This document shows, piece after piece, positions 1-64,000 of a DNA stretch of 64,000 nucleotides. A program made the position numbers and the translations under genes. Each line of letters begins with the position of its first letter. Within the stretch, counting starts at the first letter, position 1. Source of the DNA: Candidatus Omnitrophota bacterium (lineage in GTDB: Bacteria > Omnitrophota > Gorgyraeia > Gygaellales > Profunditerraquicolaceae). The stretch covers positions 7,051 through 71,050 of the forward strand of contig JAQTQC010000005.1 in the NCBI GenBank assembly GCA_028712505.1. The letters run 5' to 3'. Below the pieces are notes generated by a model. The model saw only the letters and a program-made list of their open reading frames with translations. It was not told where the DNA came from and made no database searches.

Positions 1-3000
1 GCGCCAAACTAACTAGTTACTATTCTTTTACCACTAAAAAGGCTACCGGGGAAGTTAGGGATCAGAATGCCCAGGTGGCTAAGAATACTATTGTAGCCGG
101 TTCCTTGACAAATCTGTCCGCGACTTCCAGTATAACCGAGGTAAGCGAGAGGATAGAATCCTCTCCGTATTTAACACTCAACTTTACATTGGCGCATCAG
201 CTTCCCATCGGAGGGTATGTCAAGATTAGCTTTGATACTGATTATGTATTCCCAACCGATACATTCTGCGTTACTAATGACTATAACTTGTATAGCGATG
301 ATTCAACCAAGATAATGTATCTGCAGAGAGTGAGTTCTCCTGTGGCAGTAGGGGCAACCAGTATACAACTGGCGAACATCAAGAATCCCGCTTATGTGCA
401 GACAACCGGCAATTTCTCAATAACAACCGAGCTTTCCAGCCATGATCCTATAGACACAGGTTCTGCCGGAGGCATTGGTATTGTTGCCGGTTCATTAACT
501 AACGCATCTGTGGCTCCGGTTTCTGATATTGTTAGCGAATTTACAAGTTATACGGTTAATTTTACCAATGACCATATGATAGCTGCAGGGTCTAAAGTAG
601 CTATTACTTTTGATGCTGATTACGGATTTAAGTTATTAGGTAGGTATGCTTGTGTAGCTTCTTTGGCAGACAGCTCGCTTACACTTATGGATATATCTAA
701 TCCTGCTAGCCCCGTGCTTAAGTCTGAAATTTCTGATGAAGCAGGAGGATTTAACAAGCTTGCAGGAGCAAAGTCGGTTTATGTTTCAGGAAGCTATCTC
801 TATGCAGCTTCATCAATAGATAACTCTTTAACCATCATCGATATCTCGAATCCAGCTAGCCCGGTGCTTAAATCCGAGATTTACGATGAAACAGCGGGAT
901 TTACCAAGCTGGCTGGAGCTCAATCCGTATTTGTCTTGGGCAATTATGCCTATGTTGCTTCTTCAACAGATAATGCTTTAACCATCATCGATATCTCGAA
1001 TCCAGCCAGCCCGGTGCTTAAGGCTGAGATTACCGACGGTTCGGGAGGCTTTACTAAATTAGCCGGAGCAAAATCCGTATTTGTCTCGGGCAATTATGCC
1101 TATGTTGCTTCTTCAACAGATAATGCTTTAACCATCATCGATATCTCGAATCCAGCCAGCCCGGTGCTTAAGGCTGAGATTACCGACGGTTCGGGAGGCT
1201 TTACTAAATTAGCCGGAGCAAAATCCGTATTTGTCTTGGGCAATTATGCCTATGTTGCTTCTTCAACAGATAATGCTTTAACCATCATCGATATCTCGAA
1301 TCCAGCCAGCCCGGTGCTTAAGGCTGAGGTATATGATGGGGATGGGGAGTTTAATAGGCTGGCGGGGATTGAGTCTGTTTATGTCTCGGGCAATTATGCC
1401 TATATTACTTCTTCGACTGATAATTCCTTGACAATCATGGATATCTCGGATCCTGCTAACCCGGTGCTTAAATCCGAGGTATATGATGGGGATGGGGAGT
1501 TTAATAGGCTGGCGGGAGCTTATTCAGTTTACGTTTCCGGAAATTACGCCTTTGTTGTATCTTCTGCAGACAGTTCTTTGACAATAATAGACGTAACAAA
1601 TCCGATGAATCCTGCGCTTAAGTCTGAGGCGTATAATGAAGACGGGCAGTTCAATAAGCTAGGCGCGCCGTTTGCAGTTTTTGTATACGGAAATCAGGTT
1701 GTTCCCGGTAATGCGGGCGCGACTGTTGCTGCCAGCGGCAGCGTATTGAACGTTACCTTAGGTTCTCCTATAGGTGCTAATGAAGCTGTTTCTTTGCAAT
1801 TAGATAATATAAGAAATCCCTATTATGTCCAAACTCCGGATGTCTTCCAGGTGCAGACTAAGAATTCCGCCGGAGGGGTGGTAGATCAGAATCTTTCTGT
1901 AGCATCTGTTCCTGTTACAAAAGGAGCCTTTACCGGGTTAAGCGTTACTGCCGCGGATAGGGAAATCAGTAAGTCTGACAATTACACCTTTACGCTTACC
2001 TATAGTCATCCGGTTCCGAAAGACGGATATCTAAAGATTGAATTTGATTCAGATTATGATTTAAGTTCTGCGTACTTGGTCAGCCCCACTGATAGGTATA
2101 CTTATCTGTGGAGTTCAGGATGGAACTATATAGAACTTAAATTGAAAGAAGGAATCATCGCTGATACCTCTGATACTATTGTTTTAGGTTCGGTGAAGAA
2201 TCCAAGTTTTGTCCAGCAGACCAGCGAGCATCGGTTTACAACATTGAGTACTGATGCCACGGGCAATGCTGTTATCGACCAATCCAATCTTACCGGTTTG
2301 ATCATTATCGGTGGAAAACTTACCGGTGTCTCTGTCAGTGCTGCTAATAATATTGTTACCGAGACTACAAATTACACAATCAACCTGACGACGAAAAACC
2401 CGATGTCTCTTAATCCTTCAATTAAAGTCTCGTTTGATCCGGATTATAACGTATCGGGAGCTGCTTTTGTTTCCGGAACAGTTGACGGAGTGGCAATGGT
2501 TACGCAGAATCCGGCGCTTACTATTGATACTAATAATAATGTAGTAACGCTTAATCTGGCTATGGATATCACTAATTCTACAGCCGCGGTATCTTTCGTT
2601 CTCTCGGGTATTGTTAATCCCGGCTATGAGCAGACAGCGGCGTTTGATATAACCACTCAGTATGGCGGTAACGATATTGATATTACTGATCCGGCTGCTA
2701 AACCTTCAGTAGCAATAGCCGCAGGCACAATAACTTCTGCCAGCGTCACTCCTGCGACAACAGAGGTAAGCGAATCCGGAAATTATGTTTTTAATTTTAC
2801 GTTGCCGCATGCTTTAGCTACAGGAAGTTTCTTAAGGATACAATTCGATCCGGATTATGTTTTAACCAATACGAATTGTCAGACCAGCGGTTACTCTTTA
2901 TCAAAAGGTTTAGATTACATCCTTTTGCAAAGGACGGGTGCGCAGTTAACCGGCGCTCAAAGCCTTACCTTGGGTAATGTGAAGAATCCCAGCTTTGTCC

Positions 3001-6000
3001 AGACCACGAGTAACTTTATTATAAAGACAGAAGATTCGGGGAACAATAAGATTGATGGAGCGGAAGTTTCCGGGGTAACTACGACTACTGGTGCATTGAC
3101 CGGTCTTTCGTTAACCCCGCTTGACTATACTGTGGCCAATACCACTGCTTATAACATAGCCTTTACTACGGATCATGCCATAGTCCAGAATGGCAAAATT
3201 GAGGTAACCTTTGATTCAGACTATGCATTAACCGGAGTCGGTAGCGCAGATGTTTCCGGAAATCCCGGTTCAACTGTCGCGGTAAGCGGAAATAAGCTGA
3301 CTATAACTTTGGGTACTGCGATAGCAGCGGCAACTCCTGTGTCTTTGCAGGTAGCTAACATTGTAAATCCGGTGTATGTGAAGACTACCAATAGTTTTGC
3401 TTTCAGGACTATGGATGCTGCTGCCGGCCTGTTGGATCAGGGTACGGCTTCAGGCGTGACTACAGTAGCCGGTACGTTTACTGCCTCCAGCGTAACTTCT
3501 ACATATTACACTACGGGTAAAACCGATGTCTCATATACCTTTAACTTCACTTATGCGCATAACGTACCTCTGGATGGATTTTTGAGGATAGATTTTGATC
3601 CGGATTATGATGTAGCTTCGGTTGCGGTAGCACATGCCAATTACACAAAACAGGAGGCAGGTGCAAATTATGTAATATTAAAACTGCTTGCGGCTAAACC
3701 AAAAGGTACTGTGGAGTCGATAACGTTAAGTAATATTAAGAATCCCGGTTATGCTCAAACCGTAACTTTCGATATCAAGAGTATGAATACAACCGGTTCA
3801 GTTATCGATACTGTTACTACCCCGTCAATCAACATTGTTCCTGCTGCTTTGACTGCGCTTAGCAGGTCATCTAATACGTATATCGCAACCGAGTCGGCCA
3901 GTTATACAATAGGTTTTACTACGGTTAACGCGATTCCTGCAGGAGGCAAGGTTGAAATTACATTTGATCCCGATTATGTTTTGACTTCTGTAGCCAGTGG
4001 TAATGTTTCGGGAAACAGCGGCTCAACTGTTGCAGTAAGTGGCAACACTTTAATTGTGACTTTGGGAACAAATATCCCGGCTTTGACTGCCTCCAGCCTA
4101 GTCATCTCTAATATCAAGAACCCGGGTGCACAGAGTACGGGAAGCTTCTCTTTGTTGACCAAGAATGTTTCCGGATACAGTATTGATCAGGGTACTGTAT
4201 CAGGAGTGACTATTATTACCGGCTCTTTGAGCGGACTTTCTACTGTCCCTGTTCATACCAAGGTAAGCTATAGTACGAACTACACTTTTGGTTTTACTGT
4301 TGCCCATTCCGTTCCTGTGGGCGGATTTATCAAGATACAATTTGATAGTGAGTATGATCTTTCTTCAGCTTTTGTCGTAGGAGACTATACGATATCCAAA
4401 GTGGATAATTATATATATCTACAAAGAAATGTTTCTGCTTTAAGCGGAGCGGTTACAGTAGAACTGAGGAGCATTAAAAATCCTGCTTATGTCCAGAGTA
4501 CCGATACATTTGTTATAACTACAGAGTTATCCAATCATGATCCCATAGATGTAGGGAGTGCGCCTAGCATAGTTACGACCGCAGGTACTTTAACCGCTAC
4601 AAGCGTTGCGCCGGCGACAACCGTGGTGGCAGAGAATACTGCTTATACATTAAATTTCACTACTGAACATGCGATAGCGGTTGGTGGCAAGGTGGAAATT
4701 ACCTTTGATCCTGATTGTGATCTTTCATTGGTTTTCCCGGGAGATGTTTCGGGAAACAGCGACTCAACAGTAGCGGTTTCAGGCAATAAGTTGATTGTCA
4801 CCCTGGGAGAAGCTTTGGATGCGGGAGTCTCGGAAACATTGGTAATTTCCAATATTAAGAATCCTCCGTATGTAAAAGAGACAAATACCTTCTTTGTACA
4901 AACTAAAAATCCTTCCGGAGGGGTTATCGATGAGGTGACTGCTGCCAGTATAACTACTTCTACAGGAGTTTTGGGCTCTCCTGTTATCACTCCGGCTTCC
5001 CTGGTTTCCGGAGCAACAACATCTTATTCGTTTAAATTTACCCCTGCGCATGCAGTTCCTCTTAACGGCTACCTGAGGATTGATTTTGATTCTAGCTATG
5101 ATTTGGCTAGTCCCGGAGCAGTAGTTATGAGCAGCACAACTGCTTGCGACATCACTCTAAGAGGTGCCGGATACCTTTTAATCAAGTTCTCGTCTTCCGG
5201 TTTAAGCGCCGGAGTGGAACAGACGGTGGGGATAGCCAATGTGGTGAACCCGCCAAATGTTAAGAGCCTGGAGTTTACCCTTACGACCAAAGATGCTTCT
5301 TTATATGATATTGATACTGTGAAAATCTCAGGTATTAGTACTACAGCCGGAAGTTTAAGCAGCTCGTCTTTGACCGCGAACACTTATGTCGTTTCAGAAT
5401 ATGCTACTTATACAGCTGTTTTCACTACAGCTAACCCGATAGCTGTCGGAGGCAAGGTTGAAATAAATTTTGATACTGACTATGTCTTGTCGAGCGTAGA
5501 ATCAACAGGGGTTTCCGGTAATCCCGGCTCAACAGTAGCGGTAAGCGGAAGTAAGCTGGTGGTGGCTATCGGTACAGCCATTGCTAAGAATACCCCGGTT
5601 TCTTTAGCCATAGCCAATATCAAGAACCCTGTTTATGTCCAGGCCACGGATTCATTCTTAATTCAGACTAAGACTGTGGATGATGCGATCATCGATACAG
5701 CGACAGCAACATCTATAAATATAACCGCTGGAGCATTAAGCGGTTTGTCGGTAAGCGCTACATCAAAGAAAATCTCAGATATTACCTCTTATACGTTTAA
5801 TTTTACAGCCCAACATGTTATTCCCGCTGATGGCTTTATAAGAATTCAATTTGACAGTAATTATTTATTGGGTAGTGCTTATCTCGATACAGCCAGCTTT
5901 TATAGCTTGGACAGGGGTAGTGATTACCTGAGGTTTAAGACAGTCGCCCAGATAAATGCCGGACAGGCAGTGAGTATTCCTATAAGCACGATTGCTAACC

Positions 6001-9000
6001 CGTCCTACGTATATACCGTAAGTAACTTCCAGGTAAAGACAATGATTGCAGTTGCGGCAACCCAGCAGATAATGGATTCAGGAGAAATTACAGGTGTTAC
6101 CCTGACTCCTGGCACCTTGTCAGATATTTCCGTAACTGCCGCTTCTGCGGAAGTAAGTGCTTTAACGAATTATACATTTGCATTCAAGACAGAAAACAGT
6201 ATTGCTGCCGGTACTGGTAAGGTGGCAATCAGCCTTGATAGCGATTATGATTTAAGCGCCGTAGAGTCAAATAACGTTTCAGGTAATTCCGGAGCTACGG
6301 TAAGCGTAAGCGGTAATACCCTGAGTATAACTTTAGGTACTGCAATTGCCGCCAAGGAATCTGTTTCCTTGACGGTTTCTAATATCAAGAATCCTTCTTA
6401 TGTACAAACTACAGGTAGTGTAACAATCAGCAGTAAAGTTCAAATAAATTCCGTAGATTATGATAAGGACGGCGGAATCCTTGCTTCAGGCCCGGCAATA
6501 ACTTCAGGAGATTTTACTAATGTATCAATAAGCGCTACTTCTCAGATAGCCGGTGAAGATTCAATTTATACCTTTGGATTTACCCCGGGGCATAATGTGT
6601 CCGCAGGAGGGTTTATCTATATTGGTTTTGAAACGGGTTATGATGTATCCGGGGCTTATCTCACTGGCTCAACCGGTTCAGGCGAATATGCTGTTGCCAG
6701 TTTAACTTCTACTCAGGTAGTTTTGAATGTCACGGCGGCGATAGCTAAAGGGGAGGCCCAGACTATCAGCCTAGGCGGCGTAGTCAACCCGCAATTTGTC
6801 AAGGATGTGATTTGTACGCTTAAGAGTGCTAATGCGTCTTCCGGAATAATCGATGAAAGCGATACGCCATCATTAAGCATAACACCTGCTCCATTGGCTG
6901 TTTTATCTATAAGCGGCGCTTCTTATGTCGCCCAGGATGTTACTTCCTATACGATCGCTTTTACAACTGTTAACCCGATTGATCAAAATGGAGAGGTAGA
7001 AGTTGAGTTTGATGCAGATTATGATTTAAGCGCTGTTCAACCAGGTAATGTCACAGGAAATAGCGGTTCAAGCGTATCCGTAAGCGGTTCTAAACTGATT
7101 ATTAATTTGGGTACTGCGGTTGCTTCAGGAGAGCAGGTTTCATTGGTAGTTTCCAATATCAAGAACCCCGGCGTGCAGACAACCGGTAGTTTTAATCTCG
7201 TAACCAGAAATTCCAGTGGCAATTACCTGGATTACGGTGGGGTTGCCGGAACGGCTATCACCGCTGGTTCACTATCCGGACTTTCAGCAACTCCAGGGAC
7301 TACTGAAATCGACGAAAGCACAAGTTATACATTCAATCTTACGCTTGGCCATAGCGTACCTACCAATGGTTATGTAAGGGTTCAATTTGACAATAACTAT
7401 GTCCTGACCAATGCGACGGTAGTTACCAGCGGTTATTCTTTGACTAAAGGTACTAATTATGTTTTGTTGAAGAGGACCGGTTCGGCGCTCTCTGGTGCGA
7501 TTTCCATCCAATTAAATAGCATAATTAATCCTTCTTATGTGTCCAACACTTTAGCCGGTTTTGCCATTCAGACGCAGCTGTCCAATAACCAGGTTATTGA
7601 TACAGGTACGGCAGGAGCGATCACTACAACCGCAGGTGCCTTGTCTGCTGTAACAGCCGTGCCGGCATCCTTGGGAGTAAGTACTCTTACAAGTTATACC
7701 TTTAACTTTACTACAGACCATGCTATACCCTCCGGCGGTAAGGTTCTTATAACTTTTGATTCCGACTATAATTTAACTTCTGTCCAGGAAGGCAATGTCT
7801 CAGGTGTTGCTGATTCAGTTGTTGCAGTTTCCGGCAATGTGCTCACTGTGACTTTAGGCCAGGCTATTGCCGCAAAAACCTCTGCTTCACTGGTTATTTC
7901 CAATATCAGAAATCCGTCTTACGTCCAGACTACAAACAATTTTGCTTTAGAGAGCAGAAACAGCTCTAATGCCTTGATTGACCAGGGTACAGCTGGCGGA
8001 GTGACTACTGTTACCGGTATTGTCACGATTTCTTCAATCACAGCTTCTACTTATGTTGCCGGTAGTACTAATGCTCAATATACCTTTAATTTTGCGCCGA
8101 CCAATGCGGTTGCCGCCGGCGGATATCTAAGGGTAGATTTTGATGTTACTGATAGCGCGTATAATGCTTCCAGCGCTATTGTTTCAGCAGGCGGCTCTAC
8201 CTTTGTTATCCCGCAGGGAGGGGCTAATAAGAATTATGTCAACCTGACTTTTACTCAGAACGTAGATGCAGGAAGCCCGCTTTCTTTGCAGCTTTCAGGT
8301 ATAGTCAATCCTGTTTACGCCAAGAATGTAACTTTCCGGTTGACTACTAATATCTCAACGGGAGAAAAAATAGATACGTCTGATTATGGTCCGGTAGTAA
8401 TCACTCCGGCTCCTTTGGTCGGGACATCTTTAATAATGGGCAGTACTACAGCTCTGGATATCAGTAGACATACATTTAGTTTCACTACTGTCAACGCTAT
8501 TGACGTTGGAGGTAAGGTTGAGATAACTTTTGATTCCGATTATGTGTTGACCGGGGTAGGCTCGGGTAATGTCTCCGGAAATTCCGGCTCAACTGTTGCA
8601 GTAAGCGGCAGCAAGCTTATTGTGACTTTGGGCACAGCGGTTTCTTCTGCAAGCGAAGTTGTCTTAGCCATCGATAATATCAAGAATCCTGGCGCGCAGA
8701 CAACAGATGCTTATGCTATTGTAACTAAGAATTCCGGAGGTTATCAACTGGATCAAGGTAGTGTTGCAGGTAAAACAATTACCGCTGGCGTTTTGACAGT
8801 TTTATCTGCTGACGCCACTACTTATGAGGTGGCTGAAAGCGCAAATTATACAATTAATTTTACGTTGGCGCATAATATACCGATAAATGGTTATGTAAGG
8901 GTGCAGTTTGATGATAACTATACTCTGACCAATGCGACGGTAGCGACCAGCGGGTATGCCTTGACTGGAACCGGAAGTAATTATCTTTTGCTCCGGACGG

Positions 9001-12000
9001 GTTCCGAACGTTCTGGTGCGATTTCCATCCAATTAAATAGCATAATTAATCCTTCTTATGTGTCCAACACTTTAGCCGGTTTTGCCATTCAGACGCAGCT
9101 GTCCAATAACCAGGTTATTGATACAGGTACGGCAGGAGCGATCACTACAACCGCAGGTGCCTTGTCTGCTGTAACAGCCGTGCCGGCATCCTTGGGAGTA
9201 AGTACTCTTACAAGTTATACCTTTAACTTTACTACAGACCATGCTATACCCTCCGGCGGTAAGGTTCTTATAACTTTTGATTCCGACTATAATTTAACTT
9301 CTGTCCAGGAAGGCAATGTCTCAGGTGTTGCTGATTCAGTTGTTGCAGTTTCCGGCAATGTGCTCACTGTGACTTTAGGCCAGGCTATTGCCGCAAAAAC
9401 CTCTGCTTCACTGGTTATTTCCAATATCAGAAATCCGTCTTACGTCCAGACTACAAACAATTTTGCTTTAGAGAGCAGAAACAGCTCTAATGCCTTGATT
9501 GACCAGGGTACAGCTGGCGGAGTGACTACAACCGCTGGCACCTTAACCAGCGTATCCGGAGCTGCCGTTAACTATGCTGCAGGAGCCGAGACACAGTATA
9601 CCTTTAATTTCATGCCTGCCAATGATGTTGTAACAGGAGGCTATGTAAAGATTGAGTTTAATTCTGAATACAATATTACCGGTGCATATCTGATCAGCCC
9701 TTCAGCTAAGTACAGTATTTCTACTAAAACAAATAATATTATTGTACTGAATGTGCTTGCTGATGCATTAGCTTCTAGCTCCCAGAGCATAAGCATCGGC
9801 GGTATAGTTAACCCGGGCCGTGAGAAAACAGGCATTAAATTTACAGTAACCACGCTTACCTCTAATAGTGCCAATATCGATACTGCTCAATCAGCGGCTA
9901 TAAATATAACCGCAGGTGTATTGACTTCGAGCTCCGCCACAGCCAGCACCTATACAACTTATGATTTAGCGTCTTATACATTTAATTTTACTACTGCCAA
10001 TGCCTTGGATGTGGGCGGTAAGGTCGAGATAACTTTTGATGCGGATTATGATGTGTCGGCAGCGGTATTTACTTACGGGAATGATAATTCTACACTTTCA
10101 GTATCTGGACGGGTGGTTACTATCACCTTGGGCACAGCGATAGCCAAGCAGGAAAGCGTAACTCTGACTATATCTGAAATCCGTAACCCGGGAGTCCAAT
10201 CTACAGACAGCTATGCGATAGTTACTAAGGATTCCAGCGCGACAAGAGTAGATACTGGTACGATCTCCGGTAAGGTAATTACCGGAGGCGGAATGAGCGC
10301 TACTTCCGTGACTGCCGGTTCAACTCAGCCGGCTGTTACTACAAATTATACATTTGCCTTTACACCTGACCATATAATTCCTACCGGTGGATATATCAGG
10401 GTTACTTTTGATTCGGATTATGTCTTAGACTATGTTTCTGTGCAGACAGCAGGTTATGCCGCCAGCACCGGACCGGGATACGTGCTTTTAACTAATACCA
10501 GCGGAGGTAATCTGTCTGGTGCGCGCAGTATAGTATTGCTCAATGTCAAGAATCCTGCTTCTGTTAAGGAGCCGACAGGTAATTTCTACATTACAACTAT
10601 GACATCGAATCAGGATACTATAGATACTGCTACTCTTACCGGCATCACTATGACTCCTAGCCCGATAACAGTTTCATCTATTTCAACGGTTTCAGCCGAA
10701 GTCTCGGCGCTTACTTCTTATACCGTCAAGATTACTCCGATACATACTATCCCGATAGGCGGCAAGGTCTTGATCACCTTCGATAGTGATTATAACTTGT
10801 CAAATATCGGTTCCGGAGATGTGTTAGGTAATAGTTCTACTGCCTCTGTAAGCGGTAATATCTTGAGCGTTACCCTGGGCGAGATGGCTTCTCAGGGGAA
10901 TGTGCTTACTTTGGTAATCTCGGATGTGCAGAATCCGTCATATGTGCAGACAACCGGCGTATTCTCAGTAGTGACTAAGGATGCCTCGGGGTATAAATTG
11001 GATTCCGGAGATATAGCTGGTATTTCCATAACTGAAGGCCAGTTGACCAATCTCTCGGCAACTCCGGCAAATACTACTTTGGATACCATAACTAGTTATT
11101 TATTCCAGTTTACTCCGGAGCATACCATACCCTTAAACGGTTATGTCAAGATAACCTTTGATTCTGATTTTGATTTAACCGGTGCTTATAGCGGAACTGG
11201 CAGCTATTCTATTGTCTCTTTGGAGAGCGGTTATATCTTGCTTAAAGCTTTAGCTGAGAAGTCCACTGCTCAAAGCCTGCAGATCCTGAATGTTAAGAAC
11301 CCGTCATATGTCCAGACTACAGACGCTTTTTCAATTACTACACAGGATGCCAACCAAAAGAATATAGACGTGGGTAATGCCTCCGGTATTACTACTACAG
11401 CAGGTGTCCTTTCCGCAGGTTCAGTTAGCCAGACTTCCACGCAGGCAGGTACTACTACGAGTTATACCTTTAACTTTACTACGATCCATGCAGTTGCCGC
11501 CGGAGGCAAGGTTGAAATAACCTTTGATTCGGATTATATCCTGACTTCCGTAACCGCTTATAATGTCTCCGGGATCGCCAATTCCACGGTCGCGGTAAGC
11601 GGAAATAAACTAATCGTTACTACGGGAACAGCAGTTTCCGCCGGGGCTCAAGTTGCGTTGACAATCAGCAATATCAAGAATCCGGCTTATGTGCAGACAA
11701 CTTCCGCTTTTGCAATAGATACTAAGAATGTTTCCGGAGGCTTGTTGGATAGCGGGACCATTCCTGGCATAAACATTACCGCTGGTTCGTTATCGTCGGT
11801 TTCAGCTACGCCGGTTTCTACCGAGGCAGCCAAAAGCACGGATTACACGTTTAACTTTACCACTGAACATAGTTTACCCGCAGATGGGTATGTGCAGATA
11901 GAGTTTGATCCAGCTTATGATTTATCTACTTCTGTAGTCTTGACATCGGGATATGCATTGGTAACCCGGGGCAGCAATTACCTGAAGTTGCAGACTTCTG

Positions 12001-15000
12001 AGATAAGGAGTGGTTCTATCAGTATAGTGTTGAGGAACATAGTCAATCCTCCTTATGTGGCAACGAGTTCAGCCTTTACCGTAATCACGCAGACATCCAC
12101 AGGGGATACCGTTGATATGGGTACTTGCAGCGGTATCACGACTACGCCTGCTGCTTTAACCAGCGCATCTGCGAGCGCTGCTTTGACTGAGGTCAGCAGC
12201 CAGGGTGACTACACCTTTATTGTTACTCCTCAGCATGATATACCTATAGGAGGCAGGATCAGGATAACCTTTGATAATGATTATACTCTCACTAATGTAG
12301 TTTCAGGTAATGTTGCCTGCAGCGGAGGTAATGCCACAGTATCAGTTAGCTCCAAGACCTTAATTATAACATTAGGCTATGAGTTGGTCGGCGGAACAGA
12401 AGAGAGTATAGTTATATCTAATATCAAGAATCCGTCTTTTGCGCAAACCACAAATAATTTTACTATAGTAACAAGGGATGATCAGGACAGGACGATCGAT
12501 CAGGGCGCAGCCAGCGGTGTGGTTATAACTGCCGGGGCGTTGACCGCGATATCTGTAACCGCTGATTCCCTTGTGGCAGGTTATACTTCAGTTTATACCT
12601 TTAACTTTACTCCTGCTCATGCCGTTAATTCCGGAGGTTATGTTGTAATAGATTTTGATTCTGCTTATAATGCGGCATCAGGTTATGTGGTTAGCCCTTT
12701 GAGCACATTCAGCTTATCTTCCAGGTCAGCCAATAGAATAACCCTTAGTGCATTAGAAACTTTGCCGGCTGCTACGGCCCAAAGTGTTACCATCGGCAGT
12801 ATAGTCAACCCGGGTTCCGTAAAACAGGTTACCTTTACTATTAGTACTCAGAATTCTACCCAGAATAATATAGATACGGCTGTTTCTCCGGCTATCAGTA
12901 CACAGGCAGCTCCGATGACGGCTGTTTCGGTAAACGCTGTAAGCAAGATTGCTTTAGACTCGACCTCATACACCTTTGTTTTTACTACCGTCAACTCAAT
13001 AGAGGCCGGAGGTAAGATCGAATTTACCTTTGATTCTGAATATGACCTTACGCAGGCCACATATGCTTCTGGTCTGATCGGTGGCTCAACTGCATTGGGA
13101 GCGACATTGGCTGTAAGCGGCAGTAAATTGATTTTGACTACTACTACCGCAATCAGTACGCAAGCAGGGGTTTCAGTGGTTTTTGCAAATATCAAGAACC
13201 CGGGTGTGCAGACAGTAGATAATTTTGCTATTCTTACGAGAAACTTAAACAATAATGAACTTGATCAGGGTACTGCAACAGGTGTTGCTATAACCGCAGG
13301 TTCCTTGACCGGTTTATCAGTGACTGCCGGTTCAACCGAGATAGGCGCCACTTCAACTTATAGTTTTGGTTTTACAGTAGCTCATACTGTGCCGGTGAAC
13401 GGATATGTGAAGATATCTTTTGATAGCGATTATTCATTCGCCAACGCCAATGTCTTAAGCGAGGCTTATGTAATAACCGATAAACAAAGCAACTTTATCC
13501 TCTTAAGAAGGAGCGCGCAGCTTATCGGGGCAAACACCCTGCAGTTAGGTAATATAGTAAATCCGTCTTATGTTCAGGCTACTGACCCCTTTGTTATTAC
13601 CACCCAGCTTAGTGATAATAAAATAATAGATACAGGAACTACACTGAGCGTAAATATTACTCCTGGTTCCCTGACCCAGTTGTCTGCAAGTGCGGTTAAT
13701 CCGTTAATCAGCGCAGTAAGTTCTTATAGTTTTAGTTTCAAGACTACTCATGCCGTAGAAGCTGGCGGCAAGGTAGTAATTACATTTGATGATGATTACG
13801 ATTTGAGCCTGGTTTCTATAGGTTCTCAGGATATTTCAGGCAGCGGTACTCCAGCGATTGAGTCAAAAGAAGGCAAGAAGCTGAATATCGTTCTTTCTAC
13901 AGGTGTATCAGCTTCTGCGACTGTTTCTTTAAGTATCTCTAATATTACGAACCCCAGATATGTGCAGACTACGTCCTCTTTTGTATTCCAGACTAGAACT
14001 GTTTCAGGAGCAGCTATAGATGAAGGATTGTCCGGCGGCATAACAACTACTGCCGGTACATTAACCGGTATTAATATAGCTTCAGGTAGTGCGATAGCAG
14101 GTGCCAGGACAGATTATACCTTTACTTTTACTCCTGCCCACAGCGTAGAGGCTAATGGTTATTTGAGGATTGACCTGAACTCTCAGTATAATGCAGGCAT
14201 ATCTTATGTGATGAGCCCTACAGCGCTATTTGAAATATCTGATAAAGCTGCTAACTATATTACAGTTAAGGCCCTGTCCGCATTGACCGCTGGGACATCT
14301 TATTCTGTAAGGTTGGGTAATATTGATAACCCCGGGCGTTCAATGGACGTTACATTTACTTTGACTACCAAGACTGCTTCCAGCGCTAATATAGATACAG
14401 GTATTAGTTCAAGCATGCATATCACGCCTGCTCCGATGCAGTCAGCATCCATTTCTTCAAGCAGCTTGATTGCTACGGAGACAGCTACTTATACCTTGAA
14501 TTTTGTGCCGGTAAATACAATAGATGATGGCGGTAGGGTTGAAATTACCTTTGATTCTGATTATGTGCTTACCGGAGTAAATAGTGTTACTGGTTTTGAT
14601 GCCAGCATAGCGGTTTCTGGCAGTGTCCTGATTATTACTTTGAATACCCAGCTGGAAGCAGGGGAAGCCTGTTCTTTTATCATCCCGAATATCAAGAATC
14701 CGGGAGCCCAGACTACCGATGCATTTTCTTTGGTTACTAAGGATTCTACCGGTACCTCTTTGGACGAGGGGACCATAGCCAGCAAGGTTATCCAGGCTGG
14801 CGCATTAGGCAGTCTTTCTGTTTCTGCTGATTCTTACGAGGTAATGGGTACAAGCGAGAGCGCTACCTATACTTTTAATTTTACCTGTGTCCATGCAATC
14901 CCTGCTAACGGCTACATCAGGATAGGTTTTGATACGGATTACTCTTTGGATAATGTAGTCAATTTAAGCTCCGGATATCTGATATCTTCTAAAGGGGCAG

Positions 15001-18000
15001 GATATCTGTTGATCAGGACTACTCAGGAACGCAGTGGAGCCTGTTCCATACAGCTAAGTGGAATAAGGAACCCTTCTTATGTGCAGACAACCGATAATTT
15101 CACAATCGCTACGCAATTAGCTACGCAGCAAAATATTGATACCGGAACTATCGGAGGTATTACTACTACGACCGGCTCTTTAACCGGACTTACGGTATCT
15201 ACGACTAATTCTAAGATTGCTGAATCAGCTGTCTATACTTTTAATTTTACAGCAGACCATGCTGTTGCAGTAGGGGGTAAGGTAGCTATAACCTTTGATG
15301 CTGATTATGACCTGACAGCGGTTACTTCTACCAGTGTTTCCGGTAATTCCGGTTCGACCGTATCGGTCAGCGGTCATGACCTGATAATTACCTTAGGCGA
15401 GCAGATCTTTGCTGCAGGTAACGTGTCTCTGGCTGTATCCAATATAGTTAATCCGGCATATGTCCAGACTTCGGATGCCTTTGTTATTAAGACCAAGAAT
15501 CCTGAAGACGGTTTAATCGATACTGGCAATGCATCCGGGGTGACGCTTGAACCTGGCGTATTGGGCAATGTAAACGTCAGTTCAAACGATTTGCAGGTTA
15601 ATGCCCAATCAATCTATACCTTTGTTTTTACTCCTGCGCATCCAATTCCTGCCAACGGGTATATTAAAATAGACTTGGATAATGACTATGATATAAGCGG
15701 GGCATATCTTTATCTGGTATCAGGCTATTCTTTTGAGAAAAATACGAGCGATGTGTATTTTACATTACAGGCAAATAGCGCTAAACCCGCAGGTACTCCT
15801 TTAACGATATCGATAGCCGGTATTATTAACCCGCCATACAGTCAGACCACGGATAGTTTTATGATTAATACCCAAGCAGCCAATCAAAGCGGTATTGATT
15901 CTGGCTTAGCCAACGGTGTGGAGATTACTGCCGGCCAGCTTTCAGGTGTTTCTGTGGTTTCTGCCGGAAATAACTATGTAGTTGGAAATCAGGTAAATTA
16001 CACTGTAGCCTTTACTACTGTTAATCCTATAGGAGTAGGAGGCCAGGTTAAAGTTACTTTTGACGCAGATTATGGTTTTGCTTTAAATGGCGCTGTATCG
16101 GGTAATGCGGGAGCTACAGCTGCGGTAAATGCGAACGTGGTTACTGTAACTTTAGGTACTGCGGTTGCGGCTAATCAGGCAGTCAGTTTGACCTTGGGCA
16201 CTTTTACTAACCCAGGATATGTGCAAAAAACAGATGAGTTTTTGATCAAGACATTTGATTCGGCGGGATACGCCCTGGATTCAGGCAAGACATTGGGCAA
16301 GGATATAACTACAGGCGCCCTTACCTCTTTAAGCGTAAATTCAAGTTCAGCCAGCGTGCTTAACGCAGATACAAAATTGACCTTTAGTTTTAATGCCCCG
16401 CATGTGATTCCGCTTGATGGTTTCATTAAAATTAACTTAGATAGTGATTATAGCGTGGTGTCGCCTTATATCAAGAGTTCCAGCGGAGCCAGCCTGACTT
16501 TGCTTACGGAGGCTGGAAGCCAGGCCGGATATCTTTTATTTAAACTAAATTCTGCGGCTTCCGGGGCAATAAGCGTGGAAGTCGGAGGTATTACCAATCC
16601 CTCTTATGAGCAGACTACCCAGAATTTTGTGATTACTACCATGTACACCGGAGAAGAAGGTATCGACACCGGTACTATTCCGGGCCTGGTAGTTAATTCC
16701 GGATCCTTGGTCATCAGTTCTGTGGCCTGTTTGGATAATTACGCCGGCGCCACCACGACATATACTGTTAATTTTGCCGCGGTTCATGCTATCGCGGTCA
16801 CGAGTAAGATCGAAATTGTTTTCGATAGTAATTATAATTTAGCCGGTGCCGAATTGAGCAGCCCATCCGGGAGTTTAACTGTTTCAGGAAGTACTTTGAG
16901 CATATCCTTAGAGGCAGAAGCAGCAGCTTCTTCCAATGTAAGTTTGAATATAGCCGGTATAGTCAATCCGGGTTATTCTCAGACAACTGATAACTTCAAG
17001 GTTACAATTAAGGATGTTGGTGGGAATACCGTAGATAAGGGTGAAGGTTCGGGTATTGCTATATTGCCGGCTAGGATAGAGTTTATCACTCCTGCTGCCG
17101 GAGATATTTATTCTGTCGGAGACAGCAAGATCATTAAATGGCAGGTGACCGGAGGTGATATCTCCCGGACCAGCAGCCATTGGTCAGTGCAGTTTGCCTC
17201 GGATACTAATTTCACTTCGCCGATAACCGTACATGAAGGCCTGGCAAGTGTTGATGCAAATAGTAACCTGTATTTTACGTTATCCGTGGATGTGAGTATG
17301 CTTTCAGAGAATGCTTATCTGCGGGTGACTTGTATCGATAATTCATATACGGATGTTACGACAACTTCCGGAAGATTCAGCATAAGGCCGGTTGCCGGGT
17401 TCATAGGCTATATTTCTCCGGCGTCTTCATCCGCGAAATGGGCTATTGGAAGCAGCAGTACGATAGAATGGTCTACGCAAGGGGCGACGAGCAATAATTT
17501 TAAGATTGAATATTTTGCCAAGAATATCTGGACAACTATTTATGAAGAAGGGGTTACTGGTTCAGCGCTGGTTATCAAGAGTGCCGGAGACCATTGGTAT
17601 GAGGATAAGTGGTCCTATAGTTGGGCCATACCTGAAGCAGCTAACTTGCCCGATACCGGCGTGCAGGTCAGGGTTACTAATATAGATAATAATATAATTA
17701 CCGGCACTACCGAGGCCTTCGAGATAGCTACTGCTTATATAGAAATCACCAGCCCGGCAGAAGGGTCTACTTGGGTAAGGAATGAAACTAATAATATCAC
17801 TTGGGAAGGGCAGGGTGAGTCGGGTACTAATTTCAGCATTCAGTATGTTGATTCAACCAATGCGGTTACCGTAGATATCTATAGCGGGACAATAGAAAGA
17901 ACGCTTTCCGAGGGTAAATGGCTGTACAGTTATTCCTGGTTGGTAGGCATAGACCTTGAACCTACGGACACGGCAGTAATAACGATAACTAACCTGGATA

Positions 18001-21000
18001 ACAACAAAATCGTTGATACTTCTTCTGTATTTAGCGTTAATGCCAGCGGTAAGCTGGAGATAACCGCTCCAGTAGAAGGCGGCAGATGGGTTGCCGGAGC
18101 CAGATATACGATAAAATGGAATTCCGAGGGACAGGCGCTCAGTTCATCTTCTTTAAGGATAACCTATACTGCGGATGGTATCAGCGAAACCTTGATCACC
18201 AACTCTACTTCCAATACCGGAAGCAAGGATTTTACCTGCCCATCGACTACGTTAAATAATGTAAAGATTCGTCTTCGTCAGATAAACGGGGATGTTACTG
18301 CTGAGTCCGGAGCTTTCAATATCGTGGCTGTTCCTTCTCTCCAGTTTGTCTCTCCGGCTGCCAACGACAACTGGGTTGCCTCATTCACCAAGGAGATAAA
18401 ATGGAGCGGAGTTGGGGAAGGGCTTACCAAGGACCTGGTGATCAAATACTCAACCGACGGCGGCTCAACCTACGCTAATACAATTTTTAACTATACCACC
18501 GATTCTTTTGATGAAAAGATTTCAGCCGTAACTACAGGTACAGTTACCAATTATACATTATCATGGGTTGTGCCAGTTAATTACAGCAGCAATGTGAAGA
18601 TAAAGATCGAAGATATGGGGATAATGCGTCTAGTTAGCGGAAGTTATACTCCTTTAAGTCTGGTCAGCGGTAAATTCTCCATAACTGCCCCTCTGGCGAC
18701 TATTGTCCAGCCAGCAGGAGGAGAAGAGTGGATATCCGGTACCGAGCATGATATCATCTGGTCGGAAACAGGTTCTTTGGGTAAAGATATCAAGATAAGT
18801 TATTCTGTTGACGGTGGCGCAACCTACCCTTATGTTATTTTCCAGAATTCTTCCGGCGATTCCACGGTGTATGCTAATTATATAACTGTTGCGGATAATT
18901 TATTCAGCTATAAATGGGTGGTTCCGAATACTATTTCCGCCCAATGCCGTATCAAGGTAGAGGGTCTGTCAAATAGCGGAAACGGAACTTCCCTGGCTAA
19001 TTTCTCGATCAAGCTGCCATCTATTACGATAACGTCTCCTGTAGCTACAGATTTGTGGGCAATCTATGATAGCTCTCGGATAATCACTTGGAATACCGTT
19101 GGTAATGTCAGCGAGCATTTAAAGATAGAATATTTCAAAGATGAATCTACTTCCAAGGTCATATTGGAGGATACTAATGGTCCGATGACTTCTTATAGCT
19201 GGGATGTAACCGAGGATTTCATAGATTATGTTTCGCCAAGCGGCTGGATAAAGATTACGGATTTAAATTCTGAGTCTACCTTTGCTCAGAAGGTTACTGC
19301 TGTATCGGAGCAGTTTGAATTGTCTCTGCCAGGATTTGATATCGATGTCCCGGCGGTTCCCTTGATCACGGGAAGTTCTTATACTATAACCTGGCAGGGT
19401 GTTGGTGCTTATTCTGCTTGCAGCAGCGAATCGGGTAATACTGTACGTTTAGAGTATGGCGTCGGGGATAATCCTACCTGGGTTACTATTGCCACATCTA
19501 CGCAGAATGATGGTTCATATGAAAACTGGACGGTACCCGACAGGCATTCCAGCGATGTCAAATTCAGGATCACGAATAACAGGTATTCCTTTATTTCTAC
19601 TGTCTCCAGCGCCTTCAAGATCATGGGGTCATTCTCGGTTACCAGCCCAGCTGCCGCAACCAAGCTTTTTGTGGGCAAGGAACAGATGATCGAATGGAGC
19701 ACTAACGGTACGATTAATAAAGTAAATCTTTATTATTCGAAGAATGGCGGCTCAACCTGGACTACCCTGGCTTCTAACACTACTAATAACGGATTCTATG
19801 TCTGGATAATACCCGACGCGGTACTCATCGACCGTTCGCCTAATCCGAACATCTATTTCAAGATAGAAGACGCTACCGATGCAGCAGTTTATGCCAGCAG
19901 GCAGCTTACGATAAGTTATTATAAGGTTACTTGGAATGTTATCGATGCCGATGGCTTGGTAGGTGATTTGGACGGCTTAAGCGTAAATACCCTTGATGTT
20001 AGCAATGATAACGCGGTATGGGAAGATAGGACAGGTTTGAGCTGTTCTGCTTCCATCCGGAACGCTGGTATTGATGCCGATGATATAGTGCTCTATTATT
20101 ACCCCGGCCATCTTTATCAGACTACCTGGTCAAGAGACGCTTATCTGGATGCTACTGTCCAGCCTTCGCCGTGGACAGCAGATGCCGACGGTAAAGAATT
20201 TACCGTAACCTTGGCTACTATGCTGGTGACGAAAACAAGGACTGTGTATTCTTCTGTGACATATGATGCTTCGGCAGATACCTTAAGTATACAGTGTTGG
20301 CTGCAGGAAGAGGAAAAGTTATTGACTGAGATAGCCGGGTTGCAGGGGGCACTGGTAATTATTTATGATGATGAGGATAACGAGATTAAGACTTTTGAAT
20401 ACACGGCTGCGCAAGCAGATGCCAGCGGTGTCTTCTGGACAAAATGGGTTAATCCCGGCTTGCAAAGAAATAAGTCTTATTTTGCCCGTTTTAGGATCCA
20501 GTTCGAAGGAGCATTCCATTACGGCGGTAAGACATTTGAGATAAGTTCAGCTTCACAGATCGACGATATTGCCGAATCGGTAAGTGCCGGAGTCGTTGCT
20601 ATCACATCGGCAATTGCCGAAAGCTCTCAGGAGATAAAAGAAAAAATAGAAGAGACAGCAACCGAGACGCAAACTAAGGTGGCTCAGGCTGTCAGTACAG
20701 CTCAGGCATCGATAGAGGGCACGGTTACGGTTATCGGTGAGGAAAATAAGGCTGCGATCGGTAGCGCTTCAGCGGCGATAAGAGAAAAAGTCGGGAAAGA
20801 ATCCTCCAGCCGTATATTAAACGGAGAGGCTTTTATTAAATCAGGGAATAAATTAAAGATTCGCTATCAGACTGATTCCAAGTTAGCTCCGGAAATAGAT
20901 GTATATGATCCTAAAAATATTCAGCGTATAACTAAAGGCGTAATGACAGAGGTTGGAGATACGGGTGTTTATGAATATGAGGTCAATTTCTTGAGTGGCT

Positions 21001-22169
21001 GGGGAGAAGGTTCATATTCAATTGTTTGTTCTGAGCCGACCTTGGGGACTATTGATGGCATAACCATAGAAATCGTAAACGCGGATTTGGAAGATATCAA
21101 TAGTGCTGCAGTTGTCTCGATGTCCCAGTTGTCCAATATCGATACCGATGATATGAAGAGTTTGTCTACGAGTATAGGCGTGGTCAGCTCAAGCATCGAG
21201 AAGATCGTCGGTACAATGACTGACCTGGGTTCGATGAGTACTCAGATTTCCGCATTGACCAATGACATCCAGAAGACTGTTTTTGACCAGCTTTCTGTTG
21301 CTTCCGAAAAGATGAGAGAGATAGCTAAGCAGCAAAACGTCAAGATAGACAAGATGATCGATGTGTCTGAGAAGGGTCGGGAAGATGTGGATTATCTTAA
21401 GAAGAAGACTTTGGAGATCAAGGCTACAGCCGAGCTTACCAATGACATAATCACCAGGACAAATGATAAGCCGATAACTAAATCGTGGCTTGAGCCGGGA
21501 AGTATTTTAATGAACGCAGTTGTGGTTAATCCTTCCACCACCAAGAGTCAGACTGCCATGCTTAAAGCTTATCTGCCTGTGGAGAGCAAGCCTGAGGACA
21601 TAGTGGATTTAGGCGATCTTTCTGTAAGTTATGATGTCCAGGAAAATCTTTATTACGTATATAAAGAATTTACCCTTGGCCCTGGTGAAATGGCTAAGCG
21701 TCAGATAGAACTTAAAGATGTGTGGGTAATCCCTGAAAGCGAACTAAACGCGAATATAGAAAGAATAAATGAGATGCTTCAGGATCTTAAGGGGAGCACT
21801 TTCTATAATAGGGCTATGGTTATAAAAGATACTATTCAAACAAGGGTAGCTCAGATCCTGGATGCGCAGAAAAAAGCTATCGATGCCTTGCCTGATGTTC
21901 ATATCGCAGCTTACAGGGCGAATATGAAGATATTAAATACCATCAAAGAAGACTTGGCTAAAGTTGAGGCTATGCTTCTTCAGGCTAAGCCAGCTGTTGG
22001 TTTGGCGTTCAATAAGGTCTTTGTTAAAACCAGCTGGTGGATAATTTTGCTGGTAGTCATTTTCTTGGGTGTACTTTCGTTCGGACTTTTTATCATCTGG
22101 CATAAACAGGCCAAGGCGGCTTTGCTTGAGAAGAAGGCGGATAAGACTGATGAGCCGATAGGTCAATAG
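1..22169 (+). CDS. giant repetitive, tail-anchored cell-surface protein (5'-partial; >7,388 codons inside window)
   Basis: One open frame runs from window position 3 to TAG at 22167-22169. There is no in-frame stop upstream of the GTG at 75, and the upstream in-frame peptide (..SYYSFTTKKATGEVRDQNAQ) looks like the end of another module, so the gene continues 5' of the window. The translation is periodic: LVIVD-type repeats; about 42 modules containing NYTFNFT..H.[IV]P.GG[KY]V.I.FD.DY and ending in [KRI]NP.YVQTT; nine I[TS]SP..G..W..G....I.W..G repeats; an Ala/Glu/Lys/Ile-rich coiled coil; and a C-terminal hydrophobic helix WWIILLVVIFLGVLSFGLFIIW followed by a basic tail. A 22-kb frame with no stop cannot arise by chance. 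Confidence 0.85.
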   Translation, partial: AKLTSYYSFTTKKATGEVRDQNAQVAKNTIVAGSLTNLSATSSITEVSERIESSPYLTLNFTLAHQLPIGGYVKISFDTDYVFPTDTFCVTNDYNLYSDDSTKIMYLQRVSSPVAVGATSIQLANIKNPAYVQTTGNFSITTELSSHDPIDTGSAGGIGIVAGSLTNASVAPVSDIVSEFTSYTVNFTNDHMIAAGSKVAITFDADYGFKLLGRYACVASLADSSLTLMDISNPASPVLKSEISDEAGGFNKLAGAKSVYVSGSYLYAASSIDNSLTIIDISNPASPVLKSEIYDETAGFTKLAGAQSVFVLGNYAYVASSTDNALTIIDISNPASPVLKAEITDGSGGFTKLAGAKSVFVSGNYAYVASSTDNALTIIDISNPASPVLKAEITDGSGGFTKLAGAKSVFVLGNYAYVASSTDNALTIIDISNPASPVLKAEVYDGDGEFNRLAGIESVYVSGNYAYITSSTDNSLTIMDISDPANPVLKSEVYDGDGEFNRLAGAYSVYVSGNYAFVVSSADSSLTIIDVTNPMNPALKSEAYNEDGQFNKLGAPFAVFVYGNQVVPGNAGATVAASGSVLNVTLGSPIGANEAVSLQLDNIRNPYYVQTPDVFQVQTKNSAGGVVDQNLSVASVPVTKGAFTGLSVTAADREISKSDNYTFTLTYSHPVPKDGYLKIEFDSDYDLSSAYLVSPTDRYTYLWSSGWNYIELKLKEGIIADTSDTIVLGSVKNPSFVQQTSEHRFTTLSTDATGNAVIDQSNLTGLIIIGGKLTGVSVSAANNIVTETTNYTINLTTKNPMSLNPSIKVSFDPDYNVSGAAFVSGTVDGVAMVTQNPALTIDTNNNVVTLNLAMDITNSTAAVSFVLSGIVNPGYEQTAAFDITTQYGGNDIDITDPAAKPSVAIAAGTITSASVTPATTEVSESGNYVFNFTLPHALATGSFLRIQFDPDYVLTNTNCQTSGYSLSKGLDYILLQRTGAQLTGAQSLTLGNVKNPSFVQTTSNFIIKTEDSGNNKIDGAEVSGVTTTTGALTGLSLTPLDYTVANTTAYNIAFTTDHAIVQNGKIEVTFDSDYALTGVGSADVSGNPGSTVAVSGNKLTITLGTAIAAATPVSLQVANIVNPVYVKTTNSFAFRTMDAAAGLLDQGTASGVTTVAGTFTASSVTSTYYTTGKTDVSYTFNFTYAHNVPLDGFLRIDFDPDYDVASVAVAHANYTKQEAGANYVILKLLAAKPKGTVESITLSNIKNPGYAQTVTFDIKSMNTTGSVIDTVTTPSINIVPAALTALSRSSNTYIATESASYTIGFTTVNAIPAGGKVEITFDPDYVLTSVASGNVSGNSGSTVAVSGNTLIVTLGTNIPALTASSLVISNIKNPGAQSTGSFSLLTKNVSGYSIDQGTVSGVTIITGSLSGLSTVPVHTKVSYSTNYTFGFTVAHSVPVGGFIKIQFDSEYDLSSAFVVGDYTISKVDNYIYLQRNVSALSGAVTVELRSIKNPAYVQSTDTFVITTELSNHDPIDVGSAPSIVTTAGTLTATSVAPATTVVAENTAYTLNFTTEHAIAVGGKVEITFDPDCDLSLVFPGDVSGNSDSTVAVSGNKLIVTLGEALDAGVSETLVISNIKNPPYVKETNTFFVQTKNPSGGVIDEVTAASITTSTGVLGSPVITPASLVSGATTSYSFKFTPAHAVPLNGYLRIDFDSSYDLASPGAVVMSSTTACDITLRGAGYLLIKFSSSGLSAGVEQTVGIANVVNPPNVKSLEFTLTTKDASLYDIDTVKISGISTTAGSLSSSSLTANTYVVSEYATYTAVFTTANPIAVGGKVEINFDTDYVLSSVESTGVSGNPGSTVAVSGSKLVVAIGTAIAKNTPVSLAIANIKNPVYVQATDSFLIQTKTVDDAIIDTATATSINITAGALSGLSVSATSKKISDITSYTFNFTAQHVIPADGFIRIQFDSNYLLGSAYLDTASFYSLDRGSDYLRFKTVAQINAGQAVSIPISTIANPSYVYTVSNFQVKTMIAVAATQQIMDSGEITGVTLTPGTLSDISVTAASAEVSALTNYTFAFKTENSIAAGTGKVAISLDSDYDLSAVESNNVSGNSGATVSVSGNTLSITLGTAIAAKESVSLTVSNIKNPSYVQTTGSVTISSKVQINSVDYDKDGGILASGPAITSGDFTNVSISATSQIAGEDSIYTFGFTPGHNVSAGGFIYIGFETGYDVSGAYLTGSTGSGEYAVASLTSTQVVLNVTAAIAKGEAQTISLGGVVNPQFVKDVICTLKSANASSGIIDESDTPSLSITPAPLAVLSISGASYVAQDVTSYTIAFTTVNPIDQNGEVEVEFDADYDLSAVQPGNVTGNSGSSVSVSGSKLIINLGTAVASGEQVSLVVSNIKNPGVQTTGSFNLVTRNSSGNYLDYGGVAGTAITAGSLSGLSATPGTTEIDESTSYTFNLTLGHSVPTNGYVRVQFDNNYVLTNATVVTSGYSLTKGTNYVLLKRTGSALSGAISIQLNSIINPSYVSNTLAGFAIQTQLSNNQVIDTGTAGAITTTAGALSAVTAVPASLGVSTLTSYTFNFTTDHAIPSGGKVLITFDSDYNLTSVQEGNVSGVADSVVAVSGNVLTVTLGQAIAAKTSASLVISNIRNPSYVQTTNNFALESRNSSNALIDQGTAGGVTTVTGIVTISSITASTYVAGSTNAQYTFNFAPTNAVAAGGYLRVDFDVTDSAYNASSAIVSAGGSTFVIPQGGANKNYVNLTFTQNVDAGSPLSLQLSGIVNPVYAKNVTFRLTTNISTGEKIDTSDYGPVVITPAPLVGTSLIMGSTTALDISRHTFSFTTVNAIDVGGKVEITFDSDYVLTGVGSGNVSGNSGSTVAVSGSKLIVTLGTAVSSASEVVLAIDNIKNPGAQTTDAYAIVTKNSGGYQLDQGSVAGKTITAGVLTVLSADATTYEVAESANYTINFTLAHNIPINGYVRVQFDDNYTLTNATVATSGYALTGTGSNYLLLRTGSERSGAISIQLNSIINPSYVSNTLAGFAIQTQLSNNQVIDTGTAGAITTTAGALSAVTAVPASLGVSTLTSYTFNFTTDHAIPSGGKVLITFDSDYNLTSVQEGNVSGVADSVVAVSGNVLTVTLGQAIAAKTSASLVISNIRNPSYVQTTNNFALESRNSSNALIDQGTAGGVTTTAGTLTSVSGAAVNYAAGAETQYTFNFMPANDVVTGGYVKIEFNSEYNITGAYLISPSAKYSISTKTNNIIVLNVLADALASSSQSISIGGIVNPGREKTGIKFTVTTLTSNSANIDTAQSAAINITAGVLTSSSATASTYTTYDLASYTFNFTTANALDVGGKVEITFDADYDVSAAVFTYGNDNSTLSVSGRVVTITLGTAIAKQESVTLTISEIRNPGVQSTDSYAIVTKDSSATRVDTGTISGKVITGGGMSATSVTAGSTQPAVTTNYTFAFTPDHIIPTGGYIRVTFDSDYVLDYVSVQTAGYAASTGPGYVLLTNTSGGNLSGARSIVLLNVKNPASVKEPTGNFYITTMTSNQDTIDTATLTGITMTPSPITVSSISTVSAEVSALTSYTVKITPIHTIPIGGKVLITFDSDYNLSNIGSGDVLGNSSTASVSGNILSVTLGEMASQGNVLTLVISDVQNPSYVQTTGVFSVVTKDASGYKLDSGDIAGISITEGQLTNLSATPANTTLDTITSYLFQFTPEHTIPLNGYVKITFDSDFDLTGAYSGTGSYSIVSLESGYILLKALAEKSTAQSLQILNVKNPSYVQTTDAFSITTQDANQKNIDVGNASGITTTAGVLSAGSVSQTSTQAGTTTSYTFNFTTIHAVAAGGKVEITFDSDYILTSVTAYNVSGIANSTVAVSGNKLIVTTGTAVSAGAQVALTISNIKNPAYVQTTSAFAIDTKNVSGGLLDSGTIPGINITAGSLSSVSATPVSTEAAKSTDYTFNFTTEHSLPADGYVQIEFDPAYDLSTSVVLTSGYALVTRGSNYLKLQTSEIRSGSISIVLRNIVNPPYVATSSAFTVITQTSTGDTVDMGTCSGITTTPAALTSASASAALTEVSSQGDYTFIVTPQHDIPIGGRIRITFDNDYTLTNVVSGNVACSGGNATVSVSSKTLIITLGYELVGGTEESIVISNIKNPSFAQTTNNFTIVTRDDQDRTIDQGAASGVVITAGALTAISVTADSLVAGYTSVYTFNFTPAHAVNSGGYVVIDFDSAYNAASGYVVSPLSTFSLSSRSANRITLSALETLPAATAQSVTIGSIVNPGSVKQVTFTISTQNSTQNNIDTAVSPAISTQAAPMTAVSVNAVSKIALDSTSYTFVFTTVNSIEAGGKIEFTFDSEYDLTQATYASGLIGGSTALGATLAVSGSKLILTTTTAISTQAGVSVVFANIKNPGVQTVDNFAILTRNLNNNELDQGTATGVAITAGSLTGLSVTAGSTEIGATSTYSFGFTVAHTVPVNGYVKISFDSDYSFANANVLSEAYVITDKQSNFILLRRSAQLIGANTLQLGNIVNPSYVQATDPFVITTQLSDNKIIDTGTTLSVNITPGSLTQLSASAVNPLISAVSSYSFSFKTTHAVEAGGKVVITFDDDYDLSLVSIGSQDISGSGTPAIESKEGKKLNIVLSTGVSASATVSLSISNITNPRYVQTTSSFVFQTRTVSGAAIDEGLSGGITTTAGTLTGINIASGSAIAGARTDYTFTFTPAHSVEANGYLRIDLNSQYNAGISYVMSPTALFEISDKAANYITVKALSALTAGTSYSVRLGNIDNPGRSMDVTFTLTTKTASSANIDTGISSSMHITPAPMQSASISSSSLIATETATYTLNFVPVNTIDDGGRVEITFDSDYVLTGVNSVTGFDASIAVSGSVLIITLNTQLEAGEACSFIIPNIKNPGAQTTDAFSLVTKDSTGTSLDEGTIASKVIQAGALGSLSVSADSYEVMGTSESATYTFNFTCVHAIPANGYIRIGFDTDYSLDNVVNLSSGYLISSKGAGYLLIRTTQERSGACSIQLSGIRNPSYVQTTDNFTIATQLATQQNIDTGTIGGITTTTGSLTGLTVSTTNSKIAESAVYTFNFTADHAVAVGGKVAITFDADYDLTAVTSTSVSGNSGSTVSVSGHDLIITLGEQIFAAGNVSLAVSNIVNPAYVQTSDAFVIKTKNPEDGLIDTGNASGVTLEPGVLGNVNVSSNDLQVNAQSIYTFVFTPAHPIPANGYIKIDLDNDYDISGAYLYLVSGYSFEKNTSDVYFTLQANSAKPAGTPLTISIAGIINPPYSQTTDSFMINTQAANQSGIDSGLANGVEITAGQLSGVSVVSAGNNYVVGNQVNYTVAFTTVNPIGVGGQVKVTFDADYGFALNGAVSGNAGATAAVNANVVTVTLGTAVAANQAVSLTLGTFTNPGYVQKTDEFLIKTFDSAGYALDSGKTLGKDITTGALTSLSVNSSSASVLNADTKLTFSFNAPHVIPLDGFIKINLDSDYSVVSPYIKSSSGASLTLLTEAGSQAGYLLFKLNSAASGAISVEVGGITNPSYEQTTQNFVITTMYTGEEGIDTGTIPGLVVNSGSLVISSVACLDNYAGATTTYTVNFAAVHAIAVTSKIEIVFDSNYNLAGAELSSPSGSLTVSGSTLSISLEAEAAASSNVSLNIAGIVNPGYSQTTDNFKVTIKDVGGNTVDKGEGSGIAILPARIEFITPAAGDIYSVGDSKIIKWQVTGGDISRTSSHWSVQFASDTNFTSPITVHEGLASVDANSNLYFTLSVDVSMLSENAYLRVTCIDNSYTDVTTTSGRFSIRPVAGFIGYISPASSSAKWAIGSSSTIEWSTQGATSNNFKIEYFAKNIWTTIYEEGVTGSALVIKSAGDHWYEDKWSYSWAIPEAANLPDTGVQVRVTNIDNNIITGTTEAFEIATAYIEITSPAEGSTWVRNETNNITWEGQGESGTNFSIQYVDSTNAVTVDIYSGTIERTLSEGKWLYSYSWLVGIDLEPTDTAVITITNLDNNKIVDTSSVFSVNASGKLEITAPVEGGRWVAGARYTIKWNSEGQALSSSSLRITYTADGISETLITNSTSNTGSKDFTCPSTTLNNVKIRLRQINGDVTAESGAFNIVAVPSLQFVSPAANDNWVASFTKEIKWSGVGEGLTKDLVIKYSTDGGSTYANTIFNYTTDSFDEKISAVTTGTVTNYTLSWVVPVNYSSNVKIKIEDMGIMRLVSGSYTPLSLVSGKFSITAPLATIVQPAGGEEWISGTEHDIIWSETGSLGKDIKISYSVDGGATYPYVIFQNSSGDSTVYANYITVADNLFSYKWVVPNTISAQCRIKVEGLSNSGNGTSLANFSIKLPSITITSPVATDLWAIYDSSRIITWNTVGNVSEHLKIEYFKDESTSKVILEDTNGPMTSYSWDVTEDFIDYVSPSGWIKITDLNSESTFAQKVTAVSEQFELSLPGFDIDVPAVPLITGSSYTITWQGVGAYSACSSESGNTVRLEYGVGDNPTWVTIATSTQNDGSYENWTVPDRHSSDVKFRITNNRYSFISTVSSAFKIMGSFSVTSPAAATKLFVGKEQMIEWSTNGTINKVNLYYSKNGGSTWTTLASNTTNNGFYVWIIPDAVLIDRSPNPNIYFKIEDATDAAVYASRQLTISYYKVTWNVIDADGLVGDLDGLSVNTLDVSNDNAVWEDRTGLSCSASIRNAGIDADDIVLYYYPGHLYQTTWSRDAYLDATVQPSPWTADADGKEFTVTLATMLVTKTRTVYSSVTYDASADTLSIQCWLQEEEKLLTEIAGLQGALVIIYDDEDNEIKTFEYTAAQADASGVFWTKWVNPGLQRNKSYFARFRIQFEGAFHYGGKTFEISSASQIDDIAESVSAGVVAITSAIAESSQEIKEKIEETATETQTKVAQAVSTAQASIEGTVTVIGEENKAAIGSASAAIREKVGKESSSRILNGEAFIKSGNKLKIRYQTDSKLAPEIDVYDPKNIQRITKGVMTEVGDTGVYEYEVNFLSGWGEGSYSIVCSEPTLGTIDGITIEIVNADLEDINSAAVVSMSQLSNIDTDDMKSLSTSIGVVSSSIEKIVGTMTDLGSMSTQISALTNDIQKTVFDQLSVASEKMREIAKQQNVKIDKMIDVSEKGREDVDYLKKKTLEIKATAELTNDIITRTNDKPITKSWLEPGSILMNAVVVNPSTTKSQTAMLKAYLPVESKPEDIVDLGDLSVSYDVQENLYYVYKEFTLGPGEMAKRQIELKDVWVIPESELNANIERINEMLQDLKGSTFYNRAMVIKDTIQTRVAQILDAQKKAIDALPDVHIAAYRANMKILNTIKEDLAKVEAMLLQAKPAVGLAFNKVFVKTSWWIILLVVIFLGVLSFGLFIIWHKQAKAALLEKKADKTDEPIGQ
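640..1700 (+). repeat. array of ~7 LVIVD-type beta-propeller repeats (~50 aa / 150 bp each) inside the giant gene
   Basis: Repeated peptide G(N/S)YAYVASSTDNALTIIDISNPASPVLKAEI.DG.GGF.KLAGAKSV.V matches the LVIVD repeat consensus found in archaeal and bacterial surface proteins. Confidence 0.7.
991..1290 (+). repeat. two tandem 150-bp units, 149/150 identical (single c/t difference at 1087 vs 1237), flanked by further partial copies (935-990, 1291-1328)
   Basis: Direct comparison of 991-1140 with 1141-1290 in the sequence. Confidence 0.9.
7491..8008 (+). repeat. copy A of an exact 518-bp intragenic direct repeat (one full module)
   Basis: 100% identical to 9012-9529 (offset 1521 bp), checked line by line. 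Identity breaks at 8009 (t) vs 9530 (a). Confidence 0.9.
9012..9529 (+). repeat. copy B of the exact 518-bp intragenic direct repeat
   Basis: Identical to 7491-8008. Encodes the same 172 aa (SGAISIQLNSIINPSYVSNTLAGFAIQTQ...DQGTAGGVTT). Confidence 0.9.
17070..19830 (+). repeat. nine ~95-110-aa Trp-containing repeats (I[TS]SP..G..W..G....I.W...G), KNH/Kre9 (GPI-anchored-family)-like
   Basis: Peptides IEFITPAAGDIYSVGDSKIIKWQVTG, YIEITSPAEGSTWVRNETNNITWEGQG, KLEITAPVEGGRWVAGARYTIKWNSEG, SLQFVSPAANDNWVASFTKEIKWSGVG, SITITSPVATDLWAIYDSSRIITWNTVG and others. Confidence 0.6.
22032..22100 (+). other. C-terminal transmembrane anchor of the giant protein (tail anchor), followed by a Lys-rich 24-aa tail
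   Basis: Hydrophobic stretch of about 22 residues WWIILLVVIFLGVLSFGLFIIW, then HKQAKAALLEKKADKTDEPIGQ. Confidence 0.6.
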
Positions 22170-22317
22170 GAGAGAAGTTTGATTGCCTGAGTAAAGGCAA
22201 GTAAGTGTTTTAGTTTCTTAGGGGGTGTTCCGGACAGAGGGGCAGCCCCTATTTAATGTATTTTGTCTAGACCCATAAATTCGGCAGGATTGCGTCAAAA
22301 TAAAATATCTTCTGTTC

Positions 22318-22346
22318 TTGATTTAAAATTTCTAATGTGGTAAAAT
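22318..22346 (+). promoter_or_regulatory. candidate sigma70-type promoter (TTGATT-17-TGgTAAAAT) ending 4 nt before the ATG at 22350, implying a leaderless or near-leaderless mRNA
   Basis: -35 TTGATT at 22318-22323, 17-nt spacer, extended -10 TGGTAAAAT at 22338-22346. Confidence 0.3.
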
Positions 22347-22349
22347 TTT

Positions 22350-23126
22350 ATGATGAAATCCTGGGTTAGCTGGGTGTTATTGAGTTTATTCTTATTGTAT
22401 CCTTTAGAGGCTCCTGGCGCAGATGTTTCCTGGAATAATGTAGAAAAAAGCAAACATTTCCTTATTTATTTTCAGGATGCTCCTGCTGAATATATCAACC
22501 GCCTGGTGCGGGAGGCAGAACGCTCTTACAAGAATATTACCGAGTACCTGGGTTTTGTGAGGTTTGATTTCTGGATCTGGGATAACCGCTGTAAGATTTT
22601 CCTCTATCCCGACGCCGATACCTATCTGAAAACTACCGGAGTTATCGGCTGGTCAAGAGGGCATGTCCAGGTAGTAACAAAAGAGATCAGTACTTATATC
22701 TGGCAGGAAATGTTTTTTGATACGATTCTTCCTCATGAGATCGGGCATATCATCTTCAGGGAATTTGTCGGCTACAGCAAGGTGTTACCTCTCTGGCTTG
22801 ATGAGGGGGTGGCTTGCATGCAGGAGTATGAGAGCAATGAGCGTTTGGCCACCGCTAAATGCCTGGTGAACTTGAAATTATACACGCATTTGGATGATTT
22901 ATCCAAGATTCAGGATTCCGGGGTTATTATACCTTTTATTTTTTATAATGAATCTGCCAGCCTGGTGGATTTTCTCCTGAGGAGATATGGCAGGGGTAAA
23001 TTTGTTGATTTCTGTCGTTCTCTGCGTGATGAGCCTGATTGGAAACAGTCTCTCAGAGGTGTCTATAGATTAAAGAATCTGGATGAACTGGAAAGAAACT
23101 GGGTTATGGACTTAACTGAAAATTAA
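22350..23126 (+). CDS. secreted zinc metallopeptidase, peptidase-MA-like (HEIGH ... WLDEG)
   Basis: N-terminal signal-like segment MMKSWVSWVLLSLFLLYPLEAPGA. HExxH motif HEIGHIIF followed by WLDEGVA, as in Peptidase_MA_2 family proteins. Confidence 0.55.
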   Translation: MMKSWVSWVLLSLFLLYPLEAPGADVSWNNVEKSKHFLIYFQDAPAEYINRLVREAERSYKNITEYLGFVRFDFWIWDNRCKIFLYPDADTYLKTTGVIGWSRGHVQVVTKEISTYIWQEMFFDTILPHEIGHIIFREFVGYSKVLPLWLDEGVACMQEYESNERLATAKCLVNLKLYTHLDDLSKIQDSGVIIPFIFYNESASLVDFLLRRYGRGKFVDFCRSLRDEPDWKQSLRGVYRLKNLDELERNWVMDLTEN

Positions 23127-23144
23127 AGTTGGAGGATTGAATTA

Positions 23145-24059
23145 ATGAGGAATGAGGTAAAAGCCCGTGAATTTAATGTCTTAATTGTTGAGGACGATGA
23201 TAGAACATTTAAAGTTATCAGCGATGGGCTGACGGTTAACCCTGAATATAAGCTGCACCGGGTAACTACCGGGCAGGAAGCGATCAACCTGGCTAAAGAG
23301 GGTTATTTTGTCGCTATTATAACTGAGATGCAGATCGGTGATATGAACGGGATAGAATTAGTCCGCCGGCTTAAGAAAATAGACCAACGAATTAATATTA
23401 TCGGCCTGACTGTCTATGCCTTTGTTAATTTAGGCGTAGAGGCAATGAAGGAAGGGCTTTATGCGTATCTGATGAAGCCGTTAAATACCGAAGAACTGAA
23501 TTTAGTTTTAAGGCGGGCCATCGAAAATACATTTCTTTTGATCCAGGCAGGCCAGAGGAAGTATTATCAGGATATTGCGACAATGGATGGCTTGACCGGT
23601 GTTTATAACCATCGGCATTTCCATGAAATGCTGGATTGGAATATCTCGCATTTAAACCGTTCCCCCCAGGCATTTTCAATATTCATCATTGATATCGATG
23701 ATTTCAAAAAATACAATGATACAAAAGGTCATGTAGAAGGGGACAAGGTATTGCATAACTTCGCGCAGTTATTAGTCAGCTCCACCCGGGATAATGACAT
23801 GGTTTTCCGATACGGAGGAGAAGAGTTCGCTGTAATTTTATCTCAGACAGATCAGTTGAGTGCCCAAAAAGCGGGTGATAGGCTTTTGGCAATAGTAAGA
23901 AGCAGGATGCCTGTGACTATGAGCGTAGGTTTAGCTAGTTTTCCGATGAACGCTCAAATTAAAAGCGATCTTGTTGTGCGCGCTGATAAGGCTCTTTACC
24001 GGGCTAAGAAAACAGGTAAAAACAGGCTGTGTACTTATGATGAGAAGATAGACATATGA
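23145..24059 (+). CDS. response-regulator receiver domain fused to a GGDEF diguanylate cyclase (intact GGEEF and RxxD I-site; Glu in place of the phospho-acceptor Asp)
   Basis: REC-like N-terminus (VLIVEDDD ... LTVYAF ... YLMKP) but FVAIITEMQIGDMNG where LLDLMMPGMDG is expected. C-terminus carries DGLTGVYNHRHF ... RDNDMVFRYGGEEFAVIL ... ALYRAKKTGKNR. RBS GGAGG upstream. The TGA stop overlaps the atpE ATG (ATGA at 24056-24059). Confidence 0.8.
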   Translation: MRNEVKAREFNVLIVEDDDRTFKVISDGLTVNPEYKLHRVTTGQEAINLAKEGYFVAIITEMQIGDMNGIELVRRLKKIDQRINIIGLTVYAFVNLGVEAMKEGLYAYLMKPLNTEELNLVLRRAIENTFLLIQAGQRKYYQDIATMDGLTGVYNHRHFHEMLDWNISHLNRSPQAFSIFIIDIDDFKKYNDTKGHVEGDKVLHNFAQLLVSSTRDNDMVFRYGGEEFAVILSQTDQLSAQKAGDRLLAIVRSRMPVTMSVGLASFPMNAQIKSDLVVRADKALYRAKKTGKNRLCTYDEKIDI

Positions 24060-24268
24060 AAAATCTAACTATTATCCTGATTATGTTGATCAGCACCTTA
24101 GGGCCCTCAGCTGTTATTGCAGCAGTGGGTTTTTCCGGGGTTAAGGCAATCGGAAGAAACCCGTCGGCAGCTCCTAAAATATTAATTTCCATGGTTTTGG
24201 CTTTTATTTTTGCCGAAGCTATAGCTGTAATCGGGCTTTTGGTGGTATATAACTTGTTTGGGCAGTAA
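24056..24268 (+). CDS. atpE: F-type ATP synthase subunit c (proteolipid), 70 aa
   Basis: Two-helix hairpin with the loop GRNPSAAP and the conserved carboxylate in helix 2 (IFAEAIAVIGLL). Confidence 0.8.
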   Translation: MKNLTIILIMLISTLGPSAVIAAVGFSGVKAIGRNPSAAPKILISMVLAFIFAEAIAVIGLLVVYNLFGQ

Positions 24269-24313
24269 ATAAATTCTTAAATTTGTATTCAGTGTTCCCT
24301 CGCTTATACGCTC

Positions 24314-24334
24314 GAAGATTTCTTTGAAATCTTC
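24314..24334 (+). promoter_or_regulatory. perfect 9-bp-stem hairpin GAAGATTTC-TTT-GAAATCTTC in the atpE-atpF spacer
   Basis: Exact palindrome read from the sequence. Candidate mRNA processing or stability element. Confidence 0.4.
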
Positions 24335-24384
24335 TTCGCAAGCTCGGGATTTCGCTAAATAAGAGCATAAGGTGCTCAAATTCG

Positions 24385-24423
24385 CACATTGACTTATGTT
24401 CACTTTGTTCCATAAGTCAAGTG
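24385..24423 (+). promoter_or_regulatory. second hairpin in the atpE-atpF spacer (core TTGACTTATG / CATAAGTCAA, 12-nt loop, CAC/GTG extension with one bulge)
   Basis: Inverted repeat at 24389-24398 and 24411-24420. Lies 22 nt upstream of the atpF RBS AGAGGAG. Confidence 0.4.
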
Positions 24424-24444
24424 CTCATTTAAAGAGGAGTTCAT

Positions 24445-25203
24445 ATGCTGGTATGGCAGATAATCCTTATACAGATCGCTACTTTTACTTTGATTGTTTT
24501 ATTCCTCCGTTGGCTGCTTTACAGCCACATTAGCCGCGCTTTAGACCGCCTGCAAAGATTGAATCAGCAAAACCTGGAAAAAGAAAAAGTGCTCAAGGAA
24601 GAGTTTGAGCGGGCAAGGAAACAGGCAGAGGTTGAGATCCAGCAGGGTAAGCTTGAGGCTGAGAATATAAAAGAGCAAGCTAAGGAAGAAGGTGAGAAGA
24701 CCAGGAGGAACCTGCTTGAGACATCTAAAGAAGAAGCTAAGCGTATTGTTAGCGAGGGGATGAGGGATAGCCAGAGAAAGTACAATGATTTGCTTTTGGA
24801 TATGCAGGATAAGGCGGTGTATCTGGCAGCGGATATCGTAAAATATATTTTTACAGAGAGGATCCGTAAGGTGTTGCATGAGCAAGTAATCGATGAATTG
24901 ATCGATGATGTTTCCGGCTTGGATAAAGAAAAAATACGTGCTCAGGGAGATAAGGCGGAAATCGTCTGCGCTTATTCGCTTGGGGAAGCGCAAAAGCAGA
25001 GATTGCAGCAAGCCTTATCTAATAAGCTAGAACGTAATATTATTATTGAAGAGACGATTGACCCGGAGATTGTCGGGGGTCTGATTATACGCTTAAGCGG
25101 ATTTGTGGTTATTGACGGTAGTATTAGGAATAAGTTCAAGAGGATAGTTCCGATAATGAAGGATAGGGCCAGAGAAGGCATTGGGCAAACAGGGAAGGGC
25201 TGA
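24445..25203 (+). CDS. atpFH: F-type ATP synthase subunit b fused to subunit delta (b-delta fusion)
   Basis: N-terminal TM helix plus b-like LRWLLYSHISRALDRLQRL and a long charged coiled coil. The C-terminus (IIIEETIDPEIVGGLIIRLSGFVVIDGSIRNKFKRI) matches the delta/OSCP C-terminal consensus. Confidence 0.7.
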   Translation: MLVWQIILIQIATFTLIVLFLRWLLYSHISRALDRLQRLNQQNLEKEKVLKEEFERARKQAEVEIQQGKLEAENIKEQAKEEGEKTRRNLLETSKEEAKRIVSEGMRDSQRKYNDLLLDMQDKAVYLAADIVKYIFTERIRKVLHEQVIDELIDDVSGLDKEKIRAQGDKAEIVCAYSLGEAQKQRLQQALSNKLERNIIIEETIDPEIVGGLIIRLSGFVVIDGSIRNKFKRIVPIMKDRAREGIGQTGKG

Positions 25204-26669
25204 TGCAGGAGATTAATTTAAAACCATTAGAAATAAAGGATGTCGGCACAGTCAGGGAGATCAAGGGCGGTGTCATAAAAATAGACGGGCTTGCTTCTTG
25301 CGTGAACGGACAATTGATTGAGCTTGCCCCTGGTCTGATGGGGATGGTTATTGGTTTTACCAAGAAGGACGTCTTGGTCTTAGTGCTTGGCGATGAGAAT
25401 AAGGTGCATATCGGCGATACTGTTTACGGAGAGGAAGGTGTTTTTGAGGTTCCTGTAGGCAGTAACTTTCTTGGCCGGGTGGTCAATACCTTTGGCCAGC
25501 CTCTAGACGGTAAAGGTAAGATCGAGGGTGTGGATACTTATCCGATATTTCGCAATGCTCCCGGGGTGTTGGACAGAGCCCCTATTCTCGAACCTTTTCT
25601 TACTGGAACCAAGATTATCGACACGTGTATACCTTTAGGAAAAGGGCAAAGGGAGCTTATCCTTGGGGACAGGGTTACTGGCAAGACTACCCTGGTTATC
25701 GATGCAATCATCAACCAGAAGGGTAAAGACGTAATTTGCATATATTGCTGGATAGGCGGTAGTCAATCTTCGTTTTTAAAAATCATGGAGCAGTTAAGGC
25801 TAAGCGGAGCTATGGAATGGACTATTGTGGTTACGGCATCCGCTTCAGCTTCTCCCGCAGAGCAATATCTGGTTCCTTATGCAGCTGCTGCCCTGGGTGA
25901 GTATTTTATGGATCATGGCCGGGATGTCTTTTGTGCCTTTGATAATTTAAGCCGGCATGCCTGGATTTATCGCGAGATCTCCCTGCTTTTAGAGAGAAGC
26001 CCGGGTAGAGAGGCTTATCCCGGAGATATGTTTTACACCCATTCACAGCTGATGGAGAGGGCGGGTAAGTTGAATGAAGAAAAAGGCTCAGGTTCAATGA
26101 CATTCCTGCCGATTGTAGAAACCCAGGAAGGTGATATTACCGGACTCATCCAATCCAACCTTGTTTCTATAACTGACGGCCAGATTTATTTAAGCGCCTC
26201 TCTTTTTAATGAAGGTTTTAAGCCGGCTATTGATTTAGGGCTTTCGGTTTCGCGTATCGGAAGCAAGGTACAGTGTGATGCGATAAAGAAGGTAAGCCGT
26301 TCACTAAAAAGAGAATTTGCCCTGGCTAAAGAATTAGCCGCGCTTACTACCATTCGAACCAAATTGTCCGCTGATATCGAACTTAGGCTTAAGCGGGGAC
26401 AGGCTCTGAAAGATTTGCTTATGCAGGATAAGTCAAAGCCTCTTTGCGTAGAGGAGATGATTGTTCTTTTTTACGCATTTAATAAAGACCTGCCTGAGAT
26501 CTTGGAGGAGTCGCAAAGAGAAAACTTTAAGCAGAACATATTCGCTTATTTGCTCAGAGAACATCCGGAATTAGTCGAAGAACTTACTATCCAAAAGCTT
26601 CTTACCGGAGGAATTGAAAGAGGTTTGGATAAGGCGTTTGAGGAATTTTTTGCCGCGGCAAACAATTAA
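25203..26669 (+). CDS. atpA: F-type ATP synthase alpha subunit
   Basis: GDRVTGKTTLVIDAIINQKG Walker A in alpha context, plus the typical alpha C-terminal helical region. Start overlaps the atpFH stop (TGATG). Confidence 0.85.
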   Translation: MQEINLKPLEIKDVGTVREIKGGVIKIDGLASCVNGQLIELAPGLMGMVIGFTKKDVLVLVLGDENKVHIGDTVYGEEGVFEVPVGSNFLGRVVNTFGQPLDGKGKIEGVDTYPIFRNAPGVLDRAPILEPFLTGTKIIDTCIPLGKGQRELILGDRVTGKTTLVIDAIINQKGKDVICIYCWIGGSQSSFLKIMEQLRLSGAMEWTIVVTASASASPAEQYLVPYAAAALGEYFMDHGRDVFCAFDNLSRHAWIYREISLLLERSPGREAYPGDMFYTHSQLMERAGKLNEEKGSGSMTFLPIVETQEGDITGLIQSNLVSITDGQIYLSASLFNEGFKPAIDLGLSVSRIGSKVQCDAIKKVSRSLKREFALAKELAALTTIRTKLSADIELRLKRGQALKDLLMQDKSKPLCVEEMIVLFYAFNKDLPEILEESQRENFKQNIFAYLLREHPELVEELTIQKLLTGGIERGLDKAFEEFFAAANN

Positions 26670-26685
26670 GTTTTAAGGAGTAAAA

Positions 26686-27576
26686 ATGATTCCATTAGTC
26701 GTATTACGCAAGGATTTGGCGTTTAATAAGGTAATGGAAAGCATCATTGAGGTGTTAAAGGGCGTCGCTGCCACTGAGTATTTTCATCTTCAGGGTAAAA
26801 GAAGGAGTTTTGATGAGTTTGAGGGTTATTTAAGAGACCTGTTTGCCCAGGTAGATGTCGGTGATTTCAAACATCCGTTCTTGAACTCTGAGCCTTCTGC
26901 GAAAAATATTGTCTTAATAACTTCCGATTCCGGTTTTCTCGGGGAGCTTAATATGTCGGTAGTAAATTATGGTTTAAGCCAATATCAGAGTGGCGATTTA
27001 CTGACGGTTGTGGGCAAAGAAGGAACAAGATATATCAGCGAGGATGATTATAAGTACACAAGTTTTCCGGGTATTGACGATGATATTTCTTATAGCGGGG
27101 TAATCAGATTAAGAGATCATATCATAAAGGAATTCTTTAGTAAAAAGCTGAGCGGCACGGTTATAGTCTATCCGCATTTTGTTTCTTTTTCTGTGCAGAA
27201 GATAGAACAGTTTCAGTTGTTCCCTTGCAGGTTTTTATTCCCCCAGGAATCCGGTGTCCCGGGTGACAGTAAGGCAAAGTTCTGGGAGTCCGGAACCGAT
27301 GAAAAGATAATCCTGGACTCATCATTAAAAACAACGGTGGAATATTTAGTCAGGATTTGGATCGGTCAGTTAATTAATCTTATATATTGGGAAAGTAAGC
27401 TTTCTGAATGGGCAGCGCGGGTGATGCATCTGGAAAGAAGTACCAATGAACTTAGGAACCAGCAGAAGAAGATGCGTTTACAGTATTTCCGCACTATGCA
27501 CGAGCGAAGTGATAAAAATACCCGGGAAATCTTTGTCAGCCGTATGGCTTTGATCAAGACCGGGGCTGTATCTTAA
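26686..27576 (+). CDS. atpG: F-type ATP synthase gamma subunit (divergent)
   Basis: Position between alpha and beta, size 296 aa, gamma-like N- and C-terminal helices. Assignment rests mainly on synteny. Confidence 0.6.
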
Positions 27577-27590
27577 GAAAGAGGAGCTTT

Positions 27591-29000
27591 ATGCAGGAAG
27601 GCAAGATAGTCTCAGTCCAGGGGCCAATCGTAGATGTGGAGTTTCCCGCGGATGTATTATTCCCGGCTATATACGATGTTATTGAGACCGAGACTTTTGA
27701 CGGTCACCGGATAGTGCTTGAGGTGGTAGAATATTTGAGTAAATCTGATTCGGATAAGACAAATACCATGAGGTGTATTTGTTTAAATCCGAATTTTGGT
27801 TTGCGTAGGAACGCCCGGGCAATTGCCAAAGGCTCAACTATCAGTGTACCCGTAGGAGAAGCAACCTGTTCCCGGATATTGAACGTTTTGGGTGAACCGG
27901 TAGATAAGAAAGGGCCAGTTAATGTCGGCCCGGATAAGATCAGGCCCACACATAGAAAACAGCAGATAGCTACCGTTGATACCGGGGATGGCAAAGAGAA
28001 GAAGTTTGAGGTTATGCAAACAGGCATAAAGATGTTCGATCTCCTGTTTCCTCTAATTAAAGGTTCCCGGAACGGTATCCTAGGAGGCGCAGCTTGCGGC
28101 AAGAGTGTAATCATCTTAGAGCTTATGCATAACATTATCAAGATGCAGAAAGGCTATTGTGTTTTTACGGGAGCAGGAGAGCGGACCAGGGAAGGTAATG
28201 AGTTATATTATGAACTGGAGAAACAGGATATCTTGAATAGGTCATCTTTGGTATTTGGGCAGATGAACGAATCTCCCGGAGCCAGATTTGAAATAGTAAA
28301 CACAGGTTTGACTATCGCGGAGAATTTTGCCGAAGAAGGGGATGATGTTCTGTTGTTTGTGGATAACGTATACAGGTTTGCCCAGGCAGGTACAGAGTTG
28401 TCTACCCTTTTAGGCAGGATTCCTTCCGAGACAGGTTATCAACCTACGTTGCCTTCAGAGATGGCTGAATTTCAGGAGAGGATTCGTTCAGTCGGACAGG
28501 CTTCAATTACGGCAATGGAAGCAGTTTATGTGCCCTCCGATGATTTAACTGATCCGGCAGTAGTCTGTATATTCAGTTATTTGGATTCTATAGTTATCTT
28601 GAGCCGGCGTTATGTTCAGTTAGGCTTATTCCCTGCTATCGATGCCTTGACTTCGTCTTGCGCCTTTCTTGATCCGATGATTATCGGAAAAAGGCATTTC
28701 AAGACTGCTCAGGATGTTTTAAGAATCCTTAACCGGTATGAGGAGCTCAGGCGTATTGTTGCTATTGTAGGGGTAGAAGAACTTTCTCAAGGGGATAGGA
28801 CTATATTCGAAAGAGCAGCTAAGCTGCAGAATTTTCTTACCCAGCCGTTTTTTTGCGCCGAGGCTTATACAGGAAGAAAAGGAGAATATGTCCCTTTAGA
28901 GGCGACTTTAGAGGGTTGTGAAAGGATAGTTTCCGGCCAGGTGGATAAAGTTCAGGCGGAAAAATTTTATATGATTGGCGCACTGCTAAATGACATTTAA
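27591..29000 (+). CDS. atpD: F-type ATP synthase beta subunit (Walker A GGAACGKS; DELSEED replaced by EELSQGD)
   Basis: [20 protein letters not shown]-terminus. Catalytic GERTREG motif, [11 protein letters not shown], and P-loop [11 protein letters not shown]. Confidence 0.85.
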
Positions 29001-29020
29001 ATTTTAGGGGAGACTAAAAA

Positions 29021-30748
29021 ATGTTAATTAAAATTGGGCAGATGTTGATTAACAAGAAATTGATTACCTCTGAGCAGTTAGAAGAGGCGCTTACCGAGCA
29101 GACCAGGACGGGTGAGCTCTTGGGGGTGATTTTGATCAAGAAAGGCTTCTTGAACCAGGAGGATTTTTTAAAAGTACTTTCGGAGCAATTTAATGTGCCT
29201 TTCATAAAGTTAAAAGAAACTACCATTGATCCTTTGGCGATCAAGAAAGTCCCTGCCAAGTTCGCCTGGTATTACAAGGTTATGCCGGTAAAGTTTGTAG
29301 ATAATAAATTACTGATTGCTTCTTCCGATCCTTTACGTTCCCTGGATGACTTGAGAATATTTTTAGGTTATGATTTAAAGCCTGCCCTGGCTGAAGAAAC
29401 TGAAATTATGGAAGCGATTAAAGAGCATTATGGTGTAGGAGCCGAGACCGTAGAGGGGATTATTGCTAAGGCGCCCAAGGATGTCAGAGTTCCAGACGCC
29501 TCAAAAGAAACAGGCAGGATCGAGGATATTGAAAAGTTAGCCGAAGATGCCTCAGTGGTCAAACTGGTAAATCAGATTATCTTGGAGGCTTATCAAAAAA
29601 GAGCTACTGATATCCATATTGAGCCATTCAGAGGCAAGATGAGTATAAGGTATCGTATCGACGGTGTACTTTATAACGCGAATGTACCGGCGGATATTGA
29701 GCGGTTTTTCCTGGCCATTATTTCGCGTATAAAGATAATGTCCAGGCTGAATATCGTAGAACGCCGGCTTCCCCAGGATGGCCGCGCCGTGATAAAGATA
29801 GGTAAGGAAGAACTGGATCTGAGGATCTCGATTATACCCACGCGTTATGGCGAGGGCATGGTAATAAGGATCCTCCCTATGAGCATGCTTTTTAGTTTGG
29901 AAAGACTGGGACTAGCGCCTGAAGATTTAGAGCTCTTGGCAAAATTGATCAAGAAGCCCCATGGCATAATCCTGGTGACCGGCCCGACGGGAAGCGGTAA
30001 GAGTACCACTTTGTATGGATGTTTGAATGATATAAAAAGCAGCAGGAATAAGATAATTACCATTGAAGATCCTATCGAGTATGAGTTGGAAGGTATAACT
30101 CAGATTCAGGTGGTTCCTGAAATAGGCTTTACTTTTGCTCAAGGTTTAAGAAGTATCTTAAGGCATGACCCGGATATAATGATGGTTGGAGAGATCCGGG
30201 ATTTTGAGACCGCTGAGCTGGCAATCCGTAGTGCCTTGACCGGCCATCTAGTTTTCTCTACCATCCACACCAATGATGCCGCAGGCGCAGTTGCCCGTCT
30301 CTTAAATATCGGTATTGAGCCGTATCTGGCGGCTTCTTCAGTTGAGGCATTTATTGCTCAAAGGCTGGTGCGCTTAATCTGCCCTGACTGCAAGAAAATC
30401 GATACTGACGTACCGGATAATTTCAGGTCATTGATCGGTCAGGATATAGCCAGGAGTGGTGGAGGATTGCAACACTTGAAACCGGAAGAGATCAAGATTT
30501 ATAAAGGCCAGGGTTGCAAGGAGTGTAATTTTACCGGCTATAAGGGCAGGACTGCAATCCATGAAATATTAGTAGTGGATAAGGGGATACGGGAGCTGAT
30601 GCTCAGAAAAGCCTCAACCGATGAATTGCGGGATAAGGCGGTCAGTGCCGGCATGAAAACATTGCGTCTATGCGGATGGAAAAAAGTTATTGACGGTTTG
30701 ACTACCCCTGAAGAGATATTGAGGGTAACCCAGGCAGAGGAGTATTAA
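29021..30748 (+). CDS. gspE: T2SS/T4P assembly ATPase GspE/PilB family (N-terminal GspE_N/MshEN-like domain, Walker A GPTGSGKST, tetra-Cys zinc motif)
   Basis: Motifs GPTGSGKSTTLY, DPIEYEL, MVGEIRD, CPDCKK...CKECNFTGYKGR. N-terminal KIGQMLINKKLITSEQLEEALTEQ. Confidence 0.85.
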   Translation: MLIKIGQMLINKKLITSEQLEEALTEQTRTGELLGVILIKKGFLNQEDFLKVLSEQFNVPFIKLKETTIDPLAIKKVPAKFAWYYKVMPVKFVDNKLLIASSDPLRSLDDLRIFLGYDLKPALAEETEIMEAIKEHYGVGAETVEGIIAKAPKDVRVPDASKETGRIEDIEKLAEDASVVKLVNQIILEAYQKRATDIHIEPFRGKMSIRYRIDGVLYNANVPADIERFFLAIISRIKIMSRLNIVERRLPQDGRAVIKIGKEELDLRISIIPTRYGEGMVIRILPMSMLFSLERLGLAPEDLELLAKLIKKPHGIILVTGPTGSGKSTTLYGCLNDIKSSRNKIITIEDPIEYELEGITQIQVVPEIGFTFAQGLRSILRHDPDIMMVGEIRDFETAELAIRSALTGHLVFSTIHTNDAAGAVARLLNIGIEPYLAASSVEAFIAQRLVRLICPDCKKIDTDVPDNFRSLIGQDIARSGGGLQHLKPEEIKIYKGQGCKECNFTGYKGRTAIHEILVVDKGIRELMLRKASTDELRDKAVSAGMKTLRLCGWKKVIDGLTTPEEILRVTQAEEY

Positions 30749-30752
30749 GCAG

Positions 30753-30992
30753 ATGTTCAAGGTTTCGGTGCTGGACATAAAGACCGCTTCATCTATATTC
30801 CAGGAGTTGGTTTCTCAGGTTGTGCTGCCTGGTGAGGAGGGGGAGTTGTCGATTATGGATTTTCATCAGCCGATTATCTCCTGTCTTAAGGATGGGTTAA
30901 TCCGGATAGATAATACCCCGCCTATATTTATTAAAAGCGGGATTGCCAGTATGCAAGATAATGAGCTAGTGGTATTGGTGGAGAAAAAATAA
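30753..30992 (+). CDS. atpC: F-type ATP synthase epsilon subunit, beta-sandwich N-terminal domain only (79 aa, no C-terminal helical domain)
   Basis: VVLPGEEGELSIMDFHQPIISCLKDGLIRI and FIKSGIASMQDNELVVLVE align with the epsilon NTD (E. coli [28 protein letters not shown]). RBS GAGGAG upstream. Sits 4 nt after the gspE stop and 1 nt before gspF. Confidence 0.7.
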   Translation: MFKVSVLDIKTASSIFQELVSQVVLPGEEGELSIMDFHQPIISCLKDGLIRIDNTPPIFIKSGIASMQDNELVVLVEKK

Positions 30993-30993
30993 T

Positions 30994-32226
30994 ATGCCGA
31001 TATTTGTTTATCAGGCGAAAAAAGGCCCGCAGGAAATTATCGATGGTACGGTGGAAGCCGCAACCAAGGAAGCGGCTGTCAGTAAAATAGAGCAGATGGG
31101 CTATATGCCTATCAGGCTTAGCCTTAAGGAAGGGTCGGCTGTTGGCAATACCGGTAATCTTCAGGGAAATAGGGCCTTTAGTTTCTTTGACCGGATAAGC
31201 TCCCGCGATCTGAATGTTTTTACCGACCAGCTGGCTACTCTGGTTAAGTCTAAAGTGCCGCTTTTTGAAGCAATCAATATACTTTCTTCTCAGACGGAGA
31301 ATCCCAAATTAAAACAAATAATAATCGCCATATCCGGGCAGCTAAAAGACGGCAAGACTCTTTCTGAGGCTTTGAGCAAGTATCCTAAGGTTTTCCCCCT
31401 TCTTTATGTGAATATGGTTCATTCCGGGGAATCCGGAGGGGTATTAGATGAGACTCTGACCCGGTTGGCTAAATTCCGCGAAGAGCAGGAAGAGGTGAGG
31501 GCTAATATAAGCTCAGCCTTGGCATATCCGATATTTATATCAATAGTTGGATTGATTACCGTCATTATCCTGCTTACTTTCGGTATTCCGCGTTTAGCCT
31601 CCATGTTCAGCGAAAATAAACAAGCCCTGCCCTTACCGACTAAGTTCTTGATTTCAATGAGCAGCGGGATCAGGAATTACTGGTATCTCGGGGTTATATT
31701 CATAGGCTTGGCTGTTTTTATACTGCGGCAAAAACAGGCAATTGAAAAGAATAAGGCTGCGATTGATAAATTTATATTAAAGTTGCCCCTGATCGGGAAT
31801 TTTAGCAAGAAGGCGATGCTGGCGGAATTTACCCGGACATTTGCCTTACTTCTGGCTAATGGGGTGCCGGTGCTTGAGGCCTTGCAGATAACCGTGCCGA
31901 CAATTAATAACGAAATGTTCAGGATAGAATTGGAGAAGGTGCATAGTGATATTGTCGTGGGTACCCCCCTTTCCCAAAGTATGAAGAAATCCAGCTGGTT
32001 TCCTCCTTTTCTGACCAATATGATTGCGGTCGGAGAAAGAGGGGGGAATTTGCAGGAGGTATTATTGGAAGTGGCGGTTTTTTACGAACGCGAAGTAAGA
32101 AAAATAAACAAGATAATGACTTCTTTGCTTGAGCCGGCGATAATTTTGATCATGGGCTTAATCGTAGGGTTTATCGTTATAGCAATGCTCCTGCCTATTT
32201 TTGAAATAAATATGGCGGTACAATAA
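30994..32226 (+). CDS. gspF: T2SS/T4P inner-membrane platform protein GspF/PilC family
   Basis: MPIFVYQAKKGPQEIIDGTVEAATKEAAVSKIEQMGYMPI N-terminus. Two GspF repeats with three TM segments. Confidence 0.85.
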   Translation: MPIFVYQAKKGPQEIIDGTVEAATKEAAVSKIEQMGYMPIRLSLKEGSAVGNTGNLQGNRAFSFFDRISSRDLNVFTDQLATLVKSKVPLFEAINILSSQTENPKLKQIIIAISGQLKDGKTLSEALSKYPKVFPLLYVNMVHSGESGGVLDETLTRLAKFREEQEEVRANISSALAYPIFISIVGLITVIILLTFGIPRLASMFSENKQALPLPTKFLISMSSGIRNYWYLGVIFIGLAVFILRQKQAIEKNKAAIDKFILKLPLIGNFSKKAMLAEFTRTFALLLANGVPVLEALQITVPTINNEMFRIELEKVHSDIVVGTPLSQSMKKSSWFPPFLTNMIAVGERGGNLQEVLLEVAVFYEREVRKINKIMTSLLEPAIILIMGLIVGFIVIAMLLPIFEINMAVQ

Positions 32227-32241
32227 TTAAGGGGGATTCAA

Positions 32242-32658
32242 ATGAGGGCAAAAAGCGGTTTTACACTTATAGAATTAATGTTGGTAGTCATAATTCTTGG
32301 TGTCTTAGCAGCGATGGTGATGCCCAGACTGTCCGGACGTTCAGAGCAGGCCAAGGTTGCGGTGGCCAAGACAGATATCAGCGCTAATATAGCGACTGCG
32401 CTTGATCTTTATGAACTGGATAACGGCCGTTATCCGACTACGGAACAGGGTTTGGCTGCCTTATCGACAAAACCGGGAGATCTTTCTGAGGGGGCGAACT
32501 GGAATGGACCGTACATCAAGAAAGAGTCGCAAGACCCCTGGAATAAAGAATATCAATATAAATATCCCGCTACACATGAAGGCCAGGATTATGATTTGTA
32601 TTCTTTGGGTCCGGACGGCATAGAGAGCGAAGATGATATCGGTAACTGGCAAAAATGA
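32242..32658 (+). CDS. gspG: major pseudopilin GspG (T2SS type)
   Basis: Prepilin leader plus GFTLIELM. YELDNGRYPTTEQGLAAL, DPWNKEYQY and DLYSLGPDG closely match the GspG consensus. Confidence 0.85.
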   Translation: MRAKSGFTLIELMLVVIILGVLAAMVMPRLSGRSEQAKVAVAKTDISANIATALDLYELDNGRYPTTEQGLAALSTKPGDLSEGANWNGPYIKKESQDPWNKEYQYKYPATHEGQDYDLYSLGPDGIESEDDIGNWQK

Positions 32659-33100
32659 AGCCTTGGATCTTTTAAACTGTAAGGCGGATGCTGAGCGGCC
32701 AATTCTTCGGCCGCGAACGCATAAAGGTTTTACGTTAATTGAGATAATGATTAGCGTGTCTATCCTTTCCTTGGGGCTTATCCTGATCATGCAGGGGCTT
32801 GCTAAATGTGTAAATATTTTGCGTATTTCCCAGAGCAACCTGGCGGCAACCTTATTGGCCGAGGATAAGATGGCCGAGATGGAAATAGCAGCCAAGCAGG
32901 ATGGTGCAAAGGCATTTCTTGGCGATACAAGCGGGGAAGAGAAATCCGGTAATCTGGAGCTCAATTGGCAGATACGCCTGACTCCGGATGAGGAATACGA
33001 GAATCTAAACCGGATTTTGGCTACTGTCCGTTGGAAAGATGGCCGTAATAACGGCTCAAGTGTTCTTAGCACCTATTTGACGATTTTTAATGATAAATAA
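32633..33100 (+). CDS. minor pseudopilin (GspH/GspI-like); true start uncertain
   Basis: KGFTLIEIMISVSILSLGLILIM prepilin-type N-terminus. The annotated ATG gives an unusually long 31-aa leader. Confidence 0.6.
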   Translation: MISVTGKNEALDLLNCKADAERPILRPRTHKGFTLIEIMISVSILSLGLILIMQGLAKCVNILRISQSNLAATLLAEDKMAEMEIAAKQDGAKAFLGDTSGEEKSGNLELNWQIRLTPDEEYENLNRILATVRWKDGRNNGSSVLSTYLTIFNDK

Positions 33101-33707
33101 AAGAAATAAGAGAATAAAACCCGCAGGGTTTACTCTGGTTGAGTTGATTATCAGCGGAGCGATAATCTTATTGGTTTCGGTAACTGTCTATTCCGTTTTT
33201 GCCAGCGGTATAAATGTTTGGAGAAAGGCAAATCAGTTCCAGGGTAAAGGTCATGCCCTAAGGTTGGTTGTTGAGAAGATGAGCAGGGAGATAAGGAATA
33301 CGTTTAGGTTTTCTACTATTCCTTTTGAAGGCAGCGAGAGTATTGTCTATTTTCCTCAGATCGTTGACAGCCAGCTCAGCAGGGTTATTTATTTTGTTGA
33401 TGAAAAGGAGAATTTTTGCCGCAGGACCCAGAGTTATCCTGAAGTTTTTGAGAAGGGGGAGTCTGGAAAATGTGATATACTGCTTCCCGGGTTGAAAAAG
33501 TTGAGATTTGAATACTGTTATCTTGATAATGCCAGCGGGGAATATGAATGGAAGGATAAATGGGTTAAGGAGGAGCAGGATACTATCCCCCAGGCAATCA
33601 AAGCAGAGTTTACTTTTGAGGGGCAGAACGGAGAAGAGCTAAAGTTTGCTAAGACAGTATTTATCCCCATTGGTACCGGAGAGCAAAAAATAGAACTTAT
33701 CCAGTAA
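33090..33707 (+). CDS. minor pseudopilin (GspJ-like)
   Basis: MINKRNKRIKPAGFTLVELIISGAIILLV prepilin N-terminus, 205 aa. Confidence 0.6.
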   Translation: MINKRNKRIKPAGFTLVELIISGAIILLVSVTVYSVFASGINVWRKANQFQGKGHALRLVVEKMSREIRNTFRFSTIPFEGSESIVYFPQIVDSQLSRVIYFVDEKENFCRRTQSYPEVFEKGESGKCDILLPGLKKLRFEYCYLDNASGEYEWKDKWVKEEQDTIPQAIKAEFTFEGQNGEELKFAKTVFIPIGTGEQKIELIQ

Positions 33708-33714
33708 GGTATTT

Positions 33715-34734
33715 ATGTCCAGGAATGGTATTTATTCTCGCGCAAGTGTATTGATTATTACTCTCTGGGTTTTAGGTTTCTTGACCATCCTGGTGGTTAA
33801 CCTGGGGTTTATGGTGAGGAGCCAGCTGCAATTTGCCGATCACTTTCAAGATAGGTTGAAAATGTATTACCTGGCCCGCGCGGGCATAGAAAGAGCGGTT
33901 GCTGAATTGTATGTAGATGATACTGAAAGCACCGACGCCCTGAATGAATCATGGGCGAATAAGGAAGAATTTTTTAAAGACTTGGCTTTTGGGGGCGGTT
34001 TTATCAGCGTTAGCTATAAGATGAATGACAAAGAAGACCAGGATGAAATAACCTTGTACGGGGTAATGGATGAGGCAAGCAGGATAGATATAAATAACGC
34101 ACCCTCTGAGGTATTGGTGACCTTGTTGGAAAATATCGGTGGAGTAGAAACAGAAGAGGCGATAGATATTGCCGCTGCCATTGTTGATTGGAGGGATAAG
34201 GATGTTGCGCTTTCTACTGGCGGGGCGGAAAGCGATTATTATAAAGGGTTGTCGCCGGGCTATGATTGCAAGAATGGAAATTTTCAGGTGGCCGAAGAGT
34301 TGTTGCTGGTTAAAGGTATGACTGCAGAGATTTTTTCCAAAATCAAGAACCTGATCACTGTCTACGGTACAGTCCAGGTGAATATCAATACTGCAGGTTT
34401 TAACTGTTTTTATGCCTTAGGTTTGAACAGCGACCTTTGCGATAAAATAATTAAATTCCGCCAGGGCAGCGATGAATTATCCGGTACTGAGGATGATTAT
34501 GTTTTTAACGCACCCGTGGAATTGATGAATGTCGGATCTTTGTTTACCAAGGAGGCTACACAGATAAACACCCTGATTTCCAGGAATATGCTTAAGGTAA
34601 AATCCGATATCTTCAGGATTAGCTCCTTAGGTATACTCAAGAATGCCAGGGGAGAGCGTTCCCGCGGGATTGTTTGCGTTTTAAAGCGTCAAAAGGATAA
34701 AAACCCTAAATTATTATATTGGCATGAAAATTAA
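33715..34734 (+). CDS. gspK: GspK-like large minor pseudopilin
   Basis: SRASVLIITLWVLGFLTILVVNL N-terminal segment, about 340 aa, plus MYYLARAGIERAVAEL, typical of GspK. Confidence 0.6.
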   Translation: MSRNGIYSRASVLIITLWVLGFLTILVVNLGFMVRSQLQFADHFQDRLKMYYLARAGIERAVAELYVDDTESTDALNESWANKEEFFKDLAFGGGFISVSYKMNDKEDQDEITLYGVMDEASRIDINNAPSEVLVTLLENIGGVETEEAIDIAAAIVDWRDKDVALSTGGAESDYYKGLSPGYDCKNGNFQVAEELLLVKGMTAEIFSKIKNLITVYGTVQVNINTAGFNCFYALGLNSDLCDKIIKFRQGSDELSGTEDDYVFNAPVELMNVGSLFTKEATQINTLISRNMLKVKSDIFRISSLGILKNARGERSRGIVCVLKRQKDKNPKLLYWHEN

Positions 34735-36226
34735 CTTAGCGGATTTATTTAAGAAACCGGAACAGAGCACAACTGTCTTCCAGATAGATAATAACTGGTT
34801 GAGGTTGATTCAGATAAGGGAGCTTAAGCGGGAGAAAAAGGTCTCGGCGATTAAGGCCATAGAGATCACCAATCTATCCGACGAGCAGATTGCGCTTAAG
34901 ATTTCCGGTTTGGCTGCGGAGCTGAAGATAAACTCGCGGTCTCTTGTGCTTTCCATACCGCGCCATCAGACGACTACCAGGAATCTTGATTTACCTTCGG
35001 CAAATCCGCTCGAGATAAAAGATATGATCGAACTTCAGATCGGCAAGCAGACGCCTTATGCCAGCGATGAGGTGATTAAGGATTACCAGATTTTGGGTAG
35101 TAATGCGGAAGGTTACAGCAAAGTGCTTTTGGTTATTGTCCACCGGGATATTGTCGGCAGGTATTTTAAGGTAATCGAATCAGCAGGGCTAAAAGTGCAG
35201 AAGGTAAGTTTTAGTTCCGAAGGTTTATTGAATTGGAGAAGCCTGGTTTACCGGCAGAAGATAGCGGCTGAAAAGGTACAGATCTTGATCGAGGTTGATT
35301 ATGACGCAAGCGATTTTGAGGTTGTCCTTAATGATCGGTTAGTTTTTGGCAGGAGTATTTCGTTAGGCTTCTCGCAGTTTCCCGGTCAGCTTGATCTTTG
35401 GCAGAAGAAATTTATTGAAGAGGTAAATCACTCGATTTACGCTTACCAGAATGAAATAATCGGTAAGGAGATCGGTAAAATTATAATCAGCCGCCCAAGA
35501 TTAGTGGGGGACAGTTTGGATAAAGAACTCCTGGAAAAGGAGTTCGGTTCGTCAGTGGAGATTATCGATCAGTTTAAAGATATTCCTTTTACCGATGAAG
35601 GCTTGAATTCTTATAATAACTTGGTCAGGACGGATCTATCCTTTGCCGGGCTTCTCGGTTTAGGGTTGCCTGTCACTGAACATAAAATTGACCTTATTCC
35701 CCAGGAGCACCAGATAGGTAAGGCAGTAAAAGAAAAGGGAAAAGATCTTTATCTTATGGGCATATTGCTGGTGTTTATACTGGTTGCAGTCTCCGGAGTA
35801 TTCCTGGGAAGGATGTATAACAAGGAACGTTATCTCGGTCAGCTAAAGCAACGTCTTACTGAGATCCAGGATAAGACTAAGGAATTAAATAATATGGTCC
35901 GGGGCATAGAGACGATAAAAGACCGGGTTTATACAAGGGGGATGTCGCTAAATCTTCTTTATGAGGTGCATAAGGCGATCACACCTGAAATGCATTTGGT
36001 TTCGATGAGTTTTGACGGTAAAGAAACCCTGACCTTGCGTGGACAGTCTAATGAAATGTCGGAGGTTTTTAGCTTTGTAAATAAACTTGAAGAATCCAGC
36101 TATTTTCAGAACGTGAAGATAAAATACGCCACTAAACGCAAAGAAGGGGATAAGGAAATCACGGATTTTGAAATTTCCTGTCCTTTGGCGGACAAATACA
36201 AGGTTGCGGAGAAGTATAAATTATAA
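34724..36226 (+). CDS. GspL-like / PilM-PilN fusion (cytoplasmic actin-like domain, single TM, periplasmic domain)
   Basis: 500 aa with one TM helix (LYLMGILLVFILVAVSGVFLG) near residue 350 and a PilN/GspL-like C-terminal domain. Sits within the gsp gene order. Confidence 0.55.
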   Translation: MKINLADLFKKPEQSTTVFQIDNNWLRLIQIRELKREKKVSAIKAIEITNLSDEQIALKISGLAAELKINSRSLVLSIPRHQTTTRNLDLPSANPLEIKDMIELQIGKQTPYASDEVIKDYQILGSNAEGYSKVLLVIVHRDIVGRYFKVIESAGLKVQKVSFSSEGLLNWRSLVYRQKIAAEKVQILIEVDYDASDFEVVLNDRLVFGRSISLGFSQFPGQLDLWQKKFIEEVNHSIYAYQNEIIGKEIGKIIISRPRLVGDSLDKELLEKEFGSSVEIIDQFKDIPFTDEGLNSYNNLVRTDLSFAGLLGLGLPVTEHKIDLIPQEHQIGKAVKEKGKDLYLMGILLVFILVAVSGVFLGRMYNKERYLGQLKQRLTEIQDKTKELNNMVRGIETIKDRVYTRGMSLNLLYEVHKAITPEMHLVSMSFDGKETLTLRGQSNEMSEVFSFVNKLEESSYFQNVKIKYATKRKEGDKEITDFEISCPLADKYKVAEKYKL

Positions 36227-36228
36227 AT

Positions 36229-36762
36229 ATGGACTTTTTATCCAGGTTATCTAAAAAAGAAAGACGACTGTTTTATATCACGGTTGCGGTAGTGGCCATT
36301 GTATTCTTGGACAGGGTGGTATTTAAGCCGGTGATTAATAAGCTGGAAAGCTTCAACGGGAAGATTTCCTTAGAGGAGAAAAAGCTGGAGAAATCGATGC
36401 TCATCCTGGCGCAGGAGCAGGCTATAAACAACGAATACAAGAAATTTGCCGAGAATATAAAACAGTCACAGTCGGAAGAAGAGGTAATTGCCGGCCTCTT
36501 AAGCAGTATAGAGAAAATGGCCAATAGTGTTTCTGTCTTTATCTTGGATATGAAGCCCGGGCCGGTGGACAAGAGCGAGTTCTATAAGAAATACAGCGTT
36601 AAAGTGGAAGCTGAAGCAAAGATCAATAACTTATCGGATTTTATTTATCAACTGGAAAATTCTCCAAAGCTGCTCAGGGTATCTGATTTTCGCCTGACCC
36701 CCCAGAAAAAAGAGACTGTCCTTAAAGTCAGCATGACAGTTACAGAGGTCTTGATCAACTAA
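36229..36762 (+). CDS. GspM/PilO-like bitopic assembly protein
   Basis: N-terminal TM (FYITVAVVAIVFLDRVVF), a coiled coil, 177 aa. Last gene of the gsp block. Confidence 0.5.
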   Translation: MDFLSRLSKKERRLFYITVAVVAIVFLDRVVFKPVINKLESFNGKISLEEKKLEKSMLILAQEQAINNEYKKFAENIKQSQSEEEVIAGLLSSIEKMANSVSVFILDMKPGPVDKSEFYKKYSVKVEAEAKINNLSDFIYQLENSPKLLRVSDFRLTPQKKETVLKVSMTVTEVLIN

Positions 36763-36790
36763 TCAACCTTATAGAGTACATATTCCCCCG

Positions 36791-37897
36791 ATGAAAGTAT
36801 TAACTCAATTTGAGAAAAGCGAGTGTTTCTTTTCTAATCCTGAGTTTATTATATCTTGTTTTGACCCTTCTTTAATGGCTGCTTGTTTTGAAGAGATGGA
36901 ACAGGCGCTCTCCCGCGGTCATTATCTGGCTGGCTTCCTTTCATATGAGGCGGGGTATTCTTTTGAAGAAAAGTTTTTTCCTTCCAAGACATATGATTTC
37001 CCGCTTCTTTATTTCGGAGTTTATAAAAAACCGCAGAGACATATAACCGGGCTAGCAGGTCATCGTCTTCAACAATTTCCGGAGAATCTGCGTTTAGATA
37101 TTAAATACGACGAGTATTCTTTAAATATAAATACCATCCGTGATTATATTGCTAAAGGCGATGTCTATCAGATTACGTATTGTATAAAACTGTTGTTTGA
37201 TTTCTGCGGCCCGGCATTTTCCCTCTATAAACAACTTTTAAAAGAACAACTAGTACCCTATCCCGCTTATATCCAGACTGAAGATTTCAACATCCTTTCT
37301 TTATCTCCCGAGCTTTTCCTTAAAAAGGAGTCTACTCGTATAATGACCAGGCCAATGAAGGGGACCTGGGCTAGAGGTCAGGGTATGTTTTCCGATCTGG
37401 TGTCTCCTTTACGTTTAAAATATGATTTAAAAAACCGGGCGGAAAACGTGATGATCGCTGATCTTTTAAGGAATGATTTGGGCAGGCTTGCGCTTGATAT
37501 CAAAGCTCCCCGGTTGTTTGAGGTGGCCAGGTATAAGACTCTTTGCCAGATGACTTCTACTGTTACAGCTAAGATAGATAGGGATATCTCTATCTACAGG
37601 CTTTTTGCGTCGCTTTTCCCCTCGGGTTCGGTCAGCGGAGCGCCGAAGATACGCGCTATGCAGATAATCAGGGAATTAGAAAAAGAAGAGCGCAAGATCT
37701 ATACCGGGGCTATTGGCTATATTACTCCTGGAAAAGACATGTTTTTTAATATTCCTATCCGTACGTTATTAATCCGGGGAAATTGCGGTCAGATGGGTAT
37801 AGGTGGAGGCATAGTCTGGGATTCGACATCGGATGGAGAGTGGAATGAGGGGCTGCTCAAAGCAAAATTTCTTACTGATCTTGTAAAAAATGATTAG
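36791..37897 (+). CDS. pabB: chorismate-binding enzyme, aminodeoxychorismate/anthranilate synthase component I family
   Basis: SPELFLK...TRPMKGT, LLRNDLGRLA, SVSGAPKIRAMQIIRELE, YTGAIGYI, GGGIVWDS. Confidence 0.65.
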   Translation: MKVLTQFEKSECFFSNPEFIISCFDPSLMAACFEEMEQALSRGHYLAGFLSYEAGYSFEEKFFPSKTYDFPLLYFGVYKKPQRHITGLAGHRLQQFPENLRLDIKYDEYSLNINTIRDYIAKGDVYQITYCIKLLFDFCGPAFSLYKQLLKEQLVPYPAYIQTEDFNILSLSPELFLKKESTRIMTRPMKGTWARGQGMFSDLVSPLRLKYDLKNRAENVMIADLLRNDLGRLALDIKAPRLFEVARYKTLCQMTSTVTAKIDRDISIYRLFASLFPSGSVSGAPKIRAMQIIRELEKEERKIYTGAIGYITPGKDMFFNIPIRTLLIRGNCGQMGIGGGIVWDSTSDGEWNEGLLKAKFLTDLVKND

Positions 37898-37955
37898 CTT
37901 TGAGGGCTAAGTAGAAGTATAATTTGTAACAAGAGGATAGTTTATATTTAAAATC

Positions 37956-39413
37956 ATGCCAGAAAAAACATCTGAAAATCTAAGTTTGATTAACTTTATC
38001 GAGCGTAACCACGATGGCATCATCATCGTGGATAGGGCCGGTCTTGTTCTTTTTGCCAATCTTGCCGCAACCAAAATCTTTAACCGCTCCCGGCAGCAAC
38101 TATGCGGAAAGCAATTTGAATTTCCTCTCCCGGGAGACAAGACGATTGAGATTAATATACCCGGGAAAAGCAAGGAATTCGGCGTGGCCCGCATGCAGCA
38201 GATGCCGATAGAGTGGCTGGGTAAGCGGGCCGTTGTTTTATTGGTGCATGACATTTCTGATCTTAAGAAAACAGAAATGCTTAAAAGCGCCATCGATGAG
38301 CGCAGACGTATTGACCGGATAAAGAATGAGTTTATTTCCAATGTTTCCCATGAATTACGCACTCCGCTTACTTCTGTGAGGGAAGGGATAAGCCAGATAC
38401 TAGAGGGGTTCTTAGGCAAGACCACTGTGGGGCAAAAAAAGTTTTTGTCAATGTGTCTTGAAGATATTGACCGGCTTTCCAGGATTATCGATGGGCTCCT
38501 GGATATTTCAAGGATTGAATCCGGTAAGATTATCTTGAAGAAAGAAACACTGGATATTGTGGATTTAGCAAAAAGCGCGGTAAGCTCTCTTTCGGTTAAG
38601 ATAAAAAATAAAAGGTTGGAACTGATCGAGGATTACCCTAAAGAAAAAACAGAAATTTATGTGGATAGGGATAGGATTATCGAGGTGTTTGTCAATCTGC
38701 TGGGTAATGCCATTAAATTTACCGATAAAGGCCATATAGGTATTTCTATAAAGAATAAACCTAAAATGGTTGAGTGCTGCATCGAGGATACCGGCAGGGG
38801 GATAGCTAAAAAAGACCTGTCCAGGGTTTTTGTCAGATTTCAGCAGTTTGGTCGTGTTTTCGGCCCGGGAGAGAAAGGGACCGGCCTGGGTTTATCTATT
38901 GTTAAAAGCATTATTGAATTACATAAAGGGCAGATCCGGGTAGAGAGTAAATTGAACAAGGGAACCAGGTTTATTTTTACCTTGTTTAAGTACACTTCCA
39001 AGGAGTTGTTCAGGCAATATATAGTTGATAGCTTAAGAGAGGCAGTGCATAATGATGAGCCGCTTTCAATCTTTCTTTTTTATATTGATGATCTGGCGCT
39101 TGTCAGGAAGGAGTTTGAAAGCCAGAAGATCACTTCATTGATGAATAAATTCTATGAAATAGTCGGTGGGCACTTGCGCAGGCAGGCAGACCTGGCGGTT
39201 AAAGATGATAGCGCTATCCTATTGGTACTTCCGGTTACTAAGAATGAATATATCGAGAGTATTCAGTTGAGGTTGAAACAGGCGCTCGAAGAATATCTGA
39301 CTAAAGAAGGTCTGGACAAGAAAATCAAGATAGGGTGCAGGACAGCCGGTTTCCCCCGGGACGGCTCAAGCGCAGATGTTTTATTTGATAAGATACAAGA
39401 GGTGCTTAATTAG
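37956..39413 (+). CDS. sensor histidine kinase (PAS, HisKA, HATPase_c) with a C-terminal degenerate GGDEF-like extension
   Basis: H-box [13 protein letters not shown] boxes LLGNAIKFT and [10 protein letters not shown]. Then about 140 extra residues (IFLFYIDDLALVRK ... QADLAVKDDSAILLVLPV) resembling an inactive GGDEF domain. Confidence 0.75.
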   Translation: MPEKTSENLSLINFIERNHDGIIIVDRAGLVLFANLAATKIFNRSRQQLCGKQFEFPLPGDKTIEINIPGKSKEFGVARMQQMPIEWLGKRAVVLLVHDISDLKKTEMLKSAIDERRRIDRIKNEFISNVSHELRTPLTSVREGISQILEGFLGKTTVGQKKFLSMCLEDIDRLSRIIDGLLDISRIESGKIILKKETLDIVDLAKSAVSSLSVKIKNKRLELIEDYPKEKTEIYVDRDRIIEVFVNLLGNAIKFTDKGHIGISIKNKPKMVECCIEDTGRGIAKKDLSRVFVRFQQFGRVFGPGEKGTGLGLSIVKSIIELHKGQIRVESKLNKGTRFIFTLFKYTSKELFRQYIVDSLREAVHNDEPLSIFLFYIDDLALVRKEFESQKITSLMNKFYEIVGGHLRRQADLAVKDDSAILLVLPVTKNEYIESIQLRLKQALEEYLTKEGLDKKIKIGCRTAGFPRDGSSADVLFDKIQEVLN

Positions 39414-39429
39414 TCAGGAGGATAAAGAG

Positions 39430-39795
39430 ATGGCTAAAAAGATATTATTGGTTGATGATGAACCGCATATAATTATGATGTTGGAAAATAGGATGAAGCA
39501 TGCCGGTTATGATGTAATTACTGCTTGCGATGGCCAGGAGGCTCTTACCAAGGCGCAGAAAGAAAAACCCGACCTGATTATCTTGGATTTAATGCTTCCT
39601 AAATTAGACGGCTATAAAGTATGCCGGATGCTCAAGTTTGATGAAAAATATAAACATATACCGATAATTATGCTTTCCGCCCGGGCACAGGAAGCAGACA
39701 AAAAAATGGGGGAGGCTGTAGGGGCAGATGGTTATGTGACCAAACCTTTTGAGCCGCAGGTATTGTTGGGTAAGGTAAAAGATCTGCTGGGGTAA
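39430..39795 (+). CDS. single-domain CheY-like response-regulator receiver
   Basis: KILLVDDEP, DLIILDLMLPKLDGY, IIMLSA, YVTKPFEP. RBS AGGAGG 8 nt upstream of the ATG at 39430. About 65% identical to the receiver at 60997-61371. Confidence 0.8.
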   Translation: MAKKILLVDDEPHIIMMLENRMKHAGYDVITACDGQEALTKAQKEKPDLIILDLMLPKLDGYKVCRMLKFDEKYKHIPIIMLSARAQEADKKMGEAVGADGYVTKPFEPQVLLGKVKDLLG

Positions 39796-39805
39796 AGTAT
39801 TATGT

Positions 39806-39833
39806 TTGACATTTGCAATTAAAGTGGTATAAT
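39806..39833 (+). promoter_or_regulatory. near-consensus sigma70 promoter TTGACA - 16 nt - TGgTATAAT
   Basis: -35 TTGACA at 39806-39811; extended -10 TGGTATAAT at 39825-39833. Confidence 0.6.
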
Positions 39834-39863
39834 AAACCAAAGATTAGGAATCATTCAGTTCAG

Positions 39864-39901
39864 GCCGCAAAGAGAGGGCAACTAACCTTTGCGGCTTTTT
39901 T
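39864..39901 (+). terminator. intrinsic terminator: 9-bp GC-rich stem GCCGCAAAG/CTTTGCGGC followed by TTTTTT
   Basis: Stem at 39864-39872 and 39887-39895, T-run at 39896-39901. Only about 25 nt downstream of the predicted +1 of the promoter above. Confidence 0.6.
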
Positions 39902-40082
39902 GGGTCTATCACCTGGTCTAGGAGGTATCTATCAAAAAGGTAAAGACTTCGCTTAAAGGAAGGAAGTGCAAATACTTGCACTGTAAACATATATTAAGTA
40001 TTTATAATCACGAAGATTATTGCCATATCCATCTTGGTTTACTGGCTTATGGTAATAAGGTTAAGACAAGTAAGGATACTTG

Positions 40083-41381
40083 ATGAATAAAACAATAATT
40101 ACAAATGACCCTGCTCCGGTAAACGCGGATTTTTTTGGTTTGGGTATTGCCCCGAAAATCCTGGATATCTTAGAGGGTTTGAAGTTCAAGACTCCGACGC
40201 CTATCCAGTTAAAGGCTATTCCTTTGGCTATCGAAGGCAAAGATATTGTGGGTATTGCCCAGACAGGAACCGGCAAGACGCATTCGTTTGCCATCCCCAT
40301 GGTCCAACGCCTAGTGCAGAAAAAGGGTATAGGATTGGTTCTTGCTCCGACAAGGGAATTGGCCATCCAGATAGATGAATCTGCCCGGGTACTTGCGCAT
40401 GCCTTTGGTATGAAGACCGCCTGCCTTATTGGCGGAGCGCCTATGGAGCCTCAGGTACAGGCATTACGAAAAGATCCCCGCTTAGTAATTGCTACTCCGG
40501 GGAGGCTGATTGATCATATGTCGCAGTGGAATTTTCTGCCTGATAGCGTAGTTATGCTGGTACTTGATGAGGCGGATCGTATGCTGGATATGGGGTTTGC
40601 TCCTCAAATAGAGAAGATATTACGCTTCCTGCCTAAAGAAAGGCAGACGATGCTTTTTTCAGCTACTATGCCTAAAGAGATCATGAGTATTGCTGCTAAA
40701 TATATGAAATTGCCTTTGAGTGTTGAGATAGCTCCTCCGGGGACGACCTCTGAAAAGGTTACCCAGGAGTTATTTATCGTAAAGAAAGAGTCAAAGACTC
40801 AGTTGCTTAAGAAACTGCTTGCGCAATATCACGGAACAGTACTTTTATTCTCGCGTACTAAACATAATGCTAAGAAGATCGTCAGGTCAATCCGGGATAT
40901 GGGGCATTCTGCCGCGGAGATCCATTCCAACCGTTCTCTCAGTCAACGCCGGGAGGCCTTAGAGGGTTTTAAATCCGGGAAATACAAAGTTTTAGTTGCT
41001 ACTGATATTGCTTCCCGGGGGATTGATGTTACCGGGATTGAGCTGGTAATAAACTATGATCTGCCTGAGGATGCGGAGAATTATGTGCATCGTATAGGCA
41101 GGACTGCCCGCGCAGGACATAAAGGCCATGCTATTTCTTTTGCTACGCCGGATCAAGGGCATGATGTACGCGATATTGAGAAACTTATTAAAGCTACCCT
41201 GCCTGTATCTAAACATGCTGAGTTGACTCTTGATAAGTTTAGTGAATCCAATAGTTCTAACCATAATCCCGGCCGTTCTTTTGGCCGCCAGTCTAACCAC
41301 GGGCACTCAGGACATGGCCAGGCAAACCATGGCCAGGCCAAGAAGCCTTATAAATACCCCAAACCTAAATTTTACCGTTAG
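40083..41381 (+). CDS. DEAD-box ATP-dependent RNA helicase with Gly/His/basic C-terminal tail
   Basis: Q-motif, AQTGTGKT, PTRELA, DEAD (LDEADRMLDMGF), SAT, HRIGRTARAG. The ATG at 40083 is preferred over the TTG at 40080. Confidence 0.85.
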   Translation: MNKTIITNDPAPVNADFFGLGIAPKILDILEGLKFKTPTPIQLKAIPLAIEGKDIVGIAQTGTGKTHSFAIPMVQRLVQKKGIGLVLAPTRELAIQIDESARVLAHAFGMKTACLIGGAPMEPQVQALRKDPRLVIATPGRLIDHMSQWNFLPDSVVMLVLDEADRMLDMGFAPQIEKILRFLPKERQTMLFSATMPKEIMSIAAKYMKLPLSVEIAPPGTTSEKVTQELFIVKKESKTQLLKKLLAQYHGTVLLFSRTKHNAKKIVRSIRDMGHSAAEIHSNRSLSQRREALEGFKSGKYKVLVATDIASRGIDVTGIELVINYDLPEDAENYVHRIGRTARAGHKGHAISFATPDQGHDVRDIEKLIKATLPVSKHAELTLDKFSESNSSNHNPGRSFGRQSNHGHSGHGQANHGQAKKPYKYPKPKFYR

Positions 41382-41409
41382 TCAAAAGTTAAGTCTTATC
41401 TTAAGAATC

Positions 41410-41437
41410 TTGCCAAACAGGAGAATTCTTCTATAAT
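41410..41437 (+). promoter_or_regulatory. candidate sigma70 promoter TTGCCA-16-TATAAT upstream of the MFS gene
   Basis: -35 at 41410-41415; -10 at 41432-41437. Confidence 0.45.
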
Positions 41438-41467
41438 ATTGTTGTATCTTAAAATAATGCCTTGTTT

Positions 41468-42691
41468 ATGATGAACAATCAAAAGAAGACTGCATTCCAG
41501 ATCATTTTTCTTTTTGGGTTGGTTAGCCTCTTCGGTGATATAGTTTATGAGGGGGCACGCAGTGTTAACGGCCCGTACCTTAAGACTTTGGGAGCAAATG
41601 CTGCAATTGTAGGTTTAGCCGCAGGGTTTGCCGAGTTCTTAGGTTATGCCATCCGTCTGTTTTCTGGATATTTTGCCGATAAGACAAAAGCCTATTGGTT
41701 ATTTACTTTTATCGGTTATGGTTTATTGATCAGCGTGCCTTTGCTTGCTTTAACCGGTATCTGGCAGGTTGCGGTTGCTTTTATCATTATTGAAAGATTA
41801 GGCAAAGCCCTGCGCAGCCCGGCAAAAGATACCATTCTTTCTCAGGCTACCAAACAAGTAGGGACAGGAATTGGTTTTGCCATCGCTGAGGTACTTGATC
41901 AAATCGGGGCTATTTCCGGGCCGCTTATCTTTACTGTACTTTTTCTGCTTTTAGGTAAAGGCAACAGGTCTTTGACGGATTATCAATTTGGCTATTCGTT
42001 GCTCTGGATTCCTTTGGCCCTGGTCATGTTTTGTATTATTATTGCCCATCGTCGCCTGCCTAATCCGGAAGTCCTGGAGCCTCCTCCGGCTAAAAATCAA
42101 CCAACAGATAAGTTAGGCAAGGTCTTCTGGATTTATACGATCTTCACTTTTATAACTACTCTGGGTTTTGCTAATTTTGCTTTAATCGGCTATCACTTTA
42201 AGATTAAACATGTCTTAACCGATGCACAGATTCCTTTGTTTTATGCTTTGGCTATGGGGGTAGATGCCCTGGCAGCTTTGGTTATCGGCAGGACTTATGA
42301 TATTTTTAAGACCAGGCATGATAATGAAAAAGCCGGTCTGATTACTTTGATTGCTATTCCGGTTTTCTCATTATTTATCCCGGTGCTTGTTTTTTCTCTC
42401 AAGTTTTCATTTGTTTTAGCTGGCGCAATTATCTGGGGGATTGTTATGGGAGCGCATGAAACAGTGATGAAATCTGCGATTGCCGATTTGACTCCCCTGA
42501 AGAAGAGGGGGACGGGTTATGGGGTATTTAATACTGCCTATGGCTTGGCGATATTCATCGGTAGCGCACTTACCGGCCTGCTTTATGACTATTCCATAAC
42601 CACGGTTATAATATTAAGCATCTTCATGGAAATAGCGGCTATTGGGGTATTCTTTGCCTTAAAAAAAGAGGCCTTGACAGCCGATCTCTAA
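41468..42691 (+). CDS. major facilitator superfamily transporter (12 TM)
   Basis: Alternating hydrophobic segments, MFS loop motif RLGKALRSPAKD. The ATG at 41468 is preferred over the TTG at 41462. Confidence 0.7.
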   Translation: MMNNQKKTAFQIIFLFGLVSLFGDIVYEGARSVNGPYLKTLGANAAIVGLAAGFAEFLGYAIRLFSGYFADKTKAYWLFTFIGYGLLISVPLLALTGIWQVAVAFIIIERLGKALRSPAKDTILSQATKQVGTGIGFAIAEVLDQIGAISGPLIFTVLFLLLGKGNRSLTDYQFGYSLLWIPLALVMFCIIIAHRRLPNPEVLEPPPAKNQPTDKLGKVFWIYTIFTFITTLGFANFALIGYHFKIKHVLTDAQIPLFYALAMGVDALAALVIGRTYDIFKTRHDNEKAGLITLIAIPVFSLFIPVLVFSLKFSFVLAGAIIWGIVMGAHETVMKSAIADLTPLKKRGTGYGVFNTAYGLAIFIGSALTGLLYDYSITTVIILSIFMEIAAIGVFFALKKEALTADL

Positions 42692-42693
42692 GA

Positions 42694-42718
42694 TGTTACT
42701 ATTTTTAAATCAGTAACA
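42694..42718 (+). promoter_or_regulatory. palindromic operator TGTTACT-N11-AGTAACA 18 bp upstream of nikR (candidate NikR autoregulatory site)
   Basis: Exact 7-bp inverted repeat read from the sequence. A half-site AGTAACA recurs at 43167-43173, upstream of the OMP gene. Confidence 0.45.
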
Positions 42719-42735
42719 CTTAATCTGGGGAAATT

Positions 42736-43146
42736 ATGACTTTGATCCGTTTTGGGGTTTCGATAGATAAAGAGCTTTTATTAAAGTTTGACCGCCTGAT
42801 CAAGGATAAAAAATACACCAATCGTTCTGAGGCCTTCCGTGATTTGATCCGCCAGGAGCTTATCCAGAAACAATGGCAGGGTGACCTTGAGGTTGCCGGT
42901 GCGATTACCCTGGTTTACAATCATCACAAGCGGGAGCTGGTAAATAAACTTATGGATATCCAGCATGACTTTGGAGATCTGATAATCTCATCTCAGCATA
43001 TCCACTTAGATCATAACAATTGTTTAGAGATAATCGCAGTAAAGGGTAATCCTAAAGAGGCGCTCAACCTATCAGATTCCCTGAAATCAGTCAAAGGGGT
43101 AAACCATGCCACCTTGAGCATGTCTAGCGCCGGTAAAGAGATTTAA
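42736..43146 (+). CDS. nikR: nickel-responsive transcriptional regulator NikR (ribbon-helix-helix plus metal-binding domain)
   Basis: MTLIRFGVSIDKELLLKFDRLIKDKKYTNRSEAFRDLIRQEL N-terminus. His-rich metal site (VYNHHKRE ... SSQHIHLDHNNCLEII). Confidence 0.8.
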   Translation: MTLIRFGVSIDKELLLKFDRLIKDKKYTNRSEAFRDLIRQELIQKQWQGDLEVAGAITLVYNHHKRELVNKLMDIQHDFGDLIISSQHIHLDHNNCLEIIAVKGNPKEALNLSDSLKSVKGVNHATLSMSSAGKEI

Positions 43147-43202
43147 AATTTATTTTTTGGTTTACCAGTAACACGAAATATCTATTAATAGCACAGGGAG
43201 GA

Positions 43203-44117
43203 GTGGGAATGTCGCGTTTGATTTTGATCACAATGGTTTTATTGAGCTTTTTTAATGTTTTTTCTTATGCGCAAGATGAAGCGGCGCAGGAGGAGTGGAA
43301 TCCTGTTTCGGCAGGGACACTTACTACTTGGACAGCTCCGCTTTGCGCTAAAGGAGAGATCGTGATCCAGCCATTCTTTTTTTACAACCGGACCAGGGGC
43401 AGTTTTGATGCAGACGGTAAATATCATAGCCTAAATAAAGGGGATAGGCAGTATCAATATCAGGAACAGTTATTTATGCAATATGGTCTTACCGATAGGT
43501 TAGAGATCGATGCCCAGGCGGTTTATCAGCAGAATCGCGCCAGGGTAGATGGTAGTAGTGCCAGTAAGAGCGGTTTTGGGGACAGTTATCTATTCCTGCG
43601 TTATTGTGCTTTGGAGGAAAAAGGATGGATTCCCCATTTAGTGGGTATGTTCCAGCTTAAGATGCCTACCGGCAAATATCAACATTTAAATGCGGATAAA
43701 CTAGGAACTGATTCTATGGGTAGCGGTTCCTGGGATCCCGGGTTTGGTTTTAACCTGACCAAGAAACTTAAGCCTTTTGTATTCCATGCCGATGCTATCT
43801 TTAGTTTTCCGCAAAAGGTAATGGTTGATGGAGTAAAGACAAAATACGCCAGTTATACTAATTATGATGTGGGGGTAGAATATTTCTTGCCTAAAGGTTT
43901 TAACCTGATGCTGGAGGCGAATGGGTATGTACAGGGGGATACCTGGCAGGATGGGGAGAGGGTAGCATCAACAGACTCTAGATATCTGACTATATCTCCA
44001 GGTATCGGCTGGTCGTGTGATAAAGTGCAGTTTTTGTTGGCATATCAGAGAGTGGTGTGCGGAATCAACACAGATGCCAATGATTCTGTGGTTTTAACCG
44101 GAGTATATACTTTTTAA
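43203..44117 (+). CDS. outer-membrane beta-barrel protein (signal peptide; alternating amphipathic strands; C-terminal Phe)
   Basis: MGMSRLILITMVLLSFFNVFSYAQD leader. Ends ...VLTGVYTF, typical of an OMP C-terminal signature. Confidence 0.5.
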   Translation: MGMSRLILITMVLLSFFNVFSYAQDEAAQEEWNPVSAGTLTTWTAPLCAKGEIVIQPFFFYNRTRGSFDADGKYHSLNKGDRQYQYQEQLFMQYGLTDRLEIDAQAVYQQNRARVDGSSASKSGFGDSYLFLRYCALEEKGWIPHLVGMFQLKMPTGKYQHLNADKLGTDSMGSGSWDPGFGFNLTKKLKPFVFHADAIFSFPQKVMVDGVKTKYASYTNYDVGVEYFLPKGFNLMLEANGYVQGDTWQDGERVASTDSRYLTISPGIGWSCDKVQFLLAYQRVVCGINTDANDSVVLTGVYTF

Positions 44118-44127
44118 GGAGGGACAA

Positions 44128-44811
44128 ATGCATATCCCAGACGGGTATCTTGGACCGGGAACTTGTGGGTTGTTTTATTTAATCATGCTCCCGATATGGA
44201 CAGCTGCTTCGCGGATTGTCAGAAAAACTCTTAATGCCAGACAAGTCCCATTGTTGGCTATCGGTGCGGCATTCAGTTTTGTGATTATGATGTTTAATGT
44301 GCCGATACCCGGGGGCACTACCGGCCATGCTGTGGGCGGGGTGCTTGTGGCGATTCTTCTCGGACCATGGGCTGCATGTATTGCTATTACAGTAGCGCTG
44401 GTTATCCAGGCCTTGTTATTCGGAGATGGCGGCATAACTGCTATAGGCGCAAACTGTTTTAACATGGCGGTTGTTCTTCCTTTTTCCGGATATTATATCT
44501 ATAAGGCGATCAGCCGTAGTTCTCCTATAAATTCAAAGAGGAGGGTTATTGCCGCAGGTATTGCCGGTTATATAGCGCTTAATATTGCCGCAGTTATTAC
44601 CGGTTTTATGTTTGGTGTCCAACCTTTATTGTATAAGACTGCAAGCGGGGTGTCGCTCTATTGCCCTTATGGTTTAAATGTTGCTTTACCTGTGATGTTA
44701 GGAGAACATCTTTTGGTTTTTGGGTGGGTAGAAGCGATTGTAACTGCTCTGGTCGTAAGATATCTGCAAAGCCACTCTCCGGAGCTTTTGGTGGAAGGGG
44801 GGAAATCCTGA
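44128..44811 (+). CDS. cbiM: ECF-type Ni/Co transporter substrate-capture subunit CbiM/NikM
   Basis: Canonical N-terminus MHIPDGYL, about 7 TM helices. Confidence 0.8.
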   Translation: MHIPDGYLGPGTCGLFYLIMLPIWTAASRIVRKTLNARQVPLLAIGAAFSFVIMMFNVPIPGGTTGHAVGGVLVAILLGPWAACIAITVALVIQALLFGDGGITAIGANCFNMAVVLPFSGYYIYKAISRSSPINSKRRVIAAGIAGYIALNIAAVITGFMFGVQPLLYKTASGVSLYCPYGLNVALPVMLGEHLLVFGWVEAIVTALVVRYLQSHSPELLVEGGKS

Positions 44812-45140
44812 TGAAGATTATTTCCAAATTTTGGATTTTTATCTGTGGATTAATCGTTTTGTCTCCTTTAGGTCTTTTACTGCCCGATCATTTTAAGGCC
44901 GGTTCTGCCTGGGGTGAGTGGGGGCTGGATGAGATGGAACAACTGGTTGGGTATATCCCGCGAGGTCTGGAAAAGCTCTCGAACCTTTGGAGTGCGCCAT
45001 TTCCCGACTATGCCTTTAAAGGTTGGGAGGATAAGGGGTTATTTTTCTTGAGTTCTGCTTATATCATATCAGCGATATTGGGAGTGCTGGTTATTGTCTT
45101 GGTTGTTATGGGTATCGGGAAGTTTATTGCAAATAAGTAA
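44811..45140 (+). CDS. CbiN/NikL-like small membrane subunit (PDGLE-type; two TM helices)
   Basis: MKIISKFWIFICGLIVLSPLGLLLPDHF ... C-terminal TM. Start overlaps the cbiM stop (TGATG). Confidence 0.55.
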   Translation: MKIISKFWIFICGLIVLSPLGLLLPDHFKAGSAWGEWGLDEMEQLVGYIPRGLEKLSNLWSAPFPDYAFKGWEDKGLFFLSSAYIISAILGVLVIVLVVMGIGKFIANK

Positions 45141-45148
45141 AATATGTT

Positions 45149-46018
45149 ATGAATTTTCGTGAGAAATTGCAGGCCGGTGCGTTTACTGTAACCGCCGAGA
45201 TCGGGCCGCCTAAAGGGATAGAGACCAGCCGTATCCTGGAGGAAGCAGAGCTTATCCGCGGAAGAATCGATGCAATTAGCGTAACGGACTTGCAAAGTTC
45301 CGTGATGCGGCTGGGGGCATTAGCCGTCTGCATTTTGCTTAAACAAAATCATTTCGAATTGATTTATCAAATCACCTGCAGGGACAGGAATCGCCTTGCT
45401 TTGCAATCAGATCTACTTTCTGCTGCTGTGTTTAATATCGAGAATATCCTTATCTTGACCGGTGATCATCCGATGTTAGGCGACCATCCTGAGGCAAAAC
45501 CTGTCTTCGACTTGGATTCCGTACATTTATTGAGGGTCGCTGGAGATTTGCAAAAAGGCAAGGATATGAAAGGTAACCGGTTGGCCGGTGAAGCTCCTTA
45601 TTTCTACCCGGGAGCTGTTGTTAATCCTGGTGCCGAACCAATAGAGCCGGAAATTATCAAAATGGAGAAGAAGATTGCTGCTGGAGCGAAATTCTTTATA
45701 ACCCAGGCTGTTTATGATATTAAAGTTCTCGAAAAGTTCCTTCAGAGGACGAGGTATCTTAAGATTCCGATAATCGCCGGGATTATTATGCTTAAATCCA
45801 GCGTTATGGCTTATCATTTAAAAGCGAAGATTCCCGGTGTTTTTGTTCCTGATTCCCTGGTCCGGGAGATGGAAAATACCAAGGATAGATATAAACAATC
45901 CATTGAAATTACCGGTCGTTTAATTCGGCAATTCAGGCGGGTATGCCACGGTGTCCATATCATGCCTATTGGTTGGAACAGATTTTTGCCGCAAGTCTTG
46001 GAAGAGGGAGGATTATGA
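45149..46018 (+). CDS. metF: methylenetetrahydrofolate reductase-like (MetF family)
   Basis: FTVTAEIGPPKG, ITCRDRNR, LTGDHPMLGDHP motifs. Confidence 0.6.
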   Translation: MNFREKLQAGAFTVTAEIGPPKGIETSRILEEAELIRGRIDAISVTDLQSSVMRLGALAVCILLKQNHFELIYQITCRDRNRLALQSDLLSAAVFNIENILILTGDHPMLGDHPEAKPVFDLDSVHLLRVAGDLQKGKDMKGNRLAGEAPYFYPGAVVNPGAEPIEPEIIKMEKKIAAGAKFFITQAVYDIKVLEKFLQRTRYLKIPIIAGIIMLKSSVMAYHLKAKIPGVFVPDSLVREMENTKDRYKQSIEITGRLIRQFRRVCHGVHIMPIGWNRFLPQVLEEGGL

Positions 46019-46983
46019 TTGTTCTAACTGGCGGGGCGGGTTTTATCGGTAGTTGTTTTCTTGCCAAGCTTAACAGCAAGGGCATAGACGATATTATTAT
46101 TGTAGACAGTCATCTTAATAGTAAAGGAAAATGGCGCAACCTTCTGGGTAAGCGTTTCACTGATTATATCCCAAAAGAAAAATTCCTAAACTTGTTGGAG
46201 AATAACCGTCTTTCTAAGCTGAAGCATATTATCCATCTGGGTGCCTGTAGTTCTACCTTGGTTATTGATCGCGATTACCTGATGAACAATAATTATGAGT
46301 ATTCCAGGAGGGTTTGTTCCTGGGCGTTTAAGCATCATGTTGCCTTTATCTACGCCTCGAGTGCCGCGACATACGGTGACGGTTCTTTCGGTTATGATGA
46401 CAGCGATAAAAATACCTTGCGTTTAAAACCACTTAACCTTTATGGTTTGTCAAAACAGCTTTTTGACCTTTGGCTGCTTAAGAACACTAATGAAAAGACT
46501 CCGGCAGTAGGCTTGAAGTTTTTTAATGTTTTTGGTCCTAATGAATACCATAAAGAAGAGATGATGAGCGTAATTTGTAAGCAGTTCAATGATATCAAAG
46601 AAGGCAGGCCGATGCTCCTTTTTAAATCATATCGGGATGATTATGTGGATGGCGGGCAGAAAAGAGATTTCATTTACGTCAAAGACGCAGTCGAGGTGAT
46701 CTGCTATTTTTATGATAATCCCCGGAAAGCAGGTATTTATAATTTAGGTACGGGCCTGGCGCGCAGTTGGAATGAACTGGCATCGGCAATGTTTTCTGCG
46801 ATGGGGATAGAGCCGAAAATAGAATATATTGAGATGCCTGAGCAGATAAAATCGAAATATCAATACTTTACAGAAGCGAAAATGGATAAATTGAGGGCTG
46901 CTGGATGCCAGCATCAATTCCTGCCTCTTGAAGAGGCTGTGAAGGATTATGCGGCATACCTGTGCAGCAGAGAGTATCTATAA
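46015..46983 (+). CDS. hldD: ADP-L-glycero-D-manno-heptose-6-epimerase
   Basis: MIVLTGGAGFIGS ... DSHLNSKGKW, YxxxK SDR core. ATGA overlap with metF. Confidence 0.75.
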   Translation: MIVLTGGAGFIGSCFLAKLNSKGIDDIIIVDSHLNSKGKWRNLLGKRFTDYIPKEKFLNLLENNRLSKLKHIIHLGACSSTLVIDRDYLMNNNYEYSRRVCSWAFKHHVAFIYASSAATYGDGSFGYDDSDKNTLRLKPLNLYGLSKQLFDLWLLKNTNEKTPAVGLKFFNVFGPNEYHKEEMMSVICKQFNDIKEGRPMLLFKSYRDDYVDGGQKRDFIYVKDAVEVICYFYDNPRKAGIYNLGTGLARSWNELASAMFSAMGIEPKIEYIEMPEQIKSKYQYFTEAKMDKLRAAGCQHQFLPLEEAVKDYAAYLCSREYL

Positions 46984-46995
46984 CAGGGGGATCCA

Positions 46996-47337
46996 ATGCA
47001 TGATTTATGGTTTGCCGGTAAAATAGCCGTATTGCTGAAAGAAAAAATAGATGAAGGCGCTGGATTAAAGCAGATAACCGTCAATATTACCCTGGGTCCT
47101 TTTACCCATGTTACCGAGAAGAGCCTGCTTGCTGCTTTTAATATGCTTGCGGAGAAAGAGGGTTTTAAAAACGTTTCCCTTAATGTAAGAAAGAATAAGG
47201 CTGTTATTAGATGTAATAAATGCATGACATCTACTGAAGTCGTAAAACCGGTTGCAAAATGTCCGAAATGCGGCTGTAGCGATTTTGAAATAGGCAATAC
47301 CGAAGAATTTGTGATTGACTCGATCGAGATGATTTGA
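46996..47337 (+). CDS. hypA: hydrogenase/urease nickel-incorporation metallochaperone HypA
   Basis: MHD N-terminal Ni site. Zinc finger CNKC ... CPKCGC. 113 aa. Confidence 0.75.
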   Translation: MHDLWFAGKIAVLLKEKIDEGAGLKQITVNITLGPFTHVTEKSLLAAFNMLAEKEGFKNVSLNVRKNKAVIRCNKCMTSTEVVKPVAKCPKCGCSDFEIGNTEEFVIDSIEMI

Positions 47338-47422
47338 TTTTTTTTGTTTTCAAAAAGCCCAATTTGAGGTATTATATAAGTCAATATAATACTTATTAAT
47401 CCCGCAAGGAACACAATACTAA

Positions 47423-48532
47423 ATGATAGATTCTCAGGGACTCAAAGATACACCTCTTTTGGCTAGCCATAAAGAGCTTGGTGCTAAACTTGCCCCTTTT
47501 GGCGGATGGCTTATGCCTATTCAATACAGCGGCATTGTAGAAGAGCACAATTGGGTACGTAAAAGCGCCGGGTTATTCGATATCTGCCATATGGGAGAGT
47601 TCATGATCCAGGCGGAGCCCTCCAGGGGTAATCTTGGTAATTTATTGACGATCAACCTTGAGAAGATGCCGGAAGGCGCCTGCCGCTATGGGTTTATGCT
47701 TGATGAACAGGGTGGGATTATTGATGACCTGCTTGTTTATAGGATTGATAACTCTGGGTGGATGATTGTAGTAAATGCCGCTACTTCCGAAGGAGATTTT
47801 GAACATTTTGAAAAACACTTAACCGGCGCAACAACCCTTGAAAATGTTTCGCAGTCGTTGGGTAAACTTGATCTGCAAGGTCCGCTTTCAACAGATGTGT
47901 TGGAGAACCTGCTTGGTCCGGGTATCAGGGGATTACGGTATTATACTTTCAGTTATTTTAATCTTTTAGGCGAAAGAATTATTATCAGCCGTACGGGTTA
48001 CACCGGAGAGCTAGGGTATGAATTGTATATGCCGAATGATAAGATCCCGCAGTTATGGGGAAAGTTGCTTAATGATCAGCGGGTCAAACCGATAGGCCTT
48101 GGTGCGCGTGATACTTTGCGTCTGGAGATGAGTTATAGCCTTTATGGCCAGGATATAGATAAGGATACTACGCCGCTTGAGGCGGGTTTAGGTAATTTTA
48201 TAGATTGGAATAAAGAGTTTATCGGAAAGAACAGTCTTTTGAAACAAAAGCAGAGCGGAGTTTTTCGTAGAATGACCTGTTTTCTAGCGGATTCCCGGCG
48301 TTCGCCCCGACATAATTACCGCATAATCTATAAAGGACAGGATGTCGGAGCAGTAACCAGTGGCTCGTTTTCCCCCAGCCTGGGGATAGGTATTGGTATG
48401 GGCTATGTTAAAGATCAGATTGCTTTAGGCGAGCAAGTTGTTCTTAGCGGGGGCTCAATTTCTATAAATGCGAAAGTTACGAGTAAGCCTTTCTATAAAA
48501 ACGGCAGCGCAAAATCAGGAGAAATAAAATGA
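47423..48532 (+). CDS. gcvT: glycine cleavage system T protein (aminomethyltransferase)
   Basis: GcvT family motifs (TPL...HKELGAKL, MPIQY, GYTGELGYE). Confidence 0.85.
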   Translation: MIDSQGLKDTPLLASHKELGAKLAPFGGWLMPIQYSGIVEEHNWVRKSAGLFDICHMGEFMIQAEPSRGNLGNLLTINLEKMPEGACRYGFMLDEQGGIIDDLLVYRIDNSGWMIVVNAATSEGDFEHFEKHLTGATTLENVSQSLGKLDLQGPLSTDVLENLLGPGIRGLRYYTFSYFNLLGERIIISRTGYTGELGYELYMPNDKIPQLWGKLLNDQRVKPIGLGARDTLRLEMSYSLYGQDIDKDTTPLEAGLGNFIDWNKEFIGKNSLLKQKQSGVFRRMTCFLADSRRSPRHNYRIIYKGQDVGAVTSGSFSPSLGIGIGMGYVKDQIALGEQVVLSGGSISINAKVTSKPFYKNGSAKSGEIK

Positions 48533-48918
48533 ACATACCGGAAAACCTTCTTTATACTAAGGACCATGAGTGGGTGAAAATTGAAGGGGATAGGGCAACT
48601 ATCGGAATCACCGATTTCGCTCAGCATTCCTTAGGGGATATTACTTTTATAGACCTGCCGAAACCAGGGGCGAAGGTGGAGCAATCTAAATGGTGCGCGA
48701 CAGTCGAATCAGTAAAGGCTGCTTCAGATGTTTACGCCCCGCTCTCAGGTGAGGTGCTTGAGGCGAATACGGAATTAACCGATCATCCGGAGCTTATAAA
48801 CAAATCTGCTTATGATACAGGGTGGTTTGCGCTGATTAAAATCGCCGATTTAGGAGAAAAGAGCAGGCTTATGAATTCTGTCCAATATAAAGAATACGTA
48901 CAGGGTCTGTCTAAATGA
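48529..48918 (+). CDS. gcvH: glycine cleavage system H protein
   Basis: YTKDHEWV, lipoyl-Lys context ESVKAASD. Confidence 0.85.
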   Translation: MNIPENLLYTKDHEWVKIEGDRATIGITDFAQHSLGDITFIDLPKPGAKVEQSKWCATVESVKAASDVYAPLSGEVLEANTELTDHPELINKSAYDTGWFALIKIADLGEKSRLMNSVQYKEYVQGLSK

Positions 48919-50252
48919 ATTATATACCGCACACAGAATTAGAGAAAAAAGAGATGCTTAAAAGCATCGGAGTATCAGGAGTCGATGAACTTTTTAAGCA
49001 TATCCCCAAAGAACTGCGGCCAAGGTCATTTAACATTCCCGAAGGCAAGTCTGAATTTGAGGTGATCGAGTATTTAAAACTGCTTAGCCGTAAGAATGCT
49101 ACTAATCTTACAAATTTTGTGGGCGGAGGTTTTTACGATCATTATATCCCGGCAGCGGTTGATGCTTTAGCAGGCCGCTCGGAATTTTATACTGCATATA
49201 CGCCTTATCAACCTGAGTGTTCGCAAGGCTGGTTGCAGGCGATTTACGAATACCAAACAGTAATCTGTGAATTAACCGGATTAGATGTCTCCAATGCCTC
49301 TCTTTATGACGGCGGTACCGCGCTTTATGAGGCGGCGATGATGGCAGTAAGGCTTACCGGAAGAAAGAAGATAATTGTAGATAGCGGGGTAAATTTGATT
49401 TACCGCACTATGCTTTATGCTTATACTTCCAATCTTTCTATCGAATTTATAGAGACTCCGGTAGTGCATGGCCAGGCTTGCCGGGAGGATATCTATAAAC
49501 ACTTGGATGATCAGACTGCGGCGGTGATTGTGCAAAACCCTAATTTCTTCGGAGCGGTGGATGATTTTTCCGATATTGTCCAGCAGGTGCATAAATACGG
49601 GGCGCTGGCAATTGCTTCGGTATATCCGGTTTCTTTAGGGATGTTGAAACCTCCGGCAGAGATGGGCATGGATATTGCAACTGGAGAAGGTCAAAGTTTA
49701 GGCATACCTCTATCTTTTGGCGGACCATATCTGGGTTTTATCGCGGTAAAAAAAGAGCATATGCGTCAGTTGCCTGGCAGGATTGTGGGCGCAACAGTGG
49801 ATAAGGATGATAAAAGAGGTTTTGTTTTGACTCTTCAGGCACGTGAACAGCATATCCGCAGAGAGCGGGCGACTTCTAATATTTGTTCTAATGAGGCGCT
49901 TTGTGCTTTGCGGGCTTTGATCTATACTTCACTTTTAGGTAAAGCGGGTTTTCAGAAATTAGCCAAATTGAATTACCAGAAAGCAGAATTTGCCAAGTCG
50001 GCATTAGATAAGGTGAGTGGGGTAAAAGTCAAGCGTAGTGCGCCGACATTCAATGAATTTACTGTTTGCCTGCCTAAGAATGCCGATGAAGTAGTCTGCC
50101 GGATGATCAATAAAGGGTTTGCCTGCGGTTTCCCGTTGGGTAGATTTTATAAAGGATTAGATAACTATCTTTTGGTTACGGTTACGGAAAAACGCACTAA
50201 AGAAGAAATCCTGCAATTTGCTAACAGCCTGGAGGCAGCACTATGCAGTTAA
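48915..50252 (+). CDS. gcvPA: glycine dehydrogenase (decarboxylating) subunit 1
   Basis: GcvPA family; follows gcvH with a 4-nt overlap. Confidence 0.8.
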   Translation: MNYIPHTELEKKEMLKSIGVSGVDELFKHIPKELRPRSFNIPEGKSEFEVIEYLKLLSRKNATNLTNFVGGGFYDHYIPAAVDALAGRSEFYTAYTPYQPECSQGWLQAIYEYQTVICELTGLDVSNASLYDGGTALYEAAMMAVRLTGRKKIIVDSGVNLIYRTMLYAYTSNLSIEFIETPVVHGQACREDIYKHLDDQTAAVIVQNPNFFGAVDDFSDIVQQVHKYGALAIASVYPVSLGMLKPPAEMGMDIATGEGQSLGIPLSFGGPYLGFIAVKKEHMRQLPGRIVGATVDKDDKRGFVLTLQAREQHIRRERATSNICSNEALCALRALIYTSLLGKAGFQKLAKLNYQKAEFAKSALDKVSGVKVKRSAPTFNEFTVCLPKNADEVVCRMINKGFACGFPLGRFYKGLDNYLLVTVTEKRTKEEILQFANSLEAALCS

Positions 50253-51694
50253 TCTTTGAGAAAAGCCGTCCCGGAAGAGAAGGTTTTAAATTACCTGAGA
50301 TAGATATTCCGATTGCTTCAGATATGCCTGCCAAATATTGTCGCGAGCAACCAGCTTCTCTGCCGGAAGTATCTGAATTAGATGTGGTGCGCCATTTCTC
50401 CAATTTAAGCCGCCTGAACTTTTCAGTGGATACGAATTTTTATCCCCTTGGTTCATGTACCATGAAATATAATCCTAAATTTACGGAAAAGGTTGCTTCT
50501 CTTGAAGGTTTTAGCGATCTACATCCTTTATTGCCTCAGTTGCTGGGAGGCGGGATGCTTGCTCAGGGTTCTTTGGAAGTATTGTATAATATCGAGAAAT
50601 TACTCAGTGAGATTACCGGAATGTCCGCTTTTACTACTCAGCCGCTTGCCGGAGCCCACGGTGAATTAACCGGGGTGATGCTGATTGCTGCATACCACAA
50701 GCATAACGGAGAGCAAAGAAAACATGTAATTATTCCGGATTCCGCGCATGGGACTAATCCGGCTAGTGCCGCGATTGCCGGATATAAAGTGGTAGTTATT
50801 CCTACGGATAAAGATGGTTTTCTGGATCTGCAGGCATACAAAAAGGCCTTAAACCAGGAAACTGCCGCGGTGATGCTTACTTGTCCGGATACGCTTGGGC
50901 TTTTTAATCCCAAAATAAAAGAGATTGCGGATTTAGCGCATGGAGTAGGGGCGCTGATGTATTATGACGGAGCCAATCTTAACGCGATATTAGGAAAATG
51001 CCGGCCGGGGGATATTGGTTTTGATGTCATGCATATTAACCTGCATAAAACTTTTGCTACTCCGCACGGTGGAGGCGGACCGGGAGCAGGGCCGGTGGGA
51101 GTATGCGAGAAACTGGTGGATTTTCTTCCCATATCCCGAGTTATCCGCCGGGCCGATGGGACATTCGCCTTAGATTATCGTAAGCATAAATCTATCGGTT
51201 ATATCGCCCCTTTTTATGGTAATTTTGGAGTAATCTTAAAGGCTTACGCGTATATATTGAGCTTGGGAAAAAGTGGTCTTGTTGAAGCCAGCGAAAACGC
51301 GGTATTAAGCGCAAATTATTGCCTGGAGCGTTTAAAAAATTATTATGCCCCTGCTTACGGCAAGAGCTGTATGCATGAATGTGTGTTATCGGCGGAAAAA
51401 CAGTTGGAGCAGGGAGTGCACGCTTTAGACATCGCCAAATACTTGATTGATAGGGGATTTCACCCGCCGACAATTTATTTCCCGATGATTGTAAAAGAAG
51501 CGATGATGGTTGAGCCGACAGAGACTGAGAGCAAGGAAACACTGGATGCCTTTATTGAGGCGATGATTGAGGCGGCTGTGCTTGCTCAGACTAACCCTGA
51601 GGTTTTACATCAGGCTCCGCTTTCTATGCCGATTAAACGGCTTGATGAAACAAAAGCCGCCCGAGAACCGAATCTGCGTTGGCAGTCAAAGTAA
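50243..51694 (+). CDS. gcvPB: glycine dehydrogenase (decarboxylating) subunit 2
   Basis: PLP-dependent fold, HINLHKTF region. Confidence 0.8.
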   Translation: MQLIFEKSRPGREGFKLPEIDIPIASDMPAKYCREQPASLPEVSELDVVRHFSNLSRLNFSVDTNFYPLGSCTMKYNPKFTEKVASLEGFSDLHPLLPQLLGGGMLAQGSLEVLYNIEKLLSEITGMSAFTTQPLAGAHGELTGVMLIAAYHKHNGEQRKHVIIPDSAHGTNPASAAIAGYKVVVIPTDKDGFLDLQAYKKALNQETAAVMLTCPDTLGLFNPKIKEIADLAHGVGALMYYDGANLNAILGKCRPGDIGFDVMHINLHKTFATPHGGGGPGAGPVGVCEKLVDFLPISRVIRRADGTFALDYRKHKSIGYIAPFYGNFGVILKAYAYILSLGKSGLVEASENAVLSANYCLERLKNYYAPAYGKSCMHECVLSAEKQLEQGVHALDIAKYLIDRGFHPPTIYFPMIVKEAMMVEPTETESKETLDAFIEAMIEAAVLAQTNPEVLHQAPLSMPIKRLDETKAAREPNLRWQSK

Positions 51695-51700
51695 GAAATC

Positions 51701-52417
51701 ATGAAGACATTCAGGCTTATCCGTTCCCAAGCGTCTGACGCCGAATACAATATGGCGTTAGATAAAAGGATATTCTGCCGTTATCTTGAAGAAGGTGTTC
51801 CTGTCTTACGGATATACGGCTGGCAGTTTCCTTCTATGACTTATGGTATTTCGCAAAAGCCCGAAGAACATATTGATTTAAATAAATGCCAGCGCGACGG
51901 AGTCCAGGTCTCCCAGAGGATTACCGGCGGCGGGGTGCTTTTTCATAATCATGAGATTACCTATAGCCTGGTTTGTGCAAAAGAGGATATCGGAGAAGAA
52001 AGAAAAGTTTTTGTTTCCTATCGTAATATCTGCAGTTTTTTGATGCATTTTTATGAATCGCTGGGGTTAAATGTGTCTTTTGCGCTTGAGGCGGTTGGTT
52101 TTAAGAATAGAAGCCAGCCGCATGAATTATGCAGTGCTTCTCATGAGAAATATGATATTGTTATCGGCTCAAGAAAAATCGGCGGGAATGCCCAGAAACG
52201 TGTTCGTCAGGCGATATTTCAGCATGGCTCTATTCCTTTGAGTATTGATTGGGATTTTTTGCGCCGTTATGTTTACTCTTTACCGGATAACATCTCTTTG
52301 TTAGCTACGGCATTAGGCGAGGAATTGGCAGTGCTTCCGGAAAAACAAATTCTTGAGCAGAAGCTTATCGATGCTTTTGCATATACGTACGGAGTAGGTT
52401 TTATAGAGGAAAAATAA
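51701..52417 (+). CDS. lipoate-protein ligase / octanoyltransferase family (BPL_LplA_LipB domain)
   Basis: SRKIGGNAQKR motif. Lies between gcvP and lipA. Confidence 0.6.
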   Translation: MKTFRLIRSQASDAEYNMALDKRIFCRYLEEGVPVLRIYGWQFPSMTYGISQKPEEHIDLNKCQRDGVQVSQRITGGGVLFHNHEITYSLVCAKEDIGEERKVFVSYRNICSFLMHFYESLGLNVSFALEAVGFKNRSQPHELCSASHEKYDIVIGSRKIGGNAQKRVRQAIFQHGSIPLSIDWDFLRRYVYSLPDNISLLATALGEELAVLPEKQILEQKLIDAFAYTYGVGFIEEK

Positions 52418-52509
52418 TTGTTATCCTGGTTCCTCGAAGAAAGTTTCGAGGTTCGGGATTTTGCTGGATTAAATGATTTTTAGATATCAGTTTAGGCGGG
52501 TGCTCAAAT

Positions 52510-53355
52510 ATGATCAAGCCGGCGTGGCTTAATAAAAAGATTTCACTCAGGGATTGCAGCCAGGTCAAGGGTATGCTTAAGGATTTGCAGCTGCATACTG
52601 TTTGTGAAGAAGCGCTTTGCCCGAATATGGGCGAATGTTTTAACCAGCGCCAGGCGACATTTATTATCCTTGGGGATATTTGTACTCGCGGTTGTCGTTT
52701 TTGCGGAGTAACCAAAGGAAAGCCGTCTGCCCTCGATACTGATGAGCCAAGGCGTATTGCCGAGGCTGTGAAAAAGTTAGGATTGATGCATGTGGTGATT
52801 ACCAGCGTTACCCGGGATGATCTGCCTGATGGAGGTGCTTTGACATTTGCGGAAACAATTTCTTCTTTGCGTGCCATAGGCAACAAGATCTCAATTGAAA
52901 CACTGATTCCGGATTTTAACGCTAACCAAGAGTCTTTGCGGATTATTGCGGATGCGCGGCCAGATATCATCGCCCATAACATAGAAACAGTACCAAGCCT
53001 GTATAAAGAAGTAAGGCCGAGTGGGGCTTCTTACCAGCGCTCATTAGGGGTATTGCGTAGTTTAAAAGATCTTGCTCCTGAGATTGCCCTTAAATCCGGA
53101 TTAATGCTGGGATTGGGTGAGAAGAGGGATGAAGTTCTCGCGGTATTTAATGACCTTATCCAGGCAGGTTGTATGTTTTTGAGCATCGGCCAATATCTCG
53201 CGCCAAGCCTGAATCATTATCCGGTAAGAGAGTATGTAAGCCCGTTTCAATTCCTCCGCTATAAAGAAGAGGGGGAAAGGCTGGGTTTTGCCCATATTGA
53301 GAGCGGCCCGTACGTTAGAAGTTCATATAAGGCTAAGGATTATTTAACTCTATAG
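52510..53355 (+). CDS. lipA: lipoyl synthase
   Basis: CPNMGEC ... CTRGCRFCGV cysteine clusters. Confidence 0.85.
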   Translation: MIKPAWLNKKISLRDCSQVKGMLKDLQLHTVCEEALCPNMGECFNQRQATFIILGDICTRGCRFCGVTKGKPSALDTDEPRRIAEAVKKLGLMHVVITSVTRDDLPDGGALTFAETISSLRAIGNKISIETLIPDFNANQESLRIIADARPDIIAHNIETVPSLYKEVRPSGASYQRSLGVLRSLKDLAPEIALKSGLMLGLGEKRDEVLAVFNDLIQAGCMFLSIGQYLAPSLNHYPVREYVSPFQFLRYKEEGERLGFAHIESGPYVRSSYKAKDYLTL

Positions 53356-53378
53356 ATAAAACATAGACGGATACATCG

Positions 53379-54311
53379 ATGCGGATATTTATTACCGGAG
53401 CAACCGGGTTTATCGGCAGGTCTCTTGTTGATGAGCTTATTTCTCGCGGACATAGCGAAATAACCGCGTTGACGCGCAAGACATCAGATACCGAATTTTT
53501 GAGAAACAGGGATATCAAGATAGTTTATGGAGATGTGACGGATAAAACTTGTTTAAAGCTTGTCGAGGGAGATTACGATGTTTTGTTCCATTGCGCGGGG
53601 TTAGTTACAAATCGCGATAAAAGGATGTTGCATGAAGTTAACGTAGCCGGGACGGAGAATATATGCCGTTGGGCTGCTGAGCGCAATATGAAGAAAGTGA
53701 TCTATGTCAGTTCCGTATCGGTAAATTCAGGCAACCCGGTCGATATGCTTACCGAGGATCATCCCTACTCTGCAACAAATCCTTATGGTGTTTCAAAGCT
53801 GGAAGCTGAGAAAATGGCTGTAAAGTTTCGCGATGCCGGACTCCCCATGGTTATTGTCCGTCCCTGTATTGTCTATGGCGAGGGAGAGCCGCATTGGATG
53901 CCATTTTTATCAAGGCTTATGCGCCTGAGGCTTTGTGTCATTCCTGCCTGTGGGGATAGATTGTTGCATATGGTTTCTGTCCGCAATCTGGCTGTTTGTC
54001 TTGTGCGTTGTTTCGAGGATAACCGTGCCCTGGGAGGGGTATTTAATATCGCTGATAACAATGTCCTTACTATTCGGGAGGTTCTTAAGGTTATCTCTAA
54101 AAGTTTACATGTTCCCATGCCTGTAACATTTCCCCGTTTTCTTAAAAATGTCGCCTCCCGTCTTCCTGTTATAGGTAAGCGTATCAGGTTCTTTGATAAA
54201 GACCGTGTTTATAGTATAAGAAAGTTAAAAGAAACAATTGATTTTTCGCCTCCACATGATGTAATAGTAGAGCTTATGTTTGCCGCGTTGTCTTTACGTG
54301 CGCATAAATGA
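53379..54311 (+). CDS. NAD-dependent epimerase/dehydratase family protein
   Basis: ITGATGFIGRSLV Rossmann motif, YGVSK. Confidence 0.7.
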   Translation: MRIFITGATGFIGRSLVDELISRGHSEITALTRKTSDTEFLRNRDIKIVYGDVTDKTCLKLVEGDYDVLFHCAGLVTNRDKRMLHEVNVAGTENICRWAAERNMKKVIYVSSVSVNSGNPVDMLTEDHPYSATNPYGVSKLEAEKMAVKFRDAGLPMVIVRPCIVYGEGEPHWMPFLSRLMRLRLCVIPACGDRLLHMVSVRNLAVCLVRCFEDNRALGGVFNIADNNVLTIREVLKVISKSLHVPMPVTFPRFLKNVASRLPVIGKRIRFFDKDRVYSIRKLKETIDFSPPHDVIVELMFAALSLRAHK

Positions 54312-54327
54312 TATTCTGATAGTTTGA

Positions 54328-55101
54328 TTGTCCAGTGTTGAAATAGGAAAGGAGAGTATTTTGCCTAAAGCAACTTTGAATGTTAAGTTATTGGATGTAA
54401 CCGAGAACGCCCTGGCGTTGATATATTCCGCCTGCCGGCAGTGTTATGCCGAAGAGTTTGCCGGAGATATCTACGAAAAGATAAAAGATGATGATGTCAA
54501 ACAAGCCGCATTCATCAAAAAAATAATTGCTTCAGGTCATGAAAGTCCTTTAGAGCATGTAAAATTCACTTTTGCCATTGAAGGCGTTTCCCGGGCGTTG
54601 ACTCATCAGCTTGTGCGGCATCGCCTGGCTTCATACTCCCAGCAGAGCCAGCGTTATGTCAAGGAGAGCGATTTTGATTATATCATTCCGCCGTCTATTG
54701 AAGCAAACCCTTTGGCAAAAAAGGAGTTTGAAAGAATAATGGCTTTGATCCAGGAAAGTTATACCAGGATATCTGAGGTTTTGTCAGAGAAAGGGCTAAG
54801 TGGAGAGACAGCCAACCAGGATGCGCGTTTTGTCCTGCCTCAGGCTGCAGAGACGAAGATCATCGTTACCATGAATTGTCGTGAACTGTTGCATTTTTTC
54901 AAGCATCGTTGTTGTTTTCGCGCGCAATGGGAAATCCGCAAGCTGGCAGAGAAGATGCTGTTGGATTGCAAAAAATGTCTTCCCTTGCTATTTTCTAAGG
55001 CAGGAGCCAAATGCATCTCTCTTGGATTTTGTCCTGAAGGAGCGCGTTTTTCTTGCGGCAGGTTTCCGGTGAAAGAAGAAAATGCAAAAGAAGGTAAATG
55101 A
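54328..55101 (+). CDS. thyX: flavin-dependent thymidylate synthase
   Basis: ThyX signature RHRLASYSQQSQRY. Confidence 0.8.
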   Translation: MSSVEIGKESILPKATLNVKLLDVTENALALIYSACRQCYAEEFAGDIYEKIKDDDVKQAAFIKKIIASGHESPLEHVKFTFAIEGVSRALTHQLVRHRLASYSQQSQRYVKESDFDYIIPPSIEANPLAKKEFERIMALIQESYTRISEVLSEKGLSGETANQDARFVLPQAAETKIIVTMNCRELLHFFKHRCCFRAQWEIRKLAEKMLLDCKKCLPLLFSKAGAKCISLGFCPEGARFSCGRFPVKEENAKEGK

Positions 55102-55904
55102 AAAATAGCAACCTGTTATCGTTTCTCAAAGATTCCTTATTTTCCGAGGAATATGCTTTAAAGGCTGGCTTTATGCAATCCTTGGATCCGAGGATAAAGG
55201 CATTAAGCTGTGCATTTTTTATCATAGCAACGTTATTCACAAAGAGCATCCCGGTTATTTTATCCTTATATCTGCTGTGTTTGTTTCTTGCCTGTGTTTC
55301 TAAGATTAGCTTAGGTTTCTTCTTAAAGCGAACCTGGATATTCATTCCTTTGTTTTCATTGTTCATCGGGCTTCCGGCGTTATTCAGTAATTTTACCCCC
55401 GGGGAAGAATTGTTCAGTTTTAAAGTCGCGGGGTTGATGTTGGTAGTCACTTCTTCTGGAGTCATTACCTTTTTATTATTTGTTTTACGGGTTAGCACTA
55501 CGGTGTCTTTTGCCGTACTCTTAAGCGTTACTACCCGGAATTTTGAACTGCTAAAAGTTTTAAGGATTTTTAGCATTCCGCAGGCATTTGTAATGGTTTT
55601 GGGAATATGCTACCGCTATCTTTATCTTTTTATCGAGATGATCGAGAATACCGGTCTTGCCATCAAAAGCAGGGTGGGGAGAATTGGGCATTATAAAAAA
55701 GGCCAGCAGATAGTTGGATGGAGTATCGCTTTCCTTTGGATGCGTTCATATCAGTTAAGCGGGGATGTATATAAAGCCATGCTCTCTCGCGGATACAGCG
55801 GAGAGTCTTATGTCCTGGATAATTTTAAGACGGATTTTAAGGATTGGCTGTGGTTGGTGCTGACAGGAGTAATCCTAATATGGGTAATCCGGTTTTCTCA
55901 TTAA
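55098..55904 (+). CDS. cbiQ: ECF transporter transmembrane (T) component CbiQ family
   Basis: 5-6 TM helices and CbiQ-like topology, directly upstream of the ECF ATPase. Confidence 0.6.
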   Translation: MKNSNLLSFLKDSLFSEEYALKAGFMQSLDPRIKALSCAFFIIATLFTKSIPVILSLYLLCLFLACVSKISLGFFLKRTWIFIPLFSLFIGLPALFSNFTPGEELFSFKVAGLMLVVTSSGVITFLLFVLRVSTTVSFAVLLSVTTRNFELLKVLRIFSIPQAFVMVLGICYRYLYLFIEMIENTGLAIKSRVGRIGHYKKGQQIVGWSIAFLWMRSYQLSGDVYKAMLSRGYSGESYVLDNFKTDFKDWLWLVLTGVILIWVIRFSH

Positions 55905-56698
55905 AGAATATTTGTTTTTCCTACCTGGGGAGATTCCCAGCTTTAGTTGCTGTGGATATCGACATTAACTCAGGCGAGAAGATTTCTGTTATCGGTGCTA
56001 ACGGTTCAGGCAAATCAACGTTACTGCATTTGCTTGATGGACTGATTTTTGCGGACAGCGGAAAGCTGGATTTCTCCGGAAGGGCTCTGGATGAATTGAG
56101 TTTTAAGGATGATAAATTCAGCCGGGATTTCCGGCGCAAGGTGGGGTTTGTTTTTCAGAACCCGGATGTGCAGTTGTTTTGTCCGACTGTTAAAGAAGAT
56201 ATCGTTTTTGGTCCGCTGCATCTGGGGTTTGGCAGGGAAGAAATCGGAAAACGGCTGGAGAAAGTAATTTGCGTTTTAGATATAAGCGGATTGCTGGATA
56301 GATCTCCCCATCAGTTAAGTGTAGGCGAGAAGCGTAAAGTGGCTATTGCCTCAACACTGATCATCGAACCGGATATTATTATCCTGGATGAGCCTACTGC
56401 CGGGCTTGACCCGCAGACCTCCCGAAAGATAATCGATCTGTTGATTCAGGAAAATTTAAACGGTAAAACAGTGATTACTTCTACGCATGATTTGCATATA
56501 GTGGAGGAGATATCGGATACGGTTTATGTGTTTGGGCAGGAAAAAAGGATAATTAAATCCGGCAGCCCGGATTCTATATTAGCTGATGTTCCTCTGCTTA
56601 CCGAGAATAACCTTGTGCATGTCCATAGCCACAGACATAAGGATAAGGTGCATGTCCACCCTCATGTGCATTTGGAGCATCACGCGCAGGATATTTAG
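55880..56698 (+). CDS. cbiO: ECF/ABC transporter ATPase (CbiO family) with His-rich C-terminal tail
   Basis: Walker A GANGSGKST, ABC signature LSVGEKRK, Walker B IIILDEPT. Tail HVHSHRHKDKVHVHPHVHLEHH. Start taken at MGNPVFSL. Confidence 0.75.
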   Translation: MGNPVFSLKNICFSYLGRFPALVAVDIDINSGEKISVIGANGSGKSTLLHLLDGLIFADSGKLDFSGRALDELSFKDDKFSRDFRRKVGFVFQNPDVQLFCPTVKEDIVFGPLHLGFGREEIGKRLEKVICVLDISGLLDRSPHQLSVGEKRKVAIASTLIIEPDIIILDEPTAGLDPQTSRKIIDLLIQENLNGKTVITSTHDLHIVEEISDTVYVFGQEKRIIKSGSPDSILADVPLLTENNLVHVHSHRHKDKVHVHPHVHLEHHAQDI

Positions 56699-56730
56699 TC
56701 GGCTGATTCTTAAAAAGAAAGGCTTGGATT

Positions 56731-57057
56731 ATGCGTAAAGAGAAATTTCTTTCTATTAAGTTAAGGGGAGGGCAAAGGTTTGTCCGTTTGCTCGGCGATT
56801 CAACCAAGCTGAAGGGTTTGTGCAGTGGGCTGGTGGCTTTGCAGCCGGGAGACTCAATTGGAGAGCATAAAACTGAGAACAAAGAAGAAGTGCTCGTTAT
56901 CATTAAAGGCAATGCTACTGTATATTATAGTAAGGATAAAAGTATAAAAGCCGGTCCAAATACTTTTATATATATCCCTCCGGAAACCGTGCATAATGTA
57001 AAGAATTCTGGCAGTAAGATTCTGCGCTATGTCTACATAACCTCCAAGATTAATTAA
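56731..57057 (+). CDS. cupin-domain protein (108 aa)
   Basis: Cupin_2-like motifs GDSIGEHKTE and PPETVHNVKN. Confidence 0.5.
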   Translation: MRKEKFLSIKLRGGQRFVRLLGDSTKLKGLCSGLVALQPGDSIGEHKTENKEEVLVIIKGNATVYYSKDKSIKAGPNTFIYIPPETVHNVKNSGSKILRYVYITSKIN

Positions 57058-57159
57058 AACACGTTTATTTTGTAACTCTATGAAATTAAATTAGTTGTAT
57101 ACATTGTCCGCCTGCCTTATTTTGCTTGCATTGTAATATTATTATTGTAGAATAAGCTT

Positions 57160-60100
57160 ATGCAGTCATTTTTTAAGTCCCAGATGGATTATATCTTCTT
57201 CATCTACGGGATGAGCTTCTTTATTCTCGCCGTCACCTGCCTGCTATTAATAAATACTGAAGAGAAAAAAATACCCTGGTTTTGGCTGGGGTTATTCGGT
57301 GTTGCCCACGCGATTAATGAATGGCTGGATTTGTGGGCTTTGTCCATCGGGGATACCTTTTTTTTCAGGTTAGCGCGCTTGGCGATACTGGCATTATCCT
57401 TTATTTTCCTGGCAGAATTCTCCCGTGTTTCTTTCTTGGTTTTGAAAGAGAAGTCCTTAAGCCGGTGGTTTTTTATTCCCTGGTTGATATTAGTCTATTT
57501 GGGGTGGTATTTTGGCGAAGATAATGGCCTTAACTTTACCTGTCGTTATTTTCTGGGTTTTGTCAGCGCTTTTAGCGCAGGGGCCATCTTAGTATTTTAT
57601 GCCTTAAAATTAAAGAATCCTCAGAGGCGCTTGATCGTTTATCTAGGCCTTTTTATTACAGCCTATTCTTTTACTCAGCTGGTAATCGCCAACCCTCCGT
57701 TTTTACTCAAACATACTTTATTCAACCAGGATAATTTCACCCGGTTTCTAGGTTTCCCCGTACAGTTACTGCGTTCTGTATTGGCTATGTGTATCGCCTT
57801 TACCATACTGACATACTGGTATTTTGTGCAAGGATGGCTGTATGGGGACAGGCCAGGAAAAGAGCGAAAAAAAGGACTTTTGTCAATAGGATTGATCTAC
57901 TTAATTTTGATAATCCTTGGCTGGTTGTTTGCCTATGAAACCGGTATTTATTTTCAAAAGTTGAATGCAGATGAACTCTCGGCTAAGGCTAAGACTGCAT
58001 CTTCGGCAATTAATTTCCGCCGCGTAGAAACACTTACTGCAACGCCGGCGGATATCGCTACTCCTAATTACCAGCGTCTCAAAGAGCAGCTCAGAGCGAT
58101 AAATGAGGCTAATGTTGAAATAAGCTATGTTTATTTAATTCGTTTTGACAACGGAAGGATAACTTTTCTTGTAGATTCGGAGCCGGATTCATCCGGCAAT
58201 AATTCTCCTCCGGGCCAGGTCTATGCAGAAGCGCCGCCGGAATTAAAGAATAAGTTTTTTAGCCAGCGGACTTTTGTCATTGATTCTTATATTGATAGAT
58301 GGGGTAATTGGGTCTCTGCTTTTTCCCCGGTCATTGACTTAGAAAGCAACAAAACAATTGCTTTAATCGGCATGGACGTGGATGCTAAGATCTGGCAGCA
58401 AAAGATGTTTGAGCATCGCCTGTTTGGTATCTTGGTTGATTTATGTGTATTCCTTTTGTTTTCCACTATTTTCATTATCTATCAGGTCAGCCGGGCTACT
58501 AATGAGAAAATAGCTGATTCCCAAAGGCACTTGCAGACATTGATCGATAATATCCCCAGTCCGGTTTTTTACAAAAATATCCAAGGTGTTTATCTAGGAT
58601 GTAATTTTGCTTTTGCGCAGTTCTTTGGATTAACAAAAAAAGACATAATCGGCAAGACTTTATTTGATTTTAACCCCTTGAATCAGGCAGAACTTAACCG
58701 CCGGGTGGATTTAGAGTTGTTTGGCCTGCATGATGGCGGCTCTAAGTCTTATGAAGCTGAATTGACAGATGCGCAAGGCAAGCAGCATATCATATTCTTA
58801 AATAAATCCACCTATCCTGGACCGGAGGGAAAGGTTGCCGGCTTGGTAGGGGTGATGCAGGATATTACCGAACGGATTAGGGCTGATGAGCGTATACAGA
58901 AGTTAACTAAAATTCAGTCTGCTCTGTTTAATCCGGGAAAGCTGGAAGATAAACTTAGGATAATCACGGATAATGTGGTGGATATCTTTCAGGCTGATTT
59001 CTCGCGCATCTGGCTGATGGAGCCGGCAGACCGGTGTAATTCAGGGTGCCCGCATGCTGCAGTTACAGAAGGGCCGCATATTTGCCTCAACCGGAAACAA
59101 TGTTTGCATTTAGTTGCCAGCTCGGGGCGTTATACACATATTGATGGAGGAGCGCATTCACGGGTCCCTTTTGGCTGCTATAAGATTGGCGGCATAGCAT
59201 CTGGAGAGTATCCTTCCTTTTTGACTAATGATGTAGCACATGATCTAAGGGTTCATAACCACAAATGGGCAGATCAATTGGGCTTGGTTTCTTTTGCTGG
59301 TTTCAGGCTGGGATTATCTGCCAGTGAAACAATTGGAGTATTGGCGCTTTTTTCAAAACAAACCATATCCCCCGATGAATATGCATTGATGAAGGTTATC
59401 AGTAATTTGACGATTCGGGTAATCAAGGCGTCGCAGGCAGAGGAGGGATTAAAGAAAAGCGAGGCGTGGTTTTCTACTACTTTGACTAGCATCGGAGATG
59501 CAGTAATTACTGTTGATACGGCTGGTCTAATAACTTTTATCAATCCTGTGGCTGAGAAATTAACCGGTTGGTTAAAATCCGAGGCTATAGGCAGATATAT
59601 AGATGATGTGTTTGTGATTAAGCAGGAAGATACGGGCGAAAAGGCTGCTAACCCTGTTCTAGAGGTTTTAAATAATGTCCGGATAGTGAATTTAGCTAGT
59701 CATGCTGTTTTGATATCTAAAGATGGGGGCAGGTGTGCGATTGACGATAGTGCTGCACCGATTAAAAGTGTAAATAGCCAAGAAGCTATAGGGGTGGTTT
59801 TGGTTTTTCGCGATGTTACTCAGAGGAATAAGATGGAAAATGAGTTGCGTGAGCTTTCCGTTGCTGTGGAACAAAGCCCTACCTGCGTAGTTATTACTGA
59901 TTTAAAGGGGGATATCCAGTATATCAATCCTAAGTTTACACAGATCACAGGTTATACTTCTGCCGAGGTTATTGGTAAAAATCCGCGCATATTGAAATCG
60001 GGAGGACAATCAGCCGAATTTTATAAGAATTTGTGGGATACAATCGTCTCAGGTAGGGAATGGCGGGGAGAGTTCCGTAATAAGAGGAAGAATGGCGAGC

Positions 60101-60930
60101 TTTATTGGGAAGAGGCATTTATATCTTCAATACGCAATCGCGAAGGAGTAATCACTAATTTTATTGCGGTTAAAGAAGATATCACTGAACGCAAGAAGAT
60201 GACACAAGAGTTAAAGCAGAAAAATATCGCGTTAGAGAAATTGGATCAGTTAAAGTCGGATTTTGTCTCTACTGTTTCTCATGAGTTACGTACGCCGCTT
60301 TCTATAACTAAAGAGGGGATTAGCCTGATTTTAGACGGCGTGATCGGGAGCATTAATCCTAGGCAAGAGAAGATCCTGACAACCTCAAAGAATAATATTG
60401 ACCGTTTAGCCAGGATTATTAATAACTTGTTGGATATATCTAAAATTGAGTCTGGAAAAATAGAGCTTAAAAAGAAGGATACCGATGTTATAGCCTTGAT
60501 CAACAATACGTTTGTTGCGTTTGAGAATAAGGCTAAAGAGAAAGGATTGGAGCTGAGGGTAAATTTGCCTAAGGGGCAAAGGTGCTTGTCTTTATATATT
60601 GATGAAGACAAGGTAATTCAGGTCTTTACTAATTTGATCGACAATGCTATTAAATTTACTGAAAAGGGGCATATCGGTGTTTCTCTGACGGAGAGGGAAA
60701 GTGAAGTGGAATTTGTTATCAACGATACAGGTATCGGCATCGCTGAAGAAGAACTGCCAAAAGTATTTAATAAGTTTTTACAATTCGGACGCACTGACGG
60801 AGGAGGAGAAAAGGGCACCGGATTGGGCCTTTCTATCGCCAAGGGGTTAATAGAATTGCATGGCGGTAAAATCCGGATAGAGAGTGAATTTGGCAAGGGG
60901 ACGAAGTTTATTTTTACCCTGCCTAAATGA
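57160..60930 (+). CDS. large hybrid-architecture sensor histidine kinase (7-8 TM N-domain, periplasmic Cache-like domain, multiple PAS/GAF domains, HisKA, HATPase_c)
   Basis: H-box [16 protein letters not shown] and G boxes [21 protein letters not shown]. The kinase core is paralogous to the kinase at 37956-39413. Confidence 0.8.
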
Positions 60931-60996
60931 TTTTACTTATTTTAACTTTAAGCTATACTGATAAAATAAGCTGATCTTTTGAAGGAGTAGCCTAAG

Positions 60997-61371
60997 ATGA
61001 AGAATGATAACGCTAAAATACTGGTCATTGATGATGAGCCGGATCTTGTTGAAATGGTCACCTTGAGGCTGGAGGTAAACGGTTATCAGGTTATCTCTGC
61101 TTATGACGGCCAAGAGGGTCTGGCTAAGGCCCGGAATGAGAATCCGGATTTAATTATTCTTGACCTTATGCTTCCTAAAATAGACGGCTATAAAGTTTGC
61201 CGTCTGCTGAAATTTGACGAAAAATATAAAAAGATACCGATAATACTTTTTACCGCCCGCGCCCAGGAATCTGATATAAAAGTAGGTGAAGATGTAGGGG
61301 CGGATTCCTATTTAACTAAACCGTTTGAGCCGGATGTGCTTTTGGTTAAGGTAGCTCAACTATTGAAATAA
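60997..61371 (+). CDS. single-domain CheY-like response-regulator receiver (paralog of 39430-39795)
   Basis: KILVIDDEP, DLIILDLMLPKIDGY, LTKPFEP. Confidence 0.8.
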   Translation: MKNDNAKILVIDDEPDLVEMVTLRLEVNGYQVISAYDGQEGLAKARNENPDLIILDLMLPKIDGYKVCRLLKFDEKYKKIPIILFTARAQESDIKVGEDVGADSYLTKPFEPDVLLVKVAQLLK

Positions 61372-61374
61372 TAA

Positions 61375-61713
61375 ATGAATGGCGGAGAAGTAAACAGAAA
61401 AGCTAAAAGAAAAGATTTTTCCTGCGAGATCAAGGTCCGTTTTCCCGGCCAGGATAGCTATACTGTTTTAGCGGTTAAAGATATCAGCGCATCAGGCGCC
61501 AGGGTCATCATCACCAGGTTAGTTAAGCCGGGGGATTCTTTTGAAATAAGAATGTGCATCAACGGCCGGGATATCCAGTGCCGGGGCAAGGTTGCCTGGG
61601 CTCTGCTATTGCGGCCGGGTTTCGGCAGGATAAATTCTTTTGATGCCGGGGTAGAATTTTTTGAAATAAGCCCGCAGGATAAGGATTTTTTGGCAAAATT
61701 AACCGAGCAATAG
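61375..61713 (+). CDS. PilZ-domain c-di-GMP receptor
   Basis: RKAKR (RxxxR) and DISASG (DxSxxG) motifs. Confidence 0.65.
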   Translation: MNGGEVNRKAKRKDFSCEIKVRFPGQDSYTVLAVKDISASGARVIITRLVKPGDSFEIRMCINGRDIQCRGKVAWALLLRPGFGRINSFDAGVEFFEISPQDKDFLAKLTEQ

Positions 61714-61741
61714 AAGTTGCTGGTTTCAAATCGGAGTTAAA

Positions 61742-63397
61742 ATGGAAATAATCGATCTATTATTAAAACAAAACCTGATTACCCAGGCGCAGGTGGATAA
61801 GGCTAGGGACGAGGTAAAACGCACCGGGATCAAGCTTGAAAAGGCGCTGGAAAAGCTGGGTTTTATCTCGGAGGAGGATATCGCCGAGGCCCGGGCGAAT
61901 GCCTTGGGTTTTTTGTATATGAATTTGGAGGATTATGTCATTGACGCTGAGCTCACCAAGCTTATCCCGGAGAATGTCGCTATCAAATATAAAGCGGTTC
62001 CGCTTTTTAAGATTATGGATGCTTTGACAGTGGCAATGACCGATCCTAGCGATATAGAGGCCCTGGATCATATCCGCAGGATCAGCAAGGCTGGATCCGT
62101 CGATCCGGTGTTGGTTTCTGCCAAGAGCATCGAGAAGATCCTGGATTCTTATTATGGCCAGGGTAACTCTGTTGAAGAGATTGTCAAAACCTTTGAAAGC
62201 AAAAAGCTGTTGGTTGATAAAGGCGCCTTGACTGAAGCTGCGGAAGAACCTCCGATAATAAAATTAGTGAATATCCTGATTTCCGAAGCAGTTAAGGATC
62301 GTGTTTCGGATATCCATATTGAGCCGGAGGCGGCAGTTCTGCGCGTGCGCTACCGTATTGACGGGATCTTGCATGAGGTGCATTCTTTGCCGAAGAAGCT
62401 GCAAAATTCGGTTATCTCGAGGATCAAGATCCTGGCGAATATGGATATCGCAGAGAATAGAAGACCGCAGGACGGAAAGATCAGCGTGAAATTGGAGAAT
62501 AAGGATTTGGATATCAGGGTCTCTACTTTTCCTACTGTCCACGGAGAGAATGTGGTGATGCGTTTGCTGGACCGTTCCTCTATTTTGTTAGGATTGAAGG
62601 ATCTAGGTTTTAGCGAGGAAAATCTGGATGTTTTCGCTAAAATGATCCTCCAGCCAAACGGGATCATCCTGGTTACCGGGCCCACCGGCAGCGGAAAAAC
62701 AACCACGCTTTATTCCGCCTTAAGCACAATCAGTTCTATGGAAAAAAATATCATCACTATTGAAGATCCGGTTGAGTATGAATTACCTTTGATCCGCCAG
62801 ACTCAGGTTAACCCTAAGGCAGATATCACTTTTGCCAATGGCCTGCGTTCAATCCTGCGCCAGGACCCGGATGTGATCATGGTCGGTGAAATCCGCGACA
62901 AGGAAACTGCTGAGGTAGCAATACAGGCATCTTTAACCGGCCACTTGGTTTTTTCCACGTTACACACCAATGATGCCCCCAGTTCGCTGACGCGTTTGAT
63001 TGATATGGGCCTTGAACCATTTTTAATCTCGAGTTCATTAATCCTGATTGTTGCTCAAAGGTTAGTACGCCAGATCTGTCCTAAATGTAAAGAAGAATAT
63101 TCTCCTACGCCTGCTGCTCTGCAGAATTTAGGCCTGGATACCAATACGAGATTTTTCCGCGGTAAAGGATGTCCTGCCTGTAAAAATACCGGATTTCTTG
63201 GCCGCATCGGGATATTTGAAATATTAGTGCTTAATGAGGTTATCCGTAAAATGGTCGAGGAAAGAAAATCTGCGGATGCGATAAAAAAGAAGGCGATTGA
63301 ATTGGGGATGAAGACTTTGCGTGAAGATGGCTTGGATAAGGCAAGACAGGGCTTGACTACTATTGAGGAGATATTAAGGGTAACTGAAATAGAATAA
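61742..63397 (+). CDS. second GspE/PilB-family assembly ATPase
   Basis: GPTGSGKTTTLY, MVGEIRD, CPKCKEEY ... CPACKNTGFLGR. Confidence 0.85.
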   Translation: MEIIDLLLKQNLITQAQVDKARDEVKRTGIKLEKALEKLGFISEEDIAEARANALGFLYMNLEDYVIDAELTKLIPENVAIKYKAVPLFKIMDALTVAMTDPSDIEALDHIRRISKAGSVDPVLVSAKSIEKILDSYYGQGNSVEEIVKTFESKKLLVDKGALTEAAEEPPIIKLVNILISEAVKDRVSDIHIEPEAAVLRVRYRIDGILHEVHSLPKKLQNSVISRIKILANMDIAENRRPQDGKISVKLENKDLDIRVSTFPTVHGENVVMRLLDRSSILLGLKDLGFSEENLDVFAKMILQPNGIILVTGPTGSGKTTTLYSALSTISSMEKNIITIEDPVEYELPLIRQTQVNPKADITFANGLRSILRQDPDVIMVGEIRDKETAEVAIQASLTGHLVFSTLHTNDAPSSLTRLIDMGLEPFLISSSLILIVAQRLVRQICPKCKEEYSPTPAALQNLGLDTNTRFFRGKGCPACKNTGFLGRIGIFEILVLNEVIRKMVEERKSADAIKKKAIELGMKTLREDGLDKARQGLTTIEEILRVTEIE

Positions 63398-63400
63398 CTA

Positions 63401-64000
63401 ATGCCTAATTTTCAGTATAAAAGCAGGGATAAATTTGGTAAGGAGGCCCGCGGCAGGATGGAGGGCTTTGACGAAAATTCCGTAGCCCAAAAGTTGATCC
63501 AGATGGGTTTTACCCCTGTTTCTATTAAAGAGGCAAAGGAAGCTATCCGCAGTTCCAAATTATCAGGTTCTTCGATGAGGATCAAATTCTCTGAGTTGAA
63601 TATGTTTACCCGTCAGCTTGCCACCCTGCAGAGGGCTGGCCTGCCGATCTTGCTTTCCTTGAATGCCTTGCGTGAACAATCCCAGGATAAAACTTTCAAA
63701 GAGGTTATCAGTCAGATAATCCGGGATATTGAATCAGGCTCAAGTTTATCCGGGGCATTAGAGAAATACCCAAAGATATTTAACAGCCTTTATTTGAATA
63801 TGGTTGCTTCCGGTGAAGCCAGCGGACGGCTGGATGAGGTTTTGGAAAGGCTGGCAACTTTGAGCGAGCATGATGAGACTATCCGGCTGCGGATTAAATC
63901 CGCAACCCGTTATCCTATTATCGTAGTAGTTGCGATGGTTATTGGTTTTGTGGTGTTGACTGTTTTAGTGGTTCCGCGCTACGCGAAGATTTATGAACAG
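63401..64000 (+). CDS. second GspF/PilC-family platform protein (3'-partial, runs off window)
   Basis: MPNFQYKSRDKFGKEARGRMEGFDENSVAQKLIQMGFTPVSI N-terminus. Open frame to the window end. Confidence 0.8.
   Translation, partial: MPNFQYKSRDKFGKEARGRMEGFDENSVAQKLIQMGFTPVSIKEAKEAIRSSKLSGSSMRIKFSELNMFTRQLATLQRAGLPILLSLNALREQSQDKTFKEVISQIIRDIESGSSLSGALEKYPKIFNSLYLNMVASGEASGRLDEVLERLATLSEHDETIRLRIKSATRYPIIVVVAMVIGFVVLTVLVVPRYAKIYEQ

What the first reader, a model, noticed from the sequence alone, without database searches (positions are those of the whole stretch)
1..22169. Giant (>22 kb) single ORF encoding a modular, tail-anchored surface protein
One frame stays open for 22,167 nt. It encodes LVIVD propeller repeats, then about 42 tandem beta-rich modules of roughly 140 aa, nine Trp-marked KNH/Kre9-like repeats, a coiled coil and a single C-terminal TM helix. 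This combination is not a standard adhesin architecture (not RTX, BIG, cadherin or YadA). Genes of this size are rare and are characteristic of a few uncultivated, host-associated or predatory lineages. Together with the adjacent secreted metallopeptidase and the secretion and pilus machinery, it is the best candidate in the window for an undescribed host- or prey-contact system.
Basis: partly seen in the sequence, partly recalled or inferred. Interest (0 to 1): 0.9.

Follow-up and report, generated by a model that had tools for sequence, protein, structure and literature searches.

The report
Giant Omnitrophota membrane-anchored surface fibre gene
This is the last 22 kb of a gene of more than 32 kb from an uncultivated Omnitrophota bacterium; it encodes a very long, membrane-anchored surface fibre built from about 47 copies of an uncatalogued Ig-like module, which is a known kind of giant protein in this phylum and is most likely used to reach and stick to other cells.

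Summary
Frame +3 is open from nt 3 to a TAG stop at 22167-22169 (7,388 codons) and runs off the 5' end. Two orthologues stay open for at least 3,372 more codons upstream, so the true gene is at least 10,760 aa.

- **Organism:** Omnitrophota. There are ten orthologous loci in MAGs, colinear, with dN/dS about 0.05-0.13 and identical synteny.
- **Architecture:** 42 back-to-back modules of about 126 aa, with a 7-blade LVIVD propeller nested inside module 2. Then come nine Kre9/KNH-like repeats, a beta/helical base and a single C-terminal TM helix.
- **Modules:** no Pfam, NCBIfam or PDB sequence match. AF2 (pLDDT 96) gives an Ig-like/cohesin-like sandwich, and a profile finds 2,150 cluster representatives in a 1.84-billion-protein library.
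- **Upstream in orthologues:** Kelch-like sequence, DUF2341, LamG and PA14 domains.
- **New point:** the "tail anchor" is a gene fusion. In relatives the fibre stops at ...KPITxxWLEPGS, and a separate signal-peptide-plus-TM protein follows.
- **Conserved neighbours:** MA-clan peptidase, an F-type ATPase cluster and T2SS-like genes, also in distant relatives.

Giant genes beside T2SS/T4P and "symbiotic" ATPase loci are already published for this phylum, so this is a well-resolved new member of a known kind. The adhesion function is inferred, not shown.

The parts
3..22169 (+). 3' 22.2 kb of the giant gene (7,388 codons plus a TAG stop). The 5' end lies outside the window.
   Evidence: Orthologues L012 and L013 stay open for at least 3,372 codons further upstream.
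3..497 (+). Tail of one stalk module (aa 1-30) and stalk module 1 (aa 31-165).
   Evidence: module profile hit, 119.7 bits
483..656 (+). N-terminal half of stalk module 2 (aa 161-218), ending just after the FDADY motif.
   Evidence: The profile alignment covers only positions 2-51. Orthologues L012 and L013 break at positions 52-53 and resume at 57.
657..1706 (+). Seven-blade LVIVD beta-propeller (7 x 50 aa, aa 219-568) nested in a loop of module 2.
   Evidence: PF08309 E=1.1e-76, 7 stretches; blades listed. The insertion point falls in the loop between strands 38-42 and 64-68 of the AF2 module model.
1674..1916 (+). C-terminal half of stalk module 2 (aa 558-638).
   Evidence: profile positions 57-122
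1917..17078 (+). Stalk modules 3-42: 40 back-to-back Ig-like modules, mean period about 126 aa. Two types alternate within a 4-module super-repeat.
7474..8017 (+). First copy of a 544-nt near-identical internal duplication (97.8% identity to 8995-9538, offset 1,521 nt).
   Evidence: Both copies are present in L012 and L013 and match this segment almost equally well there.
8995..9538 (+). Second copy of the 544-nt near-identical duplication.
17076..19907 (+). Nine Trp-marked repeats of about 100 aa (aa 5692-6635), Kre9/KNH-like Ig domains.
   Evidence: alignment A1. Kre9_KNH is sub-threshold in 5 of 9 repeats.
19923..21500 (+). Base of the fibre (aa 6641-7166): beta domains interspersed with long helices. 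It ends in the conserved motif TNDKPITKSWLEPGS.
   Evidence: AF2 secondary structure, with two beta domains at pLDDT 70-88 and the rest low. 26% identical to the C-terminal regions of P0010, P0014, P0019 and P0127. Motif comparison.
21465..21509 (+). Fusion junction: ...KPITKSWLEPGS | ILMNAVVVNPS...
   Evidence: Relatives P0005 and P0006 stop exactly here. In L094 the next ORF, 60 nt downstream, encodes a signal peptide followed by SIILNAVVVNPS....
21501..22166 (+). Anchor moiety (aa 7167-7388): beta domain, helices, TM helix and a basic tail. It is homologous to a separate 454-463-aa signal-peptide-plus-TM protein in relatives.
   Evidence: BLASTP against L091:29988-31379, 29% identity, E=5e-26, TM included. 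Neighbour tables.
22035..22100 (+). The single transmembrane helix (about aa 7345-7366), followed by the tail HKQAKAALLEKKADKTDEPIGQ.
   Evidence: Kyte-Doolittle 3.21. It is the only segment above 1.9 in 7,388 aa.
22350..23126 (+). Conserved neighbour: putative secreted MA-clan zinc peptidase (signal-peptide-like N-terminus, HEIGH at aa 129).
   Evidence: Peptidase_MA_2 at 28.7 bits, below the 32.4 cut-off. Sequence. Present in all orthologous loci and in L091.
23145..24059 (+). Conserved neighbour: REC-GGDEF diguanylate cyclase response regulator.
   Evidence: synteny
24056..29000 (+). Conserved neighbour: F-type ATPase genes c (24056-24268), b/delta fusion (24445-25203), alpha (25203-26669), gamma (26686-27576) and beta (27591-29000). 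No subunit a or epsilon is seen in the window.
   Evidence: The same cluster follows the giant gene in L091-L093.
29021..36762 (+). Conserved neighbour: T2SS-like cluster with GspE, F, G, I, J, K, a PilM/PilN (GspL-like) gene and a PilO/GspM-like gene. No secretin is present in the window.
   Evidence: gspE and gspF synteny. A secretin lies upstream in L092.

Best explanation
The ORF is the 3' two-thirds or less of a gene of at least 32 kb in an uncultivated Omnitrophota bacterium. The gene encodes a single-pass, N-out/C-in surface fibre.

From the distal end to the membrane the fibre consists of:
1. A head of lectin-type and propeller domains. In orthologues upstream of the window these are Kelch-like sequence, five DUF2341 domains, two LamG domains, and a PA14 domain nested in a stalk module. 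Inside the window it is a 7-blade LVIVD propeller nested in stalk module 2.
2. A stalk of about 47 uncatalogued Ig-like/cohesin-like beta-sandwich modules, 42 of them in the window.
3. Nine Kre9/KNH-like Ig domains.
4. A beta/helical base.
5. A membrane anchor that is a separate gene in relatives and is fused in frame here. The stop codon, the spacer and the anchor's signal peptide have been lost.

Shown: the anatomy, the fold of the module, the orthology, purifying selection, the fusion and the conserved gene neighbourhood.

Inferred:
- The protein is exported by Sec through an N-terminal signal peptide, as seen in the complete relatives P0010 and P0014.
- It is held in the cytoplasmic membrane by the C-terminal helix.
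- It projects a rod of roughly 200 nm or more. This assumes 4-5 nm per Ig-like domain, which is my own estimate. The rod would then be comparable with the roughly 0.2-um cell.
- Its glycan-binding head contacts host or prey cell surfaces.
- It works together with the co-inherited peptidase, c-di-GMP regulator, F-type ATPase and T2SS/T4P-like apparatus.
For: - Open frame and domain map.
- Organism: the closest homologues and 10 genome loci are Omnitrophota MAGs.
- Real, selected gene: eight orthologues are colinear over 2,544-4,087 aa with 1-14 gaps. dN/dS is about 0.04-0.13 wherever it could be computed. Independent assemblies L012 (6 gaps over 4,149 aa) and L013 have the same module count.
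- Longer gene with a lectin-type head.
- The module occurs in other surface proteins. These carry SLH, Calx-beta, He_PIG or LamG domains, signal peptides and C-terminal anchors.
- Extracytoplasmic topology: complete relatives have N-terminal signal peptides. The separate anchor protein has its own signal peptide plus a C-terminal TM.
- Fusion.
- Conserved neighbourhood in close and distant relatives.
- Literature: giant ORFs with adhesion domains, T2SS/T4P proximity, and increased giant-protein peptides in attached V. archaeovorus cells.
Against: - The true N-terminus and its signal peptide were not seen. The frame is still open at the start of every locus fetched.
- No binding, localisation or expression data exist for this protein. 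Adhesion is inferred from domain types only, and LVIVD and DUF2341 have no established ligand.
- How an inner-membrane-anchored fibre would pass the outer membrane is unexplained, and no secretin is in the window.
- The module also occurs in S-layer-type proteins (SLH-bearing P0047; proteins with PGF-CTERM-like tails), so a coat role is equally compatible with the fold.
- The helical base model is of low confidence (pLDDT 48.6).
- Neighbourhood conservation among these relatives could partly reflect general synteny rather than functional coupling.
Confidence: 0.6

Rival explanations
1. It is a structural surface coat (an S-layer-like or 'velamen' component). On this reading the protein is not an adhesin reaching outward. 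It lies on or around the cell and forms a protective or spacing layer, and the repeats serve as lattice or spacer elements.
For: - The module family occurs in an SLH-domain protein (P0047) and in proteins with archaeal-looking signal peptides and PGF-CTERM-like tails.
- The protein is very rich in Ser/Thr (24%) and poor in Cys, as in glycosylated envelope proteins.
Against: - The layout is linear head-stalk-anchor, with lectin-type domains concentrated at the membrane-distal end.
- There is a single anchor point.
- Module number is strictly conserved within the orthologue group but is 11-16 in relatives. That fits a length-tuned fibre better than a lattice.
- No lattice-forming domain was recognised.
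Confidence: 0.18
2. It is a scaffoldin. The roughly 47 cohesin-like modules would be docking sites for dockerin-bearing enzymes or other proteins. This would form a cell-bound multi-enzyme complex for degrading prey envelopes.
For: - Module size and tandem arrangement resemble scaffoldins.
- Dockerin-rich giant proteins exist in Omnitrophota.
Against: - There is no cohesin (PF00963) profile hit, and sequence identity to cohesins is 5-14%.
- No dockerin domain was found in any gene of the window or in the orthologues' upstream 3,333 aa.
Confidence: 0.07
3. It is the 'leg' of an ATPase-driven attachment or motility machine. The fibre and its anchor would be mechanically coupled to the adjacent F-type ATPase and pilus-like apparatus. 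The analogy is Mycoplasma mobile, where giant membrane-anchored legs are driven by an F1-like ATPase.
For: - The order giant gene, anchor, F-type ATPase (c, b/delta, alpha, gamma, beta, with or without epsilon, never subunit a), gspE, gspF is conserved from 87%-identical orthologues down to relatives only 26% identical in the fibre base.
Against: - Alpha and beta score far better against canonical F1 subunits (440-480 bits) than against the M. mobile G1-ATPase beta (305 bits).
- No phylogeny was made, so the 'symbiotic' class is not established for this copy.
- Subunits a and epsilon could simply be encoded elsewhere.
- Adjacency does not show physical coupling.
- The cytoplasmic tail of the fibre is only 22 aa.
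Confidence: 0.08
4. It is an assembly artefact or a decaying pseudogene. On this reading the long frame results from repeat collapse or chimerism, or is no longer expressed.
For: - A 544-nt segment is duplicated at 97.8% identity.
- One orthologue (L003) carries a frameshift inside the array.
- Most public copies are contig-end fragments.
Against: - Modules are otherwise only about 60-77% identical at DNA level to the repeat-family reference copies and 30-44% on average at protein level, which is too diverged to collapse.
- Eight orthologues plus L012 and L013, from independent assemblies, are colinear with 1-53 gaps.
- dN/dS is about 0.1 along the whole length.
- There are 7,388 codons without a stop at 43% GC.
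Confidence: 0.02

Closest known systems
Giant proteins of Omnitrophota: the 'Archaeovorin' and 'Dockerin-type' proteins of West-Roberts et al. 2023, the 'tandem-repeat scaffold' class of Nielsen & Lui 2026, and the giant ORFs of Seymour et al. 2023
   Same: - Same phylum.
- Gene longer than 20-30 kb.
- Predicted extracellular bulk with a membrane anchor.
- Adhesion-type domains such as Laminin_G_3.
- One dominant repeated unit whose copies have diverged at nucleotide level.
- T2SS/T4P-like genes and c-di-GMP genes (GGDEF next door, PilZ further downstream) in the neighbourhood.
   Different: - Only one TM helix in at least 10,760 aa, against many TM helices.
- No SecA-DEAD, glycosyltransferase, hydrolase, dockerin or TSP3 domains in the part seen.
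- The dominant repeat has no Pfam model.
- The T2SS-like cluster lies downstream, not upstream.
- The anchor is a fused, formerly separate protein. I did not find that described in the sections I read.
Fibrillar adhesins of bacteria: a long stalk of tandem Ig-like domains, a distal adhesive domain and a cell anchor, as in LapA/MpIBP-type RTX adhesins, SiiE and Gram-positive MSCRAMMs and pilins (from my own knowledge of Monzon & Bateman's definition)
   Same: - Head-stalk-anchor logic.
- The stalk fold is an Ig-like sandwich whose structural neighbours include MSCRAMMs, pilins and PrgB.
- Lectin-type domains (PA14, LamG) lie at the distal end.
   Different: - No RTX/T1SS signal, no LPXTG motif, no autotransporter or other outer-membrane anchor.
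- Anchoring is by a C-terminal helix in the cytoplasmic membrane.
- Ligand-binding domains (LVIVD propeller, PA14) are nested inside stalk modules.
- The stalk module is a different sequence family.
Cellulosomal scaffoldins (tandem cohesin modules)
   Same: Tandem sandwiches of about 130-140 aa. Cohesins are among the best structural matches.
   Different: No cohesin profile match, no dockerin partners seen, and better structural scores to YcnI/BslA-type Ig folds.
Mycoplasma mobile gliding machinery (giant surface legs plus an F1-like ATPase)
   Same: A giant membrane-anchored surface protein is encoded beside F-type ATPase genes that lack subunit a. The literature already draws this analogy for Omnitrophota ATPase/T4aP loci.
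   Different: - No sequence relationship between the fibre and the Gli proteins was tested or seen.
- Alpha and beta here are closer to canonical F1 than to the M. mobile enzyme.
- A T2SS-like pseudopilus cluster is present here.

Membership tests
LVIVD repeat beta-propeller (PF08309) | Repeated LVIVD-type blades scoring above the Pfam gathering threshold. | tested here: met
   252.4 bits against a cut-off of 20.2, E=1.1e-76, 7 stretches. There are seven 50-aa blades.
Kre9/KNH-like Ig domain (PF10342) | A score above the gathering threshold (24.6 bits). | tested here: inconclusive
   - The window region scores 20.0 bits.
- Five of the nine repeats hit individually at E<=1, with a best E of 5.4e-4.
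- The family does pass threshold in the orthologues' upstream region, at 58-64 bits.
Omnitrophota 'Archaeovorin'-type giant protein (West-Roberts et al. 2023) | Numerous transmembrane regions along the protein. | tested here: not met
   There is one hydrophobic helix in 7,388 aa, and none in the 3,400 aa upstream in L012-L014. The extreme N-terminus was not seen.
Omnitrophota 'Archaeovorin'-type giant protein (West-Roberts et al. 2023) | A SecA-DEAD domain and enzyme domains (glycosyltransferase, glycosyl hydrolase, methyltransferase, NUDIX). | tested here: not met
   No such Pfam hits were found in five window segments covering aa 1-1,800 and 5,001-7,388, nor in the 3,333 aa upstream in two orthologues. 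The segment aa 1,801-5,000 was not scanned; it is tiled by stalk modules.
Omnitrophota 'Dockerin-type' giant protein | Many dockerin and TSP3 repeats. | tested here: not met
   No PF00404 or PF18884 hits.
Omnitrophota giant-gene loci in general (West-Roberts 2023; Nielsen & Lui 2026; Seymour 2023) | An Omnitrophota genome, an ORF longer than 20-30 kb, and T2SS/T4P-like and c-di-GMP genes nearby. | tested here: met
   - Taxon labels of the homologues.
- A length of at least 32.3 kb, by orthology.
- GGDEF at 23145, a T2SS-like cluster at 29021-36762 and PilZ at 61375.
Fibrillar adhesin (functional class) | A stalk of tandem repeated beta-sandwich domains. | tested here: met
   42 modules and nine Ig-like repeats. 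The fold was predicted at pLDDT 96.
Fibrillar adhesin (functional class) | A recognised adhesive or ligand-binding domain. | tested here: inconclusive
   PA14 and Laminin_G_3 are present only in the orthologues' upstream region. Within the window there is only the LVIVD propeller, whose ligand is unknown. Binding was not tested.
Fibrillar adhesin (functional class) | A known surface anchor (LPXTG, an outer-membrane barrel, or T1SS retention). | tested here: not met
   None was detected. The anchor is a C-terminal TM helix derived from a fused partner protein.
Cohesin / scaffoldin | A cohesin sequence profile and cognate dockerin partners. | tested here: not met
Tail-anchored protein in the strict sense | No signal peptide, a cytosolic N-terminal bulk, and post-translational insertion of the C-terminal TM. 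| tested here: inconclusive
   - The N-terminus was not seen.
- The complete relatives P0010 and P0014 carry signal peptides.
- The unfused anchor protein has its own signal peptide.
- The basic tail follows the TM.
All of this points to a type-I, N-out topology, so strict membership is unlikely.
'Symbiotic' (type 2/3-like) F-type ATPase / T4aP locus of Omnitrophota (Seymour et al. 2023), for the neighbouring genes | ATPase genes co-located within 10 kb of pilus genes, and an alpha subunit that clusters with non-respiratory ATPases. | tested here: inconclusive
   Co-location is met, since beta ends 21 nt before gspE. No subunit a is in the window. No phylogeny was done. By score, alpha and beta are nearer to canonical F1 than to the M. 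mobile G1-ATPase.

The most novel reading that the evidence does not exclude
The fibre, its anchor, the subunit-a-less F-type ATPase and the T2SS/T4P-like apparatus would form one dedicated, co-inherited machine. A cytoplasmic F1-like motor, a pseudopilus or both would deploy or move a lectin-tipped fibre of 200 nm or more on the surface of host or prey cells. This would be a diderm counterpart of the Mycoplasma mobile leg-and-motor system. The in-frame fusion of fibre and anchor in this lineage would then be a Rosetta-stone record of a physical fibre-anchor complex that exists as two proteins in other Omnitrophota.
Probability: 0.1. Interest if true: 0.8.

Novelty: new member of a known kind. 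Interest (0 to 1): 0.45.

Why it matters
Omnitrophota are abundant, uncultivated, ultra-small bacteria. Their giant genes are repeatedly invoked as tools for attaching to or preying on other cells, but Seymour et al. call them poorly conserved and hard to interpret.

This locus is a counter-example that can be worked on. The fibre has a clean, fully parsed head-stalk-base-anchor anatomy. Its orthologues are conserved one-to-one in at least 12 assemblies. Its stalk module folds at very high confidence.

Three results reach beyond this gene:
1. The stalk module is a large family, with 2,150 cluster representatives. Members appear in bacteria, in archaeal-looking proteins and in eukaryotes such as Plasmopara. 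It has no Pfam, NCBIfam or PDB entry, so it is a candidate for a new family definition.
2. The fusion identifies a previously unannotated anchor protein of about 460 aa as the likely membrane partner of the unfused giant fibres. That gives a testable protein-protein interaction.
3. The giant gene, the ATPase cluster and the T2SS-like cluster, which the literature treats as separate "symbiosis signatures", are one conserved gene neighbourhood here.

Tried and rejected
1. **Finding the N-terminus.** The genome and metagenome scans give only 10 kb of flank, and the frame is still open at the start of every locus. The third protein search returned only fragments. P0166 and P0167 lie on broken or unavailable contigs, and the 'M' start of P0167 has no signal peptide and is probably internal.
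3. **The afdb50 fold library** was unavailable.
4. **Sequence searches of PDB** with the module profile and with the anchor found nothing. NCBIfam found nothing for the modules, the Trp-marked repeats, the base or the peptidase.
5. **Is the propeller-inside-a-module unit a common composite?** No. Of 76 LVIVD loci, only the two orthologues have it. In the relatives P0010 and P0127 the RCC1 propeller-sized gaps lie between intact module hits, not inside a split module.
6. **Did the head also arise by fusion with the separate DUF2341 protein that precedes the giant gene in L091 and L093?** There is only weak domain-level similarity, so this is not supported.
7. **Assembly collapse, chimera or pseudogene.** Rejected.
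8. **Strict tail-anchored topology.** Rejected as unlikely.
9. **Promoter and terminator scan** between the giant gene and the peptidase. It found one hairpin (22238-22250) and one promoter-like site (22318-22346), but the counts do not exceed those of shuffled sequence.
Full report
**Observation**

Frame +3 of the window is open from nt 3 to a TAG at 22167-22169, which is 7,388 codons. The next longest open stretch in any frame is 1,259 codons. At 43% GC this cannot be chance. The frame runs off the 5' end, so the window holds only the 3' part of the gene.

**Anatomy of the encoded protein**

I numbered residues so that aa i corresponds to nt 3i..3i+2. A profile built iteratively from one module finds 43 hits:
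- one intact module at aa 31-165;
- one module split in two, with profile positions 2-51 before aa 219 and positions 57-122 at aa 558-638;
- forty modules back to back from aa 639 to 5692, with a mean period of about 126 aa.

Residues 1-30 are the tail of a further module.

The split module holds seven 50-aa LVIVD blades (PF08309, E=1.1e-76, 7 stretches). The propeller is therefore nested in a loop of stalk module 2 and does not sit in front of the array.

Two module types alternate, and one of the two types alternates again. This gives a 4-module, 1,521-nt super-repeat, with mean identity of 30% at odd offsets, 38% at offset 2 and 44% at offset 4.

At DNA level, copies in the repeat families are about 60-77% identical to their reference copies. 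The exception is one 544-nt stretch (7474-8017 against 8995-9538) at 97.8%.

After the array come:
- nine Trp-marked repeats of about 100 aa (aa 5692-6635);
- two beta domains;
- a region of long predicted helices with two more beta domains;
- the only strongly hydrophobic segment of the protein (aa 7347-7365);
- a 22-aa Lys-rich tail.

**Database status of the parts**

- The modules have no match above threshold in Pfam or NCBIfam. A module profile finds nothing in PDB sequences.
- The Trp-marked repeats resemble Kre9_KNH only below threshold (20.0 against 24.6 bits; 5 of 9 repeats).
- AlphaFold2 of two consecutive modules, using 18 in-phase internal copies as the alignment, gives pLDDT 96.4 and pTM 0.84. 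The model is two all-beta sandwiches.
- Foldseek ranks a cohesin dyad first, then integrin legs and MSCRAMMs.

The module is therefore an ordinary Ig-like/cohesin-like fold carried by an uncatalogued sequence family.

That family is large. The two-module profile finds 2,150 representatives at E<=1e-3, 757 at E<=1e-10 and 184 at E<=1e-30 among 1.84 billion cluster representatives. Named members come from Omnitrophota, a Deltaproteobacteria MAG, Plasmopara halstedii and two protist transcriptomes. Others have archaeal-looking signal peptides and PGF-CTERM-like tails. Companion domains are SLH, Calx-beta, He_PIG, Big_9, LamG and RCC1 propellers, which are all extracellular contexts.

**Organism, orthologues and reality of the gene**

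The C-terminal 748 aa match only six database proteins, and those with names are from Candidatus Omnitrophica MAGs. A genome scan found ten loci, mostly labelled Omnitrophota.

Eight of them are colinear with the window protein over 2,544-4,087 aa at 71-81% identity with only 1-14 gaps. dN/dS against five of them is about 0.04-0.13 in the stalk, the Trp-marked repeats, the beta domains, the helical base and the anchor alike, wherever dS could be estimated. dS is saturated, so these values are rough.

Two metagenome loci are orthologues of the 5' part. L013 is 87% identical. L012 is 72% identical with 6 gaps over 4,149 aa. Both have the propeller nested in the module, with the profile broken at positions 52-53 and resuming at 57.

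Both copies of the 544-nt duplicate are also present in L012 and L013, and there they match the window segment almost equally well. This points to concerted evolution, not to assembly collapse.

One orthologue (L003) has a frameshift inside the array. I take the artefact and pseudogene explanations as refuted for the window's gene.

**The gene is larger than the window shows**

In L012 and L013 the same frame stays open for a further 3,372 and 3,378 codons, up to the edge of the fetched DNA. The full protein is therefore at least 10,760 aa.

That upstream part holds five more stalk modules. One of them has a PA14 domain nested in it in the same manner as the propeller. Before the modules lie Kelch-like sequence, five DUF2341 domains, two Laminin_G_3 domains and Kre9_KNH domains above threshold. 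No hydrophobic helix occurs there. The start codon was not reached.

**The anchor is a fusion**

More distant relatives share the fibre base at about 26% identity (P0010, P0014, P0019, P0127). They end without a TM helix, in a conserved motif ...NKP[IV]VEGWFE. P0010 (6,618 aa) and P0014 are complete and start with signal peptides.

In their loci the next gene encodes a 454-463-aa protein with its own signal peptide and a C-terminal TM helix. That protein is 29% identical (E=5e-26) to the last 220 aa or so of the window protein, TM helix included.

Closer relatives at 51-52% identity (P0005, P0006) stop at ...QPITKSWLSPSR and ...QPITQTWLEPGS. This is exactly where the window protein reads KPITKSWLEPGS. 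In L094 the next ORF starts 60 nt downstream and encodes MNRYRKIFIVFILTGLLLTTFLAQA-SIILNAVVVNPS... The window protein continues ILMNAVVVNPS... directly.

So in this lineage the stop codon, the spacer and the anchor's signal peptide were lost, and fibre and anchor became one polypeptide. Two inferences follow. The fibre and the anchor form a complex where they are separate proteins. And the bulk of the window protein lies outside the cytoplasmic membrane, with the short basic tail inside.

**Neighbourhood**

All genes of the window are on the + strand. Directly downstream lie:
- an MA-clan peptidase candidate with a signal-peptide-like N-terminus, HEIGH, and a Pfam score below threshold;
- a REC-GGDEF regulator;
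- F-type ATPase genes c, b/delta, alpha, gamma and beta, with no subunit a or epsilon;
- a T2SS-like cluster (GspE, F, G, I, J, K, L-like, M-like) without a secretin.

This order is identical in nine orthologous loci. Three distant loci show the order giant, anchor, atpC, b/delta, c, A, G, D, gspE, gspF. A Peptidase_MA_2 gene follows in L091, and a secretin lies upstream in L092.

**Comparison with the literature**

- West-Roberts et al. (10.1101/2023.11.21.568195) describe Omnitrophota giant genes with many TM helices, SecA-like and enzyme or dockerin domains. These lie next to T2SS-like loci and pilZ genes.
- Seymour et al. (PMC10066038) report giant ORFs longer than 20 kb with adhesion domains such as Laminin_G_3. 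Separately, they report non-respiratory 'symbiotic' F-type ATPases next to T4a pilus genes in every class of the phylum. They give a cell size of about 0.2 um.

The window's gene belongs to this known phenomenon. It differs from the named types in having a single TM helix, no enzyme, SecA or dockerin domains in the part seen, and a Pfam-dark stalk module.

I could not establish whether the adjacent ATPase is of the 'symbiotic' class. It meets the co-location criterion. However, its alpha and beta subunits score higher against canonical F1 than against the Mycoplasma mobile G1-ATPase, and no tree was made.

**Most likely function**

The layout is a lectin/propeller head, a length-conserved stalk of about 47 sandwiches and nine Ig domains, a helical base and a membrane anchor. 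This is the layout of a fibrillar adhesin.

With 4-5 nm per domain (my own estimate) the rod would be about 200 nm or more, comparable with the cell itself. The stalk has 11-16 modules in relatives but a fixed number within the orthologue group. That suggests reach is the trait under selection.

I therefore favour a long-reach host- or prey-contact fibre (confidence about 0.6). The alternatives are a surface-coat role (0.18), an ATPase-coupled 'leg' (0.08), a cohesin-like scaffoldin (0.07) and an artefact (0.02).

Still unexplained: how such a fibre passes the outer membrane, what the LVIVD propeller binds, and whether the neighbouring machinery handles the fibre.

**Verdict**

This is a new, unusually well-resolved member of the known Omnitrophota giant surface proteins. 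It has three findings worth following up: the uncatalogued module family, the domains nested in stalk modules, and the fibre-anchor fusion.

Noticed in passing
window 24056-29000, next to 29021-36762: The F-type ATPase genes c, b/delta fusion, alpha, gamma and beta end 21 nt before gspE. No subunit a or epsilon is found anywhere in the 64-kb window. The same cluster, with epsilon, follows the giant gene in the distant relatives L091-L093. [quoted passage not shown] 2023 by position. By score, alpha and beta look closer to canonical F1 than to the M. mobile G1-ATPase.
   Followed up: partly
window 7474-8017 and 8995-9538: A 544-nt internal duplicate at 97.8% identity, inside an array whose DNA repeat families are otherwise about 60-77% identical to their reference copies. 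In the orthologues L012 and L013 both corresponding segments match the window segment almost equally well. This suggests ongoing gene conversion between two specific modules one super-repeat apart.
   Followed up: partly
L012 aa 2502-2902 and L014 aa 2971-3366 of the open frame (upstream of the window's start): A second nested domain. A PA14 carbohydrate-binding domain sits inside a stalk module, with profile positions 1-108 before it and 65-133 after it in L012 (1-85 and 64-133 in L014). This parallels the LVIVD propeller nested in module 2.
   Followed up: partly
proteins P0117/P0180 (Plasmopara halstedii XP_024575440.1), P0044 (Hanusia phi), P0033 (Fabomonas tropica); P0029, P0065, P0068, P0139, P0115: The stalk module family also occurs in eukaryotic proteins. 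It also occurs in proteins with archaeal-style signal peptides and PGF-CTERM-like C-termini. It appears to be a cell-surface domain found in all three domains of life, yet it has no Pfam or NCBIfam model.
   Followed up: partly
L003 nt 130-2433 against 2387-12247: The orthologue on CAZQGT010000006.1 has a frameshift inside a stalk module, so the array continues in another frame. This is either an assembly error or a disrupted copy.
   Followed up: no
records of L003, L006, L011 and protein P0009: Orthologous fragments of this gene are labelled 'Planctomycetales', 'Planctomycetia' or 'Dehalococcoidales' in public records. The other members of the same 90% cluster and the syntenic loci are Omnitrophota. 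These are probably binning or classification errors.
   Followed up: no
window 57160-63397: A second signalling and pilus module lies here: a 1,256-aa multi-PAS histidine kinase, a response regulator, a PilZ protein and a second GspE/PilB-type ATPase. The PilZ gene echoes the 'pilZ downstream of giant genes' pattern of West-Roberts et al., but here it lies 39 kb away.
   Followed up: no
window 1-64000: Every gene recognised in the 64-kb window is on the + strand. GC skew is positive in all but one 2-kb bin (cumulative skew rises from 0.04 to 3.97). It is close to zero inside the module array and 0.1-0.23 in most bins downstream.
   Followed up: no
L091 5802-9942 and L093 2121-6599: In distant relatives the giant gene is preceded by a separate secreted DUF2341 protein (846-926 aa) and an FGE-sulfatase-family protein, and further upstream by a histidine kinase with an OmpR-type regulator. 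In the window's lineage the DUF2341 domains are inside the giant protein. A test for a head-side fusion gave only weak domain-level similarity.
   Followed up: partly
window 42736-45140 and 55098-56698: NikR, a CbiM-type transporter component, and CbiQ and CbiO-like genes (nickel/cobalt uptake) are split into two places. They flank glycine-cleavage, lipoate and thyX genes. This is ordinary housekeeping content.
   Followed up: no

Follow-up and report, generated by a model that had tools for sequence, protein, structure and literature searches.

The rod of SasG and Aap in staphylococci is formed by G5 modules that alternate with E modules; the G5-E repeats of SasG, a periscope protein, are nearly identical to one another and variable in number. 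Titin, which is intracellular and eukaryotic, is organized in 7- and 11-domain super-repeats of Ig and Fn3 domains, two unrelated folds. RTX or type I secreted giant adhesins (LapA, SiiE, MpIBP type) carry C-terminal RTX nonapeptide repeats and a secretion signal. Fibrillar adhesins are described as a stalk of tandem domains joined to an adhesive domain and an anchor (Monzon et al., 10.1101/2020.12.07.414375 / PMC8286594; PMC9210967). The B-region of SasG/Aap is a rod-like repetitive region, and what defines periscope proteins is a high identity of neighbouring repeats together with a repeat number that varies between strains (PMC8201768). Two reports on giant proteins of Omnitrophota distinguish Archaeovorins, Dockerin-type proteins and "tandem-repeat scaffolds" (10.1101/2023.11.21.568195; 10.64898/2026.06.07.730766). 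In the first of them, an adhesion role is proposed for the giant proteins, and their genes are placed near type II secretion-like loci (10.1101/2023.11.21.568195); Archaeovorins are credited there with numerous TM helices and a SecA-DEAD-like domain (West-Roberts et al. 2023, 10.1101/2023.11.21.568195).

In this study, we characterized a giant gene lying at the beginning of the window, that is, of the whole 64,000-nucleotide stretch of DNA that was analysed. On the plus strand, frame 3 holds one open reading frame from nt 3 to a stop codon at nt 22167-22169 (7,388 codons). Its start codon is absent from the window, and it opens with 23 residues that belong to the end of a module. In the ortholog L017, the reading frame continues without interruption for 10 kb upstream of the position that corresponds to the window start, which amounts to at least 3,333 further codons. 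The gene is longer than 30 kb, and the window codons plus the upstream codons of the orthologs predict a full-length protein of more than 10,700 aa. Thr, Ser, Ala, Val and Gly are abundant in the protein, and charged residues and cysteine are scarce. We consider it probable that its module array (Table 1) is the stalk of a giant, membrane-anchored, fibrillar-adhesin-like surface fibre of an Omnitrophota-type bacterium. From the membrane outwards, such a fibre would comprise ~700 aa of non-repetitive sequence, nine small Ig-like domains, 47 beta-sandwich modules and a most distal part, known from orthologs, with DUF2341, concanavalin/LamG-like and many Kre9/KNH-like Ig domains. Pfam profiles identified DUF2341, Laminin_G_3 and Kre9_KNH domains in the N-terminal part (2,729 aa) of L017.

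Table 1. Features of the giant gene and its downstream neighbours (coordinates in nucleotides of the window).
Feature	Coordinates	Strand	Basis or remark
Giant ORF	1..22169	+	Frame 3; 5' end cut by the window edge
C-terminal tail of another A-type module, begun upstream of the window	3..71	+	SYYSFTTKKATGEVRDQ fits the last strand and the junction
42-module tandem array, strict B-A-B-A	72..17039	+	Self-HMM coordinates, flavour HMMs, A/B homology
Seven LVIVD repeats, 50 aa each, inside M02	648..1691	+	PF08309, E 1.9e-76, 7 stretches; 150-nt DNA period
Super-repeat zone B2-A2-B1-A1, M07-M40, ~505 aa (~1.52 kb)	3438..16280	+	Lag profile; DNA repeat spacings 1497-1521 nt; sub-flavour positions
Conversion tract copy 1, end of M17 and M18	7314..8008	+	93.7% identical to copy 2 over 701 nt
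Conversion tract copy 2, end of M21 and M22	8835..9529	+	Paired with copy 1
Nine small Ig-like domains, ~95 aa each, weakly Kre9/KNH-like	17091..19922	+	Self-HMM, aa 5697-6640; weak PF10342 match
Non-repetitive C-terminal region, ~700 aa	19923..22019	+	Weak apolipoprotein-type matches only
Hydrophobic segment (aa about 7340-7366) and 22-aa lysine-rich tail	22020..22166	+	Only 19-residue window with Kyte-Doolittle mean >2
Peptidase_MA_2-like gene (sub-threshold match) and response-regulator diguanylate cyclase (REC-GGDEF)	22350..24059	+	Conserved downstream pair

An iterated HMM search of the protein against itself delimited 42 contiguous modules, M01-M42 (aa 24-5679), with a mean length of 126 aa (range 121-139) and per-module E-values of 1e-14 to 1e-47. 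This agrees with the sequence-only reading, which had proposed about 42 modules at nt 1700-17070. The end of that interval holds to within 30 nt. Its start does not, as position 1700 is where M02 resumes after a 348-aa insertion, and the array runs upstream past the window edge. In L017, five modules (aAABA) precede the M01 equivalent, bringing the predicted count for the whole gene to 47, 42 of them in the window. Odd modules are of flavour B (GY[VIL][RK]I.FD) and even modules of flavour A (GGKVEITFD...VSGNSGSTVAVSGNKL.VTLG), two consensus sequences that accommodate the motifs quoted for them beforehand. The strict alternation that had been noticed between the flavours is clear. Flavour-specific HMMs read BABAB...A with a margin of 34-108 bits for each complete module, and the two halves of the split module M02 scored +13 and +37 bits. 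Mean identity is 42% between A modules, 36% between B modules and 30% between A and B. None of 2,000 order shuffles was as extreme in the parity statistic as the observed order, and the chance probability of perfect alternation of 21+21 items is about 4e-12. Moreover, the HMM-HMM comparison of A with B gave a full-length match (hhalign probability 99.9%, E 2.6e-32), which indicates that the two flavours are homologous. Neighbouring modules are 21-41% identical in protein, and DNA identity between module copies is ~60-77%. The locus resembles SasG/Aap in its strict two-type alternation along a rod with no flexible linker. Unlike in SasG/Aap, the modules are all distinct, their number is fixed at 47, and both flavours are full-size homologous sandwiches.

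The sequence-only reading had also taken a pair of modules, of about 290 aa, as the unit of duplication. The pair measures ~252 aa (756 nt), and a period of four modules is better supported. Identity between modules reaches 44% at lag 4 and 42% at lags 8 and 12, versus 38% at lags 2, 6 and 10. In addition, the sub-flavours B2 and A2 are confined to positions 3 and 0 mod 4 (p = 2e-4 and 4e-3), and long off-diagonal self-alignments are spaced at multiples of ~507 aa. Altogether, these data indicate that the block of four modules B2-A2-B1-A1 is the last recognisable duplication unit; a few positions of the super-repeat zone are degenerate (M12, M27, M28). Comparison of the modules suggests that the split into A and B predates the four-module duplication. 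The array would have grown by duplication of the four-module block, followed by a freeze of module number and order. Titin shares with this array a higher-order periodicity of sub-types on a giant rod, a closer resemblance of equivalent positions than of neighbours, and a conserved number as a ruler. The array differs from titin in being bacterial and in using one fold with two (four) flavours.

AlphaFold returned confident, all-beta models for two modules (pLDDT 95.5, pTM 0.82) and confident models for four (pLDDT 91.5, pTM 0.74), in which each module is a seven-stranded Ig/cohesin-like sandwich and the mutual orientation of the modules is confidently predicted. These models support the chain of beta-sandwich domains envisaged from the sequence, and a rod is its probable shape. 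NP.YVQTT, formerly regarded as the module boundary, falls in a loop before the last main strand, ~20 residues ahead of the ID.G junction. In the two-module model, strand 121-127 crosses the junction at 124/125. Conserved columns sit in loops at strand ends, and the non-core motifs H..P..G, FD.DY, NP.YVQTT and ID.G occupy the two poles of the domain. Based on the junction-crossing strand and the conserved polar loops, we propose that neighbours pack via conserved interfaces into a stiff rod. The confidence values of the models point to rigidity, and the rod would be roughly 0.2 micrometre long. Matches in the PDB are generic (Ig/cohesin-like sandwiches, pilins, MSCRAMM adhesins and integrin legs), all at no more than 17% identity. 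A docking platform similar to cellulosome scaffoldins and their dockerin enzymes, with A and B modules each recruiting their own class of partner in 1:1 alternation, seems unlikely. The cohesin family is absent from Pfam matches at E up to 1 for the protein or 0.01 per module, the 64-kb window, only a part of the genome, contains no dockerin gene, and neither dockerin nor TSP3 repeats gave a Pfam match in the window protein or the ortholog N-terminal part.

Pfam scans found no family that accounts for the module, and thus none that explains both flavours. DUF2808 (PF10989) is the sole model touching the modules, with partial, sub-threshold matches in 5 of 40 (best single E 2.3e-4, below the gathering score, over positions about 77-117) that cover profile positions about 77-119 of 146. 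A four-module segment reached 28.0 bits (cut-off 25.3) with the same partial coverage. The alignment falls on VSGN..L.VTLG...ISNIKNP of the A-type, and the one matching module identified is of this type. The module family comprises 2,866 cluster representatives, and many of these belong to proteins of 2,000-6,700 aa; other members show no periodicity or a period of 3 or 4. From these profile searches, it appears to be a new, so far undescribed beta-sandwich stalk domain.

Further domains are inserted within stalk modules. In M02 (nt 459-647 and 1692-1895), an insertion of LVIVD repeats, a type that builds beta-propellers, lies between the FDADY motif and the VxGNxG strand, and is flanked by module HMM positions 2-62 and 66-124. 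A stalk module of the ortholog L012 carries a DUF2341-like and PA14-like insert, assigned by eye. Such inserts are likely binding domains. As in fibrillar adhesins, a stalk of tandem domains is present (42 modules in the window, 47 via orthologs, with confident multi-module models). Candidates for the adhesive domain are the LVIVD block in the window, Laminin_G_3 and DUF2341 at the ortholog N-terminus, and the PA14-like insert of L012. The protein also resembles fibrillar adhesins in being a very long, extracellular-type protein with an Ig-like sandwich stalk, lectin and propeller candidates and a predicted membrane anchor at one end. In contrast, none of the described stalk families includes its stalk domain. 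Its predicted anchor is a C-terminal TM helix, where other fibrillar adhesins use sortase signals, outer-membrane plugs or type I secretion signals, and its candidate binding domains, for which adhesion is putative, also lie inside stalk modules.

The orthologs L005, L008 and L004 come from different species, not strains, and are 78.9, 74.8 and 74.1% identical to the window protein, and their alignments to it stay collinear for as much as 6,798 aa, interrupted by ~8 gap positions. Per-module identity is 56-87% between orthologous modules versus 30-42% between paralogous ones. Synonymous sites are saturated, and dN/dS is about 0.1. The ABAB order occurs in 13 of 13 related loci. Organism labels are a mixture, mostly Omnitrophota, with some Planctomycetales and one Patescibacteria, a point against the reading proposed here. 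Within the module family, the alternation is peculiar to one ortholog group, mainly of Omnitrophota MAGs. A recently expanding repeat was ruled out by the module-for-module orthology between species. Collinear orthologs also refute the reading of the array as an assembly artefact or non-functional repeat, which is hardly credible. It is true that most related contigs break inside the gene, revealing a difficulty for the assembler, and that a 480-nt tract is exactly duplicated. However, independent assemblies agree on the order and number of modules, module DNA is too divergent for collapse, the copies of the duplicated tract in other genomes range from 92 to 100% identity and so do not always match exactly, and the low dN/dS with saturated synonymous sites argues against a non-functional repeat.

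The duplicated tract has a core of ~480 nt at 100% identity between its copies. Within L005, L008 and L004, this module pair is likewise 91-97% identical in DNA, although orthologous M18 modules share only ~71% protein identity. The pattern shows that this one pair, M17-M18 with M21-M22, undergoes gene conversion within each genome. The pair could also aid unequal recombination, as would be needed by a periscope stalk, in which recombination alters the repeat number and hence the projection of the tip. The tandem array in a surface-type protein would suit such a stalk, and LVIVD repeats number seven or six among orthologs. Nevertheless, this reading is very improbable and is already contradicted by the data. 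Neighbouring modules and module DNA are too divergent for highly identical adjacent repeats, and the array is collinear and almost indel-free between genomes differing by 21-26% in protein. The constancy of number was seen across species rather than among strains. On the basis of collinearity and purifying selection, we propose that the stalk is a fixed-length spacer and not an adjustable one.

At the other end of the protein, the small Ig-like domains are of a type that matches PF10342 with E 5.6e-18 in the N-terminal part of the ortholog. The non-repetitive region has six homologs, two of them labelled Candidatus Omnitrophica, and its charged segment, which gives the apolipoprotein-type matches, may be helical. 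We read the hydrophobic segment and basic tail as a C-terminal membrane anchor. RTX, LPXTG and PEP motifs are absent beside it, and GGxGxD is absent from the entire window protein. RTX adhesins differ at the C-terminus, which here is a predicted TM helix followed by a lysine-rich tail. A single C-terminal TM helix would sit in the cytoplasmic membrane, with the short basic tail inside the cell and all else outside the membrane. Neither an N-terminus nor a signal peptide was recovered, orthologs included, and export is predicted only from the topology of the anchor and from the kinds of domain present, which counts against the reading. Omnitrophota-type bacteria are thought to possess two membranes. 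An inner-membrane helix leaves unexplained how a rod of ~0.2 micrometre crosses or bypasses the outer one, which counts against the proposed topology.

This outer-membrane problem would favour an envelope or lattice component, either S-layer-like or a periplasm-spanning lattice or sheath, with the flavours providing alternating lateral contacts from one molecule to the next. The amino acid composition is that of many surface-layer proteins, and the distant relatives P0003-P0005 (3-6 modules, and hydrophobic N-terminal segments that look by eye like export signals) have the 700-800 aa typical of envelope proteins. Still, we regard a lattice as quite unlikely, slightly more so than a docking platform. 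A chain of >10,700 aa with 47 modules is far beyond known S-layer proteins, the inserted propeller and lectin-like domains suggest ligand binding, and a Pfam scan of the window protein found no SLH or other S-layer anchoring domain.

The surface fibre that we favour has much in common with the giant proteins of Omnitrophota, namely the phylum of most related loci, a gene of this size, extracellular adhesion-type domains, and nearby type II secretion-like and c-di-GMP genes. The downstream gene order is the same behind the orthologs on L015 and L016, and a type II secretion-like locus lies 7-15 kb downstream of the giant gene. A C-terminal TM region is likewise reported for Dockerin-type proteins. 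Unlike an Archaeovorin, the protein has one hydrophobic segment in 7,388 aa, and SecA had no match in the window protein or the 2,729 aa of the ortholog N-terminal part. The passages considered of the reports on Omnitrophota giants mention neither this dominant module nor an ABAB order (10.1101/2023.11.21.568195; 10.64898/2026.06.07.730766).

According to two studies, adjacent domains stay below ~50% identity, which avoids misfolding (10.1101/2020.12.07.414375; PMC8201768). Alternation would hold every pair of neighbours within the range that protects tandem domains from mutual misfolding, and would also yield two repeating heterotypic junctions, A-to-B and B-to-A. The misfolding argument fails to explain why there are two flavours rather than general divergence, a point that counts against it. 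A bolder proposal, which we put forward as speculative, is a fixed molecular ruler, a rigid rod of about 0.2 micrometre made of 47 modules in two alternating flavours (four sub-flavours), with its length and the identity of each module kept the same from one Omnitrophota species to the next. The ruler would set the distance from the tiny cell to its host or prey and would hold the spliced-in putative binding domains at defined heights. The stalk family (~2,900 cluster representatives) would then be new and widespread, and the A/B junctions a new rigid heterotypic interface, possibly metal-stabilised at the FD.DY / NP / ID.G poles.

The giant genes found in Omnitrophota pose a puzzle at present, as large parts of them are without annotation. 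The results of our study define a large domain family that had no Pfam model, and provide a clean natural example of how a long array is ordered, with two-flavour alternation, a four-module super-repeat and neighbours at no more than 41% identity. The AB pair would be a handy system for testing ideas on misfolding of neighbouring domains. Pathogens have periscope stalks of variable length; the present array is their opposite, in that the number and order of its modules stay frozen from one species to another. The gene-converted module pair offers an internal contrast to the remaining array. If the rod is a fixed-length spacer, these findings would be relevant to the way in which ultra-small bacteria that live as episymbionts or predators make contact with their partners.

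The frame-3 ORF of the window is already under way at the 5' edge, which offers no start codon context, and the first 23 residues look like the tail of a repeat module. Using a module profile seeded with a single module and iterated against the giant protein itself, we obtained 43 matches (E-values 1e-14 to 1e-47), corresponding to 42 modules, one of them split. These modules, M01 to M42, follow one another without gaps and measure 126 aa on average (range 121-139). The sequence-only reading had placed the array at 1700-17070. Its end falls within 30 nt of the one found here, but its start is actually the point where M02 resumes after an insertion. Over most of the array (nt 1-16000), the GC skew lies between -0.005 and 0.04, versus 0.11-0.23 in most of the remaining window, and this contrast (1-18000 versus 20000-64000) exists although the main genes are all on the same strand. 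The near-zero skew of the array is probably an effect of its Thr/Ser/Ala/Val-rich composition.

Coordinates of the giant gene, its parts and its neighbours in the window and at related loci
Sequence	Feature	Coordinates	Remark
Window	Open frame of the giant protein	from nt 3; stop 22167-22169	7,388 codons
Window	Module array	nt 72-17039	aa 24-5679
Window	M02, first part	aa 153-212	profile positions 2-62
Window	M02, second part	aa 570-628	profile positions 66-124
Window	LVIVD insertion in M02	648-1691	seven 50-aa repeats, PF08309, E 1.9e-76
Window	Similar DNA tracts, M17/18 and M21/22	7314-8008 / 8835-9529	93.7% identity over 701 nt
L005	Equivalent tracts	6011-6645 / 7526-8160	96.6% DNA identity
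L008	Equivalent tracts	6101-6615 / 7625-8139	94.1% DNA identity
Window	Hydrophobic segment	aa ~7340-7366	followed by 22-aa lysine-rich tail
Window	Peptidase_MA_2-like gene and REC-GGDEF diguanylate cyclase	22350-24059	peptidase: sub-threshold Pfam match
Window	Fused ATP synthase b-delta subunit	24445-25203	single 252-aa ORF, PF00430 + PF00213
Window	Type II secretion / type IV pilus-like cluster	29021-36762	7-15 kb downstream of giant gene
Window	Second GspE-type ATPase	61742-63397	window end
L009	Break in orthologous giant frame	7202-7254	two long ORFs overlap by ~50 nt
L017	N-terminal part	2-8188	>2,700 aa
L012	Insertion in one stalk module	aa ~1000-1330 of open frame	

Aligning the 42 modules with MAFFT, we recovered both motif patterns of the two flavours previously read from the DNA, namely GGKVEITFD.DY ... 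VSGNSGSTVAVSGNKL.VTLG ... SNIKNP in the even modules (flavour A) and GY[VIL][RK]I.FD in the odd ones (flavour B). Homology between the flavours extends across the whole module (hhalign probability 99.9%, E 2.6e-32), and mean identity is 42% among A modules, 36% among B modules and 30% between A and B. Flavour-specific HMMs assigned all modules in the order BABAB...A, with score differences of 34-108 bits at each complete module and of +13 and +37 for the halves of M02. Moreover, none of 2,000 order shuffles produced a parity statistic as high as the observed one, which bears out the strict alternation claimed earlier.

Identity along the array follows more than a plain period of two. It averages 30% at lags of 1, 3, 5 ... 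modules, 38% at lags of 2, 6 and 10, 44% at a lag of 4, and 42% at lags of 8 and 12. This pattern is explained by sub-flavours. Sub-flavour B2 (…NP…K.VTF.LTT, then ITPAP) occurs in M7, 11, 15, 19, 23, 31, 35 and 39, and A2 (NPG[AV]Q) in M8, 16, 20, 24, 32 and 36, each being confined to one residue class modulo 4 (p = 2e-4 and 4e-3, respectively). The observed period-4 statistic was reached in 0 of 2000 shuffles within parity classes. In addition, the DNA repeat family D10 shows spacings of 1497-1521 nt, and alignments of the window protein with its orthologs contain long off-diagonals at multiples of ~507 aa. Altogether, the lag profile, the modulo-4 sub-flavours, the D10 spacing and the off-diagonals argue that the last recognisable duplication unit comprises four modules, B2-A2-B1-A1, of ~505 aa. 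The sequence-only reading had taken a two-module pair of about 290 aa as this unit; the higher identity at lag 4 than at lag 2 favours four modules instead, and the pair measures ~252 aa.

A locus scan covering one genome per species, with a smaller A-module alignment as query, returned 13 loci, most of them in Candidatus Omnitrophota MAGs and a few labelled Planctomycetales or 'bacterium'. At all 13 the modules alternate strictly, and the frame runs open to one edge or more of the retrieved stretch, in most cases to both. Collinear alignments were obtained between the window protein and its orthologs at L005 (78.9% identity over 6,798 aa, with ~8 gap positions), L008 (74.8% over 6,798 aa), L004 (74.1% over 4,674 aa) and L002 (78.8% over 4,082 aa). 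Orthologous modules are 56-87% identical, versus 30-42% between paralogous modules, and dN/dS is ~0.1, with synonymous sites near saturation. Collinearity, module orthology and dN/dS point to an array that is old, functional and frozen in the number and order of its modules. A stalk of variable length is contradicted by these orthologs, in which module number and order are unchanged, and the same collinearity, together with the low dN/dS, contradicts an assembly artefact. In one MAG (L009), the orthologous giant frame is broken; a frameshift, an error in the sequencing or a genuine split may lie behind this.

M18 and M22 are identical in the window, and the DNA tracts at M17/18 and M21/22 share a 480-nt core of 100% identity. 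The equivalent DNA pair is also highly similar within other genomes, including L004 (90.8%), and at the protein level its two copies share 100% identity in L005 and 92% in L008. M18 of the window and M18 of L005 or L008 share ~71% protein identity. Since paralogs within a genome are more alike than orthologs between genomes, these comparisons indicate that gene conversion has acted repeatedly on this pair, four modules apart, as a single hotspot in an otherwise frozen array in four genomes. No conversion-like pattern was found elsewhere in the gene in any genome compared.

The insertion that splits M02 consists of LVIVD repeats, a repeat type that forms beta-propellers. One stalk module of another ortholog, L012, also carries an insertion, DUF2341-like and PA14-like by eye, and the two cases make the splicing of extra domains into stalk modules recurrent. 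LVIVD repeats 3-5 of M02 are nearly identical to one another. The LVIVD count differs between the window (seven) and its ortholog L017 (six), with the number of stalk modules unchanged.

Searching metagenome contigs for exact DNA matches to the window's first 42 nt gave none, so the upstream region was viewed through L017, a metagenomic ortholog with 79% identity. Its N-terminal part carries five DUF2341 domains, two Laminin_G_3 (concanavalin-like) domains and many Kre9/KNH-like Ig domains, and five further modules (aAABA) stand between these domains and the equivalent of M01. Together with the 42 modules of the window, they would make a full array of 47 modules in a protein of >10,700 aa, the upstream part being taken from L017, where the frame stays open for at least 3,333 codons ahead of the position that matches the window start.

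Behind the array, the window protein continues with nine Ig-like domains of ~95 aa, weakly Kre9/KNH-like, and a non-repetitive region of ~700 aa. It has a sole strongly hydrophobic segment, next to the lysine-rich tail. According to the positive-inside rule, the tail would be cytoplasmic and the other 7,300+ residues would lie outside the cytoplasmic membrane. A C-terminal signal of the sortase, PEP-CTERM or RTX type was rejected: the protein lacks an RTX motif, and neither an LPXTG nor a PEP motif occurs close to its end.

Downstream of the giant gene, the order Peptidase_MA_2-like gene, REC-GGDEF diguanylate cyclase and F-type ATP synthase is kept behind the orthologous genes at L015 and L016. 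These conserved neighbours hint that the fibre may be controlled or processed in a c-di-GMP-linked way. The fusion of ATP synthase b and delta/OSCP in one ORF is present at L015 and L016 too. The secretion cluster encodes a GspE/PilB-type ATPase, GspF, pseudopilins J and K, a PilM-PilN fusion and PilO, and no secretin gene was found among the window ORFs scanned. The remainder of the window holds ordinary bacterial housekeeping genes. In Omnitrophota, giant genes are reported to lie close to c-di-GMP genes and to loci resembling type II secretion systems (10.1101/2023.11.21.568195).

AlphaFold2 models were built for the B-A pair M17-M18 (pLDDT 95.5, pTM 0.82), from an alignment of the window's 20 pairs, and for the four modules M31-M34 (pLDDT 91.5, pTM 0.74). 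The predicted module is an all-beta domain with seven main strands. An extra strand (pair-model residues 121-127) crosses the module boundary at 124/125, and the models contain no low-confidence linker between modules. The high pTM of the four-domain chain means that mutual orientation is confidently predicted, which fits a stiff rod. Taking ~4 nm for each Ig-like domain, a stalk of 47 modules would reach a length of ~0.2 micrometre. Besides core hydrophobics, the columns conserved across modules are H..P..G, FD.DY, NP.YVQTT and ID.G, which lie in loops at strand ends. Given the up-and-down topology, the conserved loops would lie at both poles of the sandwich, where modules join, and NP.YVQTT, previously read as a module boundary, becomes the loop preceding the last main strand. 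The junctions may also hold a metal site. Foldseek returned generic matches only (integrin legs, MSCRAMM adhesins, a cohesin dyad) with TM-scores of at most 0.43, and a profile search of PDB sequences gave no match at E up to 1.

Could a known Pfam family explain both flavours, as the sequence-only reading had asked? On a four-module segment, Pfam gave only a partial match to DUF2808 (PF10989; 28.0 bits versus a cut-off of 25.3; profile positions 78-117 of 146). When modules were scanned one at a time, 5 of 40 matched it, all under threshold. NCBIfam offered no relevant model for the modules, and Pfam scans of the relatives gave nothing beyond the same partial match. No Pfam family thus accounts for the two flavours. 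Word-indexed protein searches yielded 4-6 relatives each, since members of so divergent a family do not share enough 5-mers, and an exhaustive module-profile search of 1.84 billion cluster representatives was therefore used. With an E-value limit of 1e-3 this search retrieved 2,866 proteins, and with one of 1e-30 it gave 202. Many are 2,000-6,700 aa long with up to 40 modules; hence, the domain family is large. As judged with the A and B profiles of the window, ABAB order is restricted to the nearest relatives (P0001, P0002, P0006 and partly P0010). Two giant proteins of the family have super-repeats of other kinds, with period 3 in P0019 (identity 51% versus 32%) and period 4 in P0009, and many other members show no periodicity. 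The modules represent a new stalk-domain family. In this giant protein, from a phylum in which giant genes had been described before, they combine a strict order of two flavours and four sub-flavours with a module count that is conserved.

The best-supported reading is that the array forms the stalk of a giant surface fibre of the fibrillar-adhesin type, held in the membrane by its C-terminus; rival readings are a scaffoldin-like docking platform and an envelope lattice. Such a surface fibre would bear lectin- and propeller-type domains both distally and inside its stalk. Unlike the described giant classes of Omnitrophota, the window protein is without many transmembrane helices, and Pfam scans of this protein and of the L017 N-terminal part revealed no SecA domain, dockerin or TSP3 repeats, which sets it outside those classes. 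Every neighbouring module pair is 21-41% identical. In large multidomain proteins, neighbour identities stay below ~50%, which is attributed to the avoidance of inter-domain misfolding (PMC8201768). Alternation keeps neighbours below this limit and also yields two repeating heterotypic junctions made of the conserved pole motifs. In this sense, the giant protein is the opposite of the 'periscope' proteins: its repeats are divergent and their number is fixed, which suggests that the stalk may serve as a spacer of defined length.

Follow-up and report, generated by a model that had tools for sequence, protein, structure and literature searches.

An exact 518-bp repeat within a giant Omnitrophota gene probably reflects recent intragenic gene conversion

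Introduction

Paralogous outer-surface genes in bacteria can evolve in concert. Both omp2a and omp2b of Brucella and the outer-membrane protein paralogues of Helicobacter pylori are reportedly homogenized in this way by gene conversion. Here we describe a locus in a 64-kb stretch of DNA from an uncultured member of the Omnitrophota (the whole of this stretch is referred to as the window) that resembles these paralogues in several respects: sequence appears to have been transferred non-reciprocally within a genome, the copies group by genome, their flanks group by orthology, and the tracts are mosaic. The locus is unlike them in that donor and recipient lie 1 kb apart in one giant gene of an Omnitrophota host, and in that a link to antigenic variation is not evident in this gene.

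Recombination within a single surface-protein gene has a precedent in Periscope Proteins, which are long surface proteins composed of tandem Ig-like domains. Their repeats have a DNA identity high enough to permit intragenic recombination; in their stalks, highly identical repeats directly follow one another, and strains differ in how many they have (Whelan et al. 2021, PMC8201768). The gene in the window likewise encodes a long surface protein of tandem Ig-like domains and contains high-identity repeats that allow intragenic recombination. However, it has a single, non-adjacent identical pair among approximately 42 modules, the others sharing approximately 45% of their DNA sequence and 33% of their amino acids. 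In a comparison of six orthologues from loci that represent different species (dS 0.6 or more), no difference in module number was seen at the site.

Giant proteins have also been reported from the Omnitrophota themselves, including an Archaeovorin type with HEAT, TPR and secA-DEAD domains and a Dockerin type with dockerin and TSP3 repeats (West-Roberts et al. 2023, bioRxiv 10.1101/2023.11.21.568195; 2026 preprint 10.64898/2026.06.07.730766). The protein studied here comes from the same phylum and resembles them in being repetitive, very long and membrane-anchored, with a predicted extracellular location. As in those cases, its gene adjoins a cluster of type II secretion and type IV pilus-like genes, with homologues of T2SS E, F, I, J and K and of PilM/N/O at 29021–36762. 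This cluster is downstream of the giant gene, whereas it usually precedes the giant gene in the literature on Omnitrophota giant proteins (West-Roberts et al.). Pfam scans of three ORF sections gave no domain diagnostic of the Archaeovorin or Dockerin type in the part of the gene within the window. Nucleotide-level repeats are generally 'dissolved' in Omnitrophota giant genes (10.64898/2026.06.07.730766); the window locus is a local exception to this rule, sustained by conversion.

Results

The giant gene encodes Ig-like modules under purifying selection

The giant ORF (Table 1) is open from the first in-frame codon of the window and is therefore truncated by it at the 5′ end. An LVIVD beta-propeller is inserted in module 2, and the C-terminal part contains Kre9/KNH-like Ig domains, a coiled coil and a C-terminal transmembrane helix. 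Across the three ORF sections scanned (the 5′ end of the gene being outside the window), Pfam returned LVIVD and weak matches to DUF2808 and Kre9_KNH only. Because the modules had no firm Pfam family, with the weak DUF2808 match as their sole hit, we assigned their fold by structure prediction. The model of m16–m17 (pLDDT 95) consists of two beta-sandwich domains, a fold like that of fibrillar adhesins and Ig-like stalk domains. Its top Foldseek matches were integrin alpha leg domains, MSCRAMM adhesins and cohesins, from which it differs in sequence (8–16% identity) and in yielding low TM-scores, the latter because domain orientations differ. We identified neither an adhesive tip domain nor a ligand for the giant protein.

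Compared with its orthologue at locus L010, the whole gene has a dS of 0.63 and a dN/dS of about 0.09. Overall, dN/dS is about 0.07–0.1, and this purifying selection indicates that the giant ORF is a real, functional coding sequence.

Two segments of the gene are identical over 518 bp

An initial annotation of this DNA had described two fully identical segments encoding the same 172 amino acids. Direct comparison bore this out, with 0 mismatches in 518 nt. Each core starts on a first codon position in the giant ORF, and the two are offset by 1521 nt, or 507 codons, so that the copies are in frame; no longer exact run exists at that offset. The pair is the longest exact repeat in the window, for which the chance expectation in 64 kb is roughly 15–16 nt. 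The runner-up, of 149 nt, lies inside the 150-nt LVIVD tandem array at 826–1516, and all exact repeats in the window outside the pair and this array are 23 nt or shorter.

Other modules are far less alike. The annotation had placed them at approximately 40–60% identity, in agreement with our median of 45% for DNA (5th–95th percentile 40–55%, maximum 63%); the corresponding median for protein is 33%. Its description of the repeat as a module was inaccurate, as the 518 bp comprise the C-terminal 55 amino acids of a B-type module, a linker and approximately 115 of the 125 amino acids of the following A-type module. To the left of the core (7300–7490), the two regions remain 60–83% identical. The left flank as a whole is an older paralogue of 8820–9011, with approximately 70% nucleotide identity and position-specific indels. 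At the right edge, identity drops abruptly to approximately 35%.

Table 1 Features of the giant gene and its identical segments. Coordinates are window positions; amino-acid numbers of the two copies are counted from nt 75.
Feature	Position	Strand	Description
Giant ORF	3..22169	+	More than 7,388 codons; approximately 42 Ig-like modules in an A-B-A-C pattern
Left flank (N-terminal half of m16)	7299..7490	+	Outside the current conversion tract
Copy 1, conversion core	7491..8008	+	aa 2473-2645; exact identity with copy 2
Copy 1, content	7491..8008		Last three strands of B-type m16, linker and nearly all of A-type m17 (module map and predicted-structure mapping)
Spacer, unique 1003 bp	8009..9011	+	C-type m18, A-type m19 and N-terminal half of m20
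Right flank of copy 1 (start of m18)	8009..8100	+	Abrupt tract end at domain boundary
Copy 2, conversion core	9012..9529	+	aa 2980-3152; end of m20, linker and nearly all of m21

Copies resemble each other within genomes at six orthologous loci

For comparison with the window, we used five loci (L001, L002, L004, L010 and L011) that are collinear and orthologous with it and come from independent Omnitrophota assemblies. In all six, copy 1 is followed by a spacer of approximately 1 kb and then by copy 2. Within a genome, the two cores are 100% identical in the window and in L002, 93% identical in L004 (where identity is patchy) and 82, 81 and 77% identical in the others, with L010 at 82% and L001 at 77%; between genomes, core identity is 63–82%. 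Synonymous divergence (pS) of the core within genomes is 0, 0, 0.12, 0.44, 0.42 and 0.66, as against 0.51–0.85 between genomes, and the window pair has not a single synonymous difference. The exact stretch in L002 extends over 530 bp. Changes specific to a lineage occur in both of its copies, among them a 2-codon (6-nt) deletion found in the two copies of L002. L004 has exact stretches of 281 and 85 bp, and its 37 copy-to-copy mismatches fall into three clusters. No third module in the 22 kb covered at that locus matched the divergent patches of L004 better than 22/35 nt.

Outside the cores, the copies have gone separate ways. Within genomes, pN is 0.19–0.29 in the left flank versus 0–0.10 in the core, and copy-to-copy identity at the right flank is 27–47% in all six genomes. 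The spacer is collinear and orthologous with the spacers of all five other loci at ordinary divergence (pS 0.46 and pN 0.05 for the window versus L010). For the same pair of genomes, the core has a pN of 0.06–0.07 and a pS of 0.51–0.57, inside the range along the gene; measured against the rest of the gene, it is neither unusually conserved nor unusually fast between these species.

Neighbour-joining trees with bootstrap, computed separately for the core and both flanks, gave different groupings. In the core tree, the two copies of the window, L002, L004 and L011 each paired by genome with a bootstrap of 100. The right-flank tree split copy-1 from copy-2 positions (bootstrap 86 and 100), and the left-flank tree grouped sequences mostly by position, not by genome. 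Position-specific motifs are kept in 6/6 genomes: GYSLTK-G..LLKRTGSAL and VTGIITISSITAS in the copy-1 flanks, and GYALTGTG..LL-RTGSER and TAGTLTSVSGAAV in the copy-2 flanks. As the flanks follow position, that is, orthology, the copies are older than the species splits. The right part of the window core bears AKTSASLVIS, the copy-2 signature of L010 and L001, which suggests that copy 2 was the donor in this part of the core.

Among more distant relatives (L003, L005–L009 and L012–L014; 43–53% identity), no homogenized pair was present, with no two modules more than 58% identical in amino acids, which limits the phenomenon to the six-orthologue clade. A homologue search with a 753-aa region returned just two short fragments of 55–59% identity, and a contig search with the neighbouring 258-aa gene returned a single match, a 1.7-kb contig from ERZ27247097; neither search yielded strain-level variants.

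Discussion

Repeated conversion between two old segments probably explains the identity

Very probably, the 518-bp identity arose when one of two old paralogous segments was converted by the other, very recently and within the gene (intragenic, ectopic gene conversion). The two segments, each made up of the end of a B-type module and an A-type module, were already separated by 1.5 kb before the six species diverged, and homologous recombination would have repeatedly copied one over the other while leaving the layout unchanged. Because of this overwriting, the core would evolve in concert within each genome as the flanks evolve independently. The ends of the tract would mark the limits of homology, set on the right by the border with the unrelated next module and on the left by a patch with position-specific indels. 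Since identical DNA recombines readily, identity would be self-reinforcing; where conversion lapsed, as it seems to have done in L001, the copies would drift at synonymous sites. L001 also shows that conversion is not obligatory.

Overwriting of the same spot time and again in related species amounts to ordinary concerted evolution, neither an assembly error nor a new duplication, and this reading is well supported by the sequence comparisons. Bacterial gene conversion needs homologous recombination machinery, RecA or an equivalent. At this locus, RecA-type homologous recombination or template switching would be the probable agent; no recombination machinery, recA included, was found in the window. 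The process is probably a near-neutral by-product, not an adaptation.

Alternatives to gene conversion are improbable

The initial annotation had offered recent gene conversion or duplication as explanations and had raised the possibility of an assembly error. An assembler would then have wrongly duplicated one segment, or inserted it at a second site, although the true genome holds a single copy or two plainly distinct ones. Such an error is conceivable in so far as an exact repeat of 518 bp exceeds short reads and k-mers, so that the assembler must resolve a graph loop, and in L002 the LVIVD tandem array nearby is interrupted by a scaffold gap of 100 N, an indication that the repeats of the giant gene do trouble assemblers. 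We nevertheless consider it very unlikely, given the graded series of copy identities found with the same architecture and junction contexts in five other independent assemblies. L010 and L001 have diverged copies and present no assembly ambiguity; L002 and L004 also carry exact or nearly exact copies at these coordinates, in sequences peculiar to each species; and the mosaic intermediates of L004, L010 and L011 are not something that an assembler would produce. Across all six loci, moreover, orthology holds for the spacer and for both junction contexts. The sole artefact left plausible is milder: a few real SNPs between near-identical copies could have been collapsed. Popping of SNP bubbles by a short-read assembler can make copies that are 99% identical appear 100% identical; in the window, both the exactness of the identity and the copy number of the 1521-bp unit are those given by the assembly.

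Of the two processes named by the annotation, conversion is supported by an ancestral two-copy layout and by cores that group by genome between flanks that group by position. A fresh segmental duplication, which would have given the window genome a new extra copy instead of converting existing ones, would account for the perfect identity and for an offset of a whole number of codons that equals one four-module super-repeat. Yet we regard it as extremely unlikely: the modules around the site have the same number and order in the six orthologous loci, flanks and spacer are conserved in 6/6, and each copy has flanks that are orthologous by position. A duplicated unit of 1521 nt would also have rendered m18 and m22, and m19 and m23, identical, but these pairs are only 34% and 48% identical as proteins, respectively. 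The spacer modules m18 and m19 are thus not duplicated, and a fresh duplication is rejected.

It is also unlikely, if less remote, that selection keeps the pair identical or preserves it as a recombination substrate, conversion being the means and not a mere by-product. The fibre may need two equivalent domain units, for example for bivalent binding, or the direct repeats may act as an in-frame switch that removes or adds 507 aa (four modules), in a manner akin to the length variation of Periscope Proteins. The hot spot does persist: in species that have almost saturated their synonymous sites, it is found at one and the same pair, with boundaries that hardly differ. It is restricted to one of approximately 42 modules, and the offset is in frame. 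The non-adjacent position of the identical domains makes them tolerable at this site (PMC8201768 offers a misfolding argument for comparison). However, the six orthologues have equal module numbers and no length variants at the site, the core is no more conserved between species than its surroundings, and self-reinforcing homology can explain the persistence without selection. The copies of L001 have drifted to a pS of 0.66, and their dN/dS of about 0.06 equals that of the remaining gene, which makes a special constraint unnecessary. A role in generating variation in exposed modules, as the annotation had envisaged, is not supported: the effect observed is homogenization of two segments, not diversification.

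Diversity-generating retroelements (DGRs) are common in uncultured small-cell lineages, and the dense local mismatch clusters between the otherwise identical copies of L004 are reminiscent of such an element or of other templated mutagenesis, with one copy as template and the other as variable repeat. This is virtually inconceivable here. No reverse transcriptase domain was detected among the window ORFs scanned against Pfam; the mismatches in L004, L010, L011 and L001 involve all base pairs and are mostly third-position transitions with no adenine specificity; and the copies are internal coding segments of approximately 520 bp, far exceeding the length of DGR repeats. We rejected DGRs on the grounds of the missing reverse transcriptase domain and the lack of adenine specificity. 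A conserved DNA element was likewise rejected as an explanation of the identity.

Implications for giant surface proteins

Gene conversion as the source of the repeat settles the question of whether the assembly is at fault: the two identical segments are genuine, and the giant gene model in the window is thus trustworthy. For assembly and annotation, the lesson is that long exact internal repeats are not necessarily errors. It is well supported that this is a known process acting in a little-studied gene family, and the mechanism is not new. The locus provides a clear, comparatively dated case of recombination shaping the very long, repetitive surface proteins of the Omnitrophota, in which nearly all modules have diverged to approximately 45% DNA identity and one non-adjacent pair is still cycling through conversion across several species. 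If selection were involved after all, the pair would be a maintained feature of the stalk and not a passive island of homology; if it served as a switch, the 518-bp direct repeats would add or remove four modules (507 aa) within populations.

The orthologous loci also form a natural series, from 100% to 77% copy identity, that can be used to study the decay of conversion tracts. Partway along it, L010 has exact islands of 60 and 80 nt amid an 82% identical background, and exact islands are present in L011 as well.

An exact repeat that ignores module boundaries

Direct comparison at an offset of 1,521 nt showed that copy 1 and copy 2 of the repeat within the giant gene match at 518 of 518 positions. 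Both copies lie in the same reading frame, start at codon position 1 and encode the same 172 residues, which confirms the identity reported in the initial annotation. This run is the longest exact match at the 1,521-nt offset and, across the 64-kb window, exceeds every other exact repeat by far; the runners-up (149, 107 and 91 nt) all fall within a tandem array of 150-nt units (826-1516), and no other exact repeat is longer than 23 nt. Identity on this scale cannot be due to chance.

Features of the giant gene and its neighbourhood (window positions)
Feature	Position	Strand	Remarks
Giant gene (ORF)	3-22169	+	About 42 Ig-like modules
LVIVD array	690-1665		About 6.5 tandem 150-nt units (beta-propeller blades), inserted in module 2
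Core copy 1	7491-8008		Mid-m16 to near end of m17
Spacer	8009-9011		m18, m19, N-terminal half of m20
Core copy 2	9012-9529		Equivalent positions in m20-m21
MA-type peptidase-like gene			Downstream of giant gene
Response-regulator diguanylate cyclase			Downstream of giant gene
F-type ATP synthase genes	24445-29000		Directly after giant gene and diguanylate cyclase; b/delta fusion-like ORF, then alpha, gamma, beta
Type II secretion/type IV pilus-like cluster	29021-36762		GspE/F, pseudopilins I/J/K, PilM/N/O; 7 kb 3' of giant gene
Second GspE-like ATPase	61742-63397

From the window's first in-frame codon, the giant gene reads through to a stop at 22169, so the window truncates it at the 5' end; in L010, the ortholog from the closest relative, the frame remains open for at least 2.7 kb further upstream. 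The GTG start listed at 75 (window 1-75) is not the true start. When the protein was searched against itself with iterated profiles, 43 matches of approximately 120-128 aa emerged, that is, about 42 modules, whose A-B-A-C order gives a four-module super-period of approximately 507 aa or 1,521 nt. Pairwise module identity has a median of 33% for protein and 45% for DNA, with A-type modules reaching 46-63% for DNA. The second module is interrupted by seven inserted LVIVD repeats forming a beta-propeller. Kre9/KNH-like Ig domains are weakly matched in the C-terminal 1,700 aa, which also hold a coiled-coil-like region and a hydrophobic helix at the C-terminus. An AlphaFold model of m16-m17, using 19 other module pairs of the same gene as its alignment, predicted two beta-sandwich domains (mean pLDDT 95); the closest solved folds, with a sequence identity of 8-16%, were integrin alpha leg domains, MSCRAMM adhesins and cohesins.

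The 518-bp core is not the 'module' that the initial annotation called it. Its left edge falls halfway through module m16, of the B type (strand AISIQLNSI, residue 65 of the 247-residue model), and it continues across the linker to a right edge about 10 residues short of the end of the A-type module m17. Leftward of the core, m16 and m20 still share approximately 70% DNA identity in their N-terminal halves, well over background, but with position-specific indels. To the right, identity plunges to about 35% where m18 and m22 begin, two modules that are 34% identical at the protein level.

Core copies pair by genome and flanks by position

We scanned genome and metagenome collections using region m16-m21 (753 aa) as the query. 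All relatives found were Omnitrophota MAGs, some under the depositors' label Planctomycetales. Five loci were collinear with the window (L010, L001, L002, L004 and L011; 68-90% protein identity over the best-matching query segment); they represent other species (dS at least 0.6), and L010 (JGI Ga0074195) shares 85.6% nucleotide identity with the window across 18.7 kb. In all five, as in the window, the left flank is followed by core copy 1, about 1 kb of spacer, core copy 2 and the right flank. The two-copy layout is ancestral to the six species.

Within the region equivalent to window 7491-8008, similarity between the two copies of one genome varied widely. The copies are 100% identical in the window and in L002, where the exact repeat measures 530 bp, with its left edge 18 nt further left and the same right edge. 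They are 93% identical in L004 (37 mismatches, all in three short clusters), 82% in L010 (with islands of exact match measuring 60 and 80 nt), 81% in L011 (right half 90-100% identical) and 77% in L001, which is without large exact patches. Compared across genomes, the same core segments are only 63-82% identical. Synonymous divergence (pS) of the core was 0, 0, 0.12, 0.42, 0.44 and 0.66 within genomes, and 0.51-0.85 between them.

In a neighbour-joining tree of the core, the two copies pair at bootstrap 100 in the window, L002, L004 and L011, and the copies of L010 and the window together form one clade (bootstrap 100). In the right-flank tree, copy-1 and copy-2 positions form separate clades (bootstrap 86 and 100), and the left-flank tree mostly splits by position in the same way. 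The protein alignment of the six orthologs shows lineage-specific states common to both copies, such as a two-codon deletion in both L002 copies, and, in every genome, flank motifs specific to their position. Homogenisation has acted on the core again and again, independently in several lineages, and not on the flanks.

Between the otherwise identical copies of L004 lie two very dense mismatch clusters: 14 of 23 nt (about 10474-10496/11998-12020) and 11 of 16 nt (about 10582-10597/12106-12121). The rest of the 22-kb L004 locus offered no donor for them; they may have escaped conversion or been imported from a module outside the locus.

Gene conversion and competing explanations

With the core pairing by genome, the flanks by position and several copies mosaic, the sequence comparison supports concerted evolution by gene conversion, one option of the initial annotation, and a very recent event in the window. 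The direction of transfer can be partly traced in the alignment. Both window copies carry AKTSASLVIS towards the right of the core; this motif marks copy 2 of L010 and L001 (copy-1 counterpart, AKA.VSLA.S), which suggests that copy 2 was the donor and copy 1 the recipient. At its left edge, L002 copy 2 has the copy-1 motif SAL in place of SER/SQR, which suggests the opposite direction.

Tract ends fall where homology stops, as recombination-limited conversion predicts. Going by bacterial gene conversion in general, RecA-type recombination would carry out the exchange, at an efficiency lowered by divergence. An identical segment would remain an efficient substrate, so that the homology island persists; L001 shows the outcome once conversion lapses. 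Its copies are near saturation at synonymous sites (pS 0.66) with low protein divergence (pN 0.086), and their dN/dS of about 0.06 matches the gene-wide 0.07-0.1, making special selection for identity unnecessary.

An assembly error, also considered in the initial annotation, is not supported as the origin of the duplicate: L010 and L001 share the architecture, and their copies are diverged and pose no ambiguity in assembly; exact or near-exact copies occur in L002 and L004, each with its own sequence; and no assembler can produce the mosaic intermediates. It is possible that the window's 100% stands for 99% or more, a few true SNPs between the copies having been collapsed by assembly; the number of 1,521-bp units is likewise that of the assembly. 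The recent duplication proposed earlier was rejected: the spacer modules have no duplicates, and each flank is orthologous to the flank at the same position in the other genomes.

A diversity-generating retroelement was rejected because no reverse transcriptase was found among the window's ORFs scanned against Pfam and copy mismatches lack adenine specificity, and a conserved DNA or RNA element because core synonymous sites are not conserved across species. An adaptive role, in which two equivalent units would be needed or the repeats would act as an in-frame four-module length switch like that of Periscope Proteins (PMC8201768), is unlikely and has no positive support: module number at the repeat site does not differ among the six orthologs, and constraint on the core is not unusual.

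Gene conversion among paralogous bacterial surface-protein genes is well documented. Periscope Proteins are defined by high-identity repeats that drive intragenic recombination. The locus differs from these known cases in involving a single non-adjacent pair inside an array that is otherwise highly diverged, a tract out of register with domain boundaries, and a giant protein from an uncultured phylum. The process is known, and the locus adds one more instance of it rather than a new kind of system. According to a recent preprint, nucleotide-level repeats in Omnitrophota giant genes have generally decayed (10.64898/2026.06.07.730766), which makes this locus a local exception.

Other repeats and neighbouring genes

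The LVIVD array looks like another part of the giant gene that evolves in concert. Neighbouring units are nearly identical, with exact runs of up to 149 nt (938-1086 equals 1088-1236; 922-1028 equals 1222-1328), and long exact repeats at a 150-nt offset also occur in loci L002, L003, L004, L005 and L010. In L002, a 100-N scaffold gap (3896-3995) lies within the array, indicating that short-read assemblers break there, yet they passed through the 530-bp repeat pair. At L001 7225-7240 (approximately window 12330), the reading frame changes where eight G occur in a row, GCGGGGGGGGATGCG against GCGGAGGTAATGCC in the window; the change could be an error of homopolymer sequencing or of assembly, or mark a slipped-strand on/off site in the giant gene of L001.

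Giant Omnitrophota genes adjoining T2SS-like clusters have been described (bioRxiv 10.1101/2023.11.21.568195), and the secretion cluster and second GspE-like ATPase of the window agree with this association. Within the ATP synthase region, a single ORF of 252 aa matches both ATP-synt_B and OSCP.
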